From IMG/VR virus record IMGVR_UViG_3300046796_000369: 64,000 nt of DNA, one strand, 5' to 3'. Positions within the stretch are counted from its first letter, which is position 1. The number at the start of each line of letters is the position of its first letter. The position numbers and the translations under genes were made by a program. The notes under the pieces are model-generated. The model was not told the origin of the DNA and ran no database searches. It saw nothing but the letters and a program-made list of their open reading frames with translations. Shown one piece after another: positions 1 to 64,000 of the stretch. This DNA is from a virus.

Positions 1-1162
1 TGTAGGGCCACGAATCGACGCCCTCGTACTGCAGCGTCTGTCTGAGGGAGATGCCGGAACCCTTGTCCTCGATGATCAGCAGGTCGGGCGTCTTGATCTG
101 CTCATGGTACTGGGGCTCGCCCACCACCGGCCTGAAGATCAGGTCGCGGCGTCGGCCATAGCGCGCCTTCATCTCCTGCTTGGCCCGCTTGATCAACTCG
201 GGAAAGCCAATCTGCTCGTGCCAGCATTCGAGCATCATCATGTTCCAGCGGCGCTTCTCGGGGAACACGCCCCACACCGTGCAGGCGGTGAAGTCGGGCT
301 CGTAGTCTTTCTTGTCGAACGTCTTCTCGGTCAGCGCCGTGTCGAGGCTGACGAACACGAAATCGAACCACGGCAGCGGCCGGTCGTGCGTCCATAGCTG
401 CAGCCAGCTTCGCTTGATGATCGCCGCCTCGCCGACCTCCAGCAGTTCGCCCAGCACCTCCTGCCGATAGATTTGCGTGCCCTCGTACTGCTGCAGTTCG
501 TCGAAGAACGCCTCGGCAAGGTTGGCGCGGTTCTCCATGGTGGTGCCGACGACAACCTTGACGTCGCGCCGCGCCAGCATGTCCTTGAGCCAGTCGAGCG
601 GACGTGGCGTCGTCGTGTAGAGTCGTTGAGGCTGGACGCGGCGATTATCGACAGTCGTATAAAACAGACGGGTCGATAGATCGATGTTGCTGATCACCGC
701 CTCTGCCGTGGTGTTCCACGCCGCCGCCTCGTCGCCCCATGTGAAGTGCGCCTGCGGACCGCGCAGACGGTCGGGCGACTCGGCCGAGAAGCCCTTGATG
801 ATCGAGCCGTTGATGAGTCGTATCTCGAAGATCGAGTTGTTGATGCTCGCGACCATCTGGTGCGGGATCATATTGATCAGGCCGGATGGACCGCCGAAGA
901 CCACTCCACGAAGATCGCCGTAAGTGGGGGCGATGACGTGAATGACGCAGCCGGGATATAGACCAGCCTGTCGTCGAACCCAGTTCGATCCCACCAAGGT
1001 CTTGCCGAAGCCTCGACCCGCCTGCACCACGCACAGTGACCAGCCTGACACTGGCAGCAACTGCTTGAGCCGGGCGCGGCGGCTCCAGCGGTTCTCGGCT
1101 TCGATGAAGGCGAGTTCGTGGTCATTAGCGACTCTGAGTCGTTGTGCGTTGATGACCGGCAT
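1..1162 (-). CDS. terL: Terminase large subunit (partial; runs off the left edge)
   Basis: Hand translation from ATG 1162 is open to the window edge, with no stop in the window, so it is missing from the ORF track. It contains Walker A QAGRGFGKT, SPDRLRGPQAHFTWGDEAAAW (Walker B), TTTPRP, YRQEVLGE, and nuclease-domain SLDTA...DFTA and IIEDKGSG. Confidence 0.93.
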   Translation of the reverse strand, partial: MPVINAQRLRVANDHELAFIEAENRWSRRARLKQLLPVSGWSLCVVQAGRGFGKTLVGSNWVRRQAGLYPGCVIHVIAPTYGDLRGVVFGGPSGLINMIPHQMVASINNSIFEIRLINGSIIKGFSAESPDRLRGPQAHFTWGDEAAAWNTTAEAVISNIDLSTRLFYTTVDNRRVQPQRLYTTTPRPLDWLKDMLARRDVKVVVGTTMENRANLAEAFFDELQQYEGTQIYRQEVLGELLEVGEAAIIKRSWLQLWTHDRPLPWFDFVFVSLDTALTEKTFDKKDYEPDFTACTVWGVFPEKRRWNMMMLECWHEQIGFPELIKRAKQEMKARYGRRRDLIFRPVVGEPQYHEQIKTPDLLIIEDKGSGISLRQTLQYEGVDSWPY

Positions 1163-1171
1163 CGAGCAGCC

Positions 1172-1801
1172 TTAGACCGTCGGCTCCTGCCCCACCATGT
1201 CGTCCTCGTCGGGAATGAATGGCACGTCTTTGACCTCCGGTTCAGGGGGCGGCGGCATGTGGGTCGGCGGCAGGTTAATGGCGACCTGCGGATTGGGAGT
1301 CGTTTCCGAGAACGTAGGTGTAGGAACGACCACCACCTCGATGACGGGGGGAGCGACGTAGGCCGCCACCACGTCGTTCGACAGCGCAGGCAGCGACGAG
1401 CCATAGGCATTGGCGACGATCAACTGGCAGGCAAAGGTGTGGCCATCGTCGTCGGGCTGCAACGTGTAGCTGGGGTCGCGCATCATCGCTATCGCCACGC
1501 CGTCGCATAGCCAGTGATAGTCGCGACTCGTCGGCTCGCCCTCCCAGTTGCCTGCCGTACAGGTCAGCGTGTTCGTGTCCGCCGTCTGCTCGGCGTAGGG
1601 ACGGTCGACCACGATGGGCTCGTTGCCCGCTACCACGTCATGGACCGGCAACGCCTCGGCTGGCTGCGACCCGTAGGTGATGGGCGGCTGACCGGGATCA
1701 CCCGGCTGGGCCAGCGGAACGACGAGCGTCTCGACGCTCGGCGGAGCCGCGGGGGACGGATAGTACGTCGTGCCTACCGCGGGGTCGCTGATGTCGCTCA
1801 T
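1172..1801 (-). CDS. Pro-rich protein with one Ig-like domain
   Basis: LTCTAGNWEGEPTSRDYHWLCDGVAI...SYTLQPDDDGHTFACQLIVANAYG matches the phage/bacterial Ig-like strand pattern; the flanks are Pro-rich. Confidence 0.6.
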   Translation of the reverse strand: MSDISDPAVGTTYYPSPAAPPSVETLVVPLAQPGDPGQPPITYGSQPAEALPVHDVVAGNEPIVVDRPYAEQTADTNTLTCTAGNWEGEPTSRDYHWLCDGVAIAMMRDPSYTLQPDDDGHTFACQLIVANAYGSSLPALSNDVVAAYVAPPVIEVVVVPTPTFSETTPNPQVAINLPPTHMPPPPEPEVKDVPFIPDEDDMVGQEPTV

Positions 1802-1845
1802 GTTCTCCCTCCATCTTTGCGATTGAGGGCGGCATCATGCGAGCA

Positions 1846-2139
1846 TCAGTCGTCCTTGTCCAAGAGTCGTTGGAGGTTTTCGTCCTGCTCTTCCTCCTCC
1901 AGCTTTTCGATGGCCAGCGTACACAGCGCCTCGATGGCCAGACCGGCGTTGGCGTCGTCCTCGTCCAGCAGTTCACGCATGCGTTCGAGTATCCTGATGG
2001 TCTCCTGCTTGGTCTCTTCCTTGATCATCATGTCGCTTTGCGTGCCCATGGATAACTCCCTGACCAAATGCCATGCGTCATCGCGATGGCAATATAATTT
2101 TCCCGTCAGCATGTTGTAGTGCAGGGTTCCTTCAGCCAT
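1846..2139 (-). CDS. Hypothetical protein
   Basis: 97-aa ORF in a tightly packed minus-strand run; acidic helical C-terminus. Confidence 0.6.
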   Translation of the reverse strand: MAEGTLHYNMLTGKLYCHRDDAWHLVRELSMGTQSDMMIKEETKQETIRILERMRELLDEDDANAGLAIEALCTLAIEKLEEEEQDENLQRLLDKDD

Positions 2140-2143
2140 CTGC

Positions 2144-2425
2144 CTACTTCGCGAAGTACGATTTGACCGCGCACATCTGCGTAATCTCCATCTGCGATAT
2201 GGCGATTGACGCCATGCGCTTCATGGGGTCGGTGGCATTAGCGCCGTCGCGGAGTTCGATCATCTTCTGGATCACCGCCGCACACATCCCCTTGACCACG
2301 GCAACGTCGCTGCTGGTGCTTGGATTGAAGTCGAACAGCACGGCATCGAGCGCCCGAACACTGGGGGTGATGATGTCGCTGTAGTTATCGCCTATGTCGA
2401 TTCGTACTACGACCGCCATGATCAA
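2144..2425 (-). CDS. Acb2/Tad1-like helical-hairpin protein (candidate immune-signal sponge)
   Basis: FNPS...DVAVVKGMCAAVIQKM...KRMASIAISQMEITQMCAVK resembles the FNPS..V..IK...A.LI...R..S.A.T..E.A.M.AVK pattern of small phage hairpin proteins. Confidence 0.45.
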   Translation of the reverse strand: MIMAVVVRIDIGDNYSDIITPSVRALDAVLFDFNPSTSSDVAVVKGMCAAVIQKMIELRDGANATDPMKRMASIAISQMEITQMCAVKSYFAK

Positions 2426-2667
2426 TTCCTTTTCTGTCCGGTGGTGTCGGATAAGTGCGTATTGGGACCGATGAACTGCTTGAACTTTTTCATCAGCCTG
2501 TCGAGCGTGCTCTCGTAGTCGATGATGATGTCGCCCGTGAAGCCCAGTTCATCAGCCGTCACATGGATCGGGCTGCCTGCCTTGAGCGCGCGGATATTGT
2601 CCTCGGTGATGCCGAAGATGATGACACCGCGACCCGTCCTGTCATCGCGCGCAGACATCTTGATCAT
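2422..2667 (-). CDS. Hypothetical protein
   Basis: 81-aa ORF with an ATGA overlap to the next gene. Confidence 0.65.
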   Translation of the reverse strand: MIKMSARDDRTGRGVIIFGITEDNIRALKAGSPIHVTADELGFTGDIIIDYESTLDRLMKKFKQFIGPNTHLSDTTGQKRN

Positions 2668-2683
2668 TGTCCCTCACCACCCA

Positions 2684-2911
2684 TCAGTTCTTCCTCAAAA
2701 ACGTCGGCACCTCTATCTTGTCGCGAACCGTGTCGCGTATGCTCAACAGCAGCGCGTTCATCTCGGTGATCAGTTCGATCATCACACCGAGTCGTTGGTG
2801 CATGCGCGCGGTGTCGCGCTCGATGTGACCAACCCGCTCGGCAAGGTTATCCAGTTCAGCGTCGGTCATGGCAACCCTCTCGGCAAGGTTATCCAGTTCA
2901 GCGTCGGTCAT
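2684..2911 (-). CDS. Small coiled-coil protein with a duplicated 14-aa N-terminus
   Basis: MTDAELDNLAERVA-MTDAELDNLAERVG, encoded by a direct repeat with a 42-bp period. Confidence 0.6.
   Translation of the reverse strand: MTDAELDNLAERVAMTDAELDNLAERVGHIERDTARMHQRLGVMIELITEMNALLLSIRDTVRDKIEVPTFLRKN
2837..2911. repeat. Direct repeat, 33-bp identical core, 42-bp period, 2 copies
   Basis: ctcggcaaggttatccagttcagcgtcggtcat at 2837-2869 and 2879-2911. Confidence 0.9.
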
Positions 2912-3083
2912 TTTCCGCCTGCCTCTTCAGTCTCTCTTCATTGGCTTTGGTCCCTGCAAGATCATAGGCGTACTCAGGGCATTTGCATTCGCTGCAGGGT
3001 CGCGGTGCGCTACGGTCAGTATCACTCCATGCGTGGCTCTCGACGACGTGGCCGCAGGCGCAGAGGTAACTGCCGCGCAGCAT
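2898..3083 (-). CDS. Small Cys/His zinc-binding protein
   Basis: MLRGSYLCACGHVVESH...CSECKC; ATG at 3083 lies inside the tracked 87-aa ORF. Confidence 0.45.
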   Translation of the reverse strand: MLRGSYLCACGHVVESHAWSDTDRSAPRPCSECKCPEYAYDLAGTKANEERLKRQAENDRR

Positions 3084-3234
3084 CACCAGTGCCCACAGAC
3101 AGAACAGAACAGGTCGCGTCCGTTGGTGGCGACTGGAGCCTTGACACCGCACCAGCCGCAATGATGCAGCCAGCGCTTGTAGGTTATGGCACCGGGATGA
3201 CGCTTGATCGGCACACCGTTCGCTGTCTTGGCGA

Positions 3235-3441
3235 TCATGGCTTCACCTTGTCCGTCAGTATCAGACGACCCTTGAGGTGAGCCCGCGCCATCAGACGTCC
3301 AGTGCCGTGACTCAGCACGACATAGGAATACGCCGCCTGCCCCGGCTGCTCGGTCGCCAGCACCATGCCATGCTTCTCGAAAAGATTGCTGAGTTCATCG
3401 AGAAACTTTGGCACATCATGAGTTAGGGGATAGACGGTCAT
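3235..3441 (-). CDS. Hypothetical protein
   Basis: 68-aa ORF overlapping the Lar stop by 4 bp. Confidence 0.55.
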   Translation of the reverse strand: MTVYPLTHDVPKFLDELSNLFEKHGMVLATEQPGQAAYSYVVLSHGTGRLMARAHLKGRLILTDKVKP

Positions 3442-3935
3442 GGCTTAACCTTGTCGATAGCTGCTTGGGCGCGGGCTGCCAGCAGTTTGTGCAAATCGTT
3501 AACGAAGGATGTCGTCTCGGCATCAGCCGCGACCGTGACTGGCTTGCAGATGTCATGGAGCGCTTCCAGCAGGATGCGGATGGTGGCGTCGGCCTCGCGC
3601 TGGTTCCATGCAGCGATGGCTTCACGTTGACCCGTCTTCACGGGTCCATCGGCCTTGCAATTGTTGCACGTCAGATAGTTTCCGTCCGGAAGTGTCTCGC
3701 TGTCGCCCAAAGAGATATTGAAACTGAGACAGAACGGACAGGGATGAAAGGGATGGGGCCGCCGGTTCCATGCAGCGATGATTGTGGAGCGCTGGTTGCT
3801 GGTGACAGAGGTCGCCCAGCAACTCTCGCATTGCACTCGCAATAACTGTGTGTGGACGTTGGGCGAAATCTTCAGAGCATCGCTACCGCAGAATGGGCAC
3901 AGCAACAGCGTGTCCTGTTTTGACGCTGTGGTCAT
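3438..3935 (-). CDS. Lar-family restriction alleviation protein with two tandem zinc-ribbon domains
   Basis: Two copies of CPFC...CxxC...AAWNxR (CPFCGS..CESC..IAAWNRR and CPFCLS..CNNC..IAAWNQR). Confidence 0.75.
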   Translation of the reverse strand: MTTASKQDTLLLCPFCGSDALKISPNVHTQLLRVQCESCWATSVTSNQRSTIIAAWNRRPHPFHPCPFCLSFNISLGDSETLPDGNYLTCNNCKADGPVKTGQREAIAAWNQREADATIRILLEALHDICKPVTVAADAETTSFVNDLHKLLAARAQAAIDKVKP

Positions 3936-4849
3936 CTCACTCTCACGATCTGAGTTGCGTTAACGACTCGGTGCCCGAACACAAACCATGCGAAGTCGAC
4001 CGCGCCGCTGTGGCCTTGGTCGGGCACGCCGGGCGGCAGCATCTTGAGTCGTCCGCAGATGATGATCTTGTGCAGATGCTTCAACAGGTCGGCGCGCTTT
4101 TGGGCGGCGATCCACGTCAGCCGCAACAGCACACACACCTTGCCATCGCTCGGGATGATCTTGAGCGCGTGGCGCACATGATCGTCGCTCTGGTCGAATG
4201 GAGGATTCATAATTATGCTGTCGGTCGTTCCAAGACATCCTATGAAGTCATATCCATACTTGACTTGGGTGCGCATACCGTCAATCGGCACATAGACAAA
4301 CTTGTCGCTGCCATGCGCCCGCTGACCGGCATGGATCAGCGCCTTGACGATCTTGCCGCGCCCGCAACTCGGGTCCCACATCACGCCGGTCAGCGTCACG
4401 TTGCTCAGTAGATGATCGACCGCCTCGTCAGGCGTCTCGTAGTTGTCACGCTCGTCGCGCTCGTTGTCCATCAGACCGTACTGGCCTGCCGCACGACGTG
4501 CGCGCCTCCTGAGAATGTTAACACCGTCATCGAGCGCCCTCCGCAGATGATTGGTGACAAGACGTCCTTGGTCGCGCTTGGGTTGGTTCTTAACCTGTAT
4601 CTTTATGCCGCGCCGCTGGACCTCGGCCCTGAGCAAACGCAGTTCATCTTCAAGCGATAACTTAGCCGTGTCCGTTCGTCCTGCCGTTCGTGATGCGCGG
4701 GCCTGCGAGCGGGTCGGTGAGGTCGCGCTCTTCCGGCTGGTCGTTGGTGGTGGCGAGTCTTTCGCCGCGCTCTTGGCTGTCTTGCGCTTCACGTCGGGCT
4801 GCCTCCATGACATCACGTCGCCGGGCAGTATCACTATCCTGTCGCTCAC
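3932..4849 (-). CDS. DNA adenine methyltransferase (SAM-dependent); true start uncertain, catalytic part about 3932-4472
   Basis: YETP, motif I WDPSCGRG, motif IV IIMNPPF, then LLRLTW and FAWFVF. The first ~60 codons overlap the upstream gene and may be untranslated. Confidence 0.8.
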   Translation of the reverse strand: MSDRIVILPGDVMSWRQPDVKRKTAKSAAKDSPPPTTSRKSATSPTRSQARASRTAGRTDTAKLSLEDELRLLRAEVQRRGIKIQVKNQPKRDQGRLVTNHLRRALDDGVNILRRRARRAAGQYGLMDNERDERDNYETPDEAVDHLLSNVTLTGVMWDPSCGRGKIVKALIHAGQRAHGSDKFVYVPIDGMRTQVKYGYDFIGCLGTTDSIIMNPPFDQSDDHVRHALKIIPSDGKVCVLLRLTWIAAQKRADLLKHLHKIIICGRLKMLPPGVPDQGHSGAVDFAWFVFGHRVVNATQIVRVR

Positions 4850-5339
4850 TGTCCAGCACAGTCTCTGGCGTGATGTCGACGAAGTCCTCGCCGCCTTCGA
4901 GTCGTGCGTTGACCAAGCCGGTCACCACCGCCTCAATCACAGATTGAATATCTCCTCTGCGGCGTTCGTCCTCGGGATCGACGTCATCCTTGCGGTGGCC
5001 AACCTTGCCCTCGATCCGGTCGGCCACCTGCGACCATGCCTGCATGTCGCCGCGCAGGCCCTTGAGCACCGCGGCCTCGGCCCACGCGATGACCGCCGGG
5101 AGGGCGCGCCGCTCGGTCACGCCTTCGTCTCCGACAGGGACAGTTTCGGCGAACGACTCGGCGCGCACTTCCAGTTCCTCGACCGGCCGCATCAGCGCCA
5201 GCCAGAGGGCAACTTTGACCGGGTGCCGCATCCCCACCAGCGCCCGCCAGTCGCGGTCGGCCAGCCGCAGGCCGGGGACTGCATCAAGCGTGCTAATAGC
5301 GGTCAGATCGGAGGTGTTTGGGGGCCGCGCAGGCATCAA
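4662..5339 (-). CDS. Possible terminase small subunit / DUF5681-like helical protein
   Basis: AWSQVADRIEGK resembles the I.DR.EGK signature of TerS-like proteins; it lies upstream of terL on the same strand. The start may be ATG 5231. Confidence 0.4.
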   Translation of the reverse strand: MMPARPPNTSDLTAISTLDAVPGLRLADRDWRALVGMRHPVKVALWLALMRPVEELEVRAESFAETVPVGDEGVTERRALPAVIAWAEAAVLKGLRGDMQAWSQVADRIEGKVGHRKDDVDPEDERRRGDIQSVIEAVVTGLVNARLEGGEDFVDITPETVLDSERQDSDTARRRDVMEAARREAQDSQERGERLATTNDQPEERDLTDPLAGPRITNGRTNGHG

Positions 5340-5645
5340 AACCGCCTTGTACTACGGGTGCTACACCCCCCTCCTAACACTTTTCTCACCGTATATAATA
5401 TTCACGTTTACTACCCCCCAAAAACGCATCTCGCGTACGTTACCCAGACACTAGGTGTAATAGGTGTAGTACCGTAAACACCGTTGATTTTATTAGATAA
5501 TTTCATGCTACGCTTATGCTACGGTACTACGCCTCCCGGCACCAAACTGGCGGTATATCTTCACTGTACGTGATGATACTGCGTCAAAACGGCGTTATAT
5601 CTTCACTGTACGTGATGATACTCAGCCCATTTGTACTACGCACCC
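5340..5645. promoter_or_regulatory. AT-rich region with many CTAC/TACACC-type short repeats; candidate replication origin and/or promoter
   Basis: Sharp GC drop, iterated actac/gctac/gtgta words and a 27-bp direct repeat, immediately downstream of the VapE helicase. Confidence 0.4.
5554..5622. repeat. 27-bp direct repeat, 42-bp period, spanning the VapE stop codon
   Basis: tatatcttcactgtacgtgatgatact at 5554-5580 and 5596-5622. Confidence 0.9.
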
Positions 5646-7257
5646 CCTCTCTGGCTACGGGGTCGACCGGCACCCAGCAGCGCAGCGCTTTGTGGACCCC
5701 GTTGCGCCGGTAGCTGGTCACCGTCGAACGCCAGCCCAGCCGGGTGAGGGCCTGCGTGATGGAGTACTGGTGGCGCTCCGCCTGATCGTGCGGGATGCGC
5801 AGCCACTGCACCGCCACCCGGAGCGGCGTCACCACATTGCCCCAGCGCTGCGGGCTGGTGAAATTGCCCAGCGTCGGATCGGGCGGCTCGATGGCCGGGC
5901 TGCTCACCGAGCCGTCATACAGGCCCGCTCCGAGCAGATGCTCGCGGATGGTCTCCTCATACATCGAGACCTGCTGGTGCCTCTCCACGGCCTGCGCATG
6001 AGCCGCGGCGGGCACTTCCCACCACGTCGCGCCATCCTCGTAGAGGCTCAACCCCTCGGCGATCAGTTGATCGCGGTGGGTGCGCAGCCAGTCGACATTG
6101 ATCACGCCGCAGGTCACCGGCCAGAAGCGGCGGCCCCCGGTCTCATCGCGCAGCCACGCCCGCTGGTTGCCGGTTCCTGTCGGAACGAATCTCCGCTTGT
6201 GATGCTTGCTGGTGCGGCCGTACGGCACCCTGAACTTGTCGGAGGCGCACGACAGCGCCTGCTTGACCTTGGCCATGTCGACGCGCGTCGAAACGATGGA
6301 CGCCAGTTCAGCGATCTCGCCCAGCCACACGCCCTGAATCTGCAGATAGAAATCCTTGTTGGCCGGGTTCTCGCTGATTTCGGCGAAGAACGGTCCGCCC
6401 AGTATCTGCATGGCGGTCGACTTGAGCGTGCCCTGCGCGCCCAAGAACACCGGCATGGTGTCCATCTTGCAGCCTGCCCTGAGCGCGCGTGCCGTCATGC
6501 TGACGACCATGTTGCGGCCGACTGCCTCAAGGTATTCCAGCGTCTGGCCCTGTTCGTCGTCGACCACGGCACCGAAGCCAATCGTCATCATGTCCTTGAG
6601 TCGTTCTACCCTGTCCCACTGCGGCACGCCCTTGACGTGGTCGACCAGCACGTCGCGGCAGTCCAGTTCAGCGACATAGAACACCGCCTGCTCGACGGTG
6701 CGCATATGCACGTTGCCCAGTACCTCGATGTTGAGCGCCATCATCCACATCATGATCTTGCGCATCACCGCGTCGTCGACATCGTAGGCCTCGACCACGT
6801 CCTCGCTGCGGTCGCACTTCCAGTCGGTCCTGATCTGATTCAAGAACGTATCGAACCACAGGCGGCCCCGGCGCTGGCGCAACAGCAATCCGACGCACAC
6901 GAACAGCGGCGATTCGCTTTGCAGCATCTCGTCGATGTTGGTCACCGCCGCCATCGCGCCGGGCTCGCGTGCGGCGCGCCGCAGCTTCCTGATCAGCGCC
7001 TTTTTCAAATCGCCGAGGAAGCCGCGCGTGTCGGTCCATGACAGCAGGTTAAGGCCATCGGGATTGTCGCGATGCACGACCTTGACCATGCTGACGAACG
7101 AATTGACGGACTCTTCCGAGCCCAGCCGCGCCGCCAGCGCGGCGACCTTGGGCAGGATGGTGCCGTAGATCGTCATCTCGGCATCGGCCAGATAGTCGCG
7201 CGCCAGTGCGCGCAGTTCCTCGGTCCGGGTCGGACCGGCCTCCGACGGATCAGGCAT
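5584..7257 (-). CDS. VapE (virulence-associated E) family P-loop ATPase / replicative helicase
   Basis: KMDTMPVFLGAQGTLKST (Walker A), WLGEIAEL (Walker B), DKFRVPYGR, GTGN, DETGGRRFWPV. The start was moved to ATG 7257 to avoid overlap with the upstream ORF. Confidence 0.88.
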   Translation of the reverse strand: MPDPSEAGPTRTEELRALARDYLADAEMTIYGTILPKVAALAARLGSEESVNSFVSMVKVVHRDNPDGLNLLSWTDTRGFLGDLKKALIRKLRRAAREPGAMAAVTNIDEMLQSESPLFVCVGLLLRQRRGRLWFDTFLNQIRTDWKCDRSEDVVEAYDVDDAVMRKIMMWMMALNIEVLGNVHMRTVEQAVFYVAELDCRDVLVDHVKGVPQWDRVERLKDMMTIGFGAVVDDEQGQTLEYLEAVGRNMVVSMTARALRAGCKMDTMPVFLGAQGTLKSTAMQILGGPFFAEISENPANKDFYLQIQGVWLGEIAELASIVSTRVDMAKVKQALSCASDKFRVPYGRTSKHHKRRFVPTGTGNQRAWLRDETGGRRFWPVTCGVINVDWLRTHRDQLIAEGLSLYEDGATWWEVPAAAHAQAVERHQQVSMYEETIREHLLGAGLYDGSVSSPAIEPPDPTLGNFTSPQRWGNVVTPLRVAVQWLRIPHDQAERHQYSITQALTRLGWRSTVTSYRRNGVHKALRCWVPVDPVAREGVRSTNGLSIITYSEDITPF

Positions 7258-7259
7258 CG

Positions 7260-7760
7260 CTAGGCCCGGCCCGCGGGATGCATGACGCGGGCGGCCAGCG
7301 TCGGGTCCATGGAGTACCCCGGCTTGTCGTAGTCCTTGACAAGCCGTGCCTTCAGGATCGGCAACGGGTCTTTCCCGCCCCACGGCACGCAGTCGTTGCA
7401 CACCGCGATGATGGCGTCGTACGGCTCGGGCACATAGGCCTTGGCCTGCCTGAAGCGGCGCGGGTCGGCCTTGGGGTTGGGGATCAGTTGCCTGTTGTAC
7501 AGCGCCACGGCGGGCCGGGAGTTCGGATCAAATTGCTTCTCGCAGCAGAAGCACACCGGGCTCTTGCGGCCACCCTTCACGACCTTGCTGGTGAACTCCA
7601 TAAGCTGCGGCATGTAATCGACGACCAGCGGGCCTTCGATCATGGTGATGTTGAACACGAAGATATAGGCCCCCTCGTCGGGTGCCGAGTCGTCGGGGAA
7701 ATTGACGATCTTGGGCATCTCGCCCTTGGCCTTGGCGGCGCGTCGTTGCTCTCGGTTCAT
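7260..7760 (-). CDS. Hypothetical protein with CxxC pairs
   Basis: 166-aa ORF beginning MNREQRRA, with CFCC and CNDC. Confidence 0.6.
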   Translation of the reverse strand: MNREQRRAAKAKGEMPKIVNFPDDSAPDEGAYIFVFNITMIEGPLVVDYMPQLMEFTSKVVKGGRKSPVCFCCEKQFDPNSRPAVALYNRQLIPNPKADPRRFRQAKAYVPEPYDAIIAVCNDCVPWGGKDPLPILKARLVKDYDKPGYSMDPTLAARVMHPAGRA

Positions 7761-7773
7761 GCAGTCCTCCCTC

Positions 7774-8760
7774 TCAATATGTCATGTAGCGTGGTCGTGC
7801 GCGTGGCCTGCGCGGTTGCATCCGCTTCCAGCGCTCGCGCCGGAGAAGCCTGCGCCAGTGCTGGCGCAGGTCGTAGTCGCGCTCGACATTCTCGATGTGC
7901 CCGACCGCCCATTCCCGGAGATAGTCAAATTCACGATTGACCGCGTCGGCGTTGTCGATGTCGTGGATGCTGGCCAGCATCATGCCCATCATGCGCGTCA
8001 TCGCCTCGAAGCGGGTGATGTCGGTCTCGCCGTGATTGATCCGGCGGGCCGGGAGTTCGTCCATCGGCACCACGCGGGAAAAGCCAAGAAGATTGGGTTG
8101 TTCTTCCGAGTCGTTCGCCGGACCCTGACCCTGCTCGGTACGCGCGCCGCCCAGCCGCTGCTCGGCGTCTTCGACCGCCAGCAGGCTGTCGGTCTGGTAG
8201 GCAATCGTCACCGGCATCGGCGCGCCCTTGCGGTGGACGCTGCCCGCTATCCTGATCGGCTGGTGAGGGCTCTGGAACGAGCCGTCGGCCTGCACATGAT
8301 CGGCGGCGGCACGACGCAGCCGCGCCACCCGCGGTGCCGCGCAGTCGCCGCTGAGTCGCCAGAACAGATGCGTCTTGGGCTGACCGTCGAGCAGGCCGCC
8401 GGAGTGGACGGCCAGTGCGGGCGATCCCAAGAGTTCGATCAGCCTGATGCACTTGCCTGCGATATCACCGGTATCGAAATCGACACACAGGGTCGGCAGG
8501 CTGACGACATCGGCGGCACCCGCCGCGCGCCCGCGTACAAACCCCGGTACGCAATACGCCGCCAGTCCGCGCTGGTCGCAGATTCTGGCGAAATCGACCA
8601 CGCCCTCGATCCAGTTGGCATGGAACGGGTTGATCCACGGCGTGTAGGGCACGCCGTCTTTGCCGCGCTCGGCGTAACCACGAAGGGCAATCAGGCTGCC
8701 AAGTGGCGGATTTTCAAAGACAATTTGGCAATATTGCCGAATAGCGACAGGATTAAGCAC
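7774..8760 (-). CDS. RepB-like DNA primase (AEP superfamily)
   Basis: LCVDFD, AVHSGG...KTHLFWRL and HQPIRIAGSVHRK motifs; adjacent to VapE. Confidence 0.7.
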   Translation of the reverse strand: MLNPVAIRQYCQIVFENPPLGSLIALRGYAERGKDGVPYTPWINPFHANWIEGVVDFARICDQRGLAAYCVPGFVRGRAAGAADVVSLPTLCVDFDTGDIAGKCIRLIELLGSPALAVHSGGLLDGQPKTHLFWRLSGDCAAPRVARLRRAAADHVQADGSFQSPHQPIRIAGSVHRKGAPMPVTIAYQTDSLLAVEDAEQRLGGARTEQGQGPANDSEEQPNLLGFSRVVPMDELPARRINHGETDITRFEAMTRMMGMMLASIHDIDNADAVNREFDYLREWAVGHIENVERDYDLRQHWRRLLRRERWKRMQPRRPRARPRYMTY

Positions 8761-8983
8761 CGGGCAGACTCCTAGACCGGCAAAAAATGCCGGTTGAACA
8801 GTGACTCAAACACCGCTAGGTCTGTCCTAGCGTTTCTTGTTCGCACTCGGAACGTACGCCCAATGCCAACGCCCCCGCAATGGCAAAAGGCAAAACGGGG
8901 AGGCTCGGTGGCTTGAAATCCACCGGGCCTCAACTGTTTGTGGGGCACACACCGATGGACCACCACGGACAGTACATCAATAA

Positions 8984-9064
8984 TCCTGTCGATTGTTGTT
9001 GACGTCCCATAGAGTTCCATGAGATAACATTTTCCTCGGGCGACAGAGCCCGCAACCCAAGGAG
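8984..9064 (+). promoter_or_regulatory. Promoter cassette copy 1: TCCTGTCGAT box, TTGACG -35, TGAGATA -10 region, GGGC-N6-GCCC hairpin, CAACCCAAGGAG RBS
   Basis: Near-identical to the copies at 10664, 15183 and 19575; directly precedes ATG 9074. Confidence 0.8.
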
Positions 9065-9073
9065 AACGATCAC

Positions 9074-9607
9074 ATGGCTACCCCGACCAACCACTTCCAC
9101 GCCGTCGACCCGCAGGGCAACGTCCACACCCGCAGCACCAAGCGCACCTACAGCCACACCGTGGTTGTCCTCCTCGGCGACGCCTACGCCGCCAAGCGTC
9201 TGGCCGACCGCCTCGCCTACACCGTCAAGCAGGCCCCGGAGGACTACGCCTTCCACACCTCGATGGTCGACCGTAGCTGGCACTACGTCGGCGGCAAGGT
9301 GGGCGGCACGCTGCGCTACCCGACGATCACCGACGAGGCGAGCATGGCCAAGGAAGCCGCGGAGCACGCCGAGAGACTCGGCGGCCTGACGGTCGAGCAG
9401 TACACCGAGCGCGCACTGGCGGAGGTCCGTGCCGACCACGCCGCCGACGTCGCCAAGGGCGAGTACAGCAAGTTCTTCAACGTCGGCTGGTGCAGCCGCC
9501 TCGACCTCGCCCGCAAGCTGGCCGACGGCGGCCACCGCTTCACCAACCCGGAGAAGGTGGTGATCCTCGAAGCGGTGCGCGGCAAGCCCGACAAGGCGGT
9601 GCGCTAA
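9074..9607 (+). CDS. Hypothetical early protein
   Basis: Strong AAGGAG RBS, highly biased codon usage, first gene after the cassette. Confidence 0.8.
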   Translation: MATPTNHFHAVDPQGNVHTRSTKRTYSHTVVVLLGDAYAAKRLADRLAYTVKQAPEDYAFHTSMVDRSWHYVGGKVGGTLRYPTITDEASMAKEAAEHAERLGGLTVEQYTERALAEVRADHAADVAKGEYSKFFNVGWCSRLDLARKLADGGHRFTNPEKVVILEAVRGKPDKAVR

Positions 9608-9816
9608 TGGCCACTTTCATGGACCTCATCGAGCCGTGGGATGACGACTCGTTCGACATCCCACCCAAGTACTACGTCAGCTACCCCGCGGGCGTGACCG
9701 ACGACTACGGCCAGCGCGGCTACTACTTTCGCACCCTGCGCGGGGCCAAGTACATGGCCCGGCGCGCCTTCAAGGCCCGCCCCGGCCACGTCCTCTTCCT
9801 GAAGAAGGACTGGTGA
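9607..9816 (+). CDS. Hypothetical early protein (69 aa)
   Basis: TAATG coupling to the previous gene; MATFMDLIEPW... Confidence 0.6.
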   Translation: MATFMDLIEPWDDDSFDIPPKYYVSYPAGVTDDYGQRGYYFRTLRGAKYMARRAFKARPGHVLFLKKDW

Positions 9817-9902
9817 AGGCCCGCCCGGCCCCATACAGCCCCGCCCGGCCCTGACAAGCCGGTGCGGGGCTTCCGGGTGCCACCAACCAAGGAGCACGCA
9901 CA

Positions 9903-10127
9903 ATGGCCTATAAAGTCTACCTGATCGTCGAATTGCCGGAGAGCTACGAGGACAAGGACGCCGCCATGGACGCCGCCGTGCAGGCTCTGCAGGACGCGGT
10001 GGTCATCGAGACCGAGCGAGTCGTCAACCCGCACCGCACGATGGTCGCCAAGGTCTACGCCGAGGGCGACCTGCTGGCCGCCAAGCCACACGCCTTCGTG
10101 GTCGACATCTGCGACGGCTGCATCTGA
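9903..10127 (+). CDS. Hypothetical early protein
   Basis: AAGGAG RBS; 74 aa. Confidence 0.7.
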   Translation: MAYKVYLIVELPESYEDKDAAMDAAVQALQDAVVIETERVVNPHRTMVAKVYAEGDLLAAKPHAFVVDICDGCI

Positions 10128-10258
10128 TGATCACCCTGCGCTACGTCATCAAGGGCCTCCGCTTCCGGCGCACCTACCGCGACAGCCGTGAGGCTGCCGT
10201 CCGCATCGACATCCTGCGCAGGCAGGGTATCGCCGTCACCGTGACGGTGACGGCATGA
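10127..10258 (+). CDS. Small basic hypothetical protein (43 aa)
   Basis: TGATG and ATGA coupling on both sides; MITLRYVIKGLRFRRTY... Confidence 0.5.
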   Translation: MITLRYVIKGLRFRRTYRDSREAAVRIDILRRQGIAVTVTVTA

Positions 10259-10449
10259 GCGAACCCCTCGCCTACCTGTTCGACCAGCACGGCTGGGCCC
10301 TGCTGAAGAAGGTCAAGAAGGGCCTGTACGGCGATGGCACGCACCTGACGCCCGACACAAGGCGCGACCTTGCCAACATGCTGGAGGCGGCCATGATGCA
10401 GGTCATCCCCATCGACGAGAAAGGCATATACGTTCAACGTGACACCTGA
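10255..10449 (+). CDS. Hypothetical protein
   Basis: 64-aa coupled ORF. Confidence 0.6.
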   Translation: MSEPLAYLFDQHGWALLKKVKKGLYGDGTHLTPDTRRDLANMLEAAMMQVIPIDEKGIYVQRDT

Positions 10450-10623
10450 GACGCGGGGCTCCGGGTCCATCTCCTTTACGGCGGCAAGGACCGCCCGAAA
10501 CAGCAAGCCGCTCCTGCCTAGTGCGCGTTCGCCCCTCGCTTGCACAGGGCGCGCATGTGGTCAAACCCCCGACCCGGCCGGACCTTCCGGAAAGTAGTGG
10601 GTGTAAGGCGGCATCCGAGAGAC

Positions 10624-10662
10624 CCCGCCCGGTGGTTCCAGCCATCGGGCGGGTTTATTTTT
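10624..10662 (+). terminator. Rho-independent terminator
   Basis: CCCGCCCG-GTGG-loop-CCAT-CGGGCGGG followed by TTTATTTTT. Confidence 0.75.
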
Positions 10663-10663
10663 G

Positions 10664-10744
10664 TCCTGTCGATTTCTGTTGACGTCCCATACGGTTCCAT
10701 GAGACAAGCTGTTCCTCGGGCGACACAGCCCGCAACCCAAGGAG
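10664..10744 (+). promoter_or_regulatory. Promoter cassette copy 2
   Basis: tcctgtcgatttctgTTGACGtcccatacggttccaTGAGACAagctgttcctcGGGCgacacaGCCCgcaacccAAGGAG. Confidence 0.8.
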
Positions 10745-10753
10745 CGCCACTTC

Positions 10754-11116
10754 ATGATCAAGCAAGCCGAAACCATCACCCCCGCCGTCAAGGCCACTTT
10801 CGAGACCGCCATCGTCAAGCTGCAGGCCGAGAAGGCCGAGATGCTCGCCGTGCTGCGCGCGGGCGTGAACGACAAGGTCCTCATGCTCGACGGCGTCGGC
10901 GGCACCTGCATCGCCATGATCGACGGCAAGCCGGAAGCCCGCCACGCCCACAAGGCGACCGCCTTCACCGCGAAGAACGCGCCGATGTTCCGCAACGGCG
11001 TCGGCACCCCCTACAACCTCGTGTGCCGCGCCCACGCCATCTCCAAGGGCATCGAGAGCATCGATGCGGGCCTCAAGTACATGCAGGAGGCGGTCAGCCT
11101 CCCGGTGGCGGCATGA
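10754..11116 (+). CDS. Hypothetical early protein
   Basis: First gene after cassette copy 2; biased codon usage. Confidence 0.8.
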   Translation: MIKQAETITPAVKATFETAIVKLQAEKAEMLAVLRAGVNDKVLMLDGVGGTCIAMIDGKPEARHAHKATAFTAKNAPMFRNGVGTPYNLVCRAHAISKGIESIDAGLKYMQEAVSLPVAA

Positions 11117-11304
11117 GCCGGGTCACCTACGACATCCGTTTCAACGGTACCGGGTACGAGGTGTTCCGCACTCGGACCTTCTATCTCGCACAGCCGGTCT
11201 CGGTGGTGGTCGACACGTTCGACACTCGCGAGGCCGCCGAGGTCGAAGTCAAGTTTCAAGAGGCGCTCGACCGCGACAAGGCTCGCGACCGGGCCGGACG
11301 CTAA
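11113..11304 (+). CDS. Hypothetical protein (63 aa)
   Basis: ATGA coupling; MSRVTYDIRFNG... Confidence 0.6.
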   Translation: MSRVTYDIRFNGTGYEVFRTRTFYLAQPVSVVVDTFDTREAAEVEVKFQEALDRDKARDRAGR

Positions 11305-11336
11305 TTCAGACCACCCAACCCGAAAGGAACCAGACA

Positions 11337-11672
11337 ATGACTGCCATCACTCAAGTTTCCAACGACTCGATCCCGGCCAACGACCAGACGTCCTCGCTGG
11401 TCGACCAGATCGGCACCATGAAGGCGCGGCTCGCCCCGCTGCTCAACCAACTCAAGGAACTGGAGGCCGCCCTCAAGGCCTACGGCGAAGGCCGCTACCT
11501 CGGCTCGTCCTACGAGGCCAAGGTGTTCGTCCAGCAGCGCGACACGCTCGACATGAAGGCGGTCCGCGACCATCTCAGCCGCCAGTTCATCGCCGCCCAC
11601 ACCAACACCAGCGATGTCACCGTGCTCAAGGTGACGGCGCGCCAGATCAGCCTCGCCCCGGTGGAGGGCTAG
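11337..11672 (+). CDS. Hypothetical phage protein with N-terminal coiled coil
   Basis: AAAGGA RBS; LVDQIGTMKARLAPL...TLDMKAVRDHL. Confidence 0.7.
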   Translation: MTAITQVSNDSIPANDQTSSLVDQIGTMKARLAPLLNQLKELEAALKAYGEGRYLGSSYEAKVFVQQRDTLDMKAVRDHLSRQFIAAHTNTSDVTVLKVTARQISLAPVEG

Positions 11673-11867
11673 ATGCCCGGCCCCAAGGTCGCGCGCGACC
11701 TCAAGTTTCAGGGCAACAAGTTCTCCATGGCGGTCAACCGCGCCAACCTGATGGCCATGGAGCAGATCGCCCGCGACCTCGAAAAGTCATCCGGTGTGCG
11801 GCTGACCCGCACACAGGTGCTCCAGCACCTGATTTCGTTTTACAACTCCCGAAAGGACCCCTCATGA
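11673..11867 (+). CDS. Possible ribbon-helix-helix DNA-binding protein
   Basis: FSMAVN strand followed by two amphipathic helices (..LMAMEQIA..; TRTQVLQHLISFY). Confidence 0.4.
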   Translation: MPGPKVARDLKFQGNKFSMAVNRANLMAMEQIARDLEKSSGVRLTRTQVLQHLISFYNSRKDPS

Positions 11868-12031
11868 CGCGCCTTACCTTCGCCTGCCTGATCGCCCTCG
11901 CCGTGTTCGTCGGAGCCGCCACCGCCGCCAAGGCGGACGGCTGCTACTACCTGAACATCTGGATGGACGGTAAGCTCAAGCTCTGCACGGTCTGCGAATG
12001 GGCAGGCGTGCGCAACGTGACCTGTTCCTGA
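11864..12031 (+). CDS. Small exported Cys-rich peptide (55 aa)
   Basis: Signal peptide MTRLTFACLIALAVFVGAATAAKA, then a mature region with 4 Cys; AAAGGA RBS; coupled to both neighbours. Confidence 0.6.
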   Translation: MTRLTFACLIALAVFVGAATAAKADGCYYLNIWMDGKLKLCTVCEWAGVRNVTCS

Positions 12032-12363
12032 TGCAGTTCGTCATCAACGCCGACAAGTCGGTCGAACCGATGGACGACGCCGTCGAATGGATGGCGCGTC
12101 TGGAGACCGATGACCGAGTCGTCGAGGTCACCAGTGTGGGCAAAACCCTGATATCCACGATGTTCACAGGGATTTCCACCGGTCTCGACGACTCGGGCAG
12201 GCCACTCGTTTTCGAGACCGTGATCCAGAAAGGCCCGCTCCACGGGACGACCCGCCGCTACCCTACCTTTGGCAGGGCTCAGGCGGGCCATATGCGGCTC
12301 GTAGACGAGGTTATCGAGGCCTACCGGGCGTCCGGCTCATCCGAATCCCCGGCCTCTTCCTGA
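12031..12363 (+). CDS. Hypothetical phage protein
   Basis: MQFVINADK...ISTMFTGI...PLVFETVI...RYPT...AQAGH. Confidence 0.65.
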   Translation: MQFVINADKSVEPMDDAVEWMARLETDDRVVEVTSVGKTLISTMFTGISTGLDDSGRPLVFETVIQKGPLHGTTRRYPTFGRAQAGHMRLVDEVIEAYRASGSSESPASS

Positions 12364-13064
12364 GCCTCTCTGGGGGCCTGTGGAGCGGCCTCCGCAGCGG
12401 GCGTGCCGGGCGCGGCGGGCAGGGGGTAGAAAGCCCACTCGGGGGCTTTCTCCCACAGGCGATTGAACGACTCGGCCAGCAGGACCGAACTCGCCATGAC
12501 CTCTATGGTGGCCTCGCGGTCTTCCGGGTGTTCGCGCCCATTCACCATCCAGATCAGGCTGTACGGGACGATATGGGCCACCTCGATGTCGTTTTCGCTG
12601 AACGCCAGCCGCACGAACATGGCCGCCACCGAGGTCTCGAAATTGGCCCGCGGGTCGTCCGGGGGCAGCTTGTCCATGGCGCTGCGCAACGCCTCCGCCA
12701 GTGACTGGCGCTCCTGCATCGAGACGCTGGCCGGGTGCCGGTTGAGCATCATGCCGAACACCGCGCTGCACGGCTCGGCGATGTCCTGCAGGCGCAGGGC
12801 GACCAGCGCGGTCCGGATCAGCGACAGGCAGGCCCGCCAACGACTCGTCGAGTCGATAAGACCTACGCAACTCTCGATGCGGTCCTTGCCGTTGAGCATC
12901 GCCCCCACGTTCTGCTCGGTGCGCACCCTGAAGATTTGGCCGAACGGCAGGCCGCGCGTCACCTCCCACAGCATCGGCTGGCTGATAATCTCGGGCGCGC
13001 TGCGCCACTGGAAACGCTCATTCGGCAACTGGATGCCGTGCGTGACCACGTAGGCTGTTTTCAT
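12321..13064 (-). CDS. Hypothetical protein
   Basis: GGAGAAG RBS before ATG 13064. Confidence 0.65.
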   Translation of the reverse strand: MKTAYVVTHGIQLPNERFQWRSAPEIISQPMLWEVTRGLPFGQIFRVRTEQNVGAMLNGKDRIESCVGLIDSTSRWRACLSLIRTALVALRLQDIAEPCSAVFGMMLNRHPASVSMQERQSLAEALRSAMDKLPPDDPRANFETSVAAMFVRLAFSENDIEVAHIVPYSLIWMVNGREHPEDREATIEVMASSVLLAESFNRLWEKAPEWAFYPLPAAPGTPAAEAAPQAPREAQEEAGDSDEPDAR

Positions 13065-13097
13065 CGTCTCTTCTCCGCTGGATGGGGGCAAACGAAA

Positions 13098-13122
13098 CGG
13101 CGCGTGCCGTCAGCACGCGCCG
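13098..13122 (-). terminator. Rho-independent terminator after the SSB-like gene
   Basis: CGGCGCGTGC-5 nt-GCACGCGCCG followed on the minus strand by TTTCGTTT. Confidence 0.6.
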
Positions 13123-13137
13123 TACGAGTCGTTGACG

Positions 13138-13974
13138 TCAGAAAGGAATCTCAGAATCCAGCGCCACGGCGGCGGTGGCGGCGGTGCGCGGTGTGGTCGA
13201 CGGATCGGGCATCGCCCGCGCGGTCCCGGCATCAATCTGTTCGCGCAGCTTCTGCGCCTCCGCGAAGACCGCCCTGCCGCCGTTCACCTCCAGCAGCTTG
13301 CTGCCCGGCTCGACGCGCCAACCGTACCATGAGCCAAGATCGTTGCTCTCCTGCACGGTCTGCATGCTGTAGACCCGTGAGTATATCGGCGGCTCGAACG
13401 ACGTGCCGTCAGCCTTGGTGATCTTGAGCATGTTGATCAGCGCATTGAGCCTCTTGCTCTTGCGGTACTGCGACCCGGTCATGTTGAGCACCACCGGCAT
13501 GGTTGCGCCATCCTCGAAGATGATCAGTCCGTAGTAGGTCGCATTGGGCACGATGTCGTTGCCCTCGCTGGTGCGGTGCGTGCCGTAGTCTCCACTGGAC
13601 GCCTCGTACTTCGATGCATTGGTGCCCCAGTTCTTCACCAAGCCGCCGCGGTTGGGCTTCCATTCGACGAACGTGGTCTCGTACTTCACCGGGACGAAAG
13701 CGATACGCTGACGCGGCTCGCGGGTCAGGGAATCGATGATGTCGCCGGGTCGGGCCGCCTCGACGAACGCCGGGTCGTTGCGCTGAACGTAGCCGCTGGT
13801 CGCCTGCACGATCTGCAAAAACGGGATCAGCAGGTCGTCTTTCTTGAAGTCATTGGTGGGCTTCGCGTTCTCCATCAGCGCAATGTCTTCGACCGACAGA
13901 GTCGTCGGCAGATTGGTTTGGCTGGTCGTCTGCAGAGTGGCTTCGTTATTCGTTGTCACGTTGCTATTGGTCAT
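13138..13974 (-). CDS. Putative ssDNA-binding protein
   Basis: DLLIPFLQIVQ...FVEWKP.RGG...SWYGW pattern and an acidic/aromatic C-terminal tail LDSEIPF. Confidence 0.55.
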   Translation of the reverse strand: MTNSNVTTNNEATLQTTSQTNLPTTLSVEDIALMENAKPTNDFKKDDLLIPFLQIVQATSGYVQRNDPAFVEAARPGDIIDSLTREPRQRIAFVPVKYETTFVEWKPNRGGLVKNWGTNASKYEASSGDYGTHRTSEGNDIVPNATYYGLIIFEDGATMPVVLNMTGSQYRKSKRLNALINMLKITKADGTSFEPPIYSRVYSMQTVQESNDLGSWYGWRVEPGSKLLEVNGGRAVFAEAQKLREQIDAGTARAMPDPSTTPRTAATAAVALDSEIPF

Positions 13975-14494
13975 TTGATGTTCCTGCTTTTTTGGTGAAG
14001 CGTGCCCGCTGGAAGACAGAGACGCCAATCAGGTCCAGCGGTGTCGGCTGACCGGCGACGATTCGGTCGCGTATCCTTGCGCCGAGAGTCATGGGGTGAA
14101 TCGTTTCGTCAAGAGCGACCTTGGCAGTGCCCAGCGCGGCGAGTCGTTCGTACTCGACCTGCGCCTTGGCGCGGTCCCCGCGGGTCCATGAGGCGGCGAG
14201 GCGGCATTCGATCAGGTTCTCGAAGCCGTTGGCGGACAGCCACTCCAGCGCAGCGGCGCGGGCGGCCGGGTCCTTGGGCAGGGAGCCCTCCGACATGGTC
14301 GACAGGGTGATGCGGCTGCCATCCTCCAGTTGGATGCTTGTCACGCCGGACTCGGTGAACAGTTCCGGCAGGATGTCGCGCTCCATCGCCTTGCGCCGGT
14401 CGTTGAGGGTGACAAGGGCGGCATCGTGTTCAGCGATGTCGGCCAAGATTTCGCGAAGTTCGTGGGCGGCGGTCCTGAGTCGTGCAGAAGTCAT
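13964..14494 (-). CDS. Conserved phage replication-module protein
   Basis: ILPELF.E.GVTSIQLEDG...ALEWL..NG...IHPMTL; a family commonly found next to SSB-like genes. Confidence 0.6.
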   Translation of the reverse strand: MTSARLRTAAHELREILADIAEHDAALVTLNDRRKAMERDILPELFTESGVTSIQLEDGSRITLSTMSEGSLPKDPAARAAALEWLSANGFENLIECRLAASWTRGDRAKAQVEYERLAALGTAKVALDETIHPMTLGARIRDRIVAGQPTPLDLIGVSVFQRARFTKKAGTSNDQ

Positions 14495-14510
14495 GGGGTC
14501 CTCGCAAAGA

Positions 14511-14537
14511 GGGCCGCGCCCCGGATGGGCGCGGCCC
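14511..14537 (-). terminator. GC hairpin, possible terminator
   Basis: GGGCCGCGCCC-CGGAT-GGGCGCGGCCC followed by TCTTT on the minus strand. Confidence 0.45.
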
Positions 14538-14545
14538 GATATTGA

Positions 14546-15082
14546 CTAGGCGTCGACGCCTTCCGGTTCAACCGGCTGCGGGATGGTGAGAGGGTCATCG
14601 CCATCCACCCGGCCGCACACGAAAGTGGCGACGTAGCCCCTCGCCGCGGGGCTGATGCGGACCTCGAAGAGGTCGTCGGGCTTGCCGCTCTCCAAGGTGC
14701 CCGCGAACGTCACCCCGCCCATCTTGATGAGCATGAGGTTGCCGGGCAACACGGTGACCACGTCCTTGTCGAACGTGCCGACCGTCGACGGGACGGCCTG
14801 CGGGAAGCCCTCCCGGCCCTTGTTGTACTCGACGTAGCCCGCCCAGTTGAGCAGCGACCCCGGCACCGTCCGGACCTGCCGGTAGCCCTTGGCGGCGGCG
14901 GCATAGGTCAGGGCGAAGCGACGCATCGCGGTGGTCCTGTCGATTTCCGCATCCTCGGCGCGGGCCATGCCCTCGGAGATGCGCCTGCGGATGAAATCCA
15001 CAACCGCGCCCCGCAGGTCGAAGGCAAGAGCCGAACGCTCGTTGGCAACGGTAACCTCGAACGTCTTCACAGTGACAGTCAT
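14546..15082 (-). CDS. Hypothetical protein
   Basis: 178 aa, AAAGGGG RBS, biased codon usage. Confidence 0.7.
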   Translation of the reverse strand: MTVTVKTFEVTVANERSALAFDLRGAVVDFIRRRISEGMARAEDAEIDRTTAMRRFALTYAAAAKGYRQVRTVPGSLLNWAGYVEYNKGREGFPQAVPSTVGTFDKDVVTVLPGNLMLIKMGGVTFAGTLESGKPDDLFEVRISPAARGYVATFVCGRVDGDDPLTIPQPVEPEGVDA

Positions 15083-15182
15083 AGTACACAGTCCCTTTCT
15101 TCATACCCTATTTGGCGTAGTCGACGCCGGGCAGAGTGGCGACCCGGCGGTTGTACAGGACCGAAAAGGGCTCGTCTACATA

Positions 15183-15277
15183 AATCGACAGGAAAAAATC
15201 GACAGGAAAGATTTGACGTCGAGTCGTTTCCGTGAGATAAGCTGCCTACCGGGCGACACAGCCCGCAACCCAAGGAG
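15183..15277 (+). promoter_or_regulatory. Promoter cassette copy 3, with two tandem ATCGACAGGA boxes and a GAGTCGT in the -35/-10 spacer
   Basis: aaatcgacaggaaaaaatcgacaggaaagatTTGACGtcGAGTCGTttccgTGAGATAagctgcctaccGGGCgacacaGCCCgcaacccAAGGAG. Confidence 0.8.
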
Positions 15278-15284
15278 ACTGCAT

Positions 15285-16571
15285 TTGACCAACTTTCGCC
15301 AATTCGGGATGGAGTTCGAGACCTTCAACGAGAACGTCCCCACCGGGGGCCGTGGCCGCACCGGGGCGTCTGGCCTCAAGATCGCTGCCGCCATCAATGC
15401 CATGGGCTTTCAGGCGGTCTCCACCGAGCGCCACTTCGACACCAATTACCGCGTGTGGCAGGTCAAGCCCGACGTCACCGTGGCCCCCACCAAGGGCGGC
15501 CTCGAAGTCGTCTCGCGCACCCTGCCGGGCACGCAGGCGTCGCTCGACGAGGTCACCAAGGTCTGCAATTGGCTGGAATCGAACGGCTACGACGTCGACG
15601 TGTCGTGCGGCTACCACGTCCATATCGATGCCGGTGACCTGACGTCCTACGAGTGCGCCGCCATCGCCCTGCGCTACCATCACTGCCAAGTCGACATCAA
15701 TGGCATCCTGCCGCCGTCGCGTCGTGGCGGCCAGTGGGCCCAGAACCTGACCGGCAGCAGCCTGAACAAGATTCTCACCACCATCACCAGCGGCGAGCGC
15801 TCGCAGCGTTGGGATTCGCGCGAACGCTACGTCAGCGTCAACCTCCAGCACGTCGCCAACGGCCGGTCGAGCCGCCGCATCGAGTTCCGCCAGCACAGCG
15901 GCACGGTCAACGCCAGCAAGGTGATCGGCTGGTACAAGTTCCTCTGTGATTTCGTCGCCGAGACGCTGCGCCTGCTGGCCGAGATTGGCGGTGGCGCGGT
16001 GACCACGCCGACCAATGCGCCCACCATCATTCGCCAGCAGACTCGCCGCCGCTCCGGAGCGCGCACGGTCAGCATCGTGACCGGCACCACCATGTCGCCG
16101 CAGGTCCCGCTCATCGATCCGAACACCGACTACGATTGCTTCCTGCGCACCATCGAACAGAACGGCGTCATCACCACCGATGACGCGCGCACTTTCGGCT
16201 GGATGGATGGCGGCACCAACAGCACCAACAGCCGCCTGCGCGTGACCGCGCACTGGCTGCGCCGTCACGGTGCCGAGTTGCTGACCACTCAGCGCAACGG
16301 TGAACTGGCCTATGTCGGCGTCAATGGCGCACGCACCCGTGCGCAGATTTTCACCGCCCCGGCGCAGATTCGCCAGCGCGTGACGGTGTCCGGTGCGCCG
16401 AATGCCGCCGCCGCAGTGCCTACCACCACCCGCCAGCGCGACCTGCTGCATAAACTGTCGACGACGGACGTGATGTCCGGCCTGTCGACCGAAACGGCGA
16501 GGTGGTTCTCGGACCGCATGATAGAGATCGCCGCGGCCGACGCCCGCCGCGCGGCGCGGAGGACCATCTGA
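15285..16571 (+). CDS. Putative amidoligase (Amidoligase_2 / COOH-NH2 ligase) with a C-terminal extension
   Basis: FGMEFE, WQVKPD, GLEVVSRTL, SCGYHVHID, RYVSVNL, IEFRQHSGT. The start is placed at TTG 15285 behind the cassette RBS. Confidence 0.85.
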   Translation: MTNFRQFGMEFETFNENVPTGGRGRTGASGLKIAAAINAMGFQAVSTERHFDTNYRVWQVKPDVTVAPTKGGLEVVSRTLPGTQASLDEVTKVCNWLESNGYDVDVSCGYHVHIDAGDLTSYECAAIALRYHHCQVDINGILPPSRRGGQWAQNLTGSSLNKILTTITSGERSQRWDSRERYVSVNLQHVANGRSSRRIEFRQHSGTVNASKVIGWYKFLCDFVAETLRLLAEIGGGAVTTPTNAPTIIRQQTRRRSGARTVSIVTGTTMSPQVPLIDPNTDYDCFLRTIEQNGVITTDDARTFGWMDGGTNSTNSRLRVTAHWLRRHGAELLTTQRNGELAYVGVNGARTRAQIFTAPAQIRQRVTVSGAPNAAAAVPTTTRQRDLLHKLSTTDVMSGLSTETARWFSDRMIEIAAADARRAARRTI

Positions 16572-17422
16572 TGACCGACGCCATCCCCATGACCGTCCTC
16601 AAGGTTTCCCACCACACCCCCAAGCACATGGCCGAGCGCTATCCCTACGCGGGATACGGCAGCAACCTGTGGATGTCGCAGATCACCGAGCGCTGCCCGC
16701 ATGTCGAATTGGTCATCGCCGGGCGCATCCTCGATCATCGGCTCGATTTCGCCCGCGTCGCCACCATCACGCAGGACAAGACGTCGACCGTGCCGGTGGG
16801 CATCTACAGGCTGACCGCCGACGACATCGAGAAACTCGACCGCAAGGAAGGCTTGGGCAAGGCCTACGACCGCTACCTGATCACGCCTATCACCGACGAC
16901 AACCGTGCGCTGCGCTGCTTCACTTACATCAAGCGCGACCCGACGCTGGAGCCGCCGACCGACAAATACTTCATGAAGCTGGTGGCAGGCTACCGCGACT
17001 GGCACTTCGACGACCGCCGCCTGCGCCATGCGCGGTCGCGCGCCGCGGCGGCGTGGTTGGCCGGTGCGCCGGAGCGTGACAGAAAACGCAACGCCGATAT
17101 CATCGCCGACGTCGAGCGCATCCGCCAGAAGTATGTCGGCAAGAGCGCGGGTGAGGCGTGGCGTCAGGGCGAGATGTGGGAGCCGGTGGACGACGTCGAG
17201 CCGGTTCGCCCCAAGCGCTACGTCACGATGCGTCACGATGGCGTGGAGTTTGGCACGCGCGACGGCGTTTTCTACTTTCGCCAGTTGGGCACACGGGTAT
17301 GGTATCGTGACGTTTCTGGACACGAGCATATCAGCAGCGGCATGGTGTGCGGCGAACTGGCCGAGAACCTGCCCGGTGCCAAGGCCTACAAGCCCATCGA
17401 CAATAAGCGAGGCAAGAAATGA
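16571..17422 (+). CDS. Gamma-glutamylcyclotransferase (AIG2-like) with a C-terminal extension
   Basis: YAGYGSNL, RLDF, VPVGIYRLT...LDRKEG..YDR; TGATG-coupled to the amidoligase. Confidence 0.85.
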   Translation: MTDAIPMTVLKVSHHTPKHMAERYPYAGYGSNLWMSQITERCPHVELVIAGRILDHRLDFARVATITQDKTSTVPVGIYRLTADDIEKLDRKEGLGKAYDRYLITPITDDNRALRCFTYIKRDPTLEPPTDKYFMKLVAGYRDWHFDDRRLRHARSRAAAAWLAGAPERDRKRNADIIADVERIRQKYVGKSAGEAWRQGEMWEPVDDVEPVRPKRYVTMRHDGVEFGTRDGVFYFRQLGTRVWYRDVSGHEHISSGMVCGELAENLPGAKAYKPIDNKRGKK

Positions 17423-17571
17423 AATACCGGGTCGTCTTGGCGATGAACATAATCTACGAGATAGAGGCTGACAGCGAGGACGCGGCGGTCAAGGTCGCTG
17501 TCGGAAAGACACCCAAGGAGGTCGACTACGTTGAAGTTGTCGAGGTCGCTGTCATGCCTGAAGCGCATTGA
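17419..17571 (+). CDS. Small hypothetical protein (50 aa)
   Basis: MKYRVVLAMNIIYEIEADSEDAA; coupled ORF. Confidence 0.55.
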   Translation: MKYRVVLAMNIIYEIEADSEDAAVKVAVGKTPKEVDYVEVVEVAVMPEAH

Positions 17572-17573
17572 CA

Positions 17574-19535
17574 ATGGTCAGACGAATCGAAGACCCGCGC
17601 CAGAACAGCCTCGGCCTGAACGAGCCGCTGCGCACGTTTACGCCGCCCGCCGGTTGGGCAGTTCAAGAGTCGTTCCCGGAACTGGAAGGGATCGTCGCCA
17701 TCGATCTTGAGACCAAGGACATCGGCATCACCAATGGCGTCGGTCCGTGCTGGCCGCATCGCGGCGAAGGCTTCATCTGCGGCGTCGCGATCTGCTGGCG
17801 GCGCAGCAAGTTCTATGTGCCGCTGATGCATGCCGCCGGGAACCTCGACCCTGACCGGCATCACCGCTTCTGGGTGTGGCTGAAAGAGCAGGCCGAGAAG
17901 CCTGACGTCACGTTCGTGATGGCCAACGCGGTGTACGACACTGGCTGGCTCAGGCGGTTGAGCATCGTGCCGCACAACCCGCCCATCGACGTGCAGGTCA
18001 TGGCATTCCTGCTCGACGAGCACCGCATGAGCTACTCCCTGTCGTCGCTGTCGAAGCACTACCTGCACCGCGACAAGGGTACGCTGACGCTGTTCGACAT
18101 GGCCAAGAGCCTGCACATCAAGCATCCGATGTCGAACATGGACAAGCTGCCTGCGTGGATCGTCGAGCCCTACGCGCTGGACGACGTCGACCTGACGTAC
18201 TGTCTCTACTACGACCTGATCCCCAAGATTGCCGCCGAGAAACTGGGCGAGCCGCTCAGGCTGGAGAGCGAATGCACCATGGTCTCGGTCGACATGCGCT
18301 GGGAAGGCGTGCGGGTCGATCAGCGACGACTCGAACTTCTTGGCGCGCAATTCGCCCTCAAGGTCGAGCGCGCTCTGGCACAGATCATCGATCTGACCGG
18401 TATCCGGGTCGAGCCGTTCGACAACGGCGAAGCGATGAAGGCACTGCGTGCGGAGAACAGCGCGGTGCAGTTTGGCATCACCGAGAAAGGCCGCGACAGC
18501 GTCGACCGCTTCGCCCTGCAGGCCATCGGCTCGCCGGTCGCCATGGCGATCCTCGAAGCGCGCAAGTACGAGAAGGCACGCGGCACATTCGTCGAGTCGT
18601 TGGGTCATTACATCCGCAACGGACGCATCCATGCCGAGTTTCATTCAACGAGGAATAACTCCTCCAATAACGACGATATGTTTGGCGACGACTCGATGTA
18701 TGGAGCAACGTCAGGCCGCTGGGCGTCGTCGCATCCCAACCTGCAGAACATCCCGGCCCGCGACGACGTGATAGGCCCGGCCGTGCGCTCATGCTTTATT
18801 CCGGAAGACGGCGAGCGCTGGCTCAAGTTGGACTACGCATCGCAGGAGCCGCGCCTCACCGTCCACTTCGCCAGCATGGCGACGATCAACGGCAACCGTC
18901 TCACGGGTGCCGCCGAGATGGTCGAGCGTTTCCAGAAAAACCCGATGACCGACCTGCACGGCGAATGTGCCGCCCTGATGGGCGTCTCTCGCGCGCAGGC
19001 CAAGACGATCAACCTTGCACTGGCCTACGGCATGCAGGGCGGCGCGCTGTGCAAATCTCTCGGACTGCCCACCAAGACCATGACGATGTTCAACGGAAAC
19101 GAAATCGAAGTCGCGGGCGATGAAGGCGAGATACTCCTGCGCAAGCACTTCAATGCAGTACCTTTCGTCAGGCAGTTGTTCGATCTGGCCAAGCACACGG
19201 CGAAGTCGCGGGGCTACGTCAAGACCATCACCGGCCAGAAGATTCGCTTTGAGCGGTATGCCGATGGCAAATTCGCTCGCGTTCATAAGGCGCTCAATGG
19301 CGTCATCCAAGGCTCTGCCGCGGGCCAGATGAAGATGGCGCTGGTCGCCCTGCGCCGGGAGAACATGCCGGTCAACCTGACGGTCCATGACGAGGCCGAT
19401 TGCTCGGTCCCCATGGGCGAGGCGGGAGAGATACTGATCGACCGCATGACGACCATCATGGAGGAGGTCATAAAAATCGCCGTGCCGATGGTCGCCGAGG
19501 CCAAAACCGGGCCATCGTGGGGGGAGTGCAAATAA
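17574..19535 (+). CDS. polA: Family A DNA polymerase with 3'-5' exonuclease domain
   Basis: Exo I IDLETK, Exo II NAVYD, Exo III YALDD; SGRWASSHPNLQNIP; motif A DYASQEPR; motif B RAQAKTINLALAYG; motif C TVHDE. Confidence 0.95.
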   Translation: MVRRIEDPRQNSLGLNEPLRTFTPPAGWAVQESFPELEGIVAIDLETKDIGITNGVGPCWPHRGEGFICGVAICWRRSKFYVPLMHAAGNLDPDRHHRFWVWLKEQAEKPDVTFVMANAVYDTGWLRRLSIVPHNPPIDVQVMAFLLDEHRMSYSLSSLSKHYLHRDKGTLTLFDMAKSLHIKHPMSNMDKLPAWIVEPYALDDVDLTYCLYYDLIPKIAAEKLGEPLRLESECTMVSVDMRWEGVRVDQRRLELLGAQFALKVERALAQIIDLTGIRVEPFDNGEAMKALRAENSAVQFGITEKGRDSVDRFALQAIGSPVAMAILEARKYEKARGTFVESLGHYIRNGRIHAEFHSTRNNSSNNDDMFGDDSMYGATSGRWASSHPNLQNIPARDDVIGPAVRSCFIPEDGERWLKLDYASQEPRLTVHFASMATINGNRLTGAAEMVERFQKNPMTDLHGECAALMGVSRAQAKTINLALAYGMQGGALCKSLGLPTKTMTMFNGNEIEVAGDEGEILLRKHFNAVPFVRQLFDLAKHTAKSRGYVKTITGQKIRFERYADGKFARVHKALNGVIQGSAAGQMKMALVALRRENMPVNLTVHDEADCSVPMGEAGEILIDRMTTIMEEVIKIAVPMVAEAKTGPSWGECK

Positions 19536-19574
19536 TTATAAATGATAAATAATCATTAATAATCATCCTAAATA

Positions 19575-19651
19575 ATCGACAGGATTGTTGACATACCCAA
19601 CTGGACGTGAGATATAACGCTTCTCGGGCCACACGCCCACAACCCAAGGAG
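19575..19651 (+). promoter_or_regulatory. Promoter cassette copy 4, preceded by an AT-rich ATAATC-iterated tract (19531-19577)
   Basis: atcgacaggattgTTGACAtacccaactggacgTGAGATAtaacgcttctcGGGCcacacGCCCacaacccAAGGAG. Confidence 0.78.
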
Positions 19652-19661
19652 ATTTCAAGTC

Positions 19662-20426
19662 ATGTCGATCTTCCCCACCCGCTACAGCAACTACGCCCCC
19701 CGCACTGGCTACCGCAGCAACTCGGCCCGCCGCGACTACGCAGCGGCCCCCACCCGGCAGGCCCCCGTGACCGTCAACTTCAATGCCCCCAAGTGGGTCG
19801 CCTACAAGGCCGTCCAGCCGGTTCGCGCCGCGTGGGTCGAGGCGAAGGCCGCGACCTTCGAGTTCGCCGCCTCCATGTACGCCTCGGTCATCCGTTTCGG
19901 CGATCTCAGCCAGAAGCAGGGCGAGACGGTCGACCGCTTGGCCGCCCGTGACGCCGAGTGGGCCTCGCAGCGGGCCATATCTGCCCCGCAGGGCCCGGCG
20001 GCGACCTACCCCAACATCCGGGCCGCCTTCGACACGGTCGTGCTGGGCGGGGCCCACAGGGCCGCCATCACCATCGGCGACATCACCCTCTCGCTGGCCC
20101 CGGCGACCGGCGTCAATGCCGGTGCCCTCTACGTCAAGGTCGGTGCCCAGTACTGCGGCAAGATCGTCGGCACGCCGACCGGTCCGGTGTTCCGCGCCGT
20201 GCGCGAGTGCCCGGCCGACGTGGCTGCCAAGCTGGCGGTCATCGAGGCCGACCCGCAGGCCGCGATCCAGCAGCACGCCGCGGGCATCGCCGCCCGGCTG
20301 GCCGCCGCTGAAGCGCGCGGCGAGCAGCTTGACCTGCCGTGCGGCTGCTGCGGCATCCTGCTGACCGACCCGGTCAGCCGGGCCCGCGGCATCGGCCCGA
20401 TCTGCGCCTCCAAGTGGGGCTTCTAA
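19662..20426 (+). CDS. DUF6011-domain protein
   Basis: C-terminal CGCCGILLTDPVSRARGIGPIC signature; LYVK..YCGKI. Confidence 0.75.
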   Translation: MSIFPTRYSNYAPRTGYRSNSARRDYAAAPTRQAPVTVNFNAPKWVAYKAVQPVRAAWVEAKAATFEFAASMYASVIRFGDLSQKQGETVDRLAARDAEWASQRAISAPQGPAATYPNIRAAFDTVVLGGAHRAAITIGDITLSLAPATGVNAGALYVKVGAQYCGKIVGTPTGPVFRAVRECPADVAAKLAVIEADPQAAIQQHAAGIAARLAAAEARGEQLDLPCGCCGILLTDPVSRARGIGPICASKWGF

Positions 20427-20668
20427 TGGCCGACACCGTCACCCTCGCGGACCTCAATCGCAACGAGGTCCGCATCCTGCGGCAGGCGCTGAAGCGCCTG
20501 CAGTACGAGACCCAGCGCAGCCTCAAGGCCAACATCAGCAACGGCTGGACCCCCCAGCCGGGCAAGGTCGACATGAACCCGCTGATCCTGCAGACGATCA
20601 ATAAACTGATTGACCGGCTGCCGTATCCCAACTATCCTGTCGATCTTAACCAAGGGGAACAACTTTGA
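20426..20668 (+). CDS. Hypothetical protein
   Basis: TAATG coupling; 80 aa. Confidence 0.6.
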   Translation: MADTVTLADLNRNEVRILRQALKRLQYETQRSLKANISNGWTPQPGKVDMNPLILQTINKLIDRLPYPNYPVDLNQGEQL

Positions 20669-22386
20669 TCATCACCATCAACCAAGCGAGCATTCGGATC
20701 GACGACTCGACCAACCTCGACGTCATCGAGATAAACGGCAACGCACCGGAGCCCGCCACGAACGGCGTGCTGCGCGCCAGTCACGCCAACCTCGCGTGGC
20801 TGCTCGACAACTACCCCAGCGCCACCTTTCGAGACCCCGGCAACCGCCTGCTGGAGGTTCGCGCCGCGCGCATCATCGCCGCGCAGAACCGGCCGACTGC
20901 CGGGGAGTATGAGCGCAACTGGCCCTTCAAGGTCGCGCCGCTGCCCTTCCAGATCGACATCTTCGCCGCCGCCCGGCTGATGCCGGTCTTCGCGCTGGCT
21001 CCCGTGGCGATGGGCACCGGCAAGACCAAGATGACCCTCGACATCGCCGCCGACAAGTTCATGCGCGGCGAGATTGACGGCGTCCTTGTGATCGCCCCCA
21101 ACGGTGTCCAGAAGCAGTGGGTCAACCGGGCGATCCCGGAGCACATGACGCATGCTGTCAGAGCCTACGCCGCGGTGTGGAAGCCCACCCTGAAGGAGCC
21201 GCTGCCCAAGGCTGTGGCCGAGGCGCACCCCGGTGTGCTGCGCATCGCCGCCATGAACGTCGAGGCCTTCTCGGCCGAATCCGGCAAGGCCTTCATCGCT
21301 GCCCGCGCGTTCCTCGCATCGGGCCGGATGATGCTGGTGATGGACGAGTCGTCGCGCATCAAGTCGCCCAAGGCGGTTCGCACCAAGATCATCGACCGGC
21401 TGCGCCAGTACAGCGTGGTCCGCTGCACCCTGTCCGGCACACCCATCACCAGAGGGCTTGAGGACCTCTTCACGCAGTATCAGTTCCTCGACCCGTCGAT
21501 CATCGGCATCTCGTCGTACTGGGCCTTCCGGGGCCGCTATTGCGTTCTGTCGCCCATTCCCGGCGCGCGGCAGGGTGCGATGAAGATCACCGGCTACCGC
21601 AACGTCGAGGAGTTCGTCCGCCTGATCGCCCCGGTGACCTTCGTGGTGCCCAAGACGGTGCTGGGGCTGCCGCCCAAGACCTACGAACAGCGCGAGGTCG
21701 AAATGACGGCGGACCAGAAGCGCCTCTACAAGGCCCTTAACGACGAACTGGTGGCGGACCTGCGGGCGCGCCGCATCGCCACCCCGGCCAATGCCGCGGT
21801 CAGGCTCCTGCGCATGCAGCAGCTTCTCAGCGGCCACATCGTCGAAGTCGAAGAGACCGTGAACGGTGCCGGTGAAGAAGTCCGCATCCTGACCAGCCAG
21901 CCCATCGAATCGCGCCGCCTCGAAGTGCTCTACGACGTGCTCGCCGAGCATGACGGCCCGGCCGTGATCTGGGCGCGCTTCACCAACGACATCGATGACA
22001 TCTCCAGCTTCCTGAGAGAGCAGGGACATCGAGTCGTCACCTATTTCGGTGAGACATCAGCGGCGGCCCGCGAAGAGGCTGTGCGGTCTTTTAAGAACGG
22101 CGAGGTCGACTACTTCGTGGCCAACCCGGACGCCGCGGGCACCGGCCTCGACGGCCTGCAGGTCGCCCAGCTTGCGGTCTACTACTCGAACAGCTTCCGG
22201 GCGGAATCCCGTTGGCAGAGCGAGGACCGCATCCACCGCCTCGGCATGGCCGGGAGCGCCCACTTCATCGATCTGGTGGTTCCCAACAGCACCGACACGC
22301 TGGTACTGCGGAACCTCACGGAGAAGGGCAACATCGCCCGCGCCGTGTTTGAGAATCCCGCCCTCTTGGAAGGGGGCGGCGAATAG
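20665..22386 (+). CDS. SNF2-related (SF2) helicase
   Basis: MGTGKT, VMDESSRIK, LSGTP, GTGLDGLQ, QSEDRIHRLG. Confidence 0.92.
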   Translation: MIITINQASIRIDDSTNLDVIEINGNAPEPATNGVLRASHANLAWLLDNYPSATFRDPGNRLLEVRAARIIAAQNRPTAGEYERNWPFKVAPLPFQIDIFAAARLMPVFALAPVAMGTGKTKMTLDIAADKFMRGEIDGVLVIAPNGVQKQWVNRAIPEHMTHAVRAYAAVWKPTLKEPLPKAVAEAHPGVLRIAAMNVEAFSAESGKAFIAARAFLASGRMMLVMDESSRIKSPKAVRTKIIDRLRQYSVVRCTLSGTPITRGLEDLFTQYQFLDPSIIGISSYWAFRGRYCVLSPIPGARQGAMKITGYRNVEEFVRLIAPVTFVVPKTVLGLPPKTYEQREVEMTADQKRLYKALNDELVADLRARRIATPANAAVRLLRMQQLLSGHIVEVEETVNGAGEEVRILTSQPIESRRLEVLYDVLAEHDGPAVIWARFTNDIDDISSFLREQGHRVVTYFGETSAAAREEAVRSFKNGEVDYFVANPDAAGTGLDGLQVAQLAVYYSNSFRAESRWQSEDRIHRLGMAGSAHFIDLVVPNSTDTLVLRNLTEKGNIARAVFENPALLEGGGE

Positions 22387-22396
22387 GAGACTGCAA

Positions 22397-22744
22397 ATGT
22401 TCAAGATAGAATTTTATGTCGACGACAAGAATCTTGGTGAGACGTTCAAACGACTCAGCGGTCTGGCGCGGGAAATCACCCATTCGTATGTTCCGAATGC
22501 GGTCGTTGACTCCGGCGGACGACTCAAAACGACCACGGAAAACTCTCTGAAGTTGATCGAGAACGAAATCCGCAAACTCGGCGGTACGATCAATGCCGGT
22601 AAGATGCAGGAGGCTATTGGAACCCTTGGGTTCTCGCCCGCCTCCTACAGCTACTTCATGCAACAGATGACCAAGCGGAAGATTCTCCGAAGGGTGCCCG
22701 GCGGAAAAGTGAACAATAAGAACACCTACGAGTGGGTGAAGTAA
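22397..22744 (+). CDS. Hypothetical protein, possibly winged-helix C-terminus
   Basis: AGGAG RBS; the helix-helix-wing pattern ends TYEWVK. Confidence 0.55.
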   Translation: MFKIEFYVDDKNLGETFKRLSGLAREITHSYVPNAVVDSGGRLKTTTENSLKLIENEIRKLGGTINAGKMQEAIGTLGFSPASYSYFMQQMTKRKILRRVPGGKVNNKNTYEWVK

Positions 22745-23004
22745 TGACCCTCCGTCTTTACAAGAGCTACATGTTCCGCACCAAGGACCCGGTGATCGAC
22801 GAGCTAAGGACCATCGTTCAGAACGAGACCGGCGATCAACGACTCCGATCCAAGACCCTCAAGGTCATCGAGTCCGACGGCGGTCCGACAGTCGGCTGCA
22901 TGCAGGGCTGGTTCAGGGGCAAGACCAAGCGGCCCCAGAGCGCGTCCCTCGAAGCGGCGGGCCGCGCTATCGGCTACAAACGAGTATGGGTGAAGGAACG
23001 ATGA
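22744..23004 (+). CDS. Cro/CI-like HTH DNA-binding protein
   Basis: GPTVGCMQGWFRGKTKRPQSASLEAAGRAIG fits a Cro/CI-type HTH. Confidence 0.55.
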   Translation: MTLRLYKSYMFRTKDPVIDELRTIVQNETGDQRLRSKTLKVIESDGGPTVGCMQGWFRGKTKRPQSASLEAAGRAIGYKRVWVKER

Positions 23005-23360
23005 CCGACATCGCGGAACGAATACTCGCTCTGGCCCCCGCTCTCTCCGCATTGGTGGCTGAACTGCGGGCGCTGGAGGAGAAAGCGACGACGGGGACAG
23101 GTCTCGACGCCACCCTGATTGTCACCATGCGCAACGCGCTTATCACGTTGTTGGACGCCCTAGAACAGGTGAAGGCAATGACCACCGCCAAGGAGAAATC
23201 CTGTCCTTACGCCAAGAGCGACATGACACCGTGTTACTATCGCGACGGCAAGATTACAGAAGTCGTGATACACGGTCGCAAGTCCTGCGTAGGCTGCGAG
23301 CATTCATTTGAATGGCTGGATGGATTTGCGCTCGTGCAATCCCTCCTGATGAAGCCATGA
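23001..23360 (+). CDS. Hypothetical protein
   Basis: Coupled ORF with a Cys cluster. Confidence 0.5.
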   Translation: MTDIAERILALAPALSALVAELRALEEKATTGTGLDATLIVTMRNALITLLDALEQVKAMTTAKEKSCPYAKSDMTPCYYRDGKITEVVIHGRKSCVGCEHSFEWLDGFALVQSLLMKP

Positions 23361-23512
23361 CCGACATGAGCGATGACCTGACCCAACGGGTTGCCGATCT
23401 TGAGAAAGTTGCGGCACGGTTGATAGAGCAGATGGACAGGATGGATAAAATGCTCACCCACATCCTTGCGATACTCAAGGCGATGCGCGTCTACGGAAGT
23501 GAGGGAGTGTGA
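23357..23512 (+). CDS. Small coiled-coil protein
   Basis: LTQRVADLEKVAARLIEQMDRMD heptads; coupled. Confidence 0.5.
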   Translation: MTDMSDDLTQRVADLEKVAARLIEQMDRMDKMLTHILAILKAMRVYGSEGV

Positions 23513-23691
23513 TGCCCGACATTGTGGAGCGGCTGCGCTTCAAAACAGGACAACATGTATCAATCGTAGATACGATGTCTGAAGCCGCCGACGAAATCGA
23601 GCGGCTGCGTAAACTGCTAGCAGCTACGGAGCGCGACTTAGGGAGAGCACTGTTCGCACTCGAACATCACATGAAGGAACGCGGTGATTAA
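23509..23691 (+). CDS. Small hypothetical protein (DIVERLR / EAADEIERLR type)
   Basis: Common phage motif pair. Confidence 0.6.
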   Translation: MMPDIVERLRFKTGQHVSIVDTMSEAADEIERLRKLLAATERDLGRALFALEHHMKERGD

Positions 23692-24011
23692 AGCCGGTAG
23701 AACGGCGGCGGCGTACAGGGGTCTCCAATCGGGAGACCCCTGAACCATTTCATCTTGCCGCCGTGGTTGAACAGGCACCAGCACGGTCCGCCCTGCCGCA
23801 GGGCTTCGATGATCATGTCGTACTGGCCGCTCTCAAGGCGGTTGACGCCCGGCTTGCCGATTTTCAGTTCGATGATGTGTGTCTCGGATTTGTAGAAGCC
23901 GAACACGTCGAGCATGCCGCGCGGCGTGTCGGCTTCTACGCGCCACCATCTGCCGATCAAACGAGTCGACAGATGGTTCTCCCAAAGCAGCTTTTCGGTC
24001 TTGAACCTCAC
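23688..24011 (-). CDS. VRR-NUC / Holliday-junction-resolvase-like PD-(D/E)xK nuclease
   Basis: WWRVE...RGMLDVF...IIELK...Q; GTG start proposed at 24011. Confidence 0.6.
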   Translation of the reverse strand: MRFKTEKLLWENHLSTRLIGRWWRVEADTPRGMLDVFGFYKSETHIIELKIGKPGVNRLESGQYDMIIEALRQGGPCWCLFNHGGKMKWFRGLPIGDPCTPPPFYRL

Positions 24012-24174
24012 GCATCCCACTTCAGATCGCTGCACGGCCAGTAAGGCGTGACTACACGCGCCATGCGGTCGGCAAGGTACTTGATCAGCGGTGGTCGTTC
24101 GTCGATCTTTATGATCGAACCCTGCAAGGTGCGTGGGTTGACGTAACCGACCGCTATGCGTTCGCTCGCCTTGA

Positions 24175-24936
24175 TCATGGCCGGATGAGTCGTTCCTTGA
24201 CCGCGCCAAAATCCAACTCTTGCGGCAAAAGTCCTTCGCTTTTGGCAAGACTCAGCAGCAGGTCGAAACAGACCAGACCGGCGCAGAACAGGCCATCGGG
24301 CCGTCGCACCCGCTTGATGCGACGCCCGCCATCGACCGCTTCGAGGTTACCGGTACGCATGCGCTCGATGATGTGGAACCCGACGTCAATCGCCTTGCTG
24401 CTCGACAGGCCGTCGATCAGTGCCTTGGCGGCCGGACGACTCTCGACGGTGACCATGTAGCCGCGCCTGCTCATGTTCTTGGCGATCTGGCTGATCTTGC
24501 TGTCGCTCAGGATCATGTGGTGAAAACACTTCACCGCCTTGCTGACCTCGGAGAGTTGGCTCGACATCAGCTTGACCGGCTCCTCGTAGCCGCGCCAGCG
24601 CTGCAGCGCCATCGACGGTCCGATGAGGAACGAACCCTCACGCTGGACGCCGACACCGAGGTGGGCGCGGCGATCCTTGAAGTGCGAGTTAAGCAGAAGA
24701 AAACTTATGCCGTCCTGACGACTCGCGGCCACCAGATGCCGCCCGTCCTTGGCCTTGGCGTGCAGGCTGTCCTCATGGCGACGACCCTGAATCGCCACGA
24801 CCGGGACCATGTTGTAGATCGACCGGACATGGCGCAGGAACGCTGCCGTGTCGAGGACGCTCTGATCCTTCTTGTTCTTGCGCGGCGCGGCAGCCGGTGC
24901 CGTTTTGGTCAGCTTGGGCAGGGTAAGCTCGGTCAT
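24175..24936 (-). CDS. Divergent DUF932/DUF945-like protein
   Basis: DTAAFL...PVVAIQGRRH...RHLV..RQDG..LLLNSH resembles the DUF945 pattern but lacks the CxNG motif. Confidence 0.35.
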   Translation of the reverse strand: MTELTLPKLTKTAPAAAPRKNKKDQSVLDTAAFLRHVRSIYNMVPVVAIQGRRHEDSLHAKAKDGRHLVAASRQDGISFLLLNSHFKDRRAHLGVGVQREGSFLIGPSMALQRWRGYEEPVKLMSSQLSEVSKAVKCFHHMILSDSKISQIAKNMSRRGYMVTVESRPAAKALIDGLSSSKAIDVGFHIIERMRTGNLEAVDGGRRIKRVRRPDGLFCAGLVCFDLLLSLAKSEGLLPQELDFGAVKERLIRP

Positions 24937-24997
24937 GCACAGCCTTTATCTTACGGGTTAATCTTGTTTTATCGCAAGGATAGTGTATCATCGGGAC

Positions 24998-25462
24998 ATG
25001 ACAAAAACCACATCCTATCTCGTCTTCGTCTACGGTACTCTCAAATCGGCTTACGGAAACAACCGGGTCATGACCGAGGGTGGTACCGCCAAGCTGCTGG
25101 GCAAGGCAACTACCTTGTCGAAATTTTATATGGCAGGCGAGGGGATTCCTCGCGTCGCCAAGCAGGTCCTCGGTGACTTCCCGGCCAGTCTTGACCGCAA
25201 CGACTACAGCGGTCAGATCAGGGGAGAACTCTGGCAGATCGATTCCGAGTCGCTGAAAAACTGCGACCGGCTGGAGGGCCACCCGACGTTCTACAAGCGC
25301 GAGCAAATTCCGGTCACCCTCGACAAAGATCGCTCGCGCCACACCGCGTGGCTGTACTTCATCGTCGAACCGTTCCGGGGGCATCTCTGCTTCGCGAAGA
25401 ACAAGAGCGGCGTTCTGGAATGGCCGTCGGAACGCCAGTATAGAATGTCCCGCCATGCATAA
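24998..25462 (+). CDS. Second gamma-glutamylcyclotransferase (AIG2-like)
   Basis: VFVYGTLK, IRGELWQID, DRLEGHPTFYKRE, AWLYF. Confidence 0.88.
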   Translation: MTKTTSYLVFVYGTLKSAYGNNRVMTEGGTAKLLGKATTLSKFYMAGEGIPRVAKQVLGDFPASLDRNDYSGQIRGELWQIDSESLKNCDRLEGHPTFYKREQIPVTLDKDRSRHTAWLYFIVEPFRGHLCFAKNKSGVLEWPSERQYRMSRHA

Positions 25463-25630
25463 GCCCGAACTCACCGATGCTTTCATCCGCAACGCCATTG
25501 CGAGCGGCGCTATCGTGCCGCCGTCGGGGGAGCCCTCTTCCCCCGGCTACCGCATCCTCGCCGTCACAGGCTGGTTTATGGCCTTCCTCGCGGCTATGGC
25601 GCTGGCCACTGCGTACTACCTTAGCTGACG

Positions 25631-26260
25631 TCACCAGACACTGTAGATGCGGGCGTACGATCCTGACGTCAGGACAAGACCATCGTCCGCGGCGACGCCA
25701 ATTCCGGTCAACGACCCGCCCGCCAGACCAGAACAGTACATTGACGAGGTGACGTCGACCGGGACACCGGCATTGTCGTTACCGAATATGTGCCCGTTGC
25801 CGTACACAATGTCGTCCCCGGCTTTCCAGCTAAACCGGCAATGCCCATAGCATGACGTGACACCGCCGATTAGCGTCCAGAAGGTGGCAGGTAGGGGGGC
25901 GATTCCCGAAACGGTGGCCCCTTTCGATTGAGTATTCTGGGCGTGATGCGCTGAAGCCACGGCATGCGGAGCGCCGTTCTTGTAACAGGCCAGCGCCACG
26001 TTCCTGTTGGACACACCCAATTGAAGGACGAACTCAAGGTCGATCATCTTCGCGCCCGGAGGGATGGCCGGTAGCATCTGGGTGCCGCTCGCCCAGACGA
26101 CCTCGCTGTAGAGTTTAACGATGCCCTGCGATCCGGTTGTCGTCGCCTGCGCGATCCACAGACCGGGCGAGGGAGTCGTCGACCAGACGTACACCAGACC
26201 GTTGGGTGCCGTGAACTGCTGACCGTTGGTGACGCCGGGGGGAAAGTCTATCGCTGCCAT
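25631..26260 (-). CDS. Tail fibre-associated / receptor-binding protein
   Basis: N-terminal IDFP...GQQFT..NG..Y.W anchor shared with the upstream collagen protein; beta-rich C-terminus. Confidence 0.55.
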   Translation of the reverse strand: MAAIDFPPGVTNGQQFTAPNGLVYVWSTTPSPGLWIAQATTTGSQGIVKLYSEVVWASGTQMLPAIPPGAKMIDLEFVLQLGVSNRNVALACYKNGAPHAVASAHHAQNTQSKGATVSGIAPLPATFWTLIGGVTSCYGHCRFSWKAGDDIVYGNGHIFGNDNAGVPVDVTSSMYCSGLAGGSLTGIGVAADDGLVLTSGSYARIYSVW

Positions 26261-26269
26261 GATTTTCTC

Positions 26270-28051
26270 CTATGCGATCCTGATACCCATGATCTGACTA
26301 TCTGAGTTTCCGTTGCCTGCGCCGAACGTCAGCGCCTGCAGGCGAACCACGGCAGCGCCGATGAAGGTCTTGGTGCCGTAGATCGTAACACCCGAATTGT
26401 TGCCAATGGCGACAGTCCAAACTGCATCCATGCCAAAGGCAGCATTCGCGGTCACGTCGAACAGGCGAGTCTGGTAGAACTGAACACCTCCCGCCGTCTG
26501 GTCAACGATCATGGTTCCCCAGAACGCCCACGTTTGCGTCTGGCTGGCGGCTCCGACAGCGATTTCGACCTGATCTGTGTAGGCCCCGGTCAATGCCGAA
26601 CCGAAGCCTTTTTTGGCGGTGGCGAAGCTCGACCCCGGCACGGCTCCCGCCGGGCCTTGTGGTCCTGCCGGTCCTTGGATGCCCTGCGGACCCTGCGCAC
26701 CGGTTGGTCCCGTAGGGCCGGGCACCGTGCTCGCGGCACCGGTCGCCCCCGTGGCTCCGACAGCGCCTGTGGCACCCGTGGCACCGGTCGCCCCGGTCGC
26801 GCCGACGTTCCCCGGTACACCCTGAAACCCTTGCGGTCCCTGCGGGCCGGTCGCGCCGGTCGACCCGGTTGGCCCGGCAGGACCGGGGACGCTGGTACCC
26901 GCGGGAACCCACTGAGTCGTGTTACCGTCAAAGTACGAAATGTAGAGCGCACCGCCGCCAACGACTCCCTCGGTGTAGTACCAAAGCTGACCCTGAATCG
27001 CAGGAGGAGGCGACGCACCGATGACTGTCGTGCCGGACGAACCCGTCGCCCCTGTCGGTCCTGTCGTTCCTTGGATACCCTGCGGACCGGTCGCCCCGGT
27101 TGCGCCGATGTTTCCCGGTATGCCCTGAAACCCTTGCGGTCCCTGCGGGCCGGTAGCGCCGGTAGGTCCGACAGGTCCTGTAGCGCCGGGCGGGCTTGTC
27201 GCGGCGGGAACCCACTGAGTCGTACTGCCATCGAAGTACGAGATGTAAAGCGCGCCGCCGCCAACGACTCCCTCGGTGTAGTACCAAAGCTGGCCATTGG
27301 CGGAAGCGGGAGGCAACGCTCCGACTGTGGTCGTGCCGACTGGCCCGGTCGCGCCGGTAGGCCCGGTCGCCCCGGTGATTCCCTGAATGCCTTGGATGCC
27401 TTGCGGCCCCGTCGCACCCGTTGGGCCTGTCGGGCCGGGCACCGTGCTCGCGGCACCAGTCGCTCCGGTCGCCCCTGTCGGGCCTATCTGCGCAACGGCA
27501 GCGGGCACCCACTGGATGGTATTGACGTCCTGATAGCCGATATAAAGCTGACCGCCGCCGGTCGTGGTGTCGGTGTAGTACCAAAGCTGACCATTGATCA
27601 AAGGCGGCGGCAACGCTCCCACCGATGTCGTGCCAACCGCGCCCGTTGCTCCTGTCGGTCCTGTCGTTCCTTGGATACCCTGCGGACCGGTCGCCCCGGT
27701 CGCTCCGGTTGGCCCTGCGGGTCCTGTCGCTCCGGTCGGGCCGGGCACCGTGCTCGGAGGACCGGGATCACCCTTCGCGCCAACCGCGGCCGGTACCCAT
27801 TGAGTCGTATCGATGTCGGTGTAGCTGATGTAAAGCTGACCGCCGCCAATCACGCTGTCGCTGTAGTACCAAAGCTGGCCGGGGGTAGGTGTCGGGGGAG
27901 GAGTCGGTCCCACCCACGTCGCACCCGAAGGTACTGGCGGAGTCACCGACACCACCATCCAGTACGTTCCCGTCCAGCGGTAGGTCACGCCGTTGCCCGC
28001 CGTGAACTCCTGATTAACTGCCGGTGAATTGGGGAAGTCGATGACTGCCAT
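26270..28051 (-). CDS. Collagen-like tail fibre with four GQLWY...QWVP modules
   Basis: G-X-Y runs (GPTGATG) alternate with four ~33-aa beta modules; N-terminal IDFPNSP anchor. Confidence 0.85.
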
Positions 28052-28053
28052 GG

Positions 28054-29460
28054 CTATGCCCCCGCGACCCACGCTGTTCCGTTCCACACTTTAGCGGGCT
28101 TTGTAACCCACGCACTTCCCGTCCAAACCTTGGCGGGTTTGCTCGTCCATATGCTGCCGTTCCACACCTTCACCTTGCCCGGAGGCGGCAGTGCGATTCC
28201 CGTGGCGGCCAGCGTCAGCGCGCCCAGCGTCACGTTGAATGTGCCCTTGACCGCAACCTTGCCGGTGGCGGCCAGCGTCAACGCACCGAGCGTCGTATTG
28301 AGCGTGCCGCTCGATATGACAGCGGCACCACTGCCGAAAGCGACCAGCGTCAGCGGATCGAGCGTGACGTTCAGCGTGCCTTTGACCGCGACCTTGCCGG
28401 TCGCCGCCAACGTCAGCGGATCGAGCGTGACGTTGAAGGTGCCCTTGGCCGGGGCCTTGCCGGTCGCTGCCAGTGTCAGCGCATCGAGCGTCACGTTGAG
28501 CGTGCCGCTGGAAAGAGCCTTGCTGGTCGCCACCAGAGTCAGCGCACCGAGCGTGACGTTCAGCGTGCCCTTGCTTGGAACGACTCCGGTCGCCGCCAGT
28601 GTCAGCGCGTCCAGCGTGACGTTGAGCGTGGCACCGATGGTAGGCAACGATGCATTGAATGCGCCGGGATAGAAAGCGGCACCGTTGAACGCGAAGCCCA
28701 CGTTTGGATTCGCGACCGTGCCTGTGGCAACCAGTGTCAGCGCACCGAGCGTGACGTTTAAGGTGCCCTGAGAACGCGGCGCGGTACCCGTTGCCGTCAT
28801 CGTCAGCGCGCCCAGCGTGACGTTGAGCGTGCCGAGCGAAACCGTGGCAAGTCCGGTAGCCGCCAGTGTCAGGGCACCGAGCGTGACGTTGAGCGTGCCC
28901 TCGACGTATTCGCTGAACGTCACTGTCTCGGTCAGCGTGACGTTGCTATCCGCCGAGTTCGCGGTGCTGTTGTTGTACTGCATCGTACAGGTGCGAGCGG
29001 AACCCATGGTGCCGCCAGCAGCCGTGATGTGCATCTTGATGACGAGTCGTTCACCGATGGCGAACGCTGTCGAGGTTGGCGTGAACGACCAAGTGTAGGC
29101 GGCGTTGCTGGTCGTGAACTCGGTGCCCTGATCCCACGGCGAACCGGTGATTTCAGTCTCGACGCCTGCGGTCGAGCGCCTGTAGAGGCGCAGGCGTGCC
29201 CCTGAGTTGGCTTGGATGGCGCTTTCGAGCGCCCACAGCTTGACGTTGACCGTTCCCGCCAGCGTCCACGCAGTCGTTGACTTACCGGTGACCCATTGGA
29301 TTAGCGCGCCACCAGCAGTCGCGGTCCACTGGATGTTGGTCCCGCCCGATGCCGTATTGACGATGCCGGTGGCGGTGGCCGCGCCGACAGCGGTGGCGAC
29401 ATCGAAGCTGCTGGCGATGCCGTTGAGCGTGGTATTGCGCAGATAGAGGATGGTGGCCAC
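28054..29460 (-). CDS. Virion protein with ~11 GTLNVTLxALTLxATG repeats and a triple KVWxGxxW C-terminus
   Basis: Repeats are visible in both protein and DNA (about 28200-28910); GTG start at 29460. Confidence 0.7.
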
Positions 29461-29480
29461 GACTCATCCCCCTCGCTGGC

Positions 29481-29693
29481 TCAGTGCGCGATTTCTTCGC
29501 CCTTGTCGGCACCGTTGGCAGGAGGCCGCGCCGCCGCCTGTTGAACGGCTTCGATGGAGGCTGATGTCTGCTGGCGGATGATGGAAATGAGGTCCGCCAC
29601 TTCATTGAACGGACATGCACCCAGCTTGGAGAGCATGAGGTTCACCTGATCGAAGCGCAGGGTCATCTTTATGACGATGTCTTTAGGGTCCAT
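29481..29693 (-). CDS. Hypothetical protein
   Basis: 70 aa; LxxLGxxPFxEVAxLI pattern typical of small genes in tail-fibre clusters. Confidence 0.6.
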   Translation of the reverse strand: MDPKDIVIKMTLRFDQVNLMLSKLGACPFNEVADLISIIRQQTSASIEAVQQAAARPPANGADKGEEIAH

Positions 29694-29696
29694 GGT

Positions 29697-29957
29697 TTAT
29701 TCCTTGTTAAATGGACTATGCTCTTCGTGCAGCAGGTCGTGCTTGGCGGTTTCGAGGAACCCCACCGTCTCGATGCGATTGATGTCACCGGACTGGTAGA
29801 CCGCGAACGACCGGTCAGGGCGCACCGCGACGCACACCATGCCGGAGATGCCCTCGTTCTCGATGTCGGCGACGAGTTGGCGTGCCACGTCCAGCAGACG
29901 TTCCTTGAACTCCTGCTGGACGGTCGGCTTGCCGACGACTTTAAGATCAGCGGTCAT
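29697..29957 (-). CDS. Hypothetical protein
   Basis: MTADLKVVGKP..., ATG 29957 inside the tracked ORF. Confidence 0.6.
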   Translation of the reverse strand: MTADLKVVGKPTVQQEFKERLLDVARQLVADIENEGISGMVCVAVRPDRSFAVYQSGDINRIETVGFLETAKHDLLHEEHSPFNKE

Positions 29958-29959
29958 CT

Positions 29960-30202
29960 TTAAGCTTTCTTTGTACCGGCTACGGGTGTGACGAACGCCT
30001 TGAACGCCGTGCTGCAAGCGGGGCAGAGGAACATCGTCGTGCCGCCCATGCCCGGTGGCGGCATCCCCGTCGGCGGTGCCTCGGCGGGCGTCTCCTGCGC
30101 GGTGAGCCGCGTCCACCCGACGGGGGGCGTGCTGGATACTTGCGGCGGCGTGGTCACGGCATCGCGGTCGCACACGAAGGTGTAGTTGGTTTCCATGGTC
30201 AT
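29960..30202 (-). CDS. Small zinc-binding hypothetical protein
   Basis: CDRD and CPAC. Confidence 0.55.
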   Translation of the reverse strand: MTMETNYTFVCDRDAVTTPPQVSSTPPVGWTRLTAQETPAEAPPTGMPPPGMGGTTMFLCPACSTAFKAFVTPVAGTKKA

Positions 30203-30217
30203 TTCGATTTCCCTTTC

Positions 30218-33040
30218 CTAACCCAGACGCACTGCGCCGATCATGCTGTCGCCGTTGAGGGAACCGACTGACGTGGCATCGGTCGTGCCTCTGACGGTGA
30301 ACGTGGTGGCAGCGGTCAACGTCACGATGGCGAACATGCTCGTCCAGACCACCGTGTTCGCCGTAAAGACGCCGACCGTTTGAGTATCGACCGCCGCCGC
30401 GCCGTTCCAGATTTGCGCCGTATGATAATGCTGGGCAGCCACGGTCTGATCAATGCCGACACGCGCGAACACCAGCCACACCTGACCGGCCGCACCAATC
30501 GAGCCGGTGGTCGCGCTGGAGACATAGGTGCCGATGCTAGTGAAGGCCACGCTGGAGCCGAACTTGGCGGGCGTTTTGCTGGTCGCCGTCGCGCCTGCGG
30601 TCTTGACGAAAGCCGTCGTCGCCACCGTGGTGTTTTCAGTTGCGGCGGCTGGTGTCGGCATCGTTATCGGCACGGTGGAAGTGACGCCGCCAGTGGCGAT
30701 GCTGAACCGGACCACATTGACGGTAGCGAAGTCGATCTCGGCGGCCGTGCCGCCCATCAAAGTTGCGTAGGCTGCCGTGCCTGCCCACGTTGAACCAGCA
30801 GTCGAACCCTCGATGCCGAATGCCGCAGTGTTTCCAGTGTTGGAAAAAAGATTGTAGGCACCGTTAGTCCCCAAGCCTGTGGCGCTGACGATAGCTCCGC
30901 TGCCTTTTGTCGAAGTGATCGTGCCGCTGAACGTGCCGAGCACGCTGTAGACGTTGGACCACTGAAGCCCACTGCGTCCCAAGCCTTTGGTATTGTCACC
31001 GCCCGGCGTGAAATCGACGGATGTCGCAACGGCGCAAGTTCCAGCGGCGGGGCCACTCGTGTTCAAGTACACGCTACCGCCGCCCTTGCCGTAGAGCACG
31101 AAGTTGATCTGGGTATCGGTACCAACCACGCCGAGGTTGGGATACACGCTACCCGCTGCCGTCTGACTGAAATAAAAGCCGTTGCCGCTGATGCCGCCGA
31201 TCTGAAGGTCTTTGTAGAACGTGCCGAGCGTGTCGGTCAGTTGGAACAGGTACGCGCCAAGATCGCTGCGCAGGATGGTGAAGGTTCCACCTATATTCGC
31301 CAGATGCTTGGCAACGCCTGATGTTGTGTCGCCAAGGCTGATGATGGGGTTGACAGCCGACAGCGACATGTTGCCGTTGATCGTTGCGGTGGTGAACGTC
31401 GCCGCTCCAGCCTGAAGGGGGCCATCGACAAGACCCGTCTCGGCGGTGTTCCATGTAAAAAATCTGTGGCCGTAGCCGTGGCCGTAGTTGTTGACGTAAT
31501 CGACCGTCGCGGTGCCGCCAAGGTAGTTCCAGCCGATGGACCCGCCTGAGCCGTGCGGCGGCAGACTTCCTGAACTGTTGAACGCGACGTTGAGCCAGAG
31601 GTTCTGCGTGTGCATGGCCCCGTTGTTGAAGCTCATCGGGGTCGAAAATGATGCCTGAGACGCCGTGATACTAAGCAGCGTCGTGCCCGCAGCAGTGCGA
31701 AAGTTGTGGCTGTCGTAGTCGGTGTAGCGCGTCGGCAGGCCAGACTGGTATTCATGGATGAATTGGTTGACGTAGACCGCATCGATGTTCGCCCATCGGC
31801 CACCCGAGTTGATCTGGATCGACGAGTAGGCGTTCGATCCCGTATTCGTATTAGTGAAGTACGCCGTTGTTCCTGCGTTGACGTTGGTGACGATGTTGAT
31901 TGGCCTAGAAAGAACGACCTGCTTGTTGAGGCCATCCAGCTTCATATACTCAGGCGTCGCGCCTCCCTCGTTGATGAGGAAGTTCATCATCGACGCGCCG
32001 CCACCGACAGCATTCGCGCCTTGAAGGGAAACGCCAATGTCACCAAACTCGGCGTAGTTGCTGTCGCTGCCGAAGCCTTCATAGCGAAGGCTGCCGATGT
32101 AGGAATTGGCCGGGACCGCGTTGGTCGTGTAGCCGCCACGCCAAATCGAGAGGAACGCAGGCGAGTAGGCGGGATCGTTGTACGAAGCGGCGCGTACGTT
32201 CGCCCTTATGCTTGCTGTGTTAGAGACGCTGGCACCGATAGTGCCGCCGACAGTGCCGGTGCCGTAAGACCACAAGTTCCCGCTGTTGATGGTGACATCG
32301 CCCGCGTTCAGGTAGAGGCCGCCGCCGTAGATTTGCACTTGGCCGTCGCTGCGCCTGATGGTCAACGCGCTCGCCGTCGTTCCATCGTCCTTCCAGCGTG
32401 TGAAGAAAAAGTCGGACCCGGCCGAGGCCCCGCTTTCGGTGTTGCCATCGACGCCCCAATCCCAGCGTGTCGGATTGGCTCCAGAAACTCGCGAGACGCG
32501 GGTATAGGCGAACTGTCCGAATGGTGTGGTGTTCCAGATTTGTGGATTGCCCGTGCCTCCGGTCAGACTGAGGGTTCCGGGCACACTGAACCCACCCGCG
32601 CGACTGAAAGCAAAAAGCGCCTGCTCGACGGTGAAAGCATCGTTGAGGGCGCGAAGATAGAGCGTGCCGTTTGTACGTTCCTGAAAATCCCAAAGTTTTT
32701 GATCGACGCTGTTGCTGGTGGCGTTCCAACTGAACGATGGAGCGGATGCCGCCTGTGCGTTGATGCTCGGTCCGTACAACGGCCCCGTGAGCGTGCCGCC
32801 CGCCAGCGGCAGGAAGGTGCCGGTCGCCACCGCGAGCTTGCCCGCCAGAAACGCCAGCGATGCGTCGAGCAGGATTTCAGCCGTGTTCGCCTGACCAGCC
32901 GTCGCATCGGCGCGGCCCAGCAACGATGACGGTCCCTGCTGGATCGTATGCGCGGCATTCCAGTCCGGGCCTTGAAGCTGATTCGGATCAAGGTTGTCGC
33001 CAACCGTGCTGACGCGCAGATGGCGAAGATTGACCGTCAT
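30218..33040 (-). CDS. Long mosaic tail fibre (940 aa)
   Basis: FLPLAGGTLTG neck, G/S/T/N-rich beta repeats, STxxATTAFV motif, lower GC. Confidence 0.8.
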   Translation of the reverse strand: MTVNLRHLRVSTVGDNLDPNQLQGPDWNAAHTIQQGPSSLLGRADATAGQANTAEILLDASLAFLAGKLAVATGTFLPLAGGTLTGPLYGPSINAQAASAPSFSWNATSNSVDQKLWDFQERTNGTLYLRALNDAFTVEQALFAFSRAGGFSVPGTLSLTGGTGNPQIWNTTPFGQFAYTRVSRVSGANPTRWDWGVDGNTESGASAGSDFFFTRWKDDGTTASALTIRRSDGQVQIYGGGLYLNAGDVTINSGNLWSYGTGTVGGTIGASVSNTASIRANVRAASYNDPAYSPAFLSIWRGGYTTNAVPANSYIGSLRYEGFGSDSNYAEFGDIGVSLQGANAVGGGASMMNFLINEGGATPEYMKLDGLNKQVVLSRPINIVTNVNAGTTAYFTNTNTGSNAYSSIQINSGGRWANIDAVYVNQFIHEYQSGLPTRYTDYDSHNFRTAAGTTLLSITASQASFSTPMSFNNGAMHTQNLWLNVAFNSSGSLPPHGSGGSIGWNYLGGTATVDYVNNYGHGYGHRFFTWNTAETGLVDGPLQAGAATFTTATINGNMSLSAVNPIISLGDTTSGVAKHLANIGGTFTILRSDLGAYLFQLTDTLGTFYKDLQIGGISGNGFYFSQTAAGSVYPNLGVVGTDTQINFVLYGKGGGSVYLNTSGPAAGTCAVATSVDFTPGGDNTKGLGRSGLQWSNVYSVLGTFSGTITSTKGSGAIVSATGLGTNGAYNLFSNTGNTAAFGIEGSTAGSTWAGTAAYATLMGGTAAEIDFATVNVVRFSIATGGVTSTVPITMPTPAAATENTTVATTAFVKTAGATATSKTPAKFGSSVAFTSIGTYVSSATTGSIGAAGQVWLVFARVGIDQTVAAQHYHTAQIWNGAAAVDTQTVGVFTANTVVWTSMFAIVTLTAATTFTVRGTTDATSVGSLNGDSMIGAVRLG

Positions 33041-33054
33041 CGGTCTGTCCTACT

Positions 33055-33459
33055 CTAAGCGTTGGCGTCCGTGAGCGTGAACGCCGTGACACTCACCGTC
33101 TGGCCAAGAACCAAGGTGGTGTTATCAAGCTGCAAGTCGCCTGATCCCTGTCCCACGGTGCCTTGCATCTCGCATACCGTACCTGCGGTATTGTGGATGC
33201 GGAAATGTGCGGCCACGCCACCAGCATCGGCCGACACGTCCTGCCATGGCCCGCCCAAGATCGACTTCGCGCCCGCCGCCGCCGCCGCCAACCAGTCGGA
33301 AGGAAGGTTGATCGTGGCGAGCACGGTGCCGCTGTTCGCCGCTCCGCAGTTCGCAGGCTGCGCGCCGGTCCTGATCGTCAGAAGGGGCGCGGTGCCGAGC
33401 GTGGTTTCGATTGCATCGAGCCGCGCGTTGCGCGTCAGCACTCCAAGTTGAACGGCCAT
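33055..33459 (-). CDS. Conserved virion structural protein
   Basis: RNARLDAIE..L.IRTG..P...GTVLA...HFRI...QGTVG..GDL.LDNT. Confidence 0.7.
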   Translation of the reverse strand: MAVQLGVLTRNARLDAIETTLGTAPLLTIRTGAQPANCGAANSGTVLATINLPSDWLAAAAAGAKSILGGPWQDVSADAGGVAAHFRIHNTAGTVCEMQGTVGQGSGDLQLDNTTLVLGQTVSVTAFTLTDANA

Positions 33460-33468
33460 GGCATTCTC

Positions 33469-35211
33469 CTAATTGGTATCAACCCATATATCATTGACGG
33501 CTGGTGAAGATGGAGCCGTCGTTCCCACGGTGACTTGCGGCGTGCGTGCGTGGACGAAAGCCGTCGAGGCCAGCAATGCGCTGTTGGTGGCAGGGACCTC
33601 GGTCACGCCGGTAATCGAGCCGGGGAAGTAGCTGCTGCCGTCGCGTCCGAAGTACCACGATTTGACGCTGGTATAATCGTCAAGCGCGGCAGTCAGGTGA
33701 AAAGTGCCGACGCTATCCTGCGACATGTACCAAAGGCGCGTGTTCGCAGCGAGGTCGCTGCGATTGATGTCGATCCCACCCCAATCGCTGGACGTTGCAT
33801 TTATTTCCAGCCATCCATTGGCGGACATCCAAGTGCCCGCGCTGGGATCGCCAATCGTAAGATCGCCCGTGAGCGTGCCGCCCGTGAGCGGCAGGAACGC
33901 ACCGCTTCCACCGGCCCCGGCACCAGAAGGCGATGCCGGAACCCACTGTGCCGAGTTGCCGTCGTTGAACCAGATGTACAGCGCGCCGCCGCCACTGGTC
34001 GTGGCGTTGGGGTTGTACCAGAACTGTCCGTTGGTCGGAGAGACTGGCGGGGTCGGAGTCGTTTCGGTGGCGGAGCCTCCACCTCCACCTGTCCCCGGCG
34101 GTCCCACCGGCCCCGGCACCGACACGGCGGCGGGTACCCACTGGCTCGTATCGGGATCGCTGTACCAGATGTACAGCATGCCGCCGCCAGCGGAGTCGTT
34201 GTTGAACCACCAAAGCTGGCCGGGGGTTGGCGAGACGGGAGCCGTGAGGCTGATCGTGGTCGCCGCGACTCCGGTTGCGCCGGTCGCACCCGCCGGTCCG
34301 GTCGCACCCGTTGACCCAGTCGCGCCGGTTGGCCCCGGCTCGCCGCGTGCGCCTATGGCGGCAGGCACCCACTGAGTCGTGTCGGCATCGGTGTAGCGGA
34401 TGTAAAGCTGACCGCCATAGGTCGACGTGGCCTCGTTGTAATACCAAAGCTGGCCGTTGATGGGCGACGGCGGCTCGGTGAGACCGATGTAGGTCGTGCC
34501 GGGTGCGCCTGTCGGACCCGCGGGTCCTACCGAACCCGGCGGACCGGGAACCGTGCTCGCCGCGCCTTGCGGGCCGCCGGGTCCTTGTGGCCCCGTGGCT
34601 CCTGCCGGTCCGGTGGGGCCGGGCACCGTGCTGGCAGGACCTGTCGCTCCGATAGGCCCTGCAGCCCCTGCGGGGCCCGCAGGACCTGACGGACCTGTCG
34701 GGCCGGGTGGACCTACCGCACCGCCGCCTCCTGCCACCCACACGCCATTCTGGCGGCCATAGACGGTACCGTCGAAGGGTGCCTCCTCGACGAACCACTT
34801 CTGAACCCATTCAGTGGTGGCGAGTATTTTCGAGTTCTCGCCTGCCGACAGGAGATTACCGTTGGCCAGCACGTTGACCGGTATCGTCAGATTTCCGGGC
34901 CAGTCGAACTGGGCGAGATGCACTCTCGACGACTCAGTTCCGTCGGTGCCTACGAACGACAGATTGCCGGGGCCGGTCGAATAGATGCCCGGTGTCTTAT
35001 CGCCTTCGAGCGTCCACTGGATCGACGGATTCCAGAAGTCTCCCTTCTCGACGTGAATGACGCCCTGAAAGAACGGATCGATGAAGATCGGCCCGGTATT
35101 GAACACCAGCGCGCCGTAGCCAGTCGTCGGGTACGGAGCCCCGCGCTGGTCGACAAGCTGCATCGGTGTCCCACCGGCAGTGACGATGGTGATGGTTTGA
35201 ATCGGGATCAT
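33469..35211 (-). CDS. Collagen-like tail fibre with three GQxW...QWVP modules
   Basis: [18 protein letters not shown] runs, [12 protein letters not shown]-terminal [17 protein letters not shown]. Confidence 0.82.
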
Positions 35212-36158
35212 CGATAATTACGCGCCGTCGCCAGCAGGTCGTAGATGGGACCGCCGCGTGCCCGTGTGTCCGGCTCGCTCGCATCGGGGGTGACAGCTTT
35301 TGGCGGCACGATGGCAGGCAGGCTCTTGATGATGCCGCGCAGCTTTTCGATGTACTTGCTGTCGGTCGCATAGCCGCTCTTGCCGAGCGCCTCCAACTGG
35401 GCATCCAGCCCTTTTGCGTTCAGGTAGTCCTTGTAACGCGATTGGGTCTTGAGGAACGTGACGTAATCTCGCGCGCTTTCGGCCGGGTCCTTGTAAGTGC
35501 GAAACGACTCGCGCCTCGGCACCATCTTGCCGTCGACCTCCTCGAACGTGTCGCGCTCCTGCCCACCGGGTTGGCCGTGGCTCTTGACGTTGAAGTAGTT
35601 GTTGCCGACGACTCCCTTGCCGTAGCCGGTCTCCAGCGCCATCTGCGCCAGCACCAGACGCGGATCGAGACCGGTGAGTCGTGAGACCTCCAGCACATGC
35701 GGCGTCATCTGGCTGACGAACTCGGCGACATTGGCGGGCGGATTCGCCGCCACCTGAACGTCGGGCGTCGCAGGCGCAGCAGGTACCGCAGGCACAGGCG
35801 CGGCAGCCGCCTGCTGTTCGAGCAGCTTTTTGGCCTTCTCCACCGCGTCGTCCTGCGGGGGAACCGCCAGACCTTTCTTCGTCCCGTAAATATCTTCCGG
35901 CTCGACGCGCGGCGGGTCAGGCATCTTTGGAATCGGACCCAGAGAAACCGGCTGGGTTTCGCGCGACGCCGCGACCGGCTTGCCGATGATCCCCGGCAAC
36001 GGACTGACGCCGTAGTTGGGCTGCGATGCCGAGGTCCGCATGTCGTCGATGACCTTCGTCAGTTTGCTGCGAAAGTCAGTCAGGCCCTCGGGCACCGGCA
36101 ATTGAGGCGCGCCGCTGTTCGCCAGATACTGGCGGATCATGTCGGTTGGGTCGGCCAC
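35208..36158 (-). CDS. Virion-associated GH73 (FlgJ-type) peptidoglycan hydrolase
   Basis: [29 protein letters not shown]; located in the ejection-protein cluster. Confidence 0.88.
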
Positions 36159-36161
36159 GGC

Positions 36162-38444
36162 TCACCTCACCCTTCTCAACGCTCCGCCGCGCGCCCGTTC
36201 AGGCCGCGACGTATTCATGAGGGCCGCCGCCGACAGTGCCGGGGACGGTGTGTAGTTCAATCCCGGATCGACCGTCGGGGGCGCAGGATTGATCAGCGAC
36301 TGCGCCCGCTCGCCCTCGGCGGCGTTGGCGGCGCGCTCCATGCTTTGACCCTTCTTGGGGCCCAGCCATTCGCTGATCAGCTTGCTGGGTCCGTAGTGAG
36401 CGCCTACGCCGCCCGCGGTGAAACCACCACCGATGCCCGCCGGGCCGAGCCCGCTCGCATGGCCAAGCAACGCACCTATGATGGTGCCCGCCGTGTCGGT
36501 GTACGCCCCTACGCGGGCCTTGCCCTTCGCCTCGAACTCCTTCGAGCGGTCGAGGGCCTCCTTGACCTGCGCGGTCTTGGGCGGGTTCTTGGGCTGGGTG
36601 AAGCTGCCGACACGGTCCAGAACCTCCTGATGCCGAGCCAGTTGCGCCAACTCGTCTGGCGTAAAGAGCGTCTTGTAGATGTCGGCCTGCGGCCCGTTAA
36701 GCGCCGCCTTGATCGCGTTGGACGACAGCTTGGGCGACAACGGGTCGTAGGTTTTGCCGAGGAACAGGTTCTGCAGCGCGCCTTCCTTCATTGCCGCCAA
36801 GCCTGCCGGATCGTTGGCAAAGACGTCCTTCAGGCGTTCGATGGACGTGATAGCCTCGCCACTCTTGAATGCGCCGCTGCCAAACAGTCGATTGAACTGG
36901 GCGAGACCGCTCTCCTCCGGATGCTGCATGATCTTGAGCGCGGTATTGAGGTCCTTCGCCTGCCAGCGTCCCGGCTCGAATGTCTTGACGCGATCCGAAT
37001 GCATCGCACGCGCGTCATTGAGTAGTGGATTGCCCTTGCCCAATTGCTCGTCGAAAGCGTCGAGAATCTGGCGCATGGCGTAGAGGTCAGTGCCGTTGGC
37101 CTTGGCTGACTCGCGCAGTCCATTGACATACTTGCGCATAATGTCGACCGACTTCCACGATGCCCCCGACGTACCGGGCGGCGGCAACATCTCGGCGGGC
37201 AATGCACTGGGGAGTCGTCCACTGGCGGCCCATTCCTGCAATGCCTTGAGGGCCTGCGCCGCATTGGGGGCCGCCTCGGCGGTGGTGACGAAGCCGTTGC
37301 CCAGCATCTTGTTGACGGCAGCGTCCGGCACACCCTTGAGGACCGTCTCGTTGACCGACGGTGGGATACCGCGATTGGCCAGTTCGACCGGATCAAAGGC
37401 TTTTTCGTAGGCCGCCTTGACATTGTTGCGGGCTGCCTGATTGGCAACATTGTAGCGCTCGGAAATTGTTTCACCGACTGCCTTGGGCTCCATCGCCGTG
37501 GGATTGCCCGTCAGGTCCGCACGAACCTTGTCGCCGCGCTCGACCAGACCGGCGCGGCGCGCTTCGTCGGCGTCGTTGATGATGTCGGCCGCCCGCATAC
37601 CCTGCGTGCCATTCCTCATGTTGTCTTCGAGAAGCTGCTTTTCGCGGCTGCCTGTCGCCATGCTGTTGGTCGGCGCGACCCCGGCCTCGTCGAACAGCGT
37701 GTGCTGATACTCCTGCGCCATCTTGGCCTTGTCCCAGCCCAGTTCATTGCCGCGCACGCGCAGCCGCTCGATCTGATCAGGCAGGAGATGGTCGGTCCTG
37801 ATGCCCATGTCGGTCAGCCGCTGAACGGCGGCGGCGGCATCGGCTGCCGCAATTGTCTTGGGGATCACGCCTACCGCGCGTCCGGCCGCGGTGAGCGCAG
37901 CCTCGCCTCCGGTCTTGACGACTCGCGCCGCCGGACCGACTACGGGAAGAACATCGCTCGCCGTGCCCAACGGATGTTCAGCGACATGACGGCCCACCGT
38001 CTGGACGCCATGCTTGGGCGAGAAGGGCCCCATGCCCTCGCCGCCGCTCAACCATCCGCCGTAACTGTCCTGCAGGCCATAAAGGGCTTCGAGGCCCGGC
38101 TGCATGACTTCCTTTTTGAGTCGTTCAGCCTGCGCATCCTTGCCAAACAGCTTGGCCGCGCCGTACGCGGTGCCGGTGATGGGCAGGCTGGCGAGACTGA
38201 GCAGCGACTCGGCCATCGCGCCGAGGCCTTCCTTGATTACGGACGGCTTTTTGGCGACCGTATTCAAGGTTTTGGGAATGTCCTCAGTGATGAACTTGCC
38301 TACCGACTCGGCGGCCTTCCCCGGAACCTCGGACGGTTCGTAGATGCGCTTCTCTTCAGTCCCGGCATAGGGGCTATTGACGGTCGTCGAAGTCGGCGTC
38401 ACCGACTCCTTGGCCTCAGTCCCCTCGTAAGGATTGGGAGGCAT
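36162..38444 (-). CDS. Putative internal virion / DNA-ejection protein (760 aa)
   Basis: Large Ala-rich helical protein in the ejectosome position. Confidence 0.6.
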   Translation of the reverse strand: MPPNPYEGTEAKESVTPTSTTVNSPYAGTEEKRIYEPSEVPGKAAESVGKFITEDIPKTLNTVAKKPSVIKEGLGAMAESLLSLASLPITGTAYGAAKLFGKDAQAERLKKEVMQPGLEALYGLQDSYGGWLSGGEGMGPFSPKHGVQTVGRHVAEHPLGTASDVLPVVGPAARVVKTGGEAALTAAGRAVGVIPKTIAAADAAAAVQRLTDMGIRTDHLLPDQIERLRVRGNELGWDKAKMAQEYQHTLFDEAGVAPTNSMATGSREKQLLEDNMRNGTQGMRAADIINDADEARRAGLVERGDKVRADLTGNPTAMEPKAVGETISERYNVANQAARNNVKAAYEKAFDPVELANRGIPPSVNETVLKGVPDAAVNKMLGNGFVTTAEAAPNAAQALKALQEWAASGRLPSALPAEMLPPPGTSGASWKSVDIMRKYVNGLRESAKANGTDLYAMRQILDAFDEQLGKGNPLLNDARAMHSDRVKTFEPGRWQAKDLNTALKIMQHPEESGLAQFNRLFGSGAFKSGEAITSIERLKDVFANDPAGLAAMKEGALQNLFLGKTYDPLSPKLSSNAIKAALNGPQADIYKTLFTPDELAQLARHQEVLDRVGSFTQPKNPPKTAQVKEALDRSKEFEAKGKARVGAYTDTAGTIIGALLGHASGLGPAGIGGGFTAGGVGAHYGPSKLISEWLGPKKGQSMERAANAAEGERAQSLINPAPPTVDPGLNYTPSPALSAAALMNTSRPERARGGALRRVR

Positions 38445-38447
38445 GGA

Positions 38448-40049
38448 TCACCTTCCTCCAAGGATTTTTTCGGCGGCACCGGGGCCGTAGTGCGCGTTGA
38501 ACACATCGATGTCGCGGTTCTTGCGCAGCAAGTCGATGGCCGTCTGACCCGGCGTTGGCCACGTTTTTTCATTTGGCTTTTTTACCGTGACGCCCCACGC
38601 CTGCTTGCCTTCAGGCGTCGTGATGTCGCGCGTCATGACATGGTCGAGGACCTGCGCGGAATTATTGCCCAGCAGATCATCAAGCGTATGGACTCGACGA
38701 TTTCCGAAATCCTGAGTCTTCTGCTCTGCCAGAGATACCGCCTTACCTTCGAGCAGCTTGATCGATTTGCGAATGATGGCCTGCAACGCTGCAGGCCCCT
38801 TGGCTGAATCGAACAGACTGGCGATTTCCTCCTTGGAGGCCTGCGCCACCTGCGCCCCGCCAAGGTACTTCGCCAGTTCATCACCGATGAACTTTTTGGC
38901 TGTCTCGAAATCAGCAATCTCAGTCGAGCCGGTACCACCGGCAATGGTATTCTTGACGCGGTTCAGCATAGACAAGTCGCCATTATCAAGGGCAGCGATG
39001 GCGGGCATCATCTCGCCAATATGGTTCATGCTGGTGCGCAGCGACGTCACGCTCTTGGCGTTCTGGTGATCACCGGTCCACGACGCACTGGCGGTCTGGA
39101 CGTTGCCGTACTTGCCGGGATTGAAACTGCGATCAACGTCGAGGGCATCATCGATAATGTGAACCATGCCCTGCTTGCCGCGCCGCTGATCCGTGATCGA
39201 TTTGGGATCAAGATCGTAGTTGAGAACCTTCCAGAGTTTCCGGGCATAGCGCGGGTCCTGTGCCGCGATCTCGGCCAACTTGGCGTAATCAATGTCGGGG
39301 CTGACCATCTTCGACGGGTCGATGGTCGGATCGACGTTCTTCTGCAGAAACGGCACTACCTCTTCCGCCGTCTTGGGCGGATCGACCACGCCGGGATTGG
39401 CGGGCCCACCGGCCGGTCCGATAGGCTTGGTACCGGGGCCACCGACTTCGACGATGACGTGAGGATTATCCTGTCGCACGATGCCATAGCGCCCCGGCCC
39501 GAAGGCGTTGGGGTAGATGACACTGCCGTCGGCCGTATTGACCACAGGCTTGCCGGTGCGCAGGCCCGCCACTTCGATCTGTTCGATCATCCTGCGAGTC
39601 GATTCGTCGGTCTTCTCCAGATACTTCTGCTTCTCGACCAGCGGCTCCTGCTCGAACTCGCCGCGCTTGCGCTGCAGGTCGGCCAGTATCTGAAACGAAT
39701 CGCGATCCTTGTTCTCCAGACCGGCGATGACCGGCGCGGCGTTCGCCATGGCGCTGCCTAGCTCGGTGGCGTAGTTCGACGCGACGCCGGGCGTGCCCTT
39801 GAGGAACCCGGCCGACATGGCGGCGCTCACCGCCGGGTCGCTTCCCATGTATCCCGTGCGCGAGTTCTTCAGACCGGTGATCGCCTCATCGATGGCGGCG
39901 AGATTGCGCGACGTCACGTCCTGCCGCTCGTTCATCACGCTCGACAGAGCGCCGCGTGTCTGATCGGATTGCTTGCGGTACTTGGCGGCCAGTGCGTCAG
40001 CCGCCTCCTTGTCGACGCCGCCATAGTCGACGACTGCTGGATCACTCAT
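38448..40049 (-). CDS. Putative internal virion / DNA-ejection protein (533 aa)
   Basis: Position and composition. Confidence 0.6.
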   Translation of the reverse strand: MSDPAVVDYGGVDKEAADALAAKYRKQSDQTRGALSSVMNERQDVTSRNLAAIDEAITGLKNSRTGYMGSDPAVSAAMSAGFLKGTPGVASNYATELGSAMANAAPVIAGLENKDRDSFQILADLQRKRGEFEQEPLVEKQKYLEKTDESTRRMIEQIEVAGLRTGKPVVNTADGSVIYPNAFGPGRYGIVRQDNPHVIVEVGGPGTKPIGPAGGPANPGVVDPPKTAEEVVPFLQKNVDPTIDPSKMVSPDIDYAKLAEIAAQDPRYARKLWKVLNYDLDPKSITDQRRGKQGMVHIIDDALDVDRSFNPGKYGNVQTASASWTGDHQNAKSVTSLRTSMNHIGEMMPAIAALDNGDLSMLNRVKNTIAGGTGSTEIADFETAKKFIGDELAKYLGGAQVAQASKEEIASLFDSAKGPAALQAIIRKSIKLLEGKAVSLAEQKTQDFGNRRVHTLDDLLGNNSAQVLDHVMTRDITTPEGKQAWGVTVKKPNEKTWPTPGQTAIDLLRKNRDIDVFNAHYGPGAAEKILGGR

Positions 40050-40052
40050 CGC

Positions 40053-41714
40053 CTACCTCATCATGTTCAGCGCACCGGGAGGTGGCATCATCGGCATACC
40101 ACCTCCCCCGCCGCCGCCGGAGAACACACCGGGAGGAGCCATGCCCTGCGGCAGGACACCCATGCCGGGAGGGGGCATGGGCGGACGACTGTTCATCATC
40201 ATCATGCCGCGCTCGACCGGGACGGAGCCGCCCACGTCGTAGCGGCTCACCGCGCCGCCCCGCGCGTAGGGCCGCGGCGTGGCATTCACCGGGAAACCCC
40301 GCGCGCGACGACTCAGCACGCCGCGCGGCTCGACGATGGGCCCGAACGCGGTGCCGCCTTGGGCGTAGCGTCGGATCATTCCGCCGCGCGCCGCCCCTGC
40401 CTGTACGATTGTCGGTGCAACGCCCGCGCCCGACGTCGCGATGCCTGCCGCTGTGTAGGGATTGTTAAGCGACGTGTAGTTAGGTCCAGTGAAACCGTTG
40501 GGCCCGCCGAAGGTATCGGAAGCTGCGTTGTAAAGGTTTTCGATTCCGCCCACACCATCCTTGGCCCCCACTGCATTGGCGGCGGTGAGGCCGCCCATGA
40601 TGGTGCCCAAGGTCGACGGCGTATTGCTCGACGAGCCGGTCCCGGTCTGCGTGCTCTGCTCGGTGGTGGTCGTGGGAATCTTGAAAGGGGCCTGCACGTT
40701 GGCCAGAAAGTTGGCCATCTGGAACGGGTACTGCTTCTGGGCCAGCCAGTCGTTGTAGGCGAAGGTGCGCGGCAACTGGCCCTGCGTCTGCTGCGCAGTG
40801 CCCCAGTCCATCAGCGCCTTGTTGTTGGCGTTCTGGACGTTGTTGTAGCTGGTCCCCAAGGCTCCGTAGCTGTTGGCCAGATTGATTCCGTTGTTGATCG
40901 ATCCTGTCGTTATCCGAGAATAGGCGTCGGCGAGGTTCGTGTTCGCCTTCATGTTGGTATCGGCAACATTGGCGAGGTTCAGGCCGAGGTTCTGCCAGTT
41001 GCTGCGGTCGGCGTTGAACTGCCCGGCATTCTTGAAGTAGTCGTTGCTGGTCTGCGTCAGGTCGTTGCCCGACATCTCGTTGCCGAAGGTCCGCAGCGCC
41101 TTCTGCATGCTGGTATTGTAGCCGGTCCGTCCGATGGCCCCGTAGCCGCTGGCGAAGCGCGAGTTGAGGCCGTTCAGCGTCTCATCGAAGCCGCGGGTGG
41201 CAAGCTGGTTGCCGCGGTTTATCGCGCCTGCGAGGTAGGGGTTCTGGTAGGCCGCCTGAACATTTGGATCGGTCCAGTCGCGACCCGCCATCGAGAGCGC
41301 GCCCGCGCCAGCATCCCACGGCCGAATCGAATTTCCCGCCTGATCGAGAAACGGCTGGGCGCTGGCCAGAGAGTCACGACCCGACACCGCGTCGAGCGCG
41401 CCTTTGCCTGATCCGAACAGCGGATCGACATTGCCCTGCGCGGCGCGTATGCGGTCGCCCGCGGCGGTCTGGTCGGCCGAGAACGGCTCGAACAGCTTGC
41501 TGGAGTCGTACGACTCGTACGGCGTGTTTGCTGCGGTCTGCGCCCGGTCGAGAACGCCTTGTGTGTAATTGTTGTACCAAGACGGGTAATTGACCGAAGT
41601 CGTGCGGTTCAGGTTCTGGGCGGAGGTCGACGCGCCTGAGCCCTTGTTCAAGGCAGAACTTGCCGCACCGACAACGGAAGATGCGACCATCGCCGCTGGC
41701 AACATCCAAGCCAT
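40053..41714 (-). CDS. Putative DNA pilot / ejection protein (553 aa)
   Basis: Hydrophobic N-terminus, Q/N/A/G-rich, YQNPY motif. Confidence 0.6.
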   Translation of the reverse strand: MAWMLPAAMVASSVVGAASSALNKGSGASTSAQNLNRTTSVNYPSWYNNYTQGVLDRAQTAANTPYESYDSSKLFEPFSADQTAAGDRIRAAQGNVDPLFGSGKGALDAVSGRDSLASAQPFLDQAGNSIRPWDAGAGALSMAGRDWTDPNVQAAYQNPYLAGAINRGNQLATRGFDETLNGLNSRFASGYGAIGRTGYNTSMQKALRTFGNEMSGNDLTQTSNDYFKNAGQFNADRSNWQNLGLNLANVADTNMKANTNLADAYSRITTGSINNGINLANSYGALGTSYNNVQNANNKALMDWGTAQQTQGQLPRTFAYNDWLAQKQYPFQMANFLANVQAPFKIPTTTTEQSTQTGTGSSSNTPSTLGTIMGGLTAANAVGAKDGVGGIENLYNAASDTFGGPNGFTGPNYTSLNNPYTAAGIATSGAGVAPTIVQAGAARGGMIRRYAQGGTAFGPIVEPRGVLSRRARGFPVNATPRPYARGGAVSRYDVGGSVPVERGMMMMNSRPPMPPPGMGVLPQGMAPPGVFSGGGGGGGMPMMPPPGALNMMR

Positions 41715-42163
41715 CAGAGCACCTTCATCATTGTATGCGCACCGGGCACCCAGCCGAGACGTCCGAGGACACGGACCCAGCCTTTACGCCCGACAACGCA
41801 AGTGAACTTGCAGCCTTGTGCGTGTGCATACTGGGTAAAGGCCGCATCAAACGACTCGATCCAGTCCTTCATGCCGTCGCCGCCAATCGCCACCAGATTG
41901 AGCGCCTTGCCGCGCGAGCCCCGCTCGATGCGGGTGATGAAGGTTCCCAGCAGTCGCTTGCGCTTCTCGACCACCCACAGCGTCGAGTTGCGGCGCACGA
42001 TGTCGTGGAACATGTCTGCGGCGGTGACCAGAGAATGCGACTGGTCGAAGGCACGGTCGAGCCAGTGGTGGACACGGCTCCACACCTCGATGGGATGCTC
42101 GACCGGATGAACGTGGATATGGTCCACCGGGTACGAGTCGTTGAGGATCGAGTGGACGCTCAT
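41714..42163 (-). CDS. GNAT-fold-like small virion protein
   Basis: LNLVAIGG..MKDW...YAHAQGC....GRKGWVRVL; ATG 42163. Confidence 0.55.
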   Translation of the reverse strand: MSVHSILNDSYPVDHIHVHPVEHPIEVWSRVHHWLDRAFDQSHSLVTAADMFHDIVRRNSTLWVVEKRKRLLGTFITRIERGSRGKALNLVAIGGDGMKDWIESFDAAFTQYAHAQGCKFTCVVGRKGWVRVLGRLGWVPGAHTMMKVL

Positions 42164-42669
42164 GCCGTGTGCCTCCGAACGCTGCGCTTGCGCTTGTTCC
42201 GACGCTGATCTTCGCTGGTCGCCCAACGGCAATTTTTTGGTGAATAGGGGCCGTCGTTGTTTTTGCGGTCCAACGTCATGCCTGCCGGGCGCTCCCCCAT
42301 ATCGGCAAGGAAATTATCGAACGACTCCCAACGTGAGACGTAGGTGATTCCGCGTCCGCCGTAGTCGCGATAGCGATTGTTCTTGGAATTTTTGCAGCGC
42401 CCCTTCATCGAGTACCAAGACCCGTATGTTGGTGTGTGCGTCAGGCCGTGCGTAGTCGATGCCGCCTTGACCAACTCTTTACGCAAACAGCCACATGAAC
42501 GAATAAGCCCCTGCTTCACATCGCCGACGCGCAGCACCTTGATGTTCCCGCACTTGCAGCCATAGGCCGCGAGCTTGTTGTGTCTGTTAACTCGACGAGT
42601 CAGTACGCCCAGCAACGTCAGACGGGACGGGATCGCAGAACTGTCGCGTGAAATTCCGGCAGAAAGCAT
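42160..42669 (-). mobile_element. Free-standing HNH homing endonuclease
   Basis: SCGCL..THG..W.SMK.RC..YGGRGI...TLDRKNNDGPYSPKNCRWAT; coupled to both neighbours. Confidence 0.9.
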
Positions 42670-43535
42670 TACGAATCTCTCGGTAAATACGATTCAGGTT
42701 GTCTGGCATTTGGCGAGAACTTGCCCTTGGCCAATGCCGCGCCTTTGTGCTTGCGCACGTTGGCCCGGAACTTGTCCATCACCTTGGCTCCAGCATCTGG
42801 GCTGCCGTCGCCTAACATACTCATTGTCTCACTATCCACAACGTACTCATTGGGACTGAGCCGGGCTTCGACCTTGTCGGACCGGCCGTTCTGGCCGTCC
42901 GGCGACACGAACCTCTGGCTGTCCGGACCGCCCGTCGCGAAGTGATGGCGGACCGGCAGACGCGGGTCCTCGGGCAGGCCGATGAGGTCGGGGTAGCCGC
43001 CGCGGGCGAGGCCGCCGCCGCCACCGCCGGACTGCGCCATCAGGCTCCTGATCTGGTCCGTCGGGTTGCCGCCGCCGATACCGGGAGGCAGTCCCTGCGG
43101 CATGCCCCCCGGCATGCCGGGCATGCCGCCAGCCATGCCGGAAACCCCTGACATGATGCCCTTCACCGCCTCGGCCGCGCCCTGCTTCATGGCCTCGGCC
43201 AGCGCCTGCTGGTGCTCCATACGCTGGCGTTGCTGGGTCTCTCCGGAAATAAGGCCGAGGACCCGATTGATCAGCCCCTCGTTGCCCGGCTTGGGAGGCC
43301 GTACAGAGGGGGCTGGCGGGGCCACTGGAGGGCCACCGGGAGGAAGGGCACCGGGAGGGCCCGCCATGCCGGGCGGCCCTCCCATGGGCATCTGCATGGC
43401 TTGGGGAGGAGGTCCTCCCGGCATCGGCGGTGGACCTGACTGCGGAGATGCGACCTGCGACAGCGCCCCCTGTGGCGGGGGAGGAAATGGCGGCATGACG
43501 AAACGACTCCCGTTGCAGTCGATCCGCCGCCGCAA
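42669..43535 (-). CDS. Pro/Gly/Met-rich virion protein with a conserved C-terminal domain
   Basis: C-terminal GRSDKVEARLSPNEYVVD..LGDGSPDAGAK domain after xGG motifs. Confidence 0.6.
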   Translation of the reverse strand: MRRRIDCNGSRFVMPPFPPPPQGALSQVASPQSGPPPMPGGPPPQAMQMPMGGPPGMAGPPGALPPGGPPVAPPAPSVRPPKPGNEGLINRVLGLISGETQQRQRMEHQQALAEAMKQGAAEAVKGIMSGVSGMAGGMPGMPGGMPQGLPPGIGGGNPTDQIRSLMAQSGGGGGGLARGGYPDLIGLPEDPRLPVRHHFATGGPDSQRFVSPDGQNGRSDKVEARLSPNEYVVDSETMSMLGDGSPDAGAKVMDKFRANVRKHKGAALAKGKFSPNARQPESYLPRDS

Positions 43536-43598
43536 AGCCGCCGATGAGCGTGGCCTACCCGTAGCTGACAGAAGATCGACAGATTACACCCACAAGAC

Positions 43599-43877
43599 TC
43601 AAAGCGCCAAGGCGGACCGTAGAGCCAGCGCCCACTCGCGCCAGTCGTCGAACTGGGCGTGATAGGGCGTATCAGGGACGTGCAGCGATAGCCGCTCAGA
43701 GAACTCGCGCCAATCAGGATTCGGGTCGATCAGGTTGGGCAGGCCGAGCCGCTGGTTCATGCCCACCGCGATGTCCACCCACTCCTGCCATTCCATGACT
43801 GCCGGATTGGGGATGACGCGCGAGATGATGCGCGGGAAGGCCGGGTTGAGACGCGGTGTCGCCTTGAGAACCGACAT
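43599..43877 (-). CDS. Conserved small virion-cluster protein
   Basis: Trp-rich 92 aa, coupled to the tail gene. Confidence 0.65.
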   Translation of the reverse strand: MSVLKATPRLNPAFPRIISRVIPNPAVMEWQEWVDIAVGMNQRLGLPNLIDPNPDWREFSERLSLHVPDTPYHAQFDDWREWALALRSALAL

Positions 43878-45952
43878 CAGTCTTCCCTCCGCGCGTCACC
43901 CGGCTGCCAGTGGATCAGCGGCGCGCCCGTGATGTAGTCGCCGTTCTCGACGTTGCTCTCGACGATGAAGCTGGTGAACCGGCCACTGTGCTTGAACTTG
44001 ATAAGCTGCTCGTCGGGAGCCGTCGGCACGGCCTTGATGGTGATGGGCCCGGTCCGCCGTTCCTTCGCTCGCGCATTGGAACGGCTGACGGCAGTGAACG
44101 ACAGGTCGCCAACCTGATCGAAGTCCGGTTCGAGGATCGAATAGGACATCCCCTGATCGGTGCCGCTCCCGCCAATCTGCTGCGGCAGGACGACGTTGAA
44201 CTCGTTGGTCTGGTAGTAGGAGCGGATCGCCCGCGTGACCTGCGGATCACCGCTCACGTCGTTGAGACCAGACTCATGCTGCCACATGCTGTAGCGGCCG
44301 GTGGAATGGGCATCGACTCCGGCCATGATCGGATAGTTGTAGACGAACTCGTAATGTCCTGCAGACCGTCCGCCGTTGGGCAGAGGTGTGTCGTACCACC
44401 GCTTTTCGACCCAGTTGTAGATGATCGCCCAGTTGCATTCGACGGCGTTGCCTCGGGGAAAGCACCACCAAAATTCCGTCCAGCGCGGAATCTTAAAACC
44501 AAACACCTTCTGGCGGTATTTCCAGTTGAGGTTCTTGAAGAACCACTGCTTGTTGTCGGCGTTGGGAATCTCCCGAACGACGCCGTTGAACAGCGAGAAA
44601 TTAGACGTCGTCGGCCAGTAGTAGATTCCCTCATGCTCGATGACGCCGTTCGACGACAGGATCGACGAGGTTGTCGTCACCGTCGTGAAATCCCACCAGT
44701 TGGGTGTTCCGACAAACGATCCGATGATCACGCTCGACAGCGACCACATGACGATGGCGGGTCCGCTCTGTCCACGGATCGGCATGCCCTTGACGATCTT
44801 GTCGCCCACCGGTCGCGCATCGCCCGCTCCGTCGCCAAGGAAGTCGAGCGGATTTACCGGGGTACTCCACCTGACGACTCCATCGTGGCCATACAGGAAC
44901 AGCGTCAGGCCAACCGCGCAGCATCCACCGGACGACATGACCCTGTGCGCCGTCATGGTGGTGAGCGCGACAGTCTGCGGTGCCGGATCGATGATGTAGA
45001 TGCCGGGCGTGGCGGCGAGGTCGGGCTGCGGCACCGCGGGCGTGAAGGGCGTGGTGATCGTTTGAATTTTTGTCGAGGGGATGACACCCGTCCCGTATAT
45101 CTCGTCACCCACCCCCACGCTGCCTGTCGCGATGTCGTTGATCGTCAGGACGGATACCGGGTCCGCCGTGGTCGACGCCGAGATGGAACCGACGAACACC
45201 GCGCCCAGAACCGTGAGCATGATCGTCTCGGGCGCGCCCAGAGGATGCGGCGTGTCGAGCGCGTAGGTGCCGGGGACGGGAGGCAACGGGTCCTGCGGTA
45301 CCGGCGGCGCATAGTCCTGAATGACCCGAACGATCACAGTGTCGGGAGCGACTCCGGTGCCATAAATCTTGACGCCCTCTTCCAGTCTGCCGCGCGTCAA
45401 CTCGGTGACGACCAGCGTCGACCCGGTGATCACGGCGTTGAAGGACGTTCCGTCCGGAACCTTCTCCAGCGGAGTGTCCAAGATGATATCGCCATGATAG
45501 ACGGGATGCTCGGACGACGTGGTGATCGACAGCGCGCTCGGCGTGCCCGAAGCGAACAGGACCGTGGTATCGGTCGGTATGTCGAACATCTGGCTGAGTT
45601 GCCAGTTGAACAGGACGTTGGGGATGTAGTCGTCCGGCGTGCGGTCGATCAGTCCGCTGTTGCTCTCGGACTCAATCGAAATGACGTATCTCTCGATGAC
45701 ATTGCCGGTGGCGAGGTGAACGAAGCTGAGACCGTCGTTGGTGAATATGTCGATGGCGCGAACGACGCCATTGACGCTGCGCAACTGCTCCCGGTAGCCG
45801 CCCATCTTGCGCGGCAGGCTCTGGTAGAACCGGCACCACACGGCATCGATGTAGCTCTTCTGCGCCAAGCGCGTGCCGTCGCGACCAATGCCCGGCTGCG
45901 CCTGCATGAGTTGCGGACGATAGGACGATACCTGAACTGGAGCCTGCGCCAC
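43877..45952 (-). CDS. Tail nozzle / tail tubular B-like (P22 gp10-like) protein with an inserted repeat domain
   Basis: N-terminal PGIGRDGT..WCRF..PRKMGG, later YYWP..F..FNG, FWWCFP...WYD; position in the tail cluster. Confidence 0.65.
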   Translation of the reverse strand: MAQAPVQVSSYRPQLMQAQPGIGRDGTRLAQKSYIDAVWCRFYQSLPRKMGGYREQLRSVNGVVRAIDIFTNDGLSFVHLATGNVIERYVISIESESNSGLIDRTPDDYIPNVLFNWQLSQMFDIPTDTTVLFASGTPSALSITTSSEHPVYHGDIILDTPLEKVPDGTSFNAVITGSTLVVTELTRGRLEEGVKIYGTGVAPDTVIVRVIQDYAPPVPQDPLPPVPGTYALDTPHPLGAPETIMLTVLGAVFVGSISASTTADPVSVLTINDIATGSVGVGDEIYGTGVIPSTKIQTITTPFTPAVPQPDLAATPGIYIIDPAPQTVALTTMTAHRVMSSGGCCAVGLTLFLYGHDGVVRWSTPVNPLDFLGDGAGDARPVGDKIVKGMPIRGQSGPAIVMWSLSSVIIGSFVGTPNWWDFTTVTTTSSILSSNGVIEHEGIYYWPTTSNFSLFNGVVREIPNADNKQWFFKNLNWKYRQKVFGFKIPRWTEFWWCFPRGNAVECNWAIIYNWVEKRWYDTPLPNGGRSAGHYEFVYNYPIMAGVDAHSTGRYSMWQHESGLNDVSGDPQVTRAIRSYYQTNEFNVVLPQQIGGSGTDQGMSYSILEPDFDQVGDLSFTAVSRSNARAKERRTGPITIKAVPTAPDEQLIKFKHSGRFTSFIVESNVENGDYITGAPLIHWQPGDARRED

Positions 45953-45959
45953 GGCTCAC

Positions 45960-48113
45960 CTACGTCTTGATGATGTGGCGGATGATCATGGTCGGCTGGA
46001 CGTTGCTGATGTACTCCGCGTGAATGACCTGAAACGCGCCGGACGGCTCGCGCATGATGGACCCCCAGAAGCGCCCGCCGCCGCTGGCGGGATCGGGAGA
46101 GATGAAGGCCGAGCCATTCTGCGGGCTCGCGAAGTCCATCGTGTGCCTGTGCTCTGCGACGGCTTTTGGTGTTCCGGCTCCGCCGCTGTCGTCACTCGCG
46201 TTTGGCGCGTCGGATGTGCCGACGACTCGCACAGAGCCGTACACGTTGCCCCAGATGCCTGAATTGGCAATCGAATGGGCCCACACGCTGCCGAAGCTCG
46301 AACTTCCTCCCGACACCTGAATGTCGGTGCCGTCGTCGCGCTTTAGCTGGATCGTTGCCTGATCGTACTGGACGCCGCCCGTGGTGCCGACAATCCATGA
46401 ATTGGGGAAGAACGGCGTGTCGAGCAGACGAGGATCGGAAGGCGTGGCGGTCTCGCCCGCGCGCGTATCCGCACCCGCCAGCACACGACCGCGCGTATCG
46501 GGCAGTCTGAATTGTCCCTTGGTATCATCGAGCGGTGATCCGGGATCAGGAACTTGCGGACCGAACTGCTGACCGATGACGGCCCACAGTTCTGGATAGA
46601 GAAGTTTATCAGCCAGCGTACCGTCGCACAGCAGCCACGCCTTCTTGGGAGGAGTCGTGCCGGGCATGTCGGGCGGCAGGTTGATGCCGCCGTAGGCCAG
46701 CATGGTGCCCGTGGGGATCAGCAGGTTGAGCCGCGCGAGGATATCTATGATCTGCGCGCTGTTGATGTAGATGTCCTGCTCGCTGGCAGAAATCGTTCGA
46801 CCCTTGCTGTCCAGCTTGATGCGGGGAACCTTGGTGGGCAGCAACGGCAAAAGAGGATCGGTCGGCTGAACGACTCCACCGTAGAACGTGTCGGGTGTCA
46901 CGGTCGGCACCGCGGCAAGACCGACTGACCCGGTGCTGACGATGCCTGTAGCAAGAGGAGTCGTCACAGTCTCTCCGGTCACACCCGTGACGGACGTGAC
47001 GGTGCCGGTGGCGGCCGAGAAGGCGATGTTCATCGTCCCGCCTAGATTCCGCAGGATCGAATAATGGCCGGGGAGTACGAGGTCTGTCGTATCCGCCGAT
47101 GACCCCCTGAAGCCAAGAGTGAAGGGTCCTGACGTGCCGTTGTAGACGAAGTAGAAACCATCCTGCGAGCCGTACTGGATGACCATGTTCTTGGTCAGGG
47201 TGCCTTCAAAATTCTGAATCTGATTGGACAGATTGTCAGAAGACAGAGACATCACCCCGCTGCCGTCGGAAGAGTTGTCGACAACAGTGATCAGGTCGCC
47301 GTTCACCGAAGGCACGGCGACACGCCCGTGACCCATGGTCGTGAAGCCCGTGCCGTAGCAATAGACGATCAACGATTCGCCTGAGACCAGAACCTTGTCT
47401 GCCGCATCGTCAATCTGGTCTGGCGCAGTCGGCTGGAGCGTCAGGTCACCTGTTCCGCCGTTGATGACGACGACGAACCAGCCATTGCTGGCCATCAAGG
47501 GATCACTGGACGGAGATGATCCCAGTGAGGCGGCCGGGTCTATCGTGTAGATGGCCGCCGGGCCGGTATTGCGGAACACACGCGCTCGGCAATCCCAGTC
47601 CAGCCTGACCGGGCCGCTGCTGTTGCTGGTGATCAGGTTCTGGTCGAGAACTTCGTTGCGCGCCCGCAGGCCCATCCCGGCAAGCGCCGCGGCATTGGAG
47701 CCCGATGCCGAAGTGCCAAAGCGCACCGCACGCCACTTGCCAACGAACAGAGGAGCGCCAAGGCTGTCGACGTTGTCGGTCAGGTAGATATACCACTGCT
47801 GGCCGGGAGCAAGGGATAGAAGCTGCGTGCCATCCCGGTCGGCCACCGTGACGGCAACGGTGCCGATGTTGTTGAACAGGGCATCTTCACCGACGCTGAC
47901 CAGCGTGGCGTCGGGCATGCGCAGCGTGTAACCCAATGTCGTCGTCGTGACGTCGATCTTGTCGGCAACGACATTGGTTCCGTCGAGCGACTCGAACGGC
48001 CACTGCAGGACAACGGTCTTGTCGGGGAACGTCGCAGGCGTAAGCGTGTATAGCTTATAGGACAGATCGGCAGGATTGATGTTCTCGCCGCCGAAGACAT
48101 TCGTGTAGCTCAC
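45960..48113 (-). CDS. Tail fibre / baseplate protein with a phage tail-collar domain
   Basis: IPTGTMLAYGG..WLLCDG..YPELWAVIG..FRLPDTRGRVLAG. Confidence 0.8.
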   Translation of the reverse strand: MSYTNVFGGENINPADLSYKLYTLTPATFPDKTVVLQWPFESLDGTNVVADKIDVTTTTLGYTLRMPDATLVSVGEDALFNNIGTVAVTVADRDGTQLLSLAPGQQWYIYLTDNVDSLGAPLFVGKWRAVRFGTSASGSNAAALAGMGLRARNEVLDQNLITSNSSGPVRLDWDCRARVFRNTGPAAIYTIDPAASLGSSPSSDPLMASNGWFVVVINGGTGDLTLQPTAPDQIDDAADKVLVSGESLIVYCYGTGFTTMGHGRVAVPSVNGDLITVVDNSSDGSGVMSLSSDNLSNQIQNFEGTLTKNMVIQYGSQDGFYFVYNGTSGPFTLGFRGSSADTTDLVLPGHYSILRNLGGTMNIAFSAATGTVTSVTGVTGETVTTPLATGIVSTGSVGLAAVPTVTPDTFYGGVVQPTDPLLPLLPTKVPRIKLDSKGRTISASEQDIYINSAQIIDILARLNLLIPTGTMLAYGGINLPPDMPGTTPPKKAWLLCDGTLADKLLYPELWAVIGQQFGPQVPDPGSPLDDTKGQFRLPDTRGRVLAGADTRAGETATPSDPRLLDTPFFPNSWIVGTTGGVQYDQATIQLKRDDGTDIQVSGGSSSFGSVWAHSIANSGIWGNVYGSVRVVGTSDAPNASDDSGGAGTPKAVAEHRHTMDFASPQNGSAFISPDPASGGGRFWGSIMREPSGAFQVIHAEYISNVQPTMIIRHIIKT

Positions 48114-48772
48114 GATGAACTCCTGCTCTGCGCCCGGTCACTGGCCTTGGCGACATCCTGCATATTGATATTATTAAACTCGTCGTCGGCCATCGATTTC
48201 CACAAACCCATGCGCGAGTCGTTCTTAATGAAAGGCTCCAGCGCCTTGAGGCATTCGTAGAGCAGCATGTTGGGCGTGAACTGCGTCAAATAGTTTTGTT
48301 GATTAGTCTCCCCAAGGAGGTCTGGAAGCCGGTAAACGATGGCCTCGAAGGGATAGTCATTCGTCGGGACAGGACCGACAATCCAGTGGGTCTGGCTGTA
48401 GTCGGCATAGAATTTAGGCTGGCCCTTGTGGTTGTCGTTGGGATAGAGCGCACGGAGATACTCGTAGCCGCGGGCACGGAGCGTAACGCGCTCGTTGTGG
48501 TCGTAACCGGTTCCGATGTTGATCGATACTGTATTACGCCATCCTTCAGGTTTCGGAATAGTGGGCTTGGATGAATGTATCTTGGAGGTGAGGACATCAC
48601 GGTACCCCTGAATTTTCAGCTTGTCGGCGAGCGACCGCTCTGCCCGATTGACGATGTAGGGCATCTGGTAGTTGACCGTCTCGTCCTCACCACCGCCGCG
48701 CTCGACATACTGGCGCAGCGTCGTGATCAGGTTCTGATAAGTCATCCCGGTCGGAGCGAGGGGTGTCGCCAT
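48110..48772 (-). CDS. Head-tail adaptor
   Basis: MTYQNL...YV.R...AE..L..PKFYA...GPVP..Y...LLY..L.A.PFIKND.R..W. Confidence 0.7.
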   Translation of the reverse strand: MATPLAPTGMTYQNLITTLRQYVERGGGEDETVNYQMPYIVNRAERSLADKLKIQGYRDVLTSKIHSSKPTIPKPEGWRNTVSINIGTGYDHNERVTLRARGYEYLRALYPNDNHKGQPKFYADYSQTHWIVGPVPTNDYPFEAIVYRLPDLLGETNQQNYLTQFTPNMLLYECLKALEPFIKNDSRMGLWKSMADDEFNNINMQDVAKASDRAQSRSSS

Positions 48773-49059
48773 CAATCACCTTCCCGAAGCCAATCCTCAA
48801 CATCGGGCCCACTTTCGAGTCGTTGGTCGGGCCGATGAAACGGCAGCGTGATCGGATCAGGTCGCCTTGCGGGAAGTCGATAAACGTCGTATTTATCGAT
48901 ACACCCTTCTGCAAGGTTCTTACACACCTTCAATCCGGGGGCATTGGGATCGCTCATCAACTCAGTAAGACTGCGCTTCGTCTGGCATCTATCACACGTT
49001 CCCACGCCCAGTGTGCTGTAGCCCCGCGTATCAAGAAACTTAGAGGTACTGCCCGACAT
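48772..49059 (-). CDS. Conserved Cys-containing morphogenesis-cluster protein
   Basis: CDRC..MSDPNAPGLKVC...D.Y.LPAR.PDPI.L.F.RPD; ATG 49059. Confidence 0.7.
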   Translation of the reverse strand: MSGSTSKFLDTRGYSTLGVGTCDRCQTKRSLTELMSDPNAPGLKVCKNLAEGCIDKYDVYRLPARRPDPITLPFHRPDQRLESGPDVEDWLREGD

Positions 49060-49594
49060 GACTGCCCCCCACGACCCCAAAGGACGAGATCAGATCAAAA
49101 TTCCCTGCGCGACCTGTGGAACCGCCGTCATCCGAGGACGAACGCATCATACGTGGTTCAAGACCAACCGGGGCCATCTTAAAGTATTCTGCTCCCGCAT
49201 TTGCCGCCACAACAGAGGCACCACCGCTCCACGAATCGCCATCAAGTGCCCGTTCTGCAAAACCATATTCGAGCGTAGAAAACGCGAGCGCGACAACGCC
49301 CAACGACTCGGACGAAAAATGTTCTGCTCTCGTGGCTGCCTCAACGGATACTACAAACGAACCAAGACCGGAAAATACCGGGAAACCACCAGAGAGGACG
49401 GGTCCAGAGTTCTCGACCACAGGCATGTCATGGAAAAGCATCTCGGTCGTCGCCTCACTCGGTTAGAGCTAGTCCACCACAAAAACGGAAACAAAAAAGA
49501 TAATCAACTGTCAAACCTAGAAGTAGTCACTCACAAAGAGCATTCCAATATTCATCGCAACTATGCCGTGTATGCTCCTAAGCCCATGTCGTAG
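49058..49594 (+). mobile_element. HNH endonuclease inserted antisense in the morphogenesis operon
   Basis: Zinc ribbons plus HRHVMEKHLGR...VHHKNGNKKDNQLSNLEVVTHKEH; AT-richer than its flanks. Confidence 0.88.
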
Positions 49595-50652
49595 TTGGTC
49601 GGGCTGGGATCGCGCTCCTCGCCCTCGGCCAGTTCAACTTCTTCAGCCTCTTCCTGACGCAGCATCTTGTAACGACTCACGTCTGCCTCGGCCAAAGACC
49701 GGCAAAGCCGCCGCGCCAGCATGGCCGTGATCGCATCGTACCAGCGGCGTGGCACATCGATGTCCTGCGTCGGCGCACTGATCGTATCGAGGTACTCCTG
49801 CGCCCAGACGCAGAGATGATCATACTTGAACGGCGAACTCGTAACCGGCCACATCAGCAGGTAAGGGCCGTTCAGGTCGCGTTGCTGGTAGTAGTTCACA
49901 GGCGTGCCCGGAGAGGTCTTGTTGGGCATCGCGTTGTATTCGTCGAGGTTCCACGGCTCGATGACGATTTCGCTTGGCGTATGGCCGAAGAACACCTGCT
50001 GCACTACCAGCTTCACCGGAGCCTGTATGGGATCGCTGACCGGCACCTCGGCACGAATCCGCCAGCCCTTGGCCGGACGAGAGCCGTCGAGGTCGAACCA
50101 CACCCACTGATCGAGATGCGCGACGCCCTCGATGCCGCCGGGCAACGGCTGCCAGTTGATCCCGTCATCGGAGACGTCGACGAACAGCGTGTGGTTTATC
50201 TCGACACCGTACTTCACGCCAACCGTGGTGATCTGGACCGGCTGATCGAACACCATGCCGATGGAGCCGTTGATGTCGGTCTGCTGGCACACCGTGTCGA
50301 GGTCATCGTCGAACGCCAACGCCGGATCACCGCCCTTGTCGCTGAAGGGCACACCATTGTTCGCCCGCGCCAGCGTGCGCCGCGTGACCTTGGAAACGAC
50401 GTTGATTCCGTCCGGCAGATTGACCCGGTTGCTGTTCACGTAGAACGGCAGGATGTAACGCTGTCGCTTCCATAGCTGGATGCCGCGGTTCATCAGCGCC
50501 GGGAATATGAGGTTTAGCTGGTCGAGAGATTTTTCGACAATCTCAGACGTAAGCTGAACTGGCTTGATCCCGCAACGACTCGTCGCCTCCTCGATCATCT
50601 CTTGGGCGGTATAGGGCCGAAGCGCGCCCGTATTGCTGCCGGAGGTGGCCAT
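49561..50652 (-). CDS. Head-tail connector / tail tubular A-like protein with a discoidin-like insert
   Basis: MATSGS..IEEA..RCG..A..LNL...NRGIQLW; Y..MPNK...P..YY.QR; P.RW..AI...LA..L. Confidence 0.7.
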   Translation of the reverse strand: MATSGSNTGALRPYTAQEMIEEATSRCGIKPVQLTSEIVEKSLDQLNLIFPALMNRGIQLWKRQRYILPFYVNSNRVNLPDGINVVSKVTRRTLARANNGVPFSDKGGDPALAFDDDLDTVCQQTDINGSIGMVFDQPVQITTVGVKYGVEINHTLFVDVSDDGINWQPLPGGIEGVAHLDQWVWFDLDGSRPAKGWRIRAEVPVSDPIQAPVKLVVQQVFFGHTPSEIVIEPWNLDEYNAMPNKTSPGTPVNYYQQRDLNGPYLLMWPVTSSPFKYDHLCVWAQEYLDTISAPTQDIDVPRRWYDAITAMLARRLCRSLAEADVSRYKMLRQEEAEEVELAEGEERDPSPTNYDMGLGAYTA

Positions 50653-50664
50653 GGAAGACTCCTA

Positions 50665-50958
50665 TCAGACAAGCCCCGTCACTGTGGCGGTGGCCGTGGT
50701 TCCGGTTTTGGTCGCCCGAAGATAGGCGATAGGGCCCTCGATCAGAAGACCACCGGTTGCTGTCAATGCGGCGGCCATCGGTGCCCAGCTTAGGCCGTCC
50801 ATCGAGCCCTCGATGAGAACCGTGTCGGGCGCGGTGATCGCCGACAAAAAGATTCTGCGCTGCTGAACCGATGAGTGCCGCCAGTCGCATGCGATTGGCG
50901 TGCCCGCTCCTGCTGCGCTCTGGCTCAGAAGCGTGGCCTGAGTATAGCGAATACTCAT
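50665..50958 (-). CDS. Small virion structural protein
   Basis: Beta-rich 97 aa downstream of the major capsid gene. Confidence 0.6.
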   Translation of the reverse strand: MSIRYTQATLLSQSAAGAGTPIACDWRHSSVQQRRIFLSAITAPDTVLIEGSMDGLSWAPMAAALTATGGLLIEGPIAYLRATKTGTTATATVTGLV

Positions 50959-51007
50959 AGCGCGTCCTTTCATTGTTAGCTGGAACTGCCAGCCCAGTCA
51001 GCAGGGG

Positions 51008-51055
51008 GTGGCGCGGCAAATCAGGGCGACTGCTGACCCTGACTCACCGCGCCAC
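51008..51055. other. Long stem-loop downstream of the major capsid gene
   Basis: GTGGCGCGG..TCAGGG-loop-CCCTGA..CCGCGCCAC; no U-tract. Confidence 0.55.
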
Positions 51056-51085
51056 TGTCCGCGCGAGGTAGAGCGCAGGACCTCT

Positions 51086-52036
51086 TTACTGTCCCGGTGT
51101 ACCGAAGACGGTGCGGAAGTTCGTCCAGCTTGTATCCCAGCGGCTGGTGACCTTGTAGCGCATGCTGTCGGTCTCGAAATCGCCTTCCATGCTCTTCTGC
51201 GCCATGCGGCGCGTCAGGAACTGCAGGCCCATGCGTTCGTCGGTATTGATCCACCACGCCGTGGGGGACGTCAGACGGGTGATGACGCAGAAGCCCTTGG
51301 GGAGAATCTTCAGCGACATGATGGGGTTGATGTCGTTCACGGCGTATGTCGCCGAACCGGGTCCGGCACTTGTGCTGCTTGTGCGCAGCGCCGACTTGGT
51401 GATGACCTCGGCTTGGAACTCGTTGTCAGGCGAGACGACAAGGCACAACGGATTGATGCGCACCCGCTTCTGATCGTTGTCCATCGACTTGCGAATCTGG
51501 ATCAGCAGCGCCTCGACGCTGGTCTGAGACAGCGCCGCCGGAGTCGGCAGGACGTTCGACATCACGCCGCCCATGATCGGATGGGACGAGTTGACGAGAG
51601 ACACGCCGTCGCCGCCGAGATAGGGCGAAGAATTGGTGAACGAGAAGTTGAGGACGTTGGCGGTCGCCGTCTCCTCGGTCTCGACCATCGCCTGACCAAG
51701 CTGCTCGGAATAGATTTTTCCGAGGTTGATGTGATCACCGTCCTCGACGAGGACCTTCGTCATGGCGAAGGCGGCACCGTACTGCTTGTAGATGTAGCGC
51801 TTGTTGAACAGCACGCCGCCCTGTTTGTACTGGACGCCCGTGCCGTCCGGCATCTGCGGTGCAGAGCCAAGACCGAACATGACCGGCTCTTCGTGATAGG
51901 CGCGAGGCGTGCCGGGCTTGGTGGTGAAAATCTGCTTGTATTCGTCCTTGCGCTGAGAATAAACACCGTCGAAGTGCTCATTCATGATCGGCTCAACGAT
52001 CACCCGGAATTGGGTGCTATTCATCGGAACAGCCAT
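51086..52036 (-). CDS. Major capsid protein (HK97 fold)
   Basis: F..I.EP..N..F.G.Y..EY..IF; AYHEE..M.G.G.A; YLGGDGVSL...HP; F.RR....EGDFETD.MRYK.T.R...WT..R..FGTPG. Confidence 0.9.
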   Translation of the reverse strand: MAVPMNSTQFRVIVEPIMNEHFDGVYSQRKDEYKQIFTTKPGTPRAYHEEPVMFGLGSAPQMPDGTGVQYKQGGVLFNKRYIYKQYGAAFAMTKVLVEDGDHINLGKIYSEQLGQAMVETEETATANVLNFSFTNSSPYLGGDGVSLVNSSHPIMGGVMSNVLPTPAALSQTSVEALLIQIRKSMDNDQKRVRINPLCLVVSPDNEFQAEVITKSALRTSSTSAGPGSATYAVNDINPIMSLKILPKGFCVITRLTSPTAWWINTDERMGLQFLTRRMAQKSMEGDFETDSMRYKVTSRWDTSWTNFRTVFGTPGQ

Positions 52037-52145
52037 CTGAGGCTCCCAAAGTATCCTATCGTTCTAAGCGCCAGTCACTCAGAGGCAGCGCGACCCCTCA
52101 TGAAAGATCGGGGTGTTTCATGTGAAACACCCCGGAGGTCTGCTG

Positions 52146-52703
52146 CTAGACTGTTGGGTTCCTAGATGCGATCTGCACCAGAATCCTCGTGAAGGCGTCG
52201 CCCCATGCGTTGTCTGCGTAGAGCGCCAGACCAACGATGATGAAAGTGCCAGCAGTGGCGTCGGTGCCAACATCCAGCGCCTGCGTGGAGAAGCCGGTGA
52301 AGGTCGAACCGCTGGTCGCAGCGCCGCTCACGTTGGCACCGCCGCCCATCTTGGAGGCAACTACGGAGCCCACTGACTGGCCCTCGTAGATGATGTCGGG
52401 GTCCATCGTGTACTTCGCGATCATCGTCCCCGCGTCGTAGGTCTGACCGGCCGGGAAGTAGGGCAGGACAAAGCGCTTGCCCGCGGCGCTGAACTCACAG
52501 CCCTGAAAGACGCCGATGCAAGTACCAGCGACGCCCGTTGTGAAGATGAGGGTGCCATCGGTCGTGCGGGTGACCGGCGTGCCGGTGAAGAGGCTGGACG
52601 TATAGCCGGAGGCAATACCGTCGATCTGGTTTTCGATGCGGATGATGCCGGACGGATGTCGGGACGGAACGAGCCCATAGGGGGCTGCGGGTGTACCGCT
52701 CAT
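52146..52703 (-). CDS. Capsid decoration / cement-like protein
   Basis: APYGL.P..H.SG..R..IASGY...F.G.PV..G.F.GCE; directly upstream of the capsid gene. Confidence 0.65.
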   Translation of the reverse strand: MSGTPAAPYGLVPSRHPSGIIRIENQIDGIASGYTSSLFTGTPVTRTTDGTLIFTTGVAGTCIGVFQGCEFSAAGKRFVLPYFPAGQTYDAGTMIAKYTMDPDIIYEGQSVGSVVASKMGGGANVSGAATSGSTFTGFSTQALDVGTDATAGTFIIVGLALYADNAWGDAFTRILVQIASRNPTV

Positions 52704-53047
52704 GGAGCACTCCCAGAGGTTTGATGTGAACGACTAGGCGCGACTCGACTAGCGAGTGTTTCGCCTGCTCCGTTCCGACACCAAGACCCCGCGCGGTTAA
52801 ACCCGAACCAACTGGCTACAAGGACTCCGTCCGCGCGAGCGGCAACCTCCTACGAGAGTGGGCCGAGACTATGCTCGGCCCACCTGAGTCGTCAAGACGC
52901 TGAGTCGTTTTGCGCCTACACCAAAACACGTTTTTACCGAAGGTTGTTGGCCCGCTTGAAACTAAGCCACCTAGACATGTCGAGTCGTCGCCTGCCTCAA
53001 ACCCTCAGTTTTACCGACAGTTAATGCCACTCCGAAATGCCTTGACG
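52704..53047 (-). promoter_or_regulatory. 344-bp structured leader of the capsid operon
   Basis: Non-coding; three GAGTCGT copies, a hairpin GTGGGCCGAG/CTCGGCCCAC (52859-52884), and two GTTTT(T)ACCGA words. Confidence 0.5.
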
Positions 53048-53641
53048 TCAGACCTCGAACTGGCGGGCGGGCGGCCGGGACATGCGCTTGCGCATGTCCT
53101 CCATGCCCTCATCAAGCGTGACCTTGCCGCCAGCATCCTTGGCGCGGGACGCGGTCTCGTCGAGGTTCTGGTATATGCCCTGAGCCTGCTCGTAGGGCTG
53201 GTCGTGATGAAACTCCCGCATGTATTCGACGAAGTCTGCGACCGAGCATTCCATGGCGACCATTTCGCGCCACATCACCGCGCCCATGAAGTGGCCTTCC
53301 TTGATGGAGTCCACGTCGGCGGCCCAGCCATCCTTGTTGACGTCCTCGTAGCGCACGAACCGGTATCCGTACCGTTTGCGGCGCAATGGCGTGTCGCTTG
53401 GATGGGTCGTCGACACCCAGCAGCGATGCCAACCCGCCGTGGCGGGCAGATTCGGCAGGACGCTCTCGGACCACTTGGCGCGTATCGCCCGCCTGCGTTC
53501 CGGATCGGTCATCTCCATGTTCTGCTCACGCTCTTGCGTGGTCATTTCATGCTCGCTGTAGTTCTCGCCCTGCCGGGCGTAGTCCTCACGGTCACTGAGC
53601 CGGTCGTCCTCGACCGGGGTGTTCGTCGGTTCCTTGGCCAT
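53048..53641 (-). CDS. Conserved head-cluster protein
   Basis: LPNLPATAGWHRCWVST; the family sits between scaffold and capsid genes. Confidence 0.65.
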   Translation of the reverse strand: MAKEPTNTPVEDDRLSDREDYARQGENYSEHEMTTQEREQNMEMTDPERRRAIRAKWSESVLPNLPATAGWHRCWVSTTHPSDTPLRRKRYGYRFVRYEDVNKDGWAADVDSIKEGHFMGAVMWREMVAMECSVADFVEYMREFHHDQPYEQAQGIYQNLDETASRAKDAGGKVTLDEGMEDMRKRMSRPPARQFEV

Positions 53642-53643
53642 GG

Positions 53644-54759
53644 CTAATTCCTTTCCTGCGCATCGCGGCCCAGCCTGCGCTGTCCTTCATCCCAACTCTT
53701 GAGCAGGCGCGTGCGCTTGGCTTTCTGCTCCTCGGTCAGACCGGCAAGGTGGAGCAGTCCCTCGCTGTCGAGATAGTCTCGGGCCATCGGATCGAGCCTG
53801 AAGGTTCTTCCGGCGCTGCGACGACTCGTCTGGCTTCCACTCGTCGGTGGCCGCCCGCCATTGGCGCGACGCGCGGGCGCTTCACGGCGCGGCGGCGAAT
53901 TGTCGTCCTCCACATCGGCGTCGCCATCAGGAAGGATGCCGCGGCGCGCCAGCTTCTTCTCCAGCGTGATCCAGTATTGCTGGGTATTGGAGCGGTAACC
54001 CTCGGCCGCGACCGAGTCGTCGATGGCCTTGATGATCAGTGTTCGTTCATCGGTTCCCTGCGGATCGAAATCGAATCGATCCATGAAGGTCTCGGTGAAG
54101 TCCTGCGTCTTCTGGTCGAGATTGGATTGCGGCGGCTGGGACTGCGTTCCATTGGGCATCTGGCGCGGTCTGCCGCCCTGAGACATCTCCTGCTGAATGC
54201 CCTGTCGCGTGCGCGCAAGCTGCCACACGCGCCCCTGCGCCTCGTTCTTGAGGCCCAGCAATTCGTCGTAGCGCGCAAGGTCGCCCGCCAAAACGGCTTT
54301 CTTGATTTCGACCTCGGCCAAGGTCAGCGCCTGCTGCGCCGCGCCTAGCTGGGTGTCGATGTTGTTGATGGTCAGCCCGACTTGGTTCTGACCCATCGAG
54401 TTGATCATGCCGGTCAGGTGATCGACCTTGGCATTGAGGTGATCGATGATCTGATCGCGCTGACCGACTACGGTCTTGCGCGCCCGGTTGCGGCGCTGAC
54501 GACGACTCACACCTCGCTCTTCGATTTCGTCGTCGTCCTGCACGTCATACGCCAGACGTGCGTCTTCCTCTATCTCGTCGTCGTCTCTGGCGCGCGACCG
54601 TCCCCCCGGTGGCGGCTTGGGGTCATCGAGTTCAACGTCGATTACTTCAGCCTTGTCTTTGCCACCGGGGATCAGGTTGTCCATGCCGCCAACCATTACG
54701 GTCGAGGCATCGCCCCCGCTTCCGGAAACCTCATCAATCTCTTCGCTTCGTCTCGCCAT
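53644..54759 (-). CDS. Capsid scaffolding protein
   Basis: Acidic N-terminus, long coiled coil, position upstream of the capsid genes. Confidence 0.7.
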   Translation of the reverse strand: MARRSEEIDEVSGSGGDASTVMVGGMDNLIPGGKDKAEVIDVELDDPKPPPGGRSRARDDDEIEEDARLAYDVQDDDEIEERGVSRRQRRNRARKTVVGQRDQIIDHLNAKVDHLTGMINSMGQNQVGLTINNIDTQLGAAQQALTLAEVEIKKAVLAGDLARYDELLGLKNEAQGRVWQLARTRQGIQQEMSQGGRPRQMPNGTQSQPPQSNLDQKTQDFTETFMDRFDFDPQGTDERTLIIKAIDDSVAAEGYRSNTQQYWITLEKKLARRGILPDGDADVEDDNSPPRREAPARRANGGRPPTSGSQTSRRSAGRTFRLDPMARDYLDSEGLLHLAGLTEEQKAKRTRLLKSWDEGQRRLGRDAQERN

Positions 54760-54793
54760 TTTAGACCCCCGCAGTCAGTTCAGTTCTGGACGT

Positions 54794-55294
54794 CTAGCTT
54801 GTGACTACAGACAACGGATCGGCCGTGACTTTACCAATCAGGTCGGTGTCCTTGCACATCATGAAGATTGCAAACTCGTCAGGCGTCTCTCCGCCCGGAA
54901 CAGGAACGACCCAACGGTCTCCCGCGTACATCGGCAGCCGGATGAAGTCGCCGGGATTGCACCAGTTGCCTTCGATCCACGGCGCGCCAGTCTGACGGTT
55001 TCTGAACGACGATGGGCCAAGCGACCGCACCAGTCCGGTCTGAACCCGGAACCTCTCGGCGTCTCGCACCTCGTCAGGAATGATCAGGCCGCCCTTGGTG
55101 AGTTTCCTCGGCGTCCGCAACTGGACGAGAACGAGATAACCGAACGGGATGATTCCGGGATCGACGTCGGGAAACGAGACCTTCAGAGCAGCCGTGTATT
55201 TTTTGCCCAACAGAGTATTGATGGCAGGGGCCTCGACAGGCACGCCGACAGAGCCTTTGGTCTTGTAGATAATGTTGTCCGGTATCGCATCCAT
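54794..55294 (-). CDS. groES: GroES-like co-chaperonin
   Basis: PFGYLVLVQ..TKGGLIIPD..GLVRSLGP..W..GDF....YAG. Confidence 0.8.
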   Translation of the reverse strand: MDAIPDNIIYKTKGSVGVPVEAPAINTLLGKKYTAALKVSFPDVDPGIIPFGYLVLVQLRTPRKLTKGGLIIPDEVRDAERFRVQTGLVRSLGPSSFRNRQTGAPWIEGNWCNPGDFIRLPMYAGDRWVVPVPGGETPDEFAIFMMCKDTDLIGKVTADPLSVVTS

Positions 55295-55300
55295 TGCAGT

Positions 55301-55501
55301 CTACCTCTTACGATCCTGTTGATTGGCTTCCTCTACCTGTTCCTCGATGCGCTCTCGCAGCATACGCAAGACAGTGAGCATCCCGGCGACGCGCCCAAAG
55401 CCGAAAGCGTTCCGACTGTCGTCACTGGGATGCTCAACCGCTTCTACCGCCTCATCGCGCAGTCCATCGATGAGGCGGTACAAAGCCTCTAGCTGAAACA
55501 C
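55301..55501 (-). CDS. Hypothetical protein
   Basis: 66 aa (Y...G...L pattern). Confidence 0.6.
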   Translation of the reverse strand: MFQLEALYRLIDGLRDEAVEAVEHPSDDSRNAFGFGRVAGMLTVLRMLRERIEEQVEEANQQDRKR

Positions 55502-55657
55502 CTACTTCACGTTCTTGGACGGAACATTCTTGGGGGCACCGTCGCCCTTGCCGAGATGAGACGCCGTCGCTTCCTGCAGCTTCTCGCCCGCAGCCAGCGA
55601 CTTGTGAAGATTGACCGGGCCTTTGGCGACACCGCCCTTTGAAATCTTATCGCTCAT
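55502..55657 (-). CDS. Small basic protein
   Basis: MSDKISKGG..PVNLHKSLAAG. Confidence 0.55.
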   Translation of the reverse strand: MSDKISKGGVAKGPVNLHKSLAAGEKLQEATASHLGKGDGAPKNVPSKNVK

Positions 55658-56234
55658 ACGGATTCCTCCCTGCTGGAAAATTGTACTTGAATGAAAGCCC
55701 GCCGAAGGTGTTTGGCTTCGACCTCGGATCATCGTTCATCGTGTGACTGAGCAGCGCCGAAATAACCATCTCCGGCGTGAGATTGTAGGTCCCTGAACCG
55801 CTGAAGGTTCTCGACTGACCCGGCACCGTCGAAAAATTGGCTCCGATACCGCCACTGTCACCAAGTCGCTGGTTTAATCCGAAATTGAAATTCGGTCGAG
55901 TCGTCGATCCTTCAGGGCTCATGACGTGAGTGAACCCGCCGCCGAGATTGATCGGACCGGCGCGCAGGTTAAGGCTTGGAGAAATCGTCGACACGTTGGT
56001 ATTCGGGTCAACGCTGCCTGATGCCATAATGCGCGCTATCAGCGGGTCCATGTCCTGCGTGTAGGCAATGTTGCCTGAGCGCGCCGGTTCAGGAGGACGC
56101 TCCCACCACGGCGTCGGTGCTTTAGGTCGGCTCTCGTTGAAGGCAAACGAGAACGGCCCCGCCCCGCCCGACACTCCGGTCGTTGTGTCAGGTGACAGCA
56201 TCGCATAGAGACGAGCGAGGGCGTCGTCGGCCAT
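55647..56234 (-). CDS. Hypothetical protein with an amphipathic beta-strand C-terminus
   Basis: Alternating-strand pattern ending GLSFKYNF. Confidence 0.5.
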   Translation of the reverse strand: MADDALARLYAMLSPDTTTGVSGGAGPFSFAFNESRPKAPTPWWERPPEPARSGNIAYTQDMDPLIARIMASGSVDPNTNVSTISPSLNLRAGPINLGGGFTHVMSPEGSTTRPNFNFGLNQRLGDSGGIGANFSTVPGQSRTFSGSGTYNLTPEMVISALLSHTMNDDPRSKPNTFGGLSFKYNFPAGRNPYER

Positions 56235-56237
56235 GGA

Positions 56238-56375
56238 TCACCTCTTTTTCTTTTTAGATTTTCCCGCCGTGTTCATCGCAATCGCGATGGCCTGCTTCTG
56301 GGGTTTGCCCGCATGCATCTCCGTCCTGATGTTGGACGAGATGACTTTCTGGCTCGATCCTTTTTTGAGAGGCAT
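56238..56375 (-). CDS. Small basic phage protein (45 aa)
   Basis: Hand translation: [45 protein letters not shown]. Confidence 0.75.
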
Positions 56376-56536
56376 TACCCTATCCCATGAAGATTGCCGG
56401 TGAGGAACAAGATCAGGAGAATGATCAGCACAAGGCCAAGCACGCCGCCAAGCCCCGGCGCGCCCCAGTTCGCATGTCCATACCAGCCGCCGCCAAACAG
56501 CAGCAGCACTAGAATGATGACGATGATGAGCGTCAT
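56375..56536 (-). CDS. DUF3309-like small membrane protein
   Basis: [20 protein letters not shown]...[20 protein letters not shown]. Confidence 0.7.
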
Positions 56537-56537
56537 G

Positions 56538-56708
56538 TCATCCCCTGACCGGGGGACCGAAGACTTGCCAGCCCAGCAGACCGAACAGGATGTAGCCGAC
56601 AACGCCGACACCGATGGGACCATAGGCACCAAGCACGGCGAAGTGCCAGCAGAGGGCGAGTATCAGCAGGATGATCATGATCACCCAGAACAGAAGACCT
56701 CGGGTCAT
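56538..56708 (-). CDS. Small two-TM membrane protein (56 aa)
   Basis: MTRGLLFWVIMII...ILFGLLGWQVFGPPVRG. Confidence 0.65.
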   Translation of the reverse strand: MTRGLLFWVIMIILLILALCWHFAVLGAYGPIGVGVVGYILFGLLGWQVFGPPVRG

Positions 56709-56914
56709 CGCCTTGTCCTCCCGCCACCACAGAATTTGGGATCGTCATGGTACTGAACCTTGCCGCCCTTTTTCATGGGGGCAAAAGCCTGCGCCGGAAT
56801 GTTAGGCTGGAAAGCATCCATCGGCGATGCCGCAGCCTGCATGGGTTTCGTCATCTTGGCGATGGCGGGCATCTTGGGACGTCCTACTGCTACTCCAAAA
56901 TTCTTGCGAGCCAT
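56705..56914 (-). CDS. Small basic protein with an MKKGGKV motif
   Basis: AGGAGG RBS; 69 aa. Confidence 0.6.
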   Translation of the reverse strand: MARKNFGVAVGRPKMPAIAKMTKPMQAAASPMDAFQPNIPAQAFAPMKKGGKVQYHDDPKFCGGGRTRR

Positions 56915-56922
56915 GGTTCCTC

Positions 56923-59622
56923 CTATTCACTAACGGCGCTACCTGTCGTCATGTTGCCGGGACCTTTGATCTTGGCCAGCTTCACCGCAGTCTCGTTGCC
57001 CATCTCTTCGATTTCCACTTTCGATTCGTTCGCCGCATCAGCCACCGCCTCGCGCGATTCGTTGGTGGCGTCGATGCCGTCAAGACGCGCCTGATTGGCT
57101 TCTTGCGCGGTCTTGGCCTTTAGCTGATCCGCGTGCGCCTGCGCAAACGTCTTCTCCCGGTCGCTCTGCTCTTTCAGAGAGAGTTCGCGATCACGCAAGT
57201 CACGATCACGCTCCTTGCCCTCCGCATCGGTCTGCATCTTGGTCTGGTCGAGCATGGCCTTGCGATCATCGGCCTGCTGCTTGGTCTGGGCCTGCACGAT
57301 CTGAAGCTGCGTCTTCTTCTCGTCGCCCACCGCCTTGGCCTGATCGGCAGCCTCCTGCCGCGTCACGTCCTTCATGGCGACGACGCTCGGGTCCATCGGC
57401 ATCGGCGGAGCGAGCCGTTGCTGGAGCATCTGGGCCTGCGCGATGATCGCCGGGAGACGCGCAAGCTGTTCATCCGCGAAGTCCATGACCTCGGGCGTCA
57501 ACTCGGCCAGCAGACGGTCCAGCGGGGCCTCGTAGACCGGTCCGGCCATGCTCTCGATGGTGAGTTGAGGATCGCCGGTCTTCTCACGCAGCGCCACGTT
57601 GGCGGCGTCGAGCATGGCATCGGCGTACCACAAGGCGATGTGCTCGCTGAGATGTGGCAGGATGATCGGCAGGTACTTGGTCGCAATGATCGGGTTCGAT
57701 CCGAACAATGGCGACTGGATAAACGCGCAATGCGTCGCCAGATGGGCTTCGTGATCCTGACCGGGGAACGCCTTGATGGGCTGGCCATTGGCCGCGGTGG
57801 TGTTCTCGGCAACCGCGTTCTGCTGGACCGGCTCGGGCGACGGAATGAGGAACTGGTCGGGATCGGGAACCTTCATCTGCTTGAGGAAGTATTTCTCCGA
57901 GGCCCGCAGATTATAAATCTGCGGCAGCAGGGTCGCGCGCTGCGTGATGACCTGCGCCATCGACTGGCGCTGAATGTCGCTGAAGATGCGCGGATCGGAA
58001 ACCGGGACGATGCGCATCGGCCCTTGGAAGTCTTCTTTCCGGACGATCAGTTCACCGAACTGATCCTGTATCTTGACGTTGTCGACGGTCTCGGCGTTGA
58101 TGTCCCACAACTGGCGCAGAAAGCGAGCCATCGAGCGATGAAGACGACCGTGAACCGCCCCGAAGTTCTTGAGCCCCTGCTCAATGAACATGTTGGCCGT
58201 ACCGACTGGTGTCTGCCCGCCGAATTTGTCGAACTCATCGAATGTGGTCCGGATCACCCCCTGCGCCGCGTCTACAAGGAAGCCCAGAAGGTTGAAGAGT
58301 ACCGAGGATGGCGGCGGGAATGGTAGCGGCATGTAGGTCTTGCGCACGTCGTCCTGCGACAGCGAGCCCTGCATCTCCGTCGTCTGCATCGGCTGGGCCT
58401 TGATATTCTGCCCGCCTGCCGTCGCGCCGCCCTTGAGCCGCACACCTGTCTGGCTGTTATTGAGATGCGCCGCATCCATCAGGGCGCGCAGCGCTCCGGT
58501 CGCCGCGCCCGACAGGCCGCCAATCATGTGCGTCATGCCGATGGGGTAGCCGCCGCGCCACGGGTAGAACGGCCATTCGATAACGAAGTCTAGGCGCTTC
58601 TGGTCTTGGTCCTGCGGCTTCCAGTTGCGGTAGATCGCCAGACACTTACGTGACTGCTCGTCGACCGTCATGATGTAGGGCTCGGCCGGATCGTCGTCGT
58701 CGTTCAGGCCAACCATGACGGACGACTCGAACACACGACGCACTGAATCTATGTTCTCGGTCGGCTGATCGCGGCCCACGATGCGGTCGTTGGACTGCTC
58801 GGAGCGCGTCGATTCAGGAATATCCGATGACGACTCGACGTCCACCACATCAAGCCACAGACCGGTCCGGACGTTGTCGGTGAATGCCCACTTGTCGACA
58901 TCCATTTCGTGCGTAATACGCGGCTGGGTGTAGATCGACCCGTCGCTCCACGGCCGATGTACCTTGTCGATGGGAATCGCGATCACCGACATGCCCTGCG
59001 CTTCATAGAGCGTCTTGGTGTAGAACGCGCCGCCCAGAGAGCACTGGGTGAAGCCCATCTCGAACTCGTAGGCCACGTTGGGCATCAGTTCAGTAAGCTG
59101 GAGGTTCATATAGCGCGCCACGCGCTCGCCAATGTCGTCCTTCTGCTGAGACGGCTCGCCAATCGTCTTGGCCTTCACCGGTCCCTCGGGCGGCATCATC
59201 TCGTTCATGATGCGCGAGGCGAAGTCGATGGCCGAAGCCGTCAACATCGGGTGGACGACTCGCGAGGCACCGGGGAAGGTGGCACCGCCGGGAGCGTCGT
59301 CACCAAGGCCTGTACGGCGCAGGCCCTCCTCGTACTGCTTGTCGCGCTTGGCGCGTGCCTGCTTGTCTATCTCGATGGAATCGAGCAGGTCGGACGCCAG
59401 CTTGTCGAGCCGCGTCGGATCGAGCGTCTCGGCCAGATTGGCAAAGTGGTCCTGCATGCTGGAGGGCGGCGGACCCGGCGGCATGTTGACGTCGACATTG
59501 CCCTGCTCGTCGATGGTGAGATCGGAATCCGGGGGAGTCGTCGTGCTCAGGACCGACTGGCCCAGATCACTGCCCGGCTCTGCGTAGGGGTCCTGCGCGC
59601 CGGGATCGAACGGGTTTGACAT
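56923..59622 (-). CDS. Portal protein
   Basis: HFANLAE..R..W...Y..GL..P.PGA..V.HP; FY.L.F..L.G...AAT..LR.L.DA..N; C-terminal coiled coil. Confidence 0.88.
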   Translation of the reverse strand: MSNPFDPGAQDPYAEPGSDLGQSVLSTTTPPDSDLTIDEQGNVDVNMPPGPPPSSMQDHFANLAETLDPTRLDKLASDLLDSIEIDKQARAKRDKQYEEGLRRTGLGDDAPGGATFPGASRVVHPMLTASAIDFASRIMNEMMPPEGPVKAKTIGEPSQQKDDIGERVARYMNLQLTELMPNVAYEFEMGFTQCSLGGAFYTKTLYEAQGMSVIAIPIDKVHRPWSDGSIYTQPRITHEMDVDKWAFTDNVRTGLWLDVVDVESSSDIPESTRSEQSNDRIVGRDQPTENIDSVRRVFESSVMVGLNDDDDPAEPYIMTVDEQSRKCLAIYRNWKPQDQDQKRLDFVIEWPFYPWRGGYPIGMTHMIGGLSGAATGALRALMDAAHLNNSQTGVRLKGGATAGGQNIKAQPMQTTEMQGSLSQDDVRKTYMPLPFPPPSSVLFNLLGFLVDAAQGVIRTTFDEFDKFGGQTPVGTANMFIEQGLKNFGAVHGRLHRSMARFLRQLWDINAETVDNVKIQDQFGELIVRKEDFQGPMRIVPVSDPRIFSDIQRQSMAQVITQRATLLPQIYNLRASEKYFLKQMKVPDPDQFLIPSPEPVQQNAVAENTTAANGQPIKAFPGQDHEAHLATHCAFIQSPLFGSNPIIATKYLPIILPHLSEHIALWYADAMLDAANVALREKTGDPQLTIESMAGPVYEAPLDRLLAELTPEVMDFADEQLARLPAIIAQAQMLQQRLAPPMPMDPSVVAMKDVTRQEAADQAKAVGDEKKTQLQIVQAQTKQQADDRKAMLDQTKMQTDAEGKERDRDLRDRELSLKEQSDREKTFAQAHADQLKAKTAQEANQARLDGIDATNESREAVADAANESKVEIEEMGNETAVKLAKIKGPGNMTTGSAVSE

Positions 59623-62600
59623 CAGAAGCTCCCTTGAATGCTAAGAGAGCCCCTGATCGGGTTGTTACCGCCCGCTCCACCACCCGTCCCGTTCATGCCG
59701 CCGCTCAACGCGCCCACGCCCTGACCGAGACCCTGCGGTGTCGGCGGCGGCATCGGCATGACGGAGTTGGCCATGTTGTTCAGGACGTTCTGCGGCTGGC
59801 CGGTATTGCCGGGCATGCTGGGCGGAACCTGTGCCGATTGTGGAGCCATGCTCCAATCCGCAGGTCTCCCCGTGAGCCAGTCAATTGGGCTATCGATCAA
59901 CTGACGAGGCTGTCCGTCGGGACCGTTCTGTCCCCACTGCGGCGTGTTCATGACCGACCCCATCGATCCCGGCGGACCGTTCTGTCCCCACTGCGGCGTG
60001 TTCATGACCGACCCCATCGACCCCGGCGGCTGCACAGGCCCGCCGTCATCGAAGCCGGGGACGTAGCCGCCCATCGCGTAGTTCATCACATGGTAGCCAA
60101 GCATGTCGTCGTCGACCGAACCGCCCGCGGCGTATATTGGCGGAATCTCCGGAACAGCAGCGCCTGCGCCACCCGCTCCACCCGCGCCGCCGAACATCTT
60201 CGCGATCATGGGCAGCGCGCTGAGACCCATGTTGAAGGCGCTCGATCCGCTGGAGCCCTGCCCAGCCTGCCCTGCACCCTGCGGCGCGGGCAGCGGAGGA
60301 AGCGTCGGAGGAGGCTGCACCTGTTTCTGCCCCGGTACATCGCCGAACTGGTCGACCGCGCCGGGGATGATGCCCTTGACGAACGCCATCGGGTCGCCAC
60401 CGAGACGCGCAGACAGCGCTCCGCTTCCGACTACGCCCCCGTCGTCGAACTCAGGGAGACGGCGAGGGAAGTTGTCCCTGAGAAGATTGTACATGCCACT
60501 GATTCCTTTTTTGATCGGCACAGTCTGCTCATCGGCCGCGTGCTTGATCTTGGCCATGTAGCTCGGCGCTGGATTTAGAAAAGAGGAAGCCATCGACATC
60601 AACGGCTGGGTTCCCATCTGGAACGGCAGAGTCGTAGCGAAGGGCAGCACATCAGCAAGATCACGCAAGCCCGGATGAATGTTATCGCGAGCACCCTGCG
60701 TCATCGCCTTCTGTCTGCCCACCTCGGCCGCATAGTCAAGCTGGTCGGGGTTCGTACCGTAGCGTGCAGCGATGTTATGGCTCAAGCCTCCGCTCATGTT
60801 CTCCAGCAGGATGCGGTTCATCATGCCCAACTGGCTGTTGGCCTGATCATTAGGGTTGTACTCTTTTCCTGACCACAACTCAGCCTGATTGGCCCTGTAA
60901 TCAGAAATGCGCTTACCAAGATTTCCGAGATAGGAGCGCACGGGGTCCGTGCGTGTACCTGCATTCTGTAGGCGCTCCATCGACGCGCGTCTCTCGGCCG
61001 CGGTCGGCGTCAACCGGAACTCGCCGAAGTCGTCGCGTGGATTGCTGAAATTGTAATCGGTCGTGCCGATGGCCGGATAATCTGAATCGGGCGGACCGCC
61101 ATCTTGGAAGTGCTGTACCGGACCGCCCTCCGCCTTGTTGTAGTCATCCCACGCGAAACTCGGCAGCAAACCAACCTTCTGGTCGGCATAGACGGTATCG
61201 TCCTGCGACGCTCCCCGATTGCGCTCGGCGTAGGGGCCGAAATTGGCCCATGAGTTTTGCCCGCGCAGTTCGCTGGTCATGGCGGGGATCGCATCGTCGG
61301 AGTAGAGCCGCGCATGGGCGCGCCATGCGCGATCCTCGCCCTTGTGACGGAAGTACGGATTGCCCGGTCCGAAGTGGCCGTACATGTCGTGGACGATGCG
61401 AAAGGCATCGTTGACCCGCGCATCTGGCAGGTCGCCAATCTGGCCCGCCTTCGTCATCTCCAGCGGATGATTGAGCGTCTCGTTGACCGAACCGAAGCCA
61501 CCCTCGGTCGGGAACACCTTGAGCCGGTTGTTGGCCAGCACGTCGTGATAGCCCAGAGCGGGCGACTCCTTGTAGGGGTTGCCCTCGCCGGGCTTGAGGA
61601 ACTCGAACTGCGTTCCGAGCGGCCGAAGCGCCCTGTACTGATCCATCGTCTCGTCGATCAGCGCCTCGTAGGAGCGCTTGGTGGCGGGATCAAACGGATT
61701 GTGCTGCATCGACTCGTAGGCCTCGGCGACCTTGCGGGCACGGTCCTCGTCGAAGGCCGGGAACGACTCGACAGGATAGTCTCTGCCCTGCTTGCGCGCG
61801 AAACCGCCCGCGATGTCCTCAATCTCCTTGATCGGATAGCTCGGCATCTCGCCCACGCCGGGCAGCTTGACCGTCTTGGGCTTGCCCTCGGCCAGCCTGT
61901 TGAGAGTGCTCAGGACGCCCTTCTTGACGAAGCCCTCGGGACCGCCGAACTCGGGGACCATGCCGCCCTCGTCGTACGCGCCCGCCTTGCCGGTGATGAT
62001 CAGATCGCGCGCCGTCTCGGGTGACACGCCGAGTCGTTGCGCTGCCTTCATGATCTGACCAGACAGCAGTTCCAGCTTGGGCGAGCCGATGGTGCGCACG
62101 CCGGTTTGCGGCCCCAGCACGTTCCAGATCATCGCCTGAAGATCGCGCGGGTACATGTCGACTTTTCTGCTGGCCTGCTGCCACCACGGCAGGAAGTCGT
62201 CGTACTCTGGGTTGGTCAGTTCCTTGAACAGACTGTCCTGAGACTTGGCCGTTCTCACATCGCCGTAGCCAACGCCGCGAGAAATGTGCGAATCGGCAAT
62301 TGGACTGCGCGGGTCGGACCAGATCGGATCGGTCGCCTGAACGTACGTCGGCACCTTGTGCCGGTCACTCCACAGCTTGCCGCTGGCTTCGAGGTTGATC
62401 AGGCCGGGGACATGCGCGGTCGTATGGTAGGCGTGGCTCGGCGCATCAAGCATGTCGGGAGGGAAGTTCTCCATCTCGTAACGACTCGGGATGTAGACGC
62501 CCTTCTTGGTCGAACCCTTCTCGCTGACACCGCCGAAATTGACGTAGTCTCCGAGCCGCCCCTGCTCGGCCATCATGTTGGCCAGCGTTCCTCGATTGGT

Positions 62601-64000
62601 CTCCGATACCGGTGACGCGCCCGCCGAATGCAGTCCGGTGCGCGCGTTGAACATGCGCTGATAGGCAGGATCGGTACCGAGGTAGCTCATGCGATCCCAC
62701 AGCGGCTGCATCTCGTACCACGACCGCGTCAACCTCAATGTCGGATCATCCAGAGCCGCCTCGGCGATATTGGTGATGCGGTTCATGTTGCGGCCGGTCA
62801 GGACCTGCGGCGATATCGCCGAACCGCGCCCGTTCTTGGGACGATAGGCGGGCGGTACCAACAGCAGGTTGGAGTAGTCACGCGCCGACTGCATCTCGTC
62901 CAGTTCATTGCGCCCGACACCGAACAGGCGACGCATAGCCTCCTCATCGCCCGCGTCGTACTTGGCCTTGGCCTCCGCGATAAGCTGAGATGGTGGTTTA
63001 TAGATGCCGGGGAAGCTGAGTCGTCGCGGATCATCAACCGTCTGGATGCTCGGCACCGGATTGAGCAGGATCGGCGCAGACTTGGGCTTGCGTGCCGCGT
63101 TGAGTTGTTTTTCCTGTTCGTTGAGCCGGGCAATGCGACGGCTCAATGCGGCCTCGGCTTTATCCTTCAAACCAACCTGTGTCAGAGCACCGACGTCGCT
63201 CAGGTCCGCGCCGCTATTGTCGGGTGCATTGCCGATGTCGCTCAGGTCGGCTGATGTATCGTCGGGCGCGTAGCCGATTTCGCCAAGACCACCAAAGCGA
63301 TAATTGCGCACGGCACCACCCTTGGATTTCTCGCGGTTGACGATGTCGATCAGGTCGGACGACTGCGGGAAGACAACGTAGTTGCGCGTGTCGCCCGATC
63401 CCTGACGACTGAACTTGTCGAGAAAGCGAACACCGGGGAAGCCTACTTCACTGAGATACGCTGACGTGTGCTTCTTGGGATCAGTGTCGCCACGCATCCA
63501 GTCGGAGCCCATCAACGATTCAGGCAACGACTCGTGGACATCGGGGGTCGTCAAAGAATGAAACAGTTCCCTGCCCTCATAGGCTCCGGGATCGGCGCTG
63601 AATGGATTGAGGCCATGATTTTCAACGTGATAGTCGAGTGCGTCCCGCACCTTTGGATGAATGCGGTTCCATGTGTTTGAATCGACCGGCGCATCCCAGT
63701 CGAAGAACTCGCTCGGCTTGGCGTTAAGGTCGAGGTGATAGAGCCAGCCCGGCTTCTGCGTGCCGTAGCCGGGAGGCAGGCCCTCCATGATCGCCTTGAT
63801 GTTCTCAGGCGAGTAGCGTTCGCCGCCTGCGCGTACGCCGAGACCATGCGCGATTCTTGATTCATCTTCGCCGCGAGCCGCACGTTCCCTGATCGACTTG
63901 GCGAGCAGGGAAAGCATGCGCGGGTCTTCGTCGTAAGGCAGATGCATGCCCGCCAGCGACTCAAGGACACGCTGCGATTCAAGATCGTCGACCGGCAATC
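59622..64000 (-). CDS. Giant multidomain (polyvalent-like) virion protein, at least 1458 aa, probably truncated at the right edge
   Basis: The tracked start is a TTG at the edge. Domains include WLY..DL....FDWD...GVRFLD..SR....TRNYVVF (ART-associated type), an HDMYGH domain, and a low-complexity C-terminus. Confidence 0.7.
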   Translation of the reverse strand, partial: LPVDDLESQRVLESLAGMHLPYDEDPRMLSLLAKSIRERAARGEDESRIAHGLGVRAGGERYSPENIKAIMEGLPPGYGTQKPGWLYHLDLNAKPSEFFDWDAPVDSNTWNRIHPKVRDALDYHVENHGLNPFSADPGAYEGRELFHSLTTPDVHESLPESLMGSDWMRGDTDPKKHTSAYLSEVGFPGVRFLDKFSRQGSGDTRNYVVFPQSSDLIDIVNREKSKGGAVRNYRFGGLGEIGYAPDDTSADLSDIGNAPDNSGADLSDVGALTQVGLKDKAEAALSRRIARLNEQEKQLNAARKPKSAPILLNPVPSIQTVDDPRRLSFPGIYKPPSQLIAEAKAKYDAGDEEAMRRLFGVGRNELDEMQSARDYSNLLLVPPAYRPKNGRGSAISPQVLTGRNMNRITNIAEAALDDPTLRLTRSWYEMQPLWDRMSYLGTDPAYQRMFNARTGLHSAGASPVSETNRGTLANMMAEQGRLGDYVNFGGVSEKGSTKKGVYIPSRYEMENFPPDMLDAPSHAYHTTAHVPGLINLEASGKLWSDRHKVPTYVQATDPIWSDPRSPIADSHISRGVGYGDVRTAKSQDSLFKELTNPEYDDFLPWWQQASRKVDMYPRDLQAMIWNVLGPQTGVRTIGSPKLELLSGQIMKAAQRLGVSPETARDLIITGKAGAYDEGGMVPEFGGPEGFVKKGVLSTLNRLAEGKPKTVKLPGVGEMPSYPIKEIEDIAGGFARKQGRDYPVESFPAFDEDRARKVAEAYESMQHNPFDPATKRSYEALIDETMDQYRALRPLGTQFEFLKPGEGNPYKESPALGYHDVLANNRLKVFPTEGGFGSVNETLNHPLEMTKAGQIGDLPDARVNDAFRIVHDMYGHFGPGNPYFRHKGEDRAWRAHARLYSDDAIPAMTSELRGQNSWANFGPYAERNRGASQDDTVYADQKVGLLPSFAWDDYNKAEGGPVQHFQDGGPPDSDYPAIGTTDYNFSNPRDDFGEFRLTPTAAERRASMERLQNAGTRTDPVRSYLGNLGKRISDYRANQAELWSGKEYNPNDQANSQLGMMNRILLENMSGGLSHNIAARYGTNPDQLDYAAEVGRQKAMTQGARDNIHPGLRDLADVLPFATTLPFQMGTQPLMSMASSFLNPAPSYMAKIKHAADEQTVPIKKGISGMYNLLRDNFPRRLPEFDDGGVVGSGALSARLGGDPMAFVKGIIPGAVDQFGDVPGQKQVQPPPTLPPLPAPQGAGQAGQGSSGSSAFNMGLSALPMIAKMFGGAGGAGGAGAAVPEIPPIYAAGGSVDDDMLGYHVMNYAMGGYVPGFDDGGPVQPPGSMGSVMNTPQWGQNGPPGSMGSVMNTPQWGQNGPDGQPRQLIDSPIDWLTGRPADWSMAPQSAQVPPSMPGNTGQPQNVLNNMANSVMPMPPPTPQGLGQGVGALSGGMNGTGGGAGGNNPIRGSLSIQGSF
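59920..60030. repeat. Tandem repeat encoding PPGSMGSVMNTPQWGQNGP twice
   Basis: ggaccgttctgtccccactgcggcgtgttcatgaccgaccccatcga occurs twice in frame. Confidence 0.85.

Follow-up and report, generated by a model that had tools for sequence, protein, structure and literature searches.

An iterated heptamer, GAGTCGT, confined to one phage clade, and its covariation with a small predicted adenine methyltransferase

Genes and features of the window

The window (the whole stretch of viral DNA that was analysed, 64,000 nucleotides of a soil phage) contains a gene for a small protein with the characteristics of an N6-adenine methyltransferase, whose reading frame can be read further upstream than its core, to 4636 or 4849 (Table 1). 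The translation contains motif I (DPSCGRG) followed by motif IV (NPPF), the order found in the gamma class, and the residues G37, G39 and N89-P90-P91 are invariant among 13 homologues. The protein matches phrog_799, annotated as 'DNA methyltransferase' (E 2.5e-39), and has no match in Pfam. Its family comprises 56 proteins, all encoded on phage contigs, and no member was found in 185,579 representative bacterial and archaeal genomes. The structural model (pLDDT 88, pTM 0.86) gave best Foldseek matches to M.TaqI, M.BseCI, CamA, PacII and HsdM (prob 1.0, TMq 0.56-0.69), which span just the catalytic domains of these enzymes of 380-610 aa; the RNA m6A enzymes METTL5 and TrmM fit the fold about equally well. 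A separate target-recognition domain is absent, the approximately 85 residues that follow NPPF all being part of the modelled Rossmann core. A catalytic Rossmann domain on its own is odd for a specificity of 7-9 bp.

The gene p224 is found immediately upstream of the methyltransferase gene in every locus of the motif-bearing clade (see below) that covers this slot. On the other side, the start codon of a zinc-ribbon gene overlaps the methyltransferase stop codon (ATGA). The zinc-ribbon protein is not conserved in the relatives, in which unrelated ORFs of about 60 aa occupy the same place. The candidate primase has RepB_primase, PriCT_1 and AEP-TOTE as Atlas feature neighbours (0.94-0.96) and matches neither Pfam nor PHROG.

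Table 1. Coordinates of the heptamer array and of the genes and features discussed in the text
Feature	Position	Strand	Remarks
GAGTCGT array, full form C-GAGTCGT-Y	620..63533	both	91 copies counted
Abutting pair in opposite orientation, 14-bp palindrome GAGTCGTACGACTC	41503..41516		within gene 40053-41651
Three same-strand copies in ~100 bp	52886..52988	+	non-coding leader upstream of capsid-side operon
Motif-free island between two bounding copies	29461..34056		covers tail-fibre-like gene and small neighbours
Candidate N6-adenine methyltransferase, putative writer/reader	3932..4471	-	179-aa core, P0122
p224, DUF5681-like	4662..5336	-	tblastn synteny, Atlas features
165-aa tandem Lar-type zinc-ribbon protein	3438..3935	-	downstream of methyltransferase
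RepB/AEP-like primase candidate	7774..8760	-	Atlas feature neighbours
VapE-type replicative helicase	5584..7257	-	same module as primase; PF05272, E 1.9e-55
Large terminase (TerL), N-terminal 387 aa	2..1162	-	PF03237; gene runs off window

One favoured context within an avoided core

The heptamer GAGTCGT (complement ACGACTC) occurs 49 times on the plus strand and 42 times on the minus strand of the window, whereas dinucleotide-preserving shuffles of the window yield 11.1 +/- 2.9 copies (maximum 19) and Markov models of order 1-3 predict 9.0-11.2. It is the top 7-mer outlier of the window, with z = 23.9 at order 3. An earlier note on this DNA, made from the letters alone, had put the count at about 85 against about 8 expected, which is slightly low but right in substance (91 against 9-11). 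The coding sequences hold 82 copies, to be compared with 13.0 +/- 2.9 after within-gene shuffling of synonymous codons, 6.3 +/- 2.4 after shuffling of codon order, and 47.4 +/- 3.5 in a very constrained shuffle in which the flanking bases were fixed as well. The excess thus survives the codon-preserving shuffle that the note had named beforehand as its refuter. The enrichment is confirmed as real, robust and independent of coding; an artefact of composition, codon usage or repeats is ruled out by the shuffles and by the occurrence of sites in more than 40 genes. Other seemingly enriched words, seen in the related contigs L103 and L105, are tandem repeats inside one gene.

The 91 copies show a preference beyond the heptamer itself: position 8 is T in 43 and C in 35 (86% pyrimidine), and position -1 is C in 45, T in 22, G in 18 and A in 6. 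The neighbours that differ at position 7 are scarce (GAGTCGC 12, GAGTCGA 5, GAGTCGG 4, against 13-19 expected). Both the pyrimidine at position 8 and the paucity of neighbours had been described correctly. What had been overlooked is that GAGTC as such is not in excess (139 against about 123-159), and that GANTC in other contexts is depleted: GAGTCNN other than GAGTCGT approximately 3-fold (48 against about 148), and GAATC likewise (84 against about 147). Since the GAGTC total is normal and the other contexts are depleted, the signal is that of one favoured context within an avoided core. Off-context GANTC as a whole is depleted 2-3 fold in the window and has nearly vanished from distant relatives. 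The word is asymmetric and non-palindromic, only the inner CGANTCG being quasi-symmetric, and its GANTC core has adenines on both strands (GAGTC / GACTC).

The copies are spaced as in a Poisson process (CV 1.03) and randomly oriented (52 runs against 46.2 +/- 4.7), and no polarity, orientation bias or regional strand switch was found along the window. As had been claimed, all reading frames are used, each of the six strand/frame classes holding 9-21 copies; a further 9 copies are intergenic. The coding density is 1.4 per kb (82 copies in 59.5 kb, gene calls making up 93% of the window) and the intergenic density, at about 1.9 per kb, is barely higher. The sites take up 31 of the 85 CGA, 13 of the 121 ACT and 9 of the 86 AGT codons of the window, in agreement with the reported use of rare codons, and the example from TerL (CAA CGA CTC) and the palindromic pair are also as described. 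Conserved residues have been replaced under the sites: ETS by ESS, RA(V/T) by RVV and VRP by TTP in the portal protein, and QKL by QRL in TerL. Residue identity is 0.40 under sites and 0.49 elsewhere. These data show that sites were created at the cost of conserved residues. The motif-free island spans a tail-fibre-like gene of 940 aa (30218-33040) and contains a single internal GANTC of any kind (at 32980), against 16 expected at the rate of the whole window (P(<=1) = 2e-6). The island probably entered the genome as a module too recently to have gained the motif.

Distribution of the motif and of the methyltransferase

The contigs used for comparison are assemblies of short-read soil and rhizosphere metagenomes, and the phylogeny of the phage clade was built on TerL. 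The enriched phages form one clade on the TerL tree (98/99), which splits into a subclade with GAGTCGT (GT) and a sister subclade that enriches GAGTCAG(A) (AG) instead. In the relatives the enrichment is 7-15x, and the site density in the clade is 1.4-2.1 per kb. No enriched word was found in the outgroups L107 and L108 or in the tier of contigs resembling Caulobacter phage RW. GAGTCGT specifically is not in excess in phage RW itself (5 observed, 7.5 expected), in about 70 RW-like contigs, or in relatives with 64-77% capsid identity.

The nearest cultured relatives of the phage infect Caulobacter. None of 406 alphaproteobacterial genomes (5 + 401), examined as stand-ins for the host, comes near the phage density of GAGTCGT. 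In most of these genomes the word stands at about 0.2-0.5x of the reversed-word control; the densest has approximately one copy per 3.5 kb, compared with one per 0.7 kb in the phage, and the few genomes with a high ratio merely do not avoid GAGTC, GAGTCGT not being favoured there. The earlier note had named as evidence against its proposal a comparable excess in the putative host and in unrelated phages of similar GC; no such excess is present in the phages and the 406 genomes examined. The excess is confined to one clade and is a general feature of neither the phage family nor the putative hosts.

In close relatives, 33 of 64 aligned sites are conserved, against about 23% for control 7-mers (the counts are partly pseudo-replicated), which places site conservation about 2x above background. 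At the tier of 65% TerL identity, conservation drops to background with density unchanged, which shows that density is kept constant while positions turn over. The one-mismatch partners of sites in the relatives mostly carry the mismatch in the GANTC core and leave the flank intact, a pattern to be expected where GANTC is harmful outside the context and favoured inside it. The mismatches are distributed among positions 2, 4 and 7 and comprise mixed substitutions, with no single transition class.

The order p224-methyltransferase-TerL is conserved in the group of the window, in the AG group and in L219/L220. The outgroup L107 has homologues of VapE and of p224 (28% identity) and lacks both the methyltransferase and the motif. 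On the methyltransferase tree, the clade of the window (98/92) is made up of GT contigs alone, and those with AG group in a separate clade (98/99); the labels cluster far beyond what is seen in shuffles (0/200). The presence of GAGTCAG in contigs with the second enzyme subgroup was predicted from L022 and confirmed on L096, L098 and L099, and further on L204, L213 and L225. To judge from gene content, the motif clade coincides with the apparent acquisition of the methyltransferase. The covariation of word and enzyme amounts to about two evolutionary events, so that shared ancestry or a shared host could yield it.

Several contigs depart from this pattern. L219 carries the GT motif, yet its enzyme is found on a long branch closer to the AG group. 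L019 and L020 have the full motif density, actively maintained, yet the enzyme could not be traced in them, either at the syntenic position or elsewhere in the 12-19 kb that these contigs cover, by a search that included a profile search over six frames (L021, also searched, was uninformative). A third methyltransferase clade, consisting of short contigs, shows no enriched word, and neither does L012, which does encode a homologue; the enzyme is therefore not sufficient. Finally, the motif of L009 and L013 is that of the window, with which they also share the methyltransferase and p224, but their primase-helicase module is different, being of the non-homologous D5/DUF5906 type and lacking a RepB-like protein.

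Candidate readers of the word and comparison with known systems

The central idea of the earlier note, that the phage DNA maintains a high density of sites for a sequence-reading factor, is borne out by the shuffles, the residue replacements, the approximately 2x conservation and the turnover of sites. Of the readers it listed, the comparative data favour the phage methyltransferase (which it placed at 3932-4849) over GcrA/CcrM alone, a nickase or a packaging protein; gene content gives no support to the last two. We tentatively propose, from the sequence comparisons, that GAGTCGT may be a HIP-like iterated target of this methyltransferase, kept dense by selection, an explanation that we consider plausible though somewhat short of probable. 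The word switches with the version of the methyltransferase, and in this it seems the phage equivalent of the methyltransferase-linked HIP motifs of cyanobacteria. We infer that the enzyme would act on DNA and read a word of 7-9 bp. A GANTC core with adenines on both strands is a classic N6-adenine target, to which the NPPF motif and the predicted M.TaqI-like fold would correspond well.

In the proposed mechanism, the phage family in general purges GANTC, most simply because its hosts would restrict GANTC. In the clade that gained the enzyme, those GANTC sites that lie in the context it reads would have become favoured, beyond being tolerated, and the enzyme (3932-4471) would methylate the GAGTC / GACTC adenines solely in the context C-GAGTCGT-Y. 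Selection would act on the number of sites and on neither their place nor their orientation, and the favoured word would have shifted to GAGTCAG(A) with the divergence of a second enzyme subgroup. As to function, we suggest with low confidence a dosage-type epigenetic mark, in which numerous m6A sites on each genome may mark phage DNA out or protect it from a host activity directed at GANTC, or else may serve to load a reader of methylated GANTC. A bolder version, which we regard as unlikely, is a private epigenetic code: the phage's own minimal enzyme would write m6A on about 100 copies of an 8-9 bp context of GANTC, the cell-cycle site of Alphaproteobacteria, with all other GANTC purged, the resulting dosage array would capture GcrA/sigma-70 RNA polymerase or flag self to a nuclease, and word and enzyme would co-evolve (GT to AG). 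Protection by methylation accounts for the tolerance of sites, not for their 8-fold excess.

The GcrA part of that version can also be considered by itself, the array being a sink or loading platform for this sigma-70 cofactor, methylated by CcrM or by the phage enzyme and drawing RNA polymerase to phage DNA or starving host cell-cycle promoters. It would be a downstream use compatible with a methyltransferase target. The earlier note gave the GcrA site as YGAKTCG, whereas the published preference is YGAKTCK, a class that includes CGAGTCG and TGAGTCG, the latter ranked third (PMC4647560). The Caulobacter hosts of the nearest cultured relatives, the pyrimidine at -1 in 74% of the sites in the window and 84% of 244 sites in relatives, and the suitability of position- and orientation-free sites for a dosage-type function are in line with a platform. 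However, the GAGTCAG(A) of the sister clade, with A at the K position, misfits YGAKTCK, so that GcrA/CcrM alone cannot explain the phenomenon; moreover, positions 7-8 fall outside the GcrA element, and occupancy is mainly set by sigma-70, most GANTC sites being unbound (PMC4647560). We consider a GcrA platform quite unlikely. Still less likely, in our view, is a role in replication, in which the RepB/AEP-type primase of the phage (7774-8760), or a different replication protein, would recognise the word or start from it, and the word would be kept dense on both strands for lagging-strand priming. Plasmid RepB' primases start at specific sequences, the predicted protein resembles RepB/PriCT/AEP primases, the mean interval between sites on one strand, about 1.4 kb, is of the order of an Okazaki fragment, and the methyltransferase homologue of L012 also adjoins a primase-helicase. 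But L009 and L013 reach full motif density with their non-homologous module, the spacing is no more regular than random and has no strand switch, and the avoided GANTC core within the word would be left unexplained.

Two further explanations, each of which seems improbable to us, dispense with the phage enzyme as reader. The word could be set by a host-encoded reader, as a Chi-like AddAB/RecBCD signal, an uptake-type signal or a host modification site, GT and AG then reflecting two host groups. The lineage L019-L021, in which the motif persists although no phage methyltransferase was detected, would fit, and clade-level variants could follow host lineages. In this respect the word SAGCTS is informative: it is missing from the window (0 against about 87 expected), and such restriction-avoidance footprints show that different hosts are met even by close relatives. 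SAGCTS avoidance is, however, patchy within the GT clade where the motif is constant, so the motif tracks the host less finely than restriction avoidance does. Neither polarity nor orientation structure is seen in the window, and the word is under-represented in the alphaproteobacterial genomes, which sample one class. Alternatively, a molecular drive without function, i.e. context-specific biased repair or gene conversion, possibly methylation-dependent, could turn near-matches into the word and deplete its neighbours, as in Elhai's repair model for HIPs (PMC4390886). The free placement of Poisson-spaced sites, their amino-acid cost, the depletion of many one-mismatch neighbours and the still empty island, as expected of a slow cumulative process, agree with such a drive. 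Against it stand the approximately 2x conservation of sites over control 7-mers, a kind of result that Xu et al. took as selection on HIP1 (PMC5861425), the one-mismatch partners at positions 2, 4 and 7 with mixed substitutions, and an intergenic density that barely exceeds the coding one. Furthermore, searches for a mismatch endonuclease, Vsr-like or otherwise, found none, and the zinc-ribbon gene that follows the methyltransferase gene is not conserved. Biased repair, which the earlier note had also offered, is a less favoured possibility.

Several known systems resemble the phage word or its candidate enzyme in part. Avoidance of restriction sites is seen in the near elimination of GANTC from the RW-like tier and in the absence of SAGCTS from the window, but GAGTCGT is of the opposite sign, an avoided site having one context that is 8-fold over-represented. 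Chi, KOPS and DNA uptake sequences are also words of 7-8 bp that occur about once per kb or few kb and are tolerated in genes; however, Chi and KOPS are polar to replication and the phage word is not, and all three are features of host chromosomes, whereas GAGTCGT shows no excess in the 406 genomes of the candidate host class. The phage word shares the GANTC of the CcrM/GcrA system, and most copies fit the extended GcrA context, yet CcrM reads any GANTC, whereas the phage favours one context of 7-9 bp with the rest purged; the 179-aa gamma-class enzyme is, as far as tested, no CcrM homologue. M.TaqI-type enzymes have the same order of motif I and NPPF motif IV on a Rossmann fold, the phage protein differing in its size of about 180 aa, with a catalytic domain only, and in its phage-confined family.

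The closest likeness is to HIP1 and the alternate HIPs (GCGATCGC and variants), which are likewise short, in many-fold excess, spread through genes in every frame and more conserved than background. Selection maintains HIP1 (PMC5861425), and cyanobacteria with an alternate HIP motif also encode methyltransferases of that specificity (PMC4390886). HIPs are palindromes in cellular chromosomes enriched 15-300x, whereas the word described here is asymmetric, is found in phage genomes at 8-15x enrichment and is nested in an otherwise avoided core; its spacing is Poisson as judged within 64 kb, a length too short for long-range periodicity. The phage enzyme is a predicted N6-adenine one, in place of the C5-cytosine/GATC pair of HIPs. 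Alternate HIPs go with a matching methyltransferase; in the phages, the GT and AG words track two subgroups of the candidate enzyme, with L019-L021 and the third enzyme clade as departures.

Frequency and context of GAGTCGT

The heptamer GAGTCGT (reverse ACGACTC) was found 91 times in the window, against 11.1 +/- 2.9 in dinucleotide shuffles and 9-11 under Markov models of orders 1-3, and is by far the top 7-mer outlier. The earlier note had described an excess running through coding sequence, which a codon-preserving shuffle might abolish. The excess survives: the coding sequences hold 82 copies, versus 13.0 +/- 2.9 when synonymous codons are shuffled and 6.3 +/- 2.4 when codon order is, and 82 of the 263 tripeptides able to encode the word do so. 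In line with the same note's remarks on frames and rare codons, all six strand/frame classes are occupied, and copies take up 36% of the CGA codons, which are rare in this genome. The spacing of the copies is Poisson (CV 1.03) and their orientation random along the genome. The flanks are informative: position -1 is mostly not A and position +8 mostly a pyrimidine, and 244 distinct sites in relatives read C-GAGTCGT-Y (70% have C at -1 and 93% a pyrimidine at +8).

What the earlier note overlooked is that GAGTC as a whole is at expectation (139 copies), 91 of the 139 being followed by GT. The remaining GAGTCNN words, pooled, are depleted about 3-fold (48 versus ~148), and so are GAATC/GATTC (84 versus ~147). 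Thus, one GANTC context is strongly favoured within an avoided core. Searches of the literature yielded nothing specific on the heptamer or on GANTC avoidance in such phages.

The phage genome and its relatives

The window (64,000 bp, 61.9% G+C) represents most of a podophage genome of ~70 kb; among contigs with its methyltransferase (MTase) the longest measures 69,936 bp. The phage is present in soil and rhizosphere metagenomes of 24 studies. The genes are 80 uncurated calls of our own, made with a codon model trained on long ORFs and covering 93% of the window.

Genes and regions of the window referred to in the text
Feature	Position	Strand	Remarks
Large terminase (TerL)	2-1162		
Tandem Lar-type zinc-ribbon protein (two CxxC...CxxC), 165 aa	3438-3935	-	ATG overlaps MTase stop codon; our own gene model had given just 90 aa
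Predicted N6-adenine methyltransferase (MTase)	3932-4471	-	motifs I and IV; match to phrog_799
Conserved protein p224	4662-5336	-	
VapE helicase	5584-7257		
RepB/AEP-like primase candidate, 328 aa	7774-8760	-	upstream of VapE helicase; protein-language-model neighbours RepB_primase, PriCT_1 and AEP-TOTE (0.94-0.96); no match in Pfam and PHROG searches
Family A polymerase	17574-19535	+	
Island without copies between the bounding ones	29461-34056		4.6 kb
Tail-fibre-like gene, 940 aa	30218-33040		within the island
Other recognisable genes			amidoligase, GGACT, SNF2 helicase, collagen-like fibres, GH73 lysin, SU10-type adaptor

The nearest cultured relatives are the Caulobacter phages RW, KcrB, RLK and GB2A (TerL 44.5% identical); a DNA-level search for a close phage returned none, and a single-protein scan with the window polymerase gave no match. 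The nearest polymerases (35-37%) are those of the Pseudomonas phages PaMx11, Ab18-20 and ZC01, which belong to groups with hypermodified thymidine. In the window neither a hydroxymethylase nor a kinase was recognised, nor any further modification or nuclease gene in the replication module. The amidoligase and GGACT genes were considered as DNA-modification genes and set aside, since such strict avoidance of SAGCTS and GANTC speaks for DNA ordinary enough to be cut.

The family was sampled in four ways, through capsid homologues, MTase homologues, and a TerL profile run on viral contigs and on bacterial assemblies; the relatives compared are partial contigs throughout. GAGTCGT is enriched 7-15x in all contigs with a TerL of 84-86% identity, and likewise in five contigs at 65-69% (L019-L021, L219 and L220). 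In seven others at ~64-65% (L022, L096, L098, L099, L204, L213 and L225) GAGTCAG is enriched instead, mostly as GAGTCAGA, dispersed and on both strands. In the TerL tree the enriched phages form one clade (98/99) with two subclades, AG (100/99) and GT. Two contigs outside this clade, L107 and L108, have no enriched word. Relatives with a capsid of 64-77% identity avoid GAGTC 4-5 fold, and in the RW-like tier (IMG/VR contigs L023-L092, TerL 42-45%) GANTC is nearly absent, typically 0 GAGTC and 0 GAATC versus 20-100 expected per locus of 4-21 kb; an enriched word was looked for in both sets and none was found.

Phage RW itself (L001 and L002, MK929790.1), unlike the RW-like IMG/VR contigs, has kept 59 GANTC sites in 62 kb. 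Its own top 7-mer outlier is CTGAGGT/ACCTCAG (37 versus 8.4, z 9.8), and a 176-aa SAM-dependent methyltransferase is annotated between two terminase fragments. L108 (MAG contig JBMONG010000032.1, 385607-407181) carries a TerL (57%), a portal (52%) and neighbouring virion genes within a 488 kb Pseudomonadota contig; either this relative has integrated or the assembly is chimeric, the phage family being otherwise lytic-looking.

Sites of the degenerate palindrome SAGCTS (CAGCTG, GAGCTC and CAGCTC/GAGCTG) are lacking from the window (0 versus ~87 expected) and from the relatives L010, L019, L020, L021, L022 and L096 (0 versus 19-31 expected), and occur at normal frequency in the close relatives L009, L011, L013 and L015 and in the outgroups. 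The absence is a patchy, fast-evolving restriction-avoidance footprint of an enzyme reading SAGCTS. AAGCTG/CAGCTT is the second over-represented word of the window (76 versus 23; 74 versus 39 +/- 5 after synonymous shuffling), with 28 copies of CAG CTT in frame 0. The word seems to arise by escape from SAGCTS, e.g. when Gln-Leu is written as CAG-CTT and not CAG-CTG.

The putative methyltransferase and the turnover of sites

The translated MTase has motif I (DPSCGRG) followed by motif IV (NPPF), the order of the gamma class, and no Pfam family matched it. Its family comprises 56 proteins, and a search of 185,579 representative genomes of bacteria and archaea gave no member. The structural model shows a high-confidence Rossmann domain nearest to M.TaqI, M.BseCI, CamA, PacII and HsdM but lacking the recognition domains that these enzymes have; going by this model, a specificity of 7-9 bp would be unusual for such an apparently catalytic-domain-only enzyme. 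The predicted complex of p224 and MTase scored 0.04, under the 0.32 mark, which neither supports nor opposes p224 as specificity subunit. Downstream of the MTase the ORFs are unrelated among relatives, and a conserved partner there, Vsr-like or conferring specificity, was rejected on these grounds.

The p224-MTase-TerL slot is conserved in the window group, the AG group and L219/L220, and homologues of VapE and p224 occur in the outgroup L107, which lacks both MTase and motif. The MTase family divides into subgroups. From L022 it was predicted that a subgroup-2 MTase goes with GAGTCAG, and this was true for every further subgroup-2 contig. In the MTase tree the window clade carries the GT word only and the AG contigs form a separate clade; L219 has the GT word, yet the long branch of its MTase is placed close to the AG group. 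On these trees, about two evolutionary events account for the covariation of motif and MTase. The enzyme as reader is threatened above all by L019 and L020, which carry and maintain the motif and have no MTase homologue in the slot or the rest of their 14-19 kb (incomplete genomes). Searches of the partial contigs L019-L021 with Pfam, PHROGs, an NPPY-type motif scan and a profile revealed no cryptic methyltransferase either. In a third MTase clade (short contigs, 12.6 kb pooled) the top words are supplied by the gene that these contigs share, and a dense motif could not be detected.

An MTase homologue (51% identical) in a non-phage context, L012, is accompanied by no enriched word. In this 122 kb contig (JGI 3300036781) it directly follows a Toprim/D5_N-DUF5906 primase-helicase, near a serine recombinase, with UvrD/PD-(D/E)XK and PLD-type nuclease genes in the flanks; the locus looks like an integrative element of a cellular genome. 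Two contigs with distant MTase homologues, L103 and L105, seemed to share another enriched word, which was rejected as tandem repeats inside one gene.

Of the 64 window sites that could be aligned with close relatives, 33 are kept, versus ~23% of control 7-mers, figures that are indicative since phylogeny is shared. At the TerL-65% tier the conservation of sites is at background (2/13) and the density unchanged; a like pattern, with positions turning over at steady density, is indicated within L019-L021, which also share phylogeny. Sites were often created by altering residues conserved in five motif-free relatives, in the portal (ETS->ESS, RA(V/T)->RVV, VRP->TTP) and in TerL (QKL->QRL). The one-mismatch partners in relatives differ mostly at positions 2 and 4, where GANTC is broken, and by T7->C, with mixed substitution types. 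Finally, the island around the tail-fibre-like gene has 1 internal GANTC versus 16 expected (P ~2e-6); it was probably acquired not long ago, as a host-range module exchanged with a phage that had neither GANTC nor the motif. Together, the conservation, turnover, residue changes and bare island indicate that density and not position is maintained, by a strong pressure that is cumulative on resident DNA.

Possible readers of the word and comparison with known motifs

We tentatively favour, at somewhat less than even confidence, that GAGTCGT is the iterated target of the clade's own predicted N6-adenine methyltransferase; selection would then hold the site density high, for a dosage-type function. 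Methylation accounts for the tolerance of a GANTC context, but does not explain an 8-fold excess. A functionless repair drive making the word is an unlikely source. We consider it just as unlikely that a host-encoded reader sets the word. A host-wide signal in particular is unlikely, since GAGTCGT is under-represented in sets of 5 and 401 alphaproteobacterial genomes and the few high-ratio genomes are not specific for it. Four of these in the larger scan (G271, G280, G107 and G110) were rejected as word carriers because GAGTC is not generally avoided and GAGTCGT not singled out; the 401 include one unpublished genome, G045, on which no single claim depends.

The array might also be used downstream as a sink for the host protein GcrA, which has a published preference for YGAKTCK (PMC4647560). 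The GT word fits this preference, but the AG word falls outside it, and we regard such use as rather improbable. A slightly smaller chance still is given to the word being the site of the primase candidate, which is the weaker reader because the relatives L009 and L013 have the same word and a different primase-helicase module. An artefact is hardly credible. The earlier note's general proposal, a dense array of sites for a DNA-binding or modifying protein, is supported; of the candidates it listed, the phage MTase is the one left standing.

HIP1-like iterated motifs have remained unexplained for three decades, partly because large chromosomes hold many methyltransferases. Here a HIP-like phenomenon occurs in a ~70 kb phage genome with one small candidate enzyme. 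The sister clades differ by a natural switch from GAGTCGT to GAGTCAG, outgroups have neither enzyme nor motif, and a probably imported module still lacks the word, so that the link between methyltransferase and word is directly testable. The genome is shaped by the purging of GANTC and SAGCTS sites together with a strong positive pressure for one GANTC context, enough to alter conserved amino acids of the portal and the terminase. Should a host factor or nuclease read the marks, phage and host would be interacting in a new way; should biased repair produce the word, no small system would model such repair more clearly.

HIP1 of the cyanobacteria is the closest analogue. HIP1 and its alternates are hyper-abundant, occupy every frame and show more conservation than expected, and the alternate words go with matching methyltransferases (PMC4390886; PMC5861425). 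By the tests available the phage word is not a Chi/KOPS-type or uptake-type signal. In contrast to HIP1 it is asymmetric and phage-borne, is linked with an adenine methyltransferase and lies within a core that is otherwise avoided; it therefore belongs to no named family and is a variant of the iterated-motif kind.
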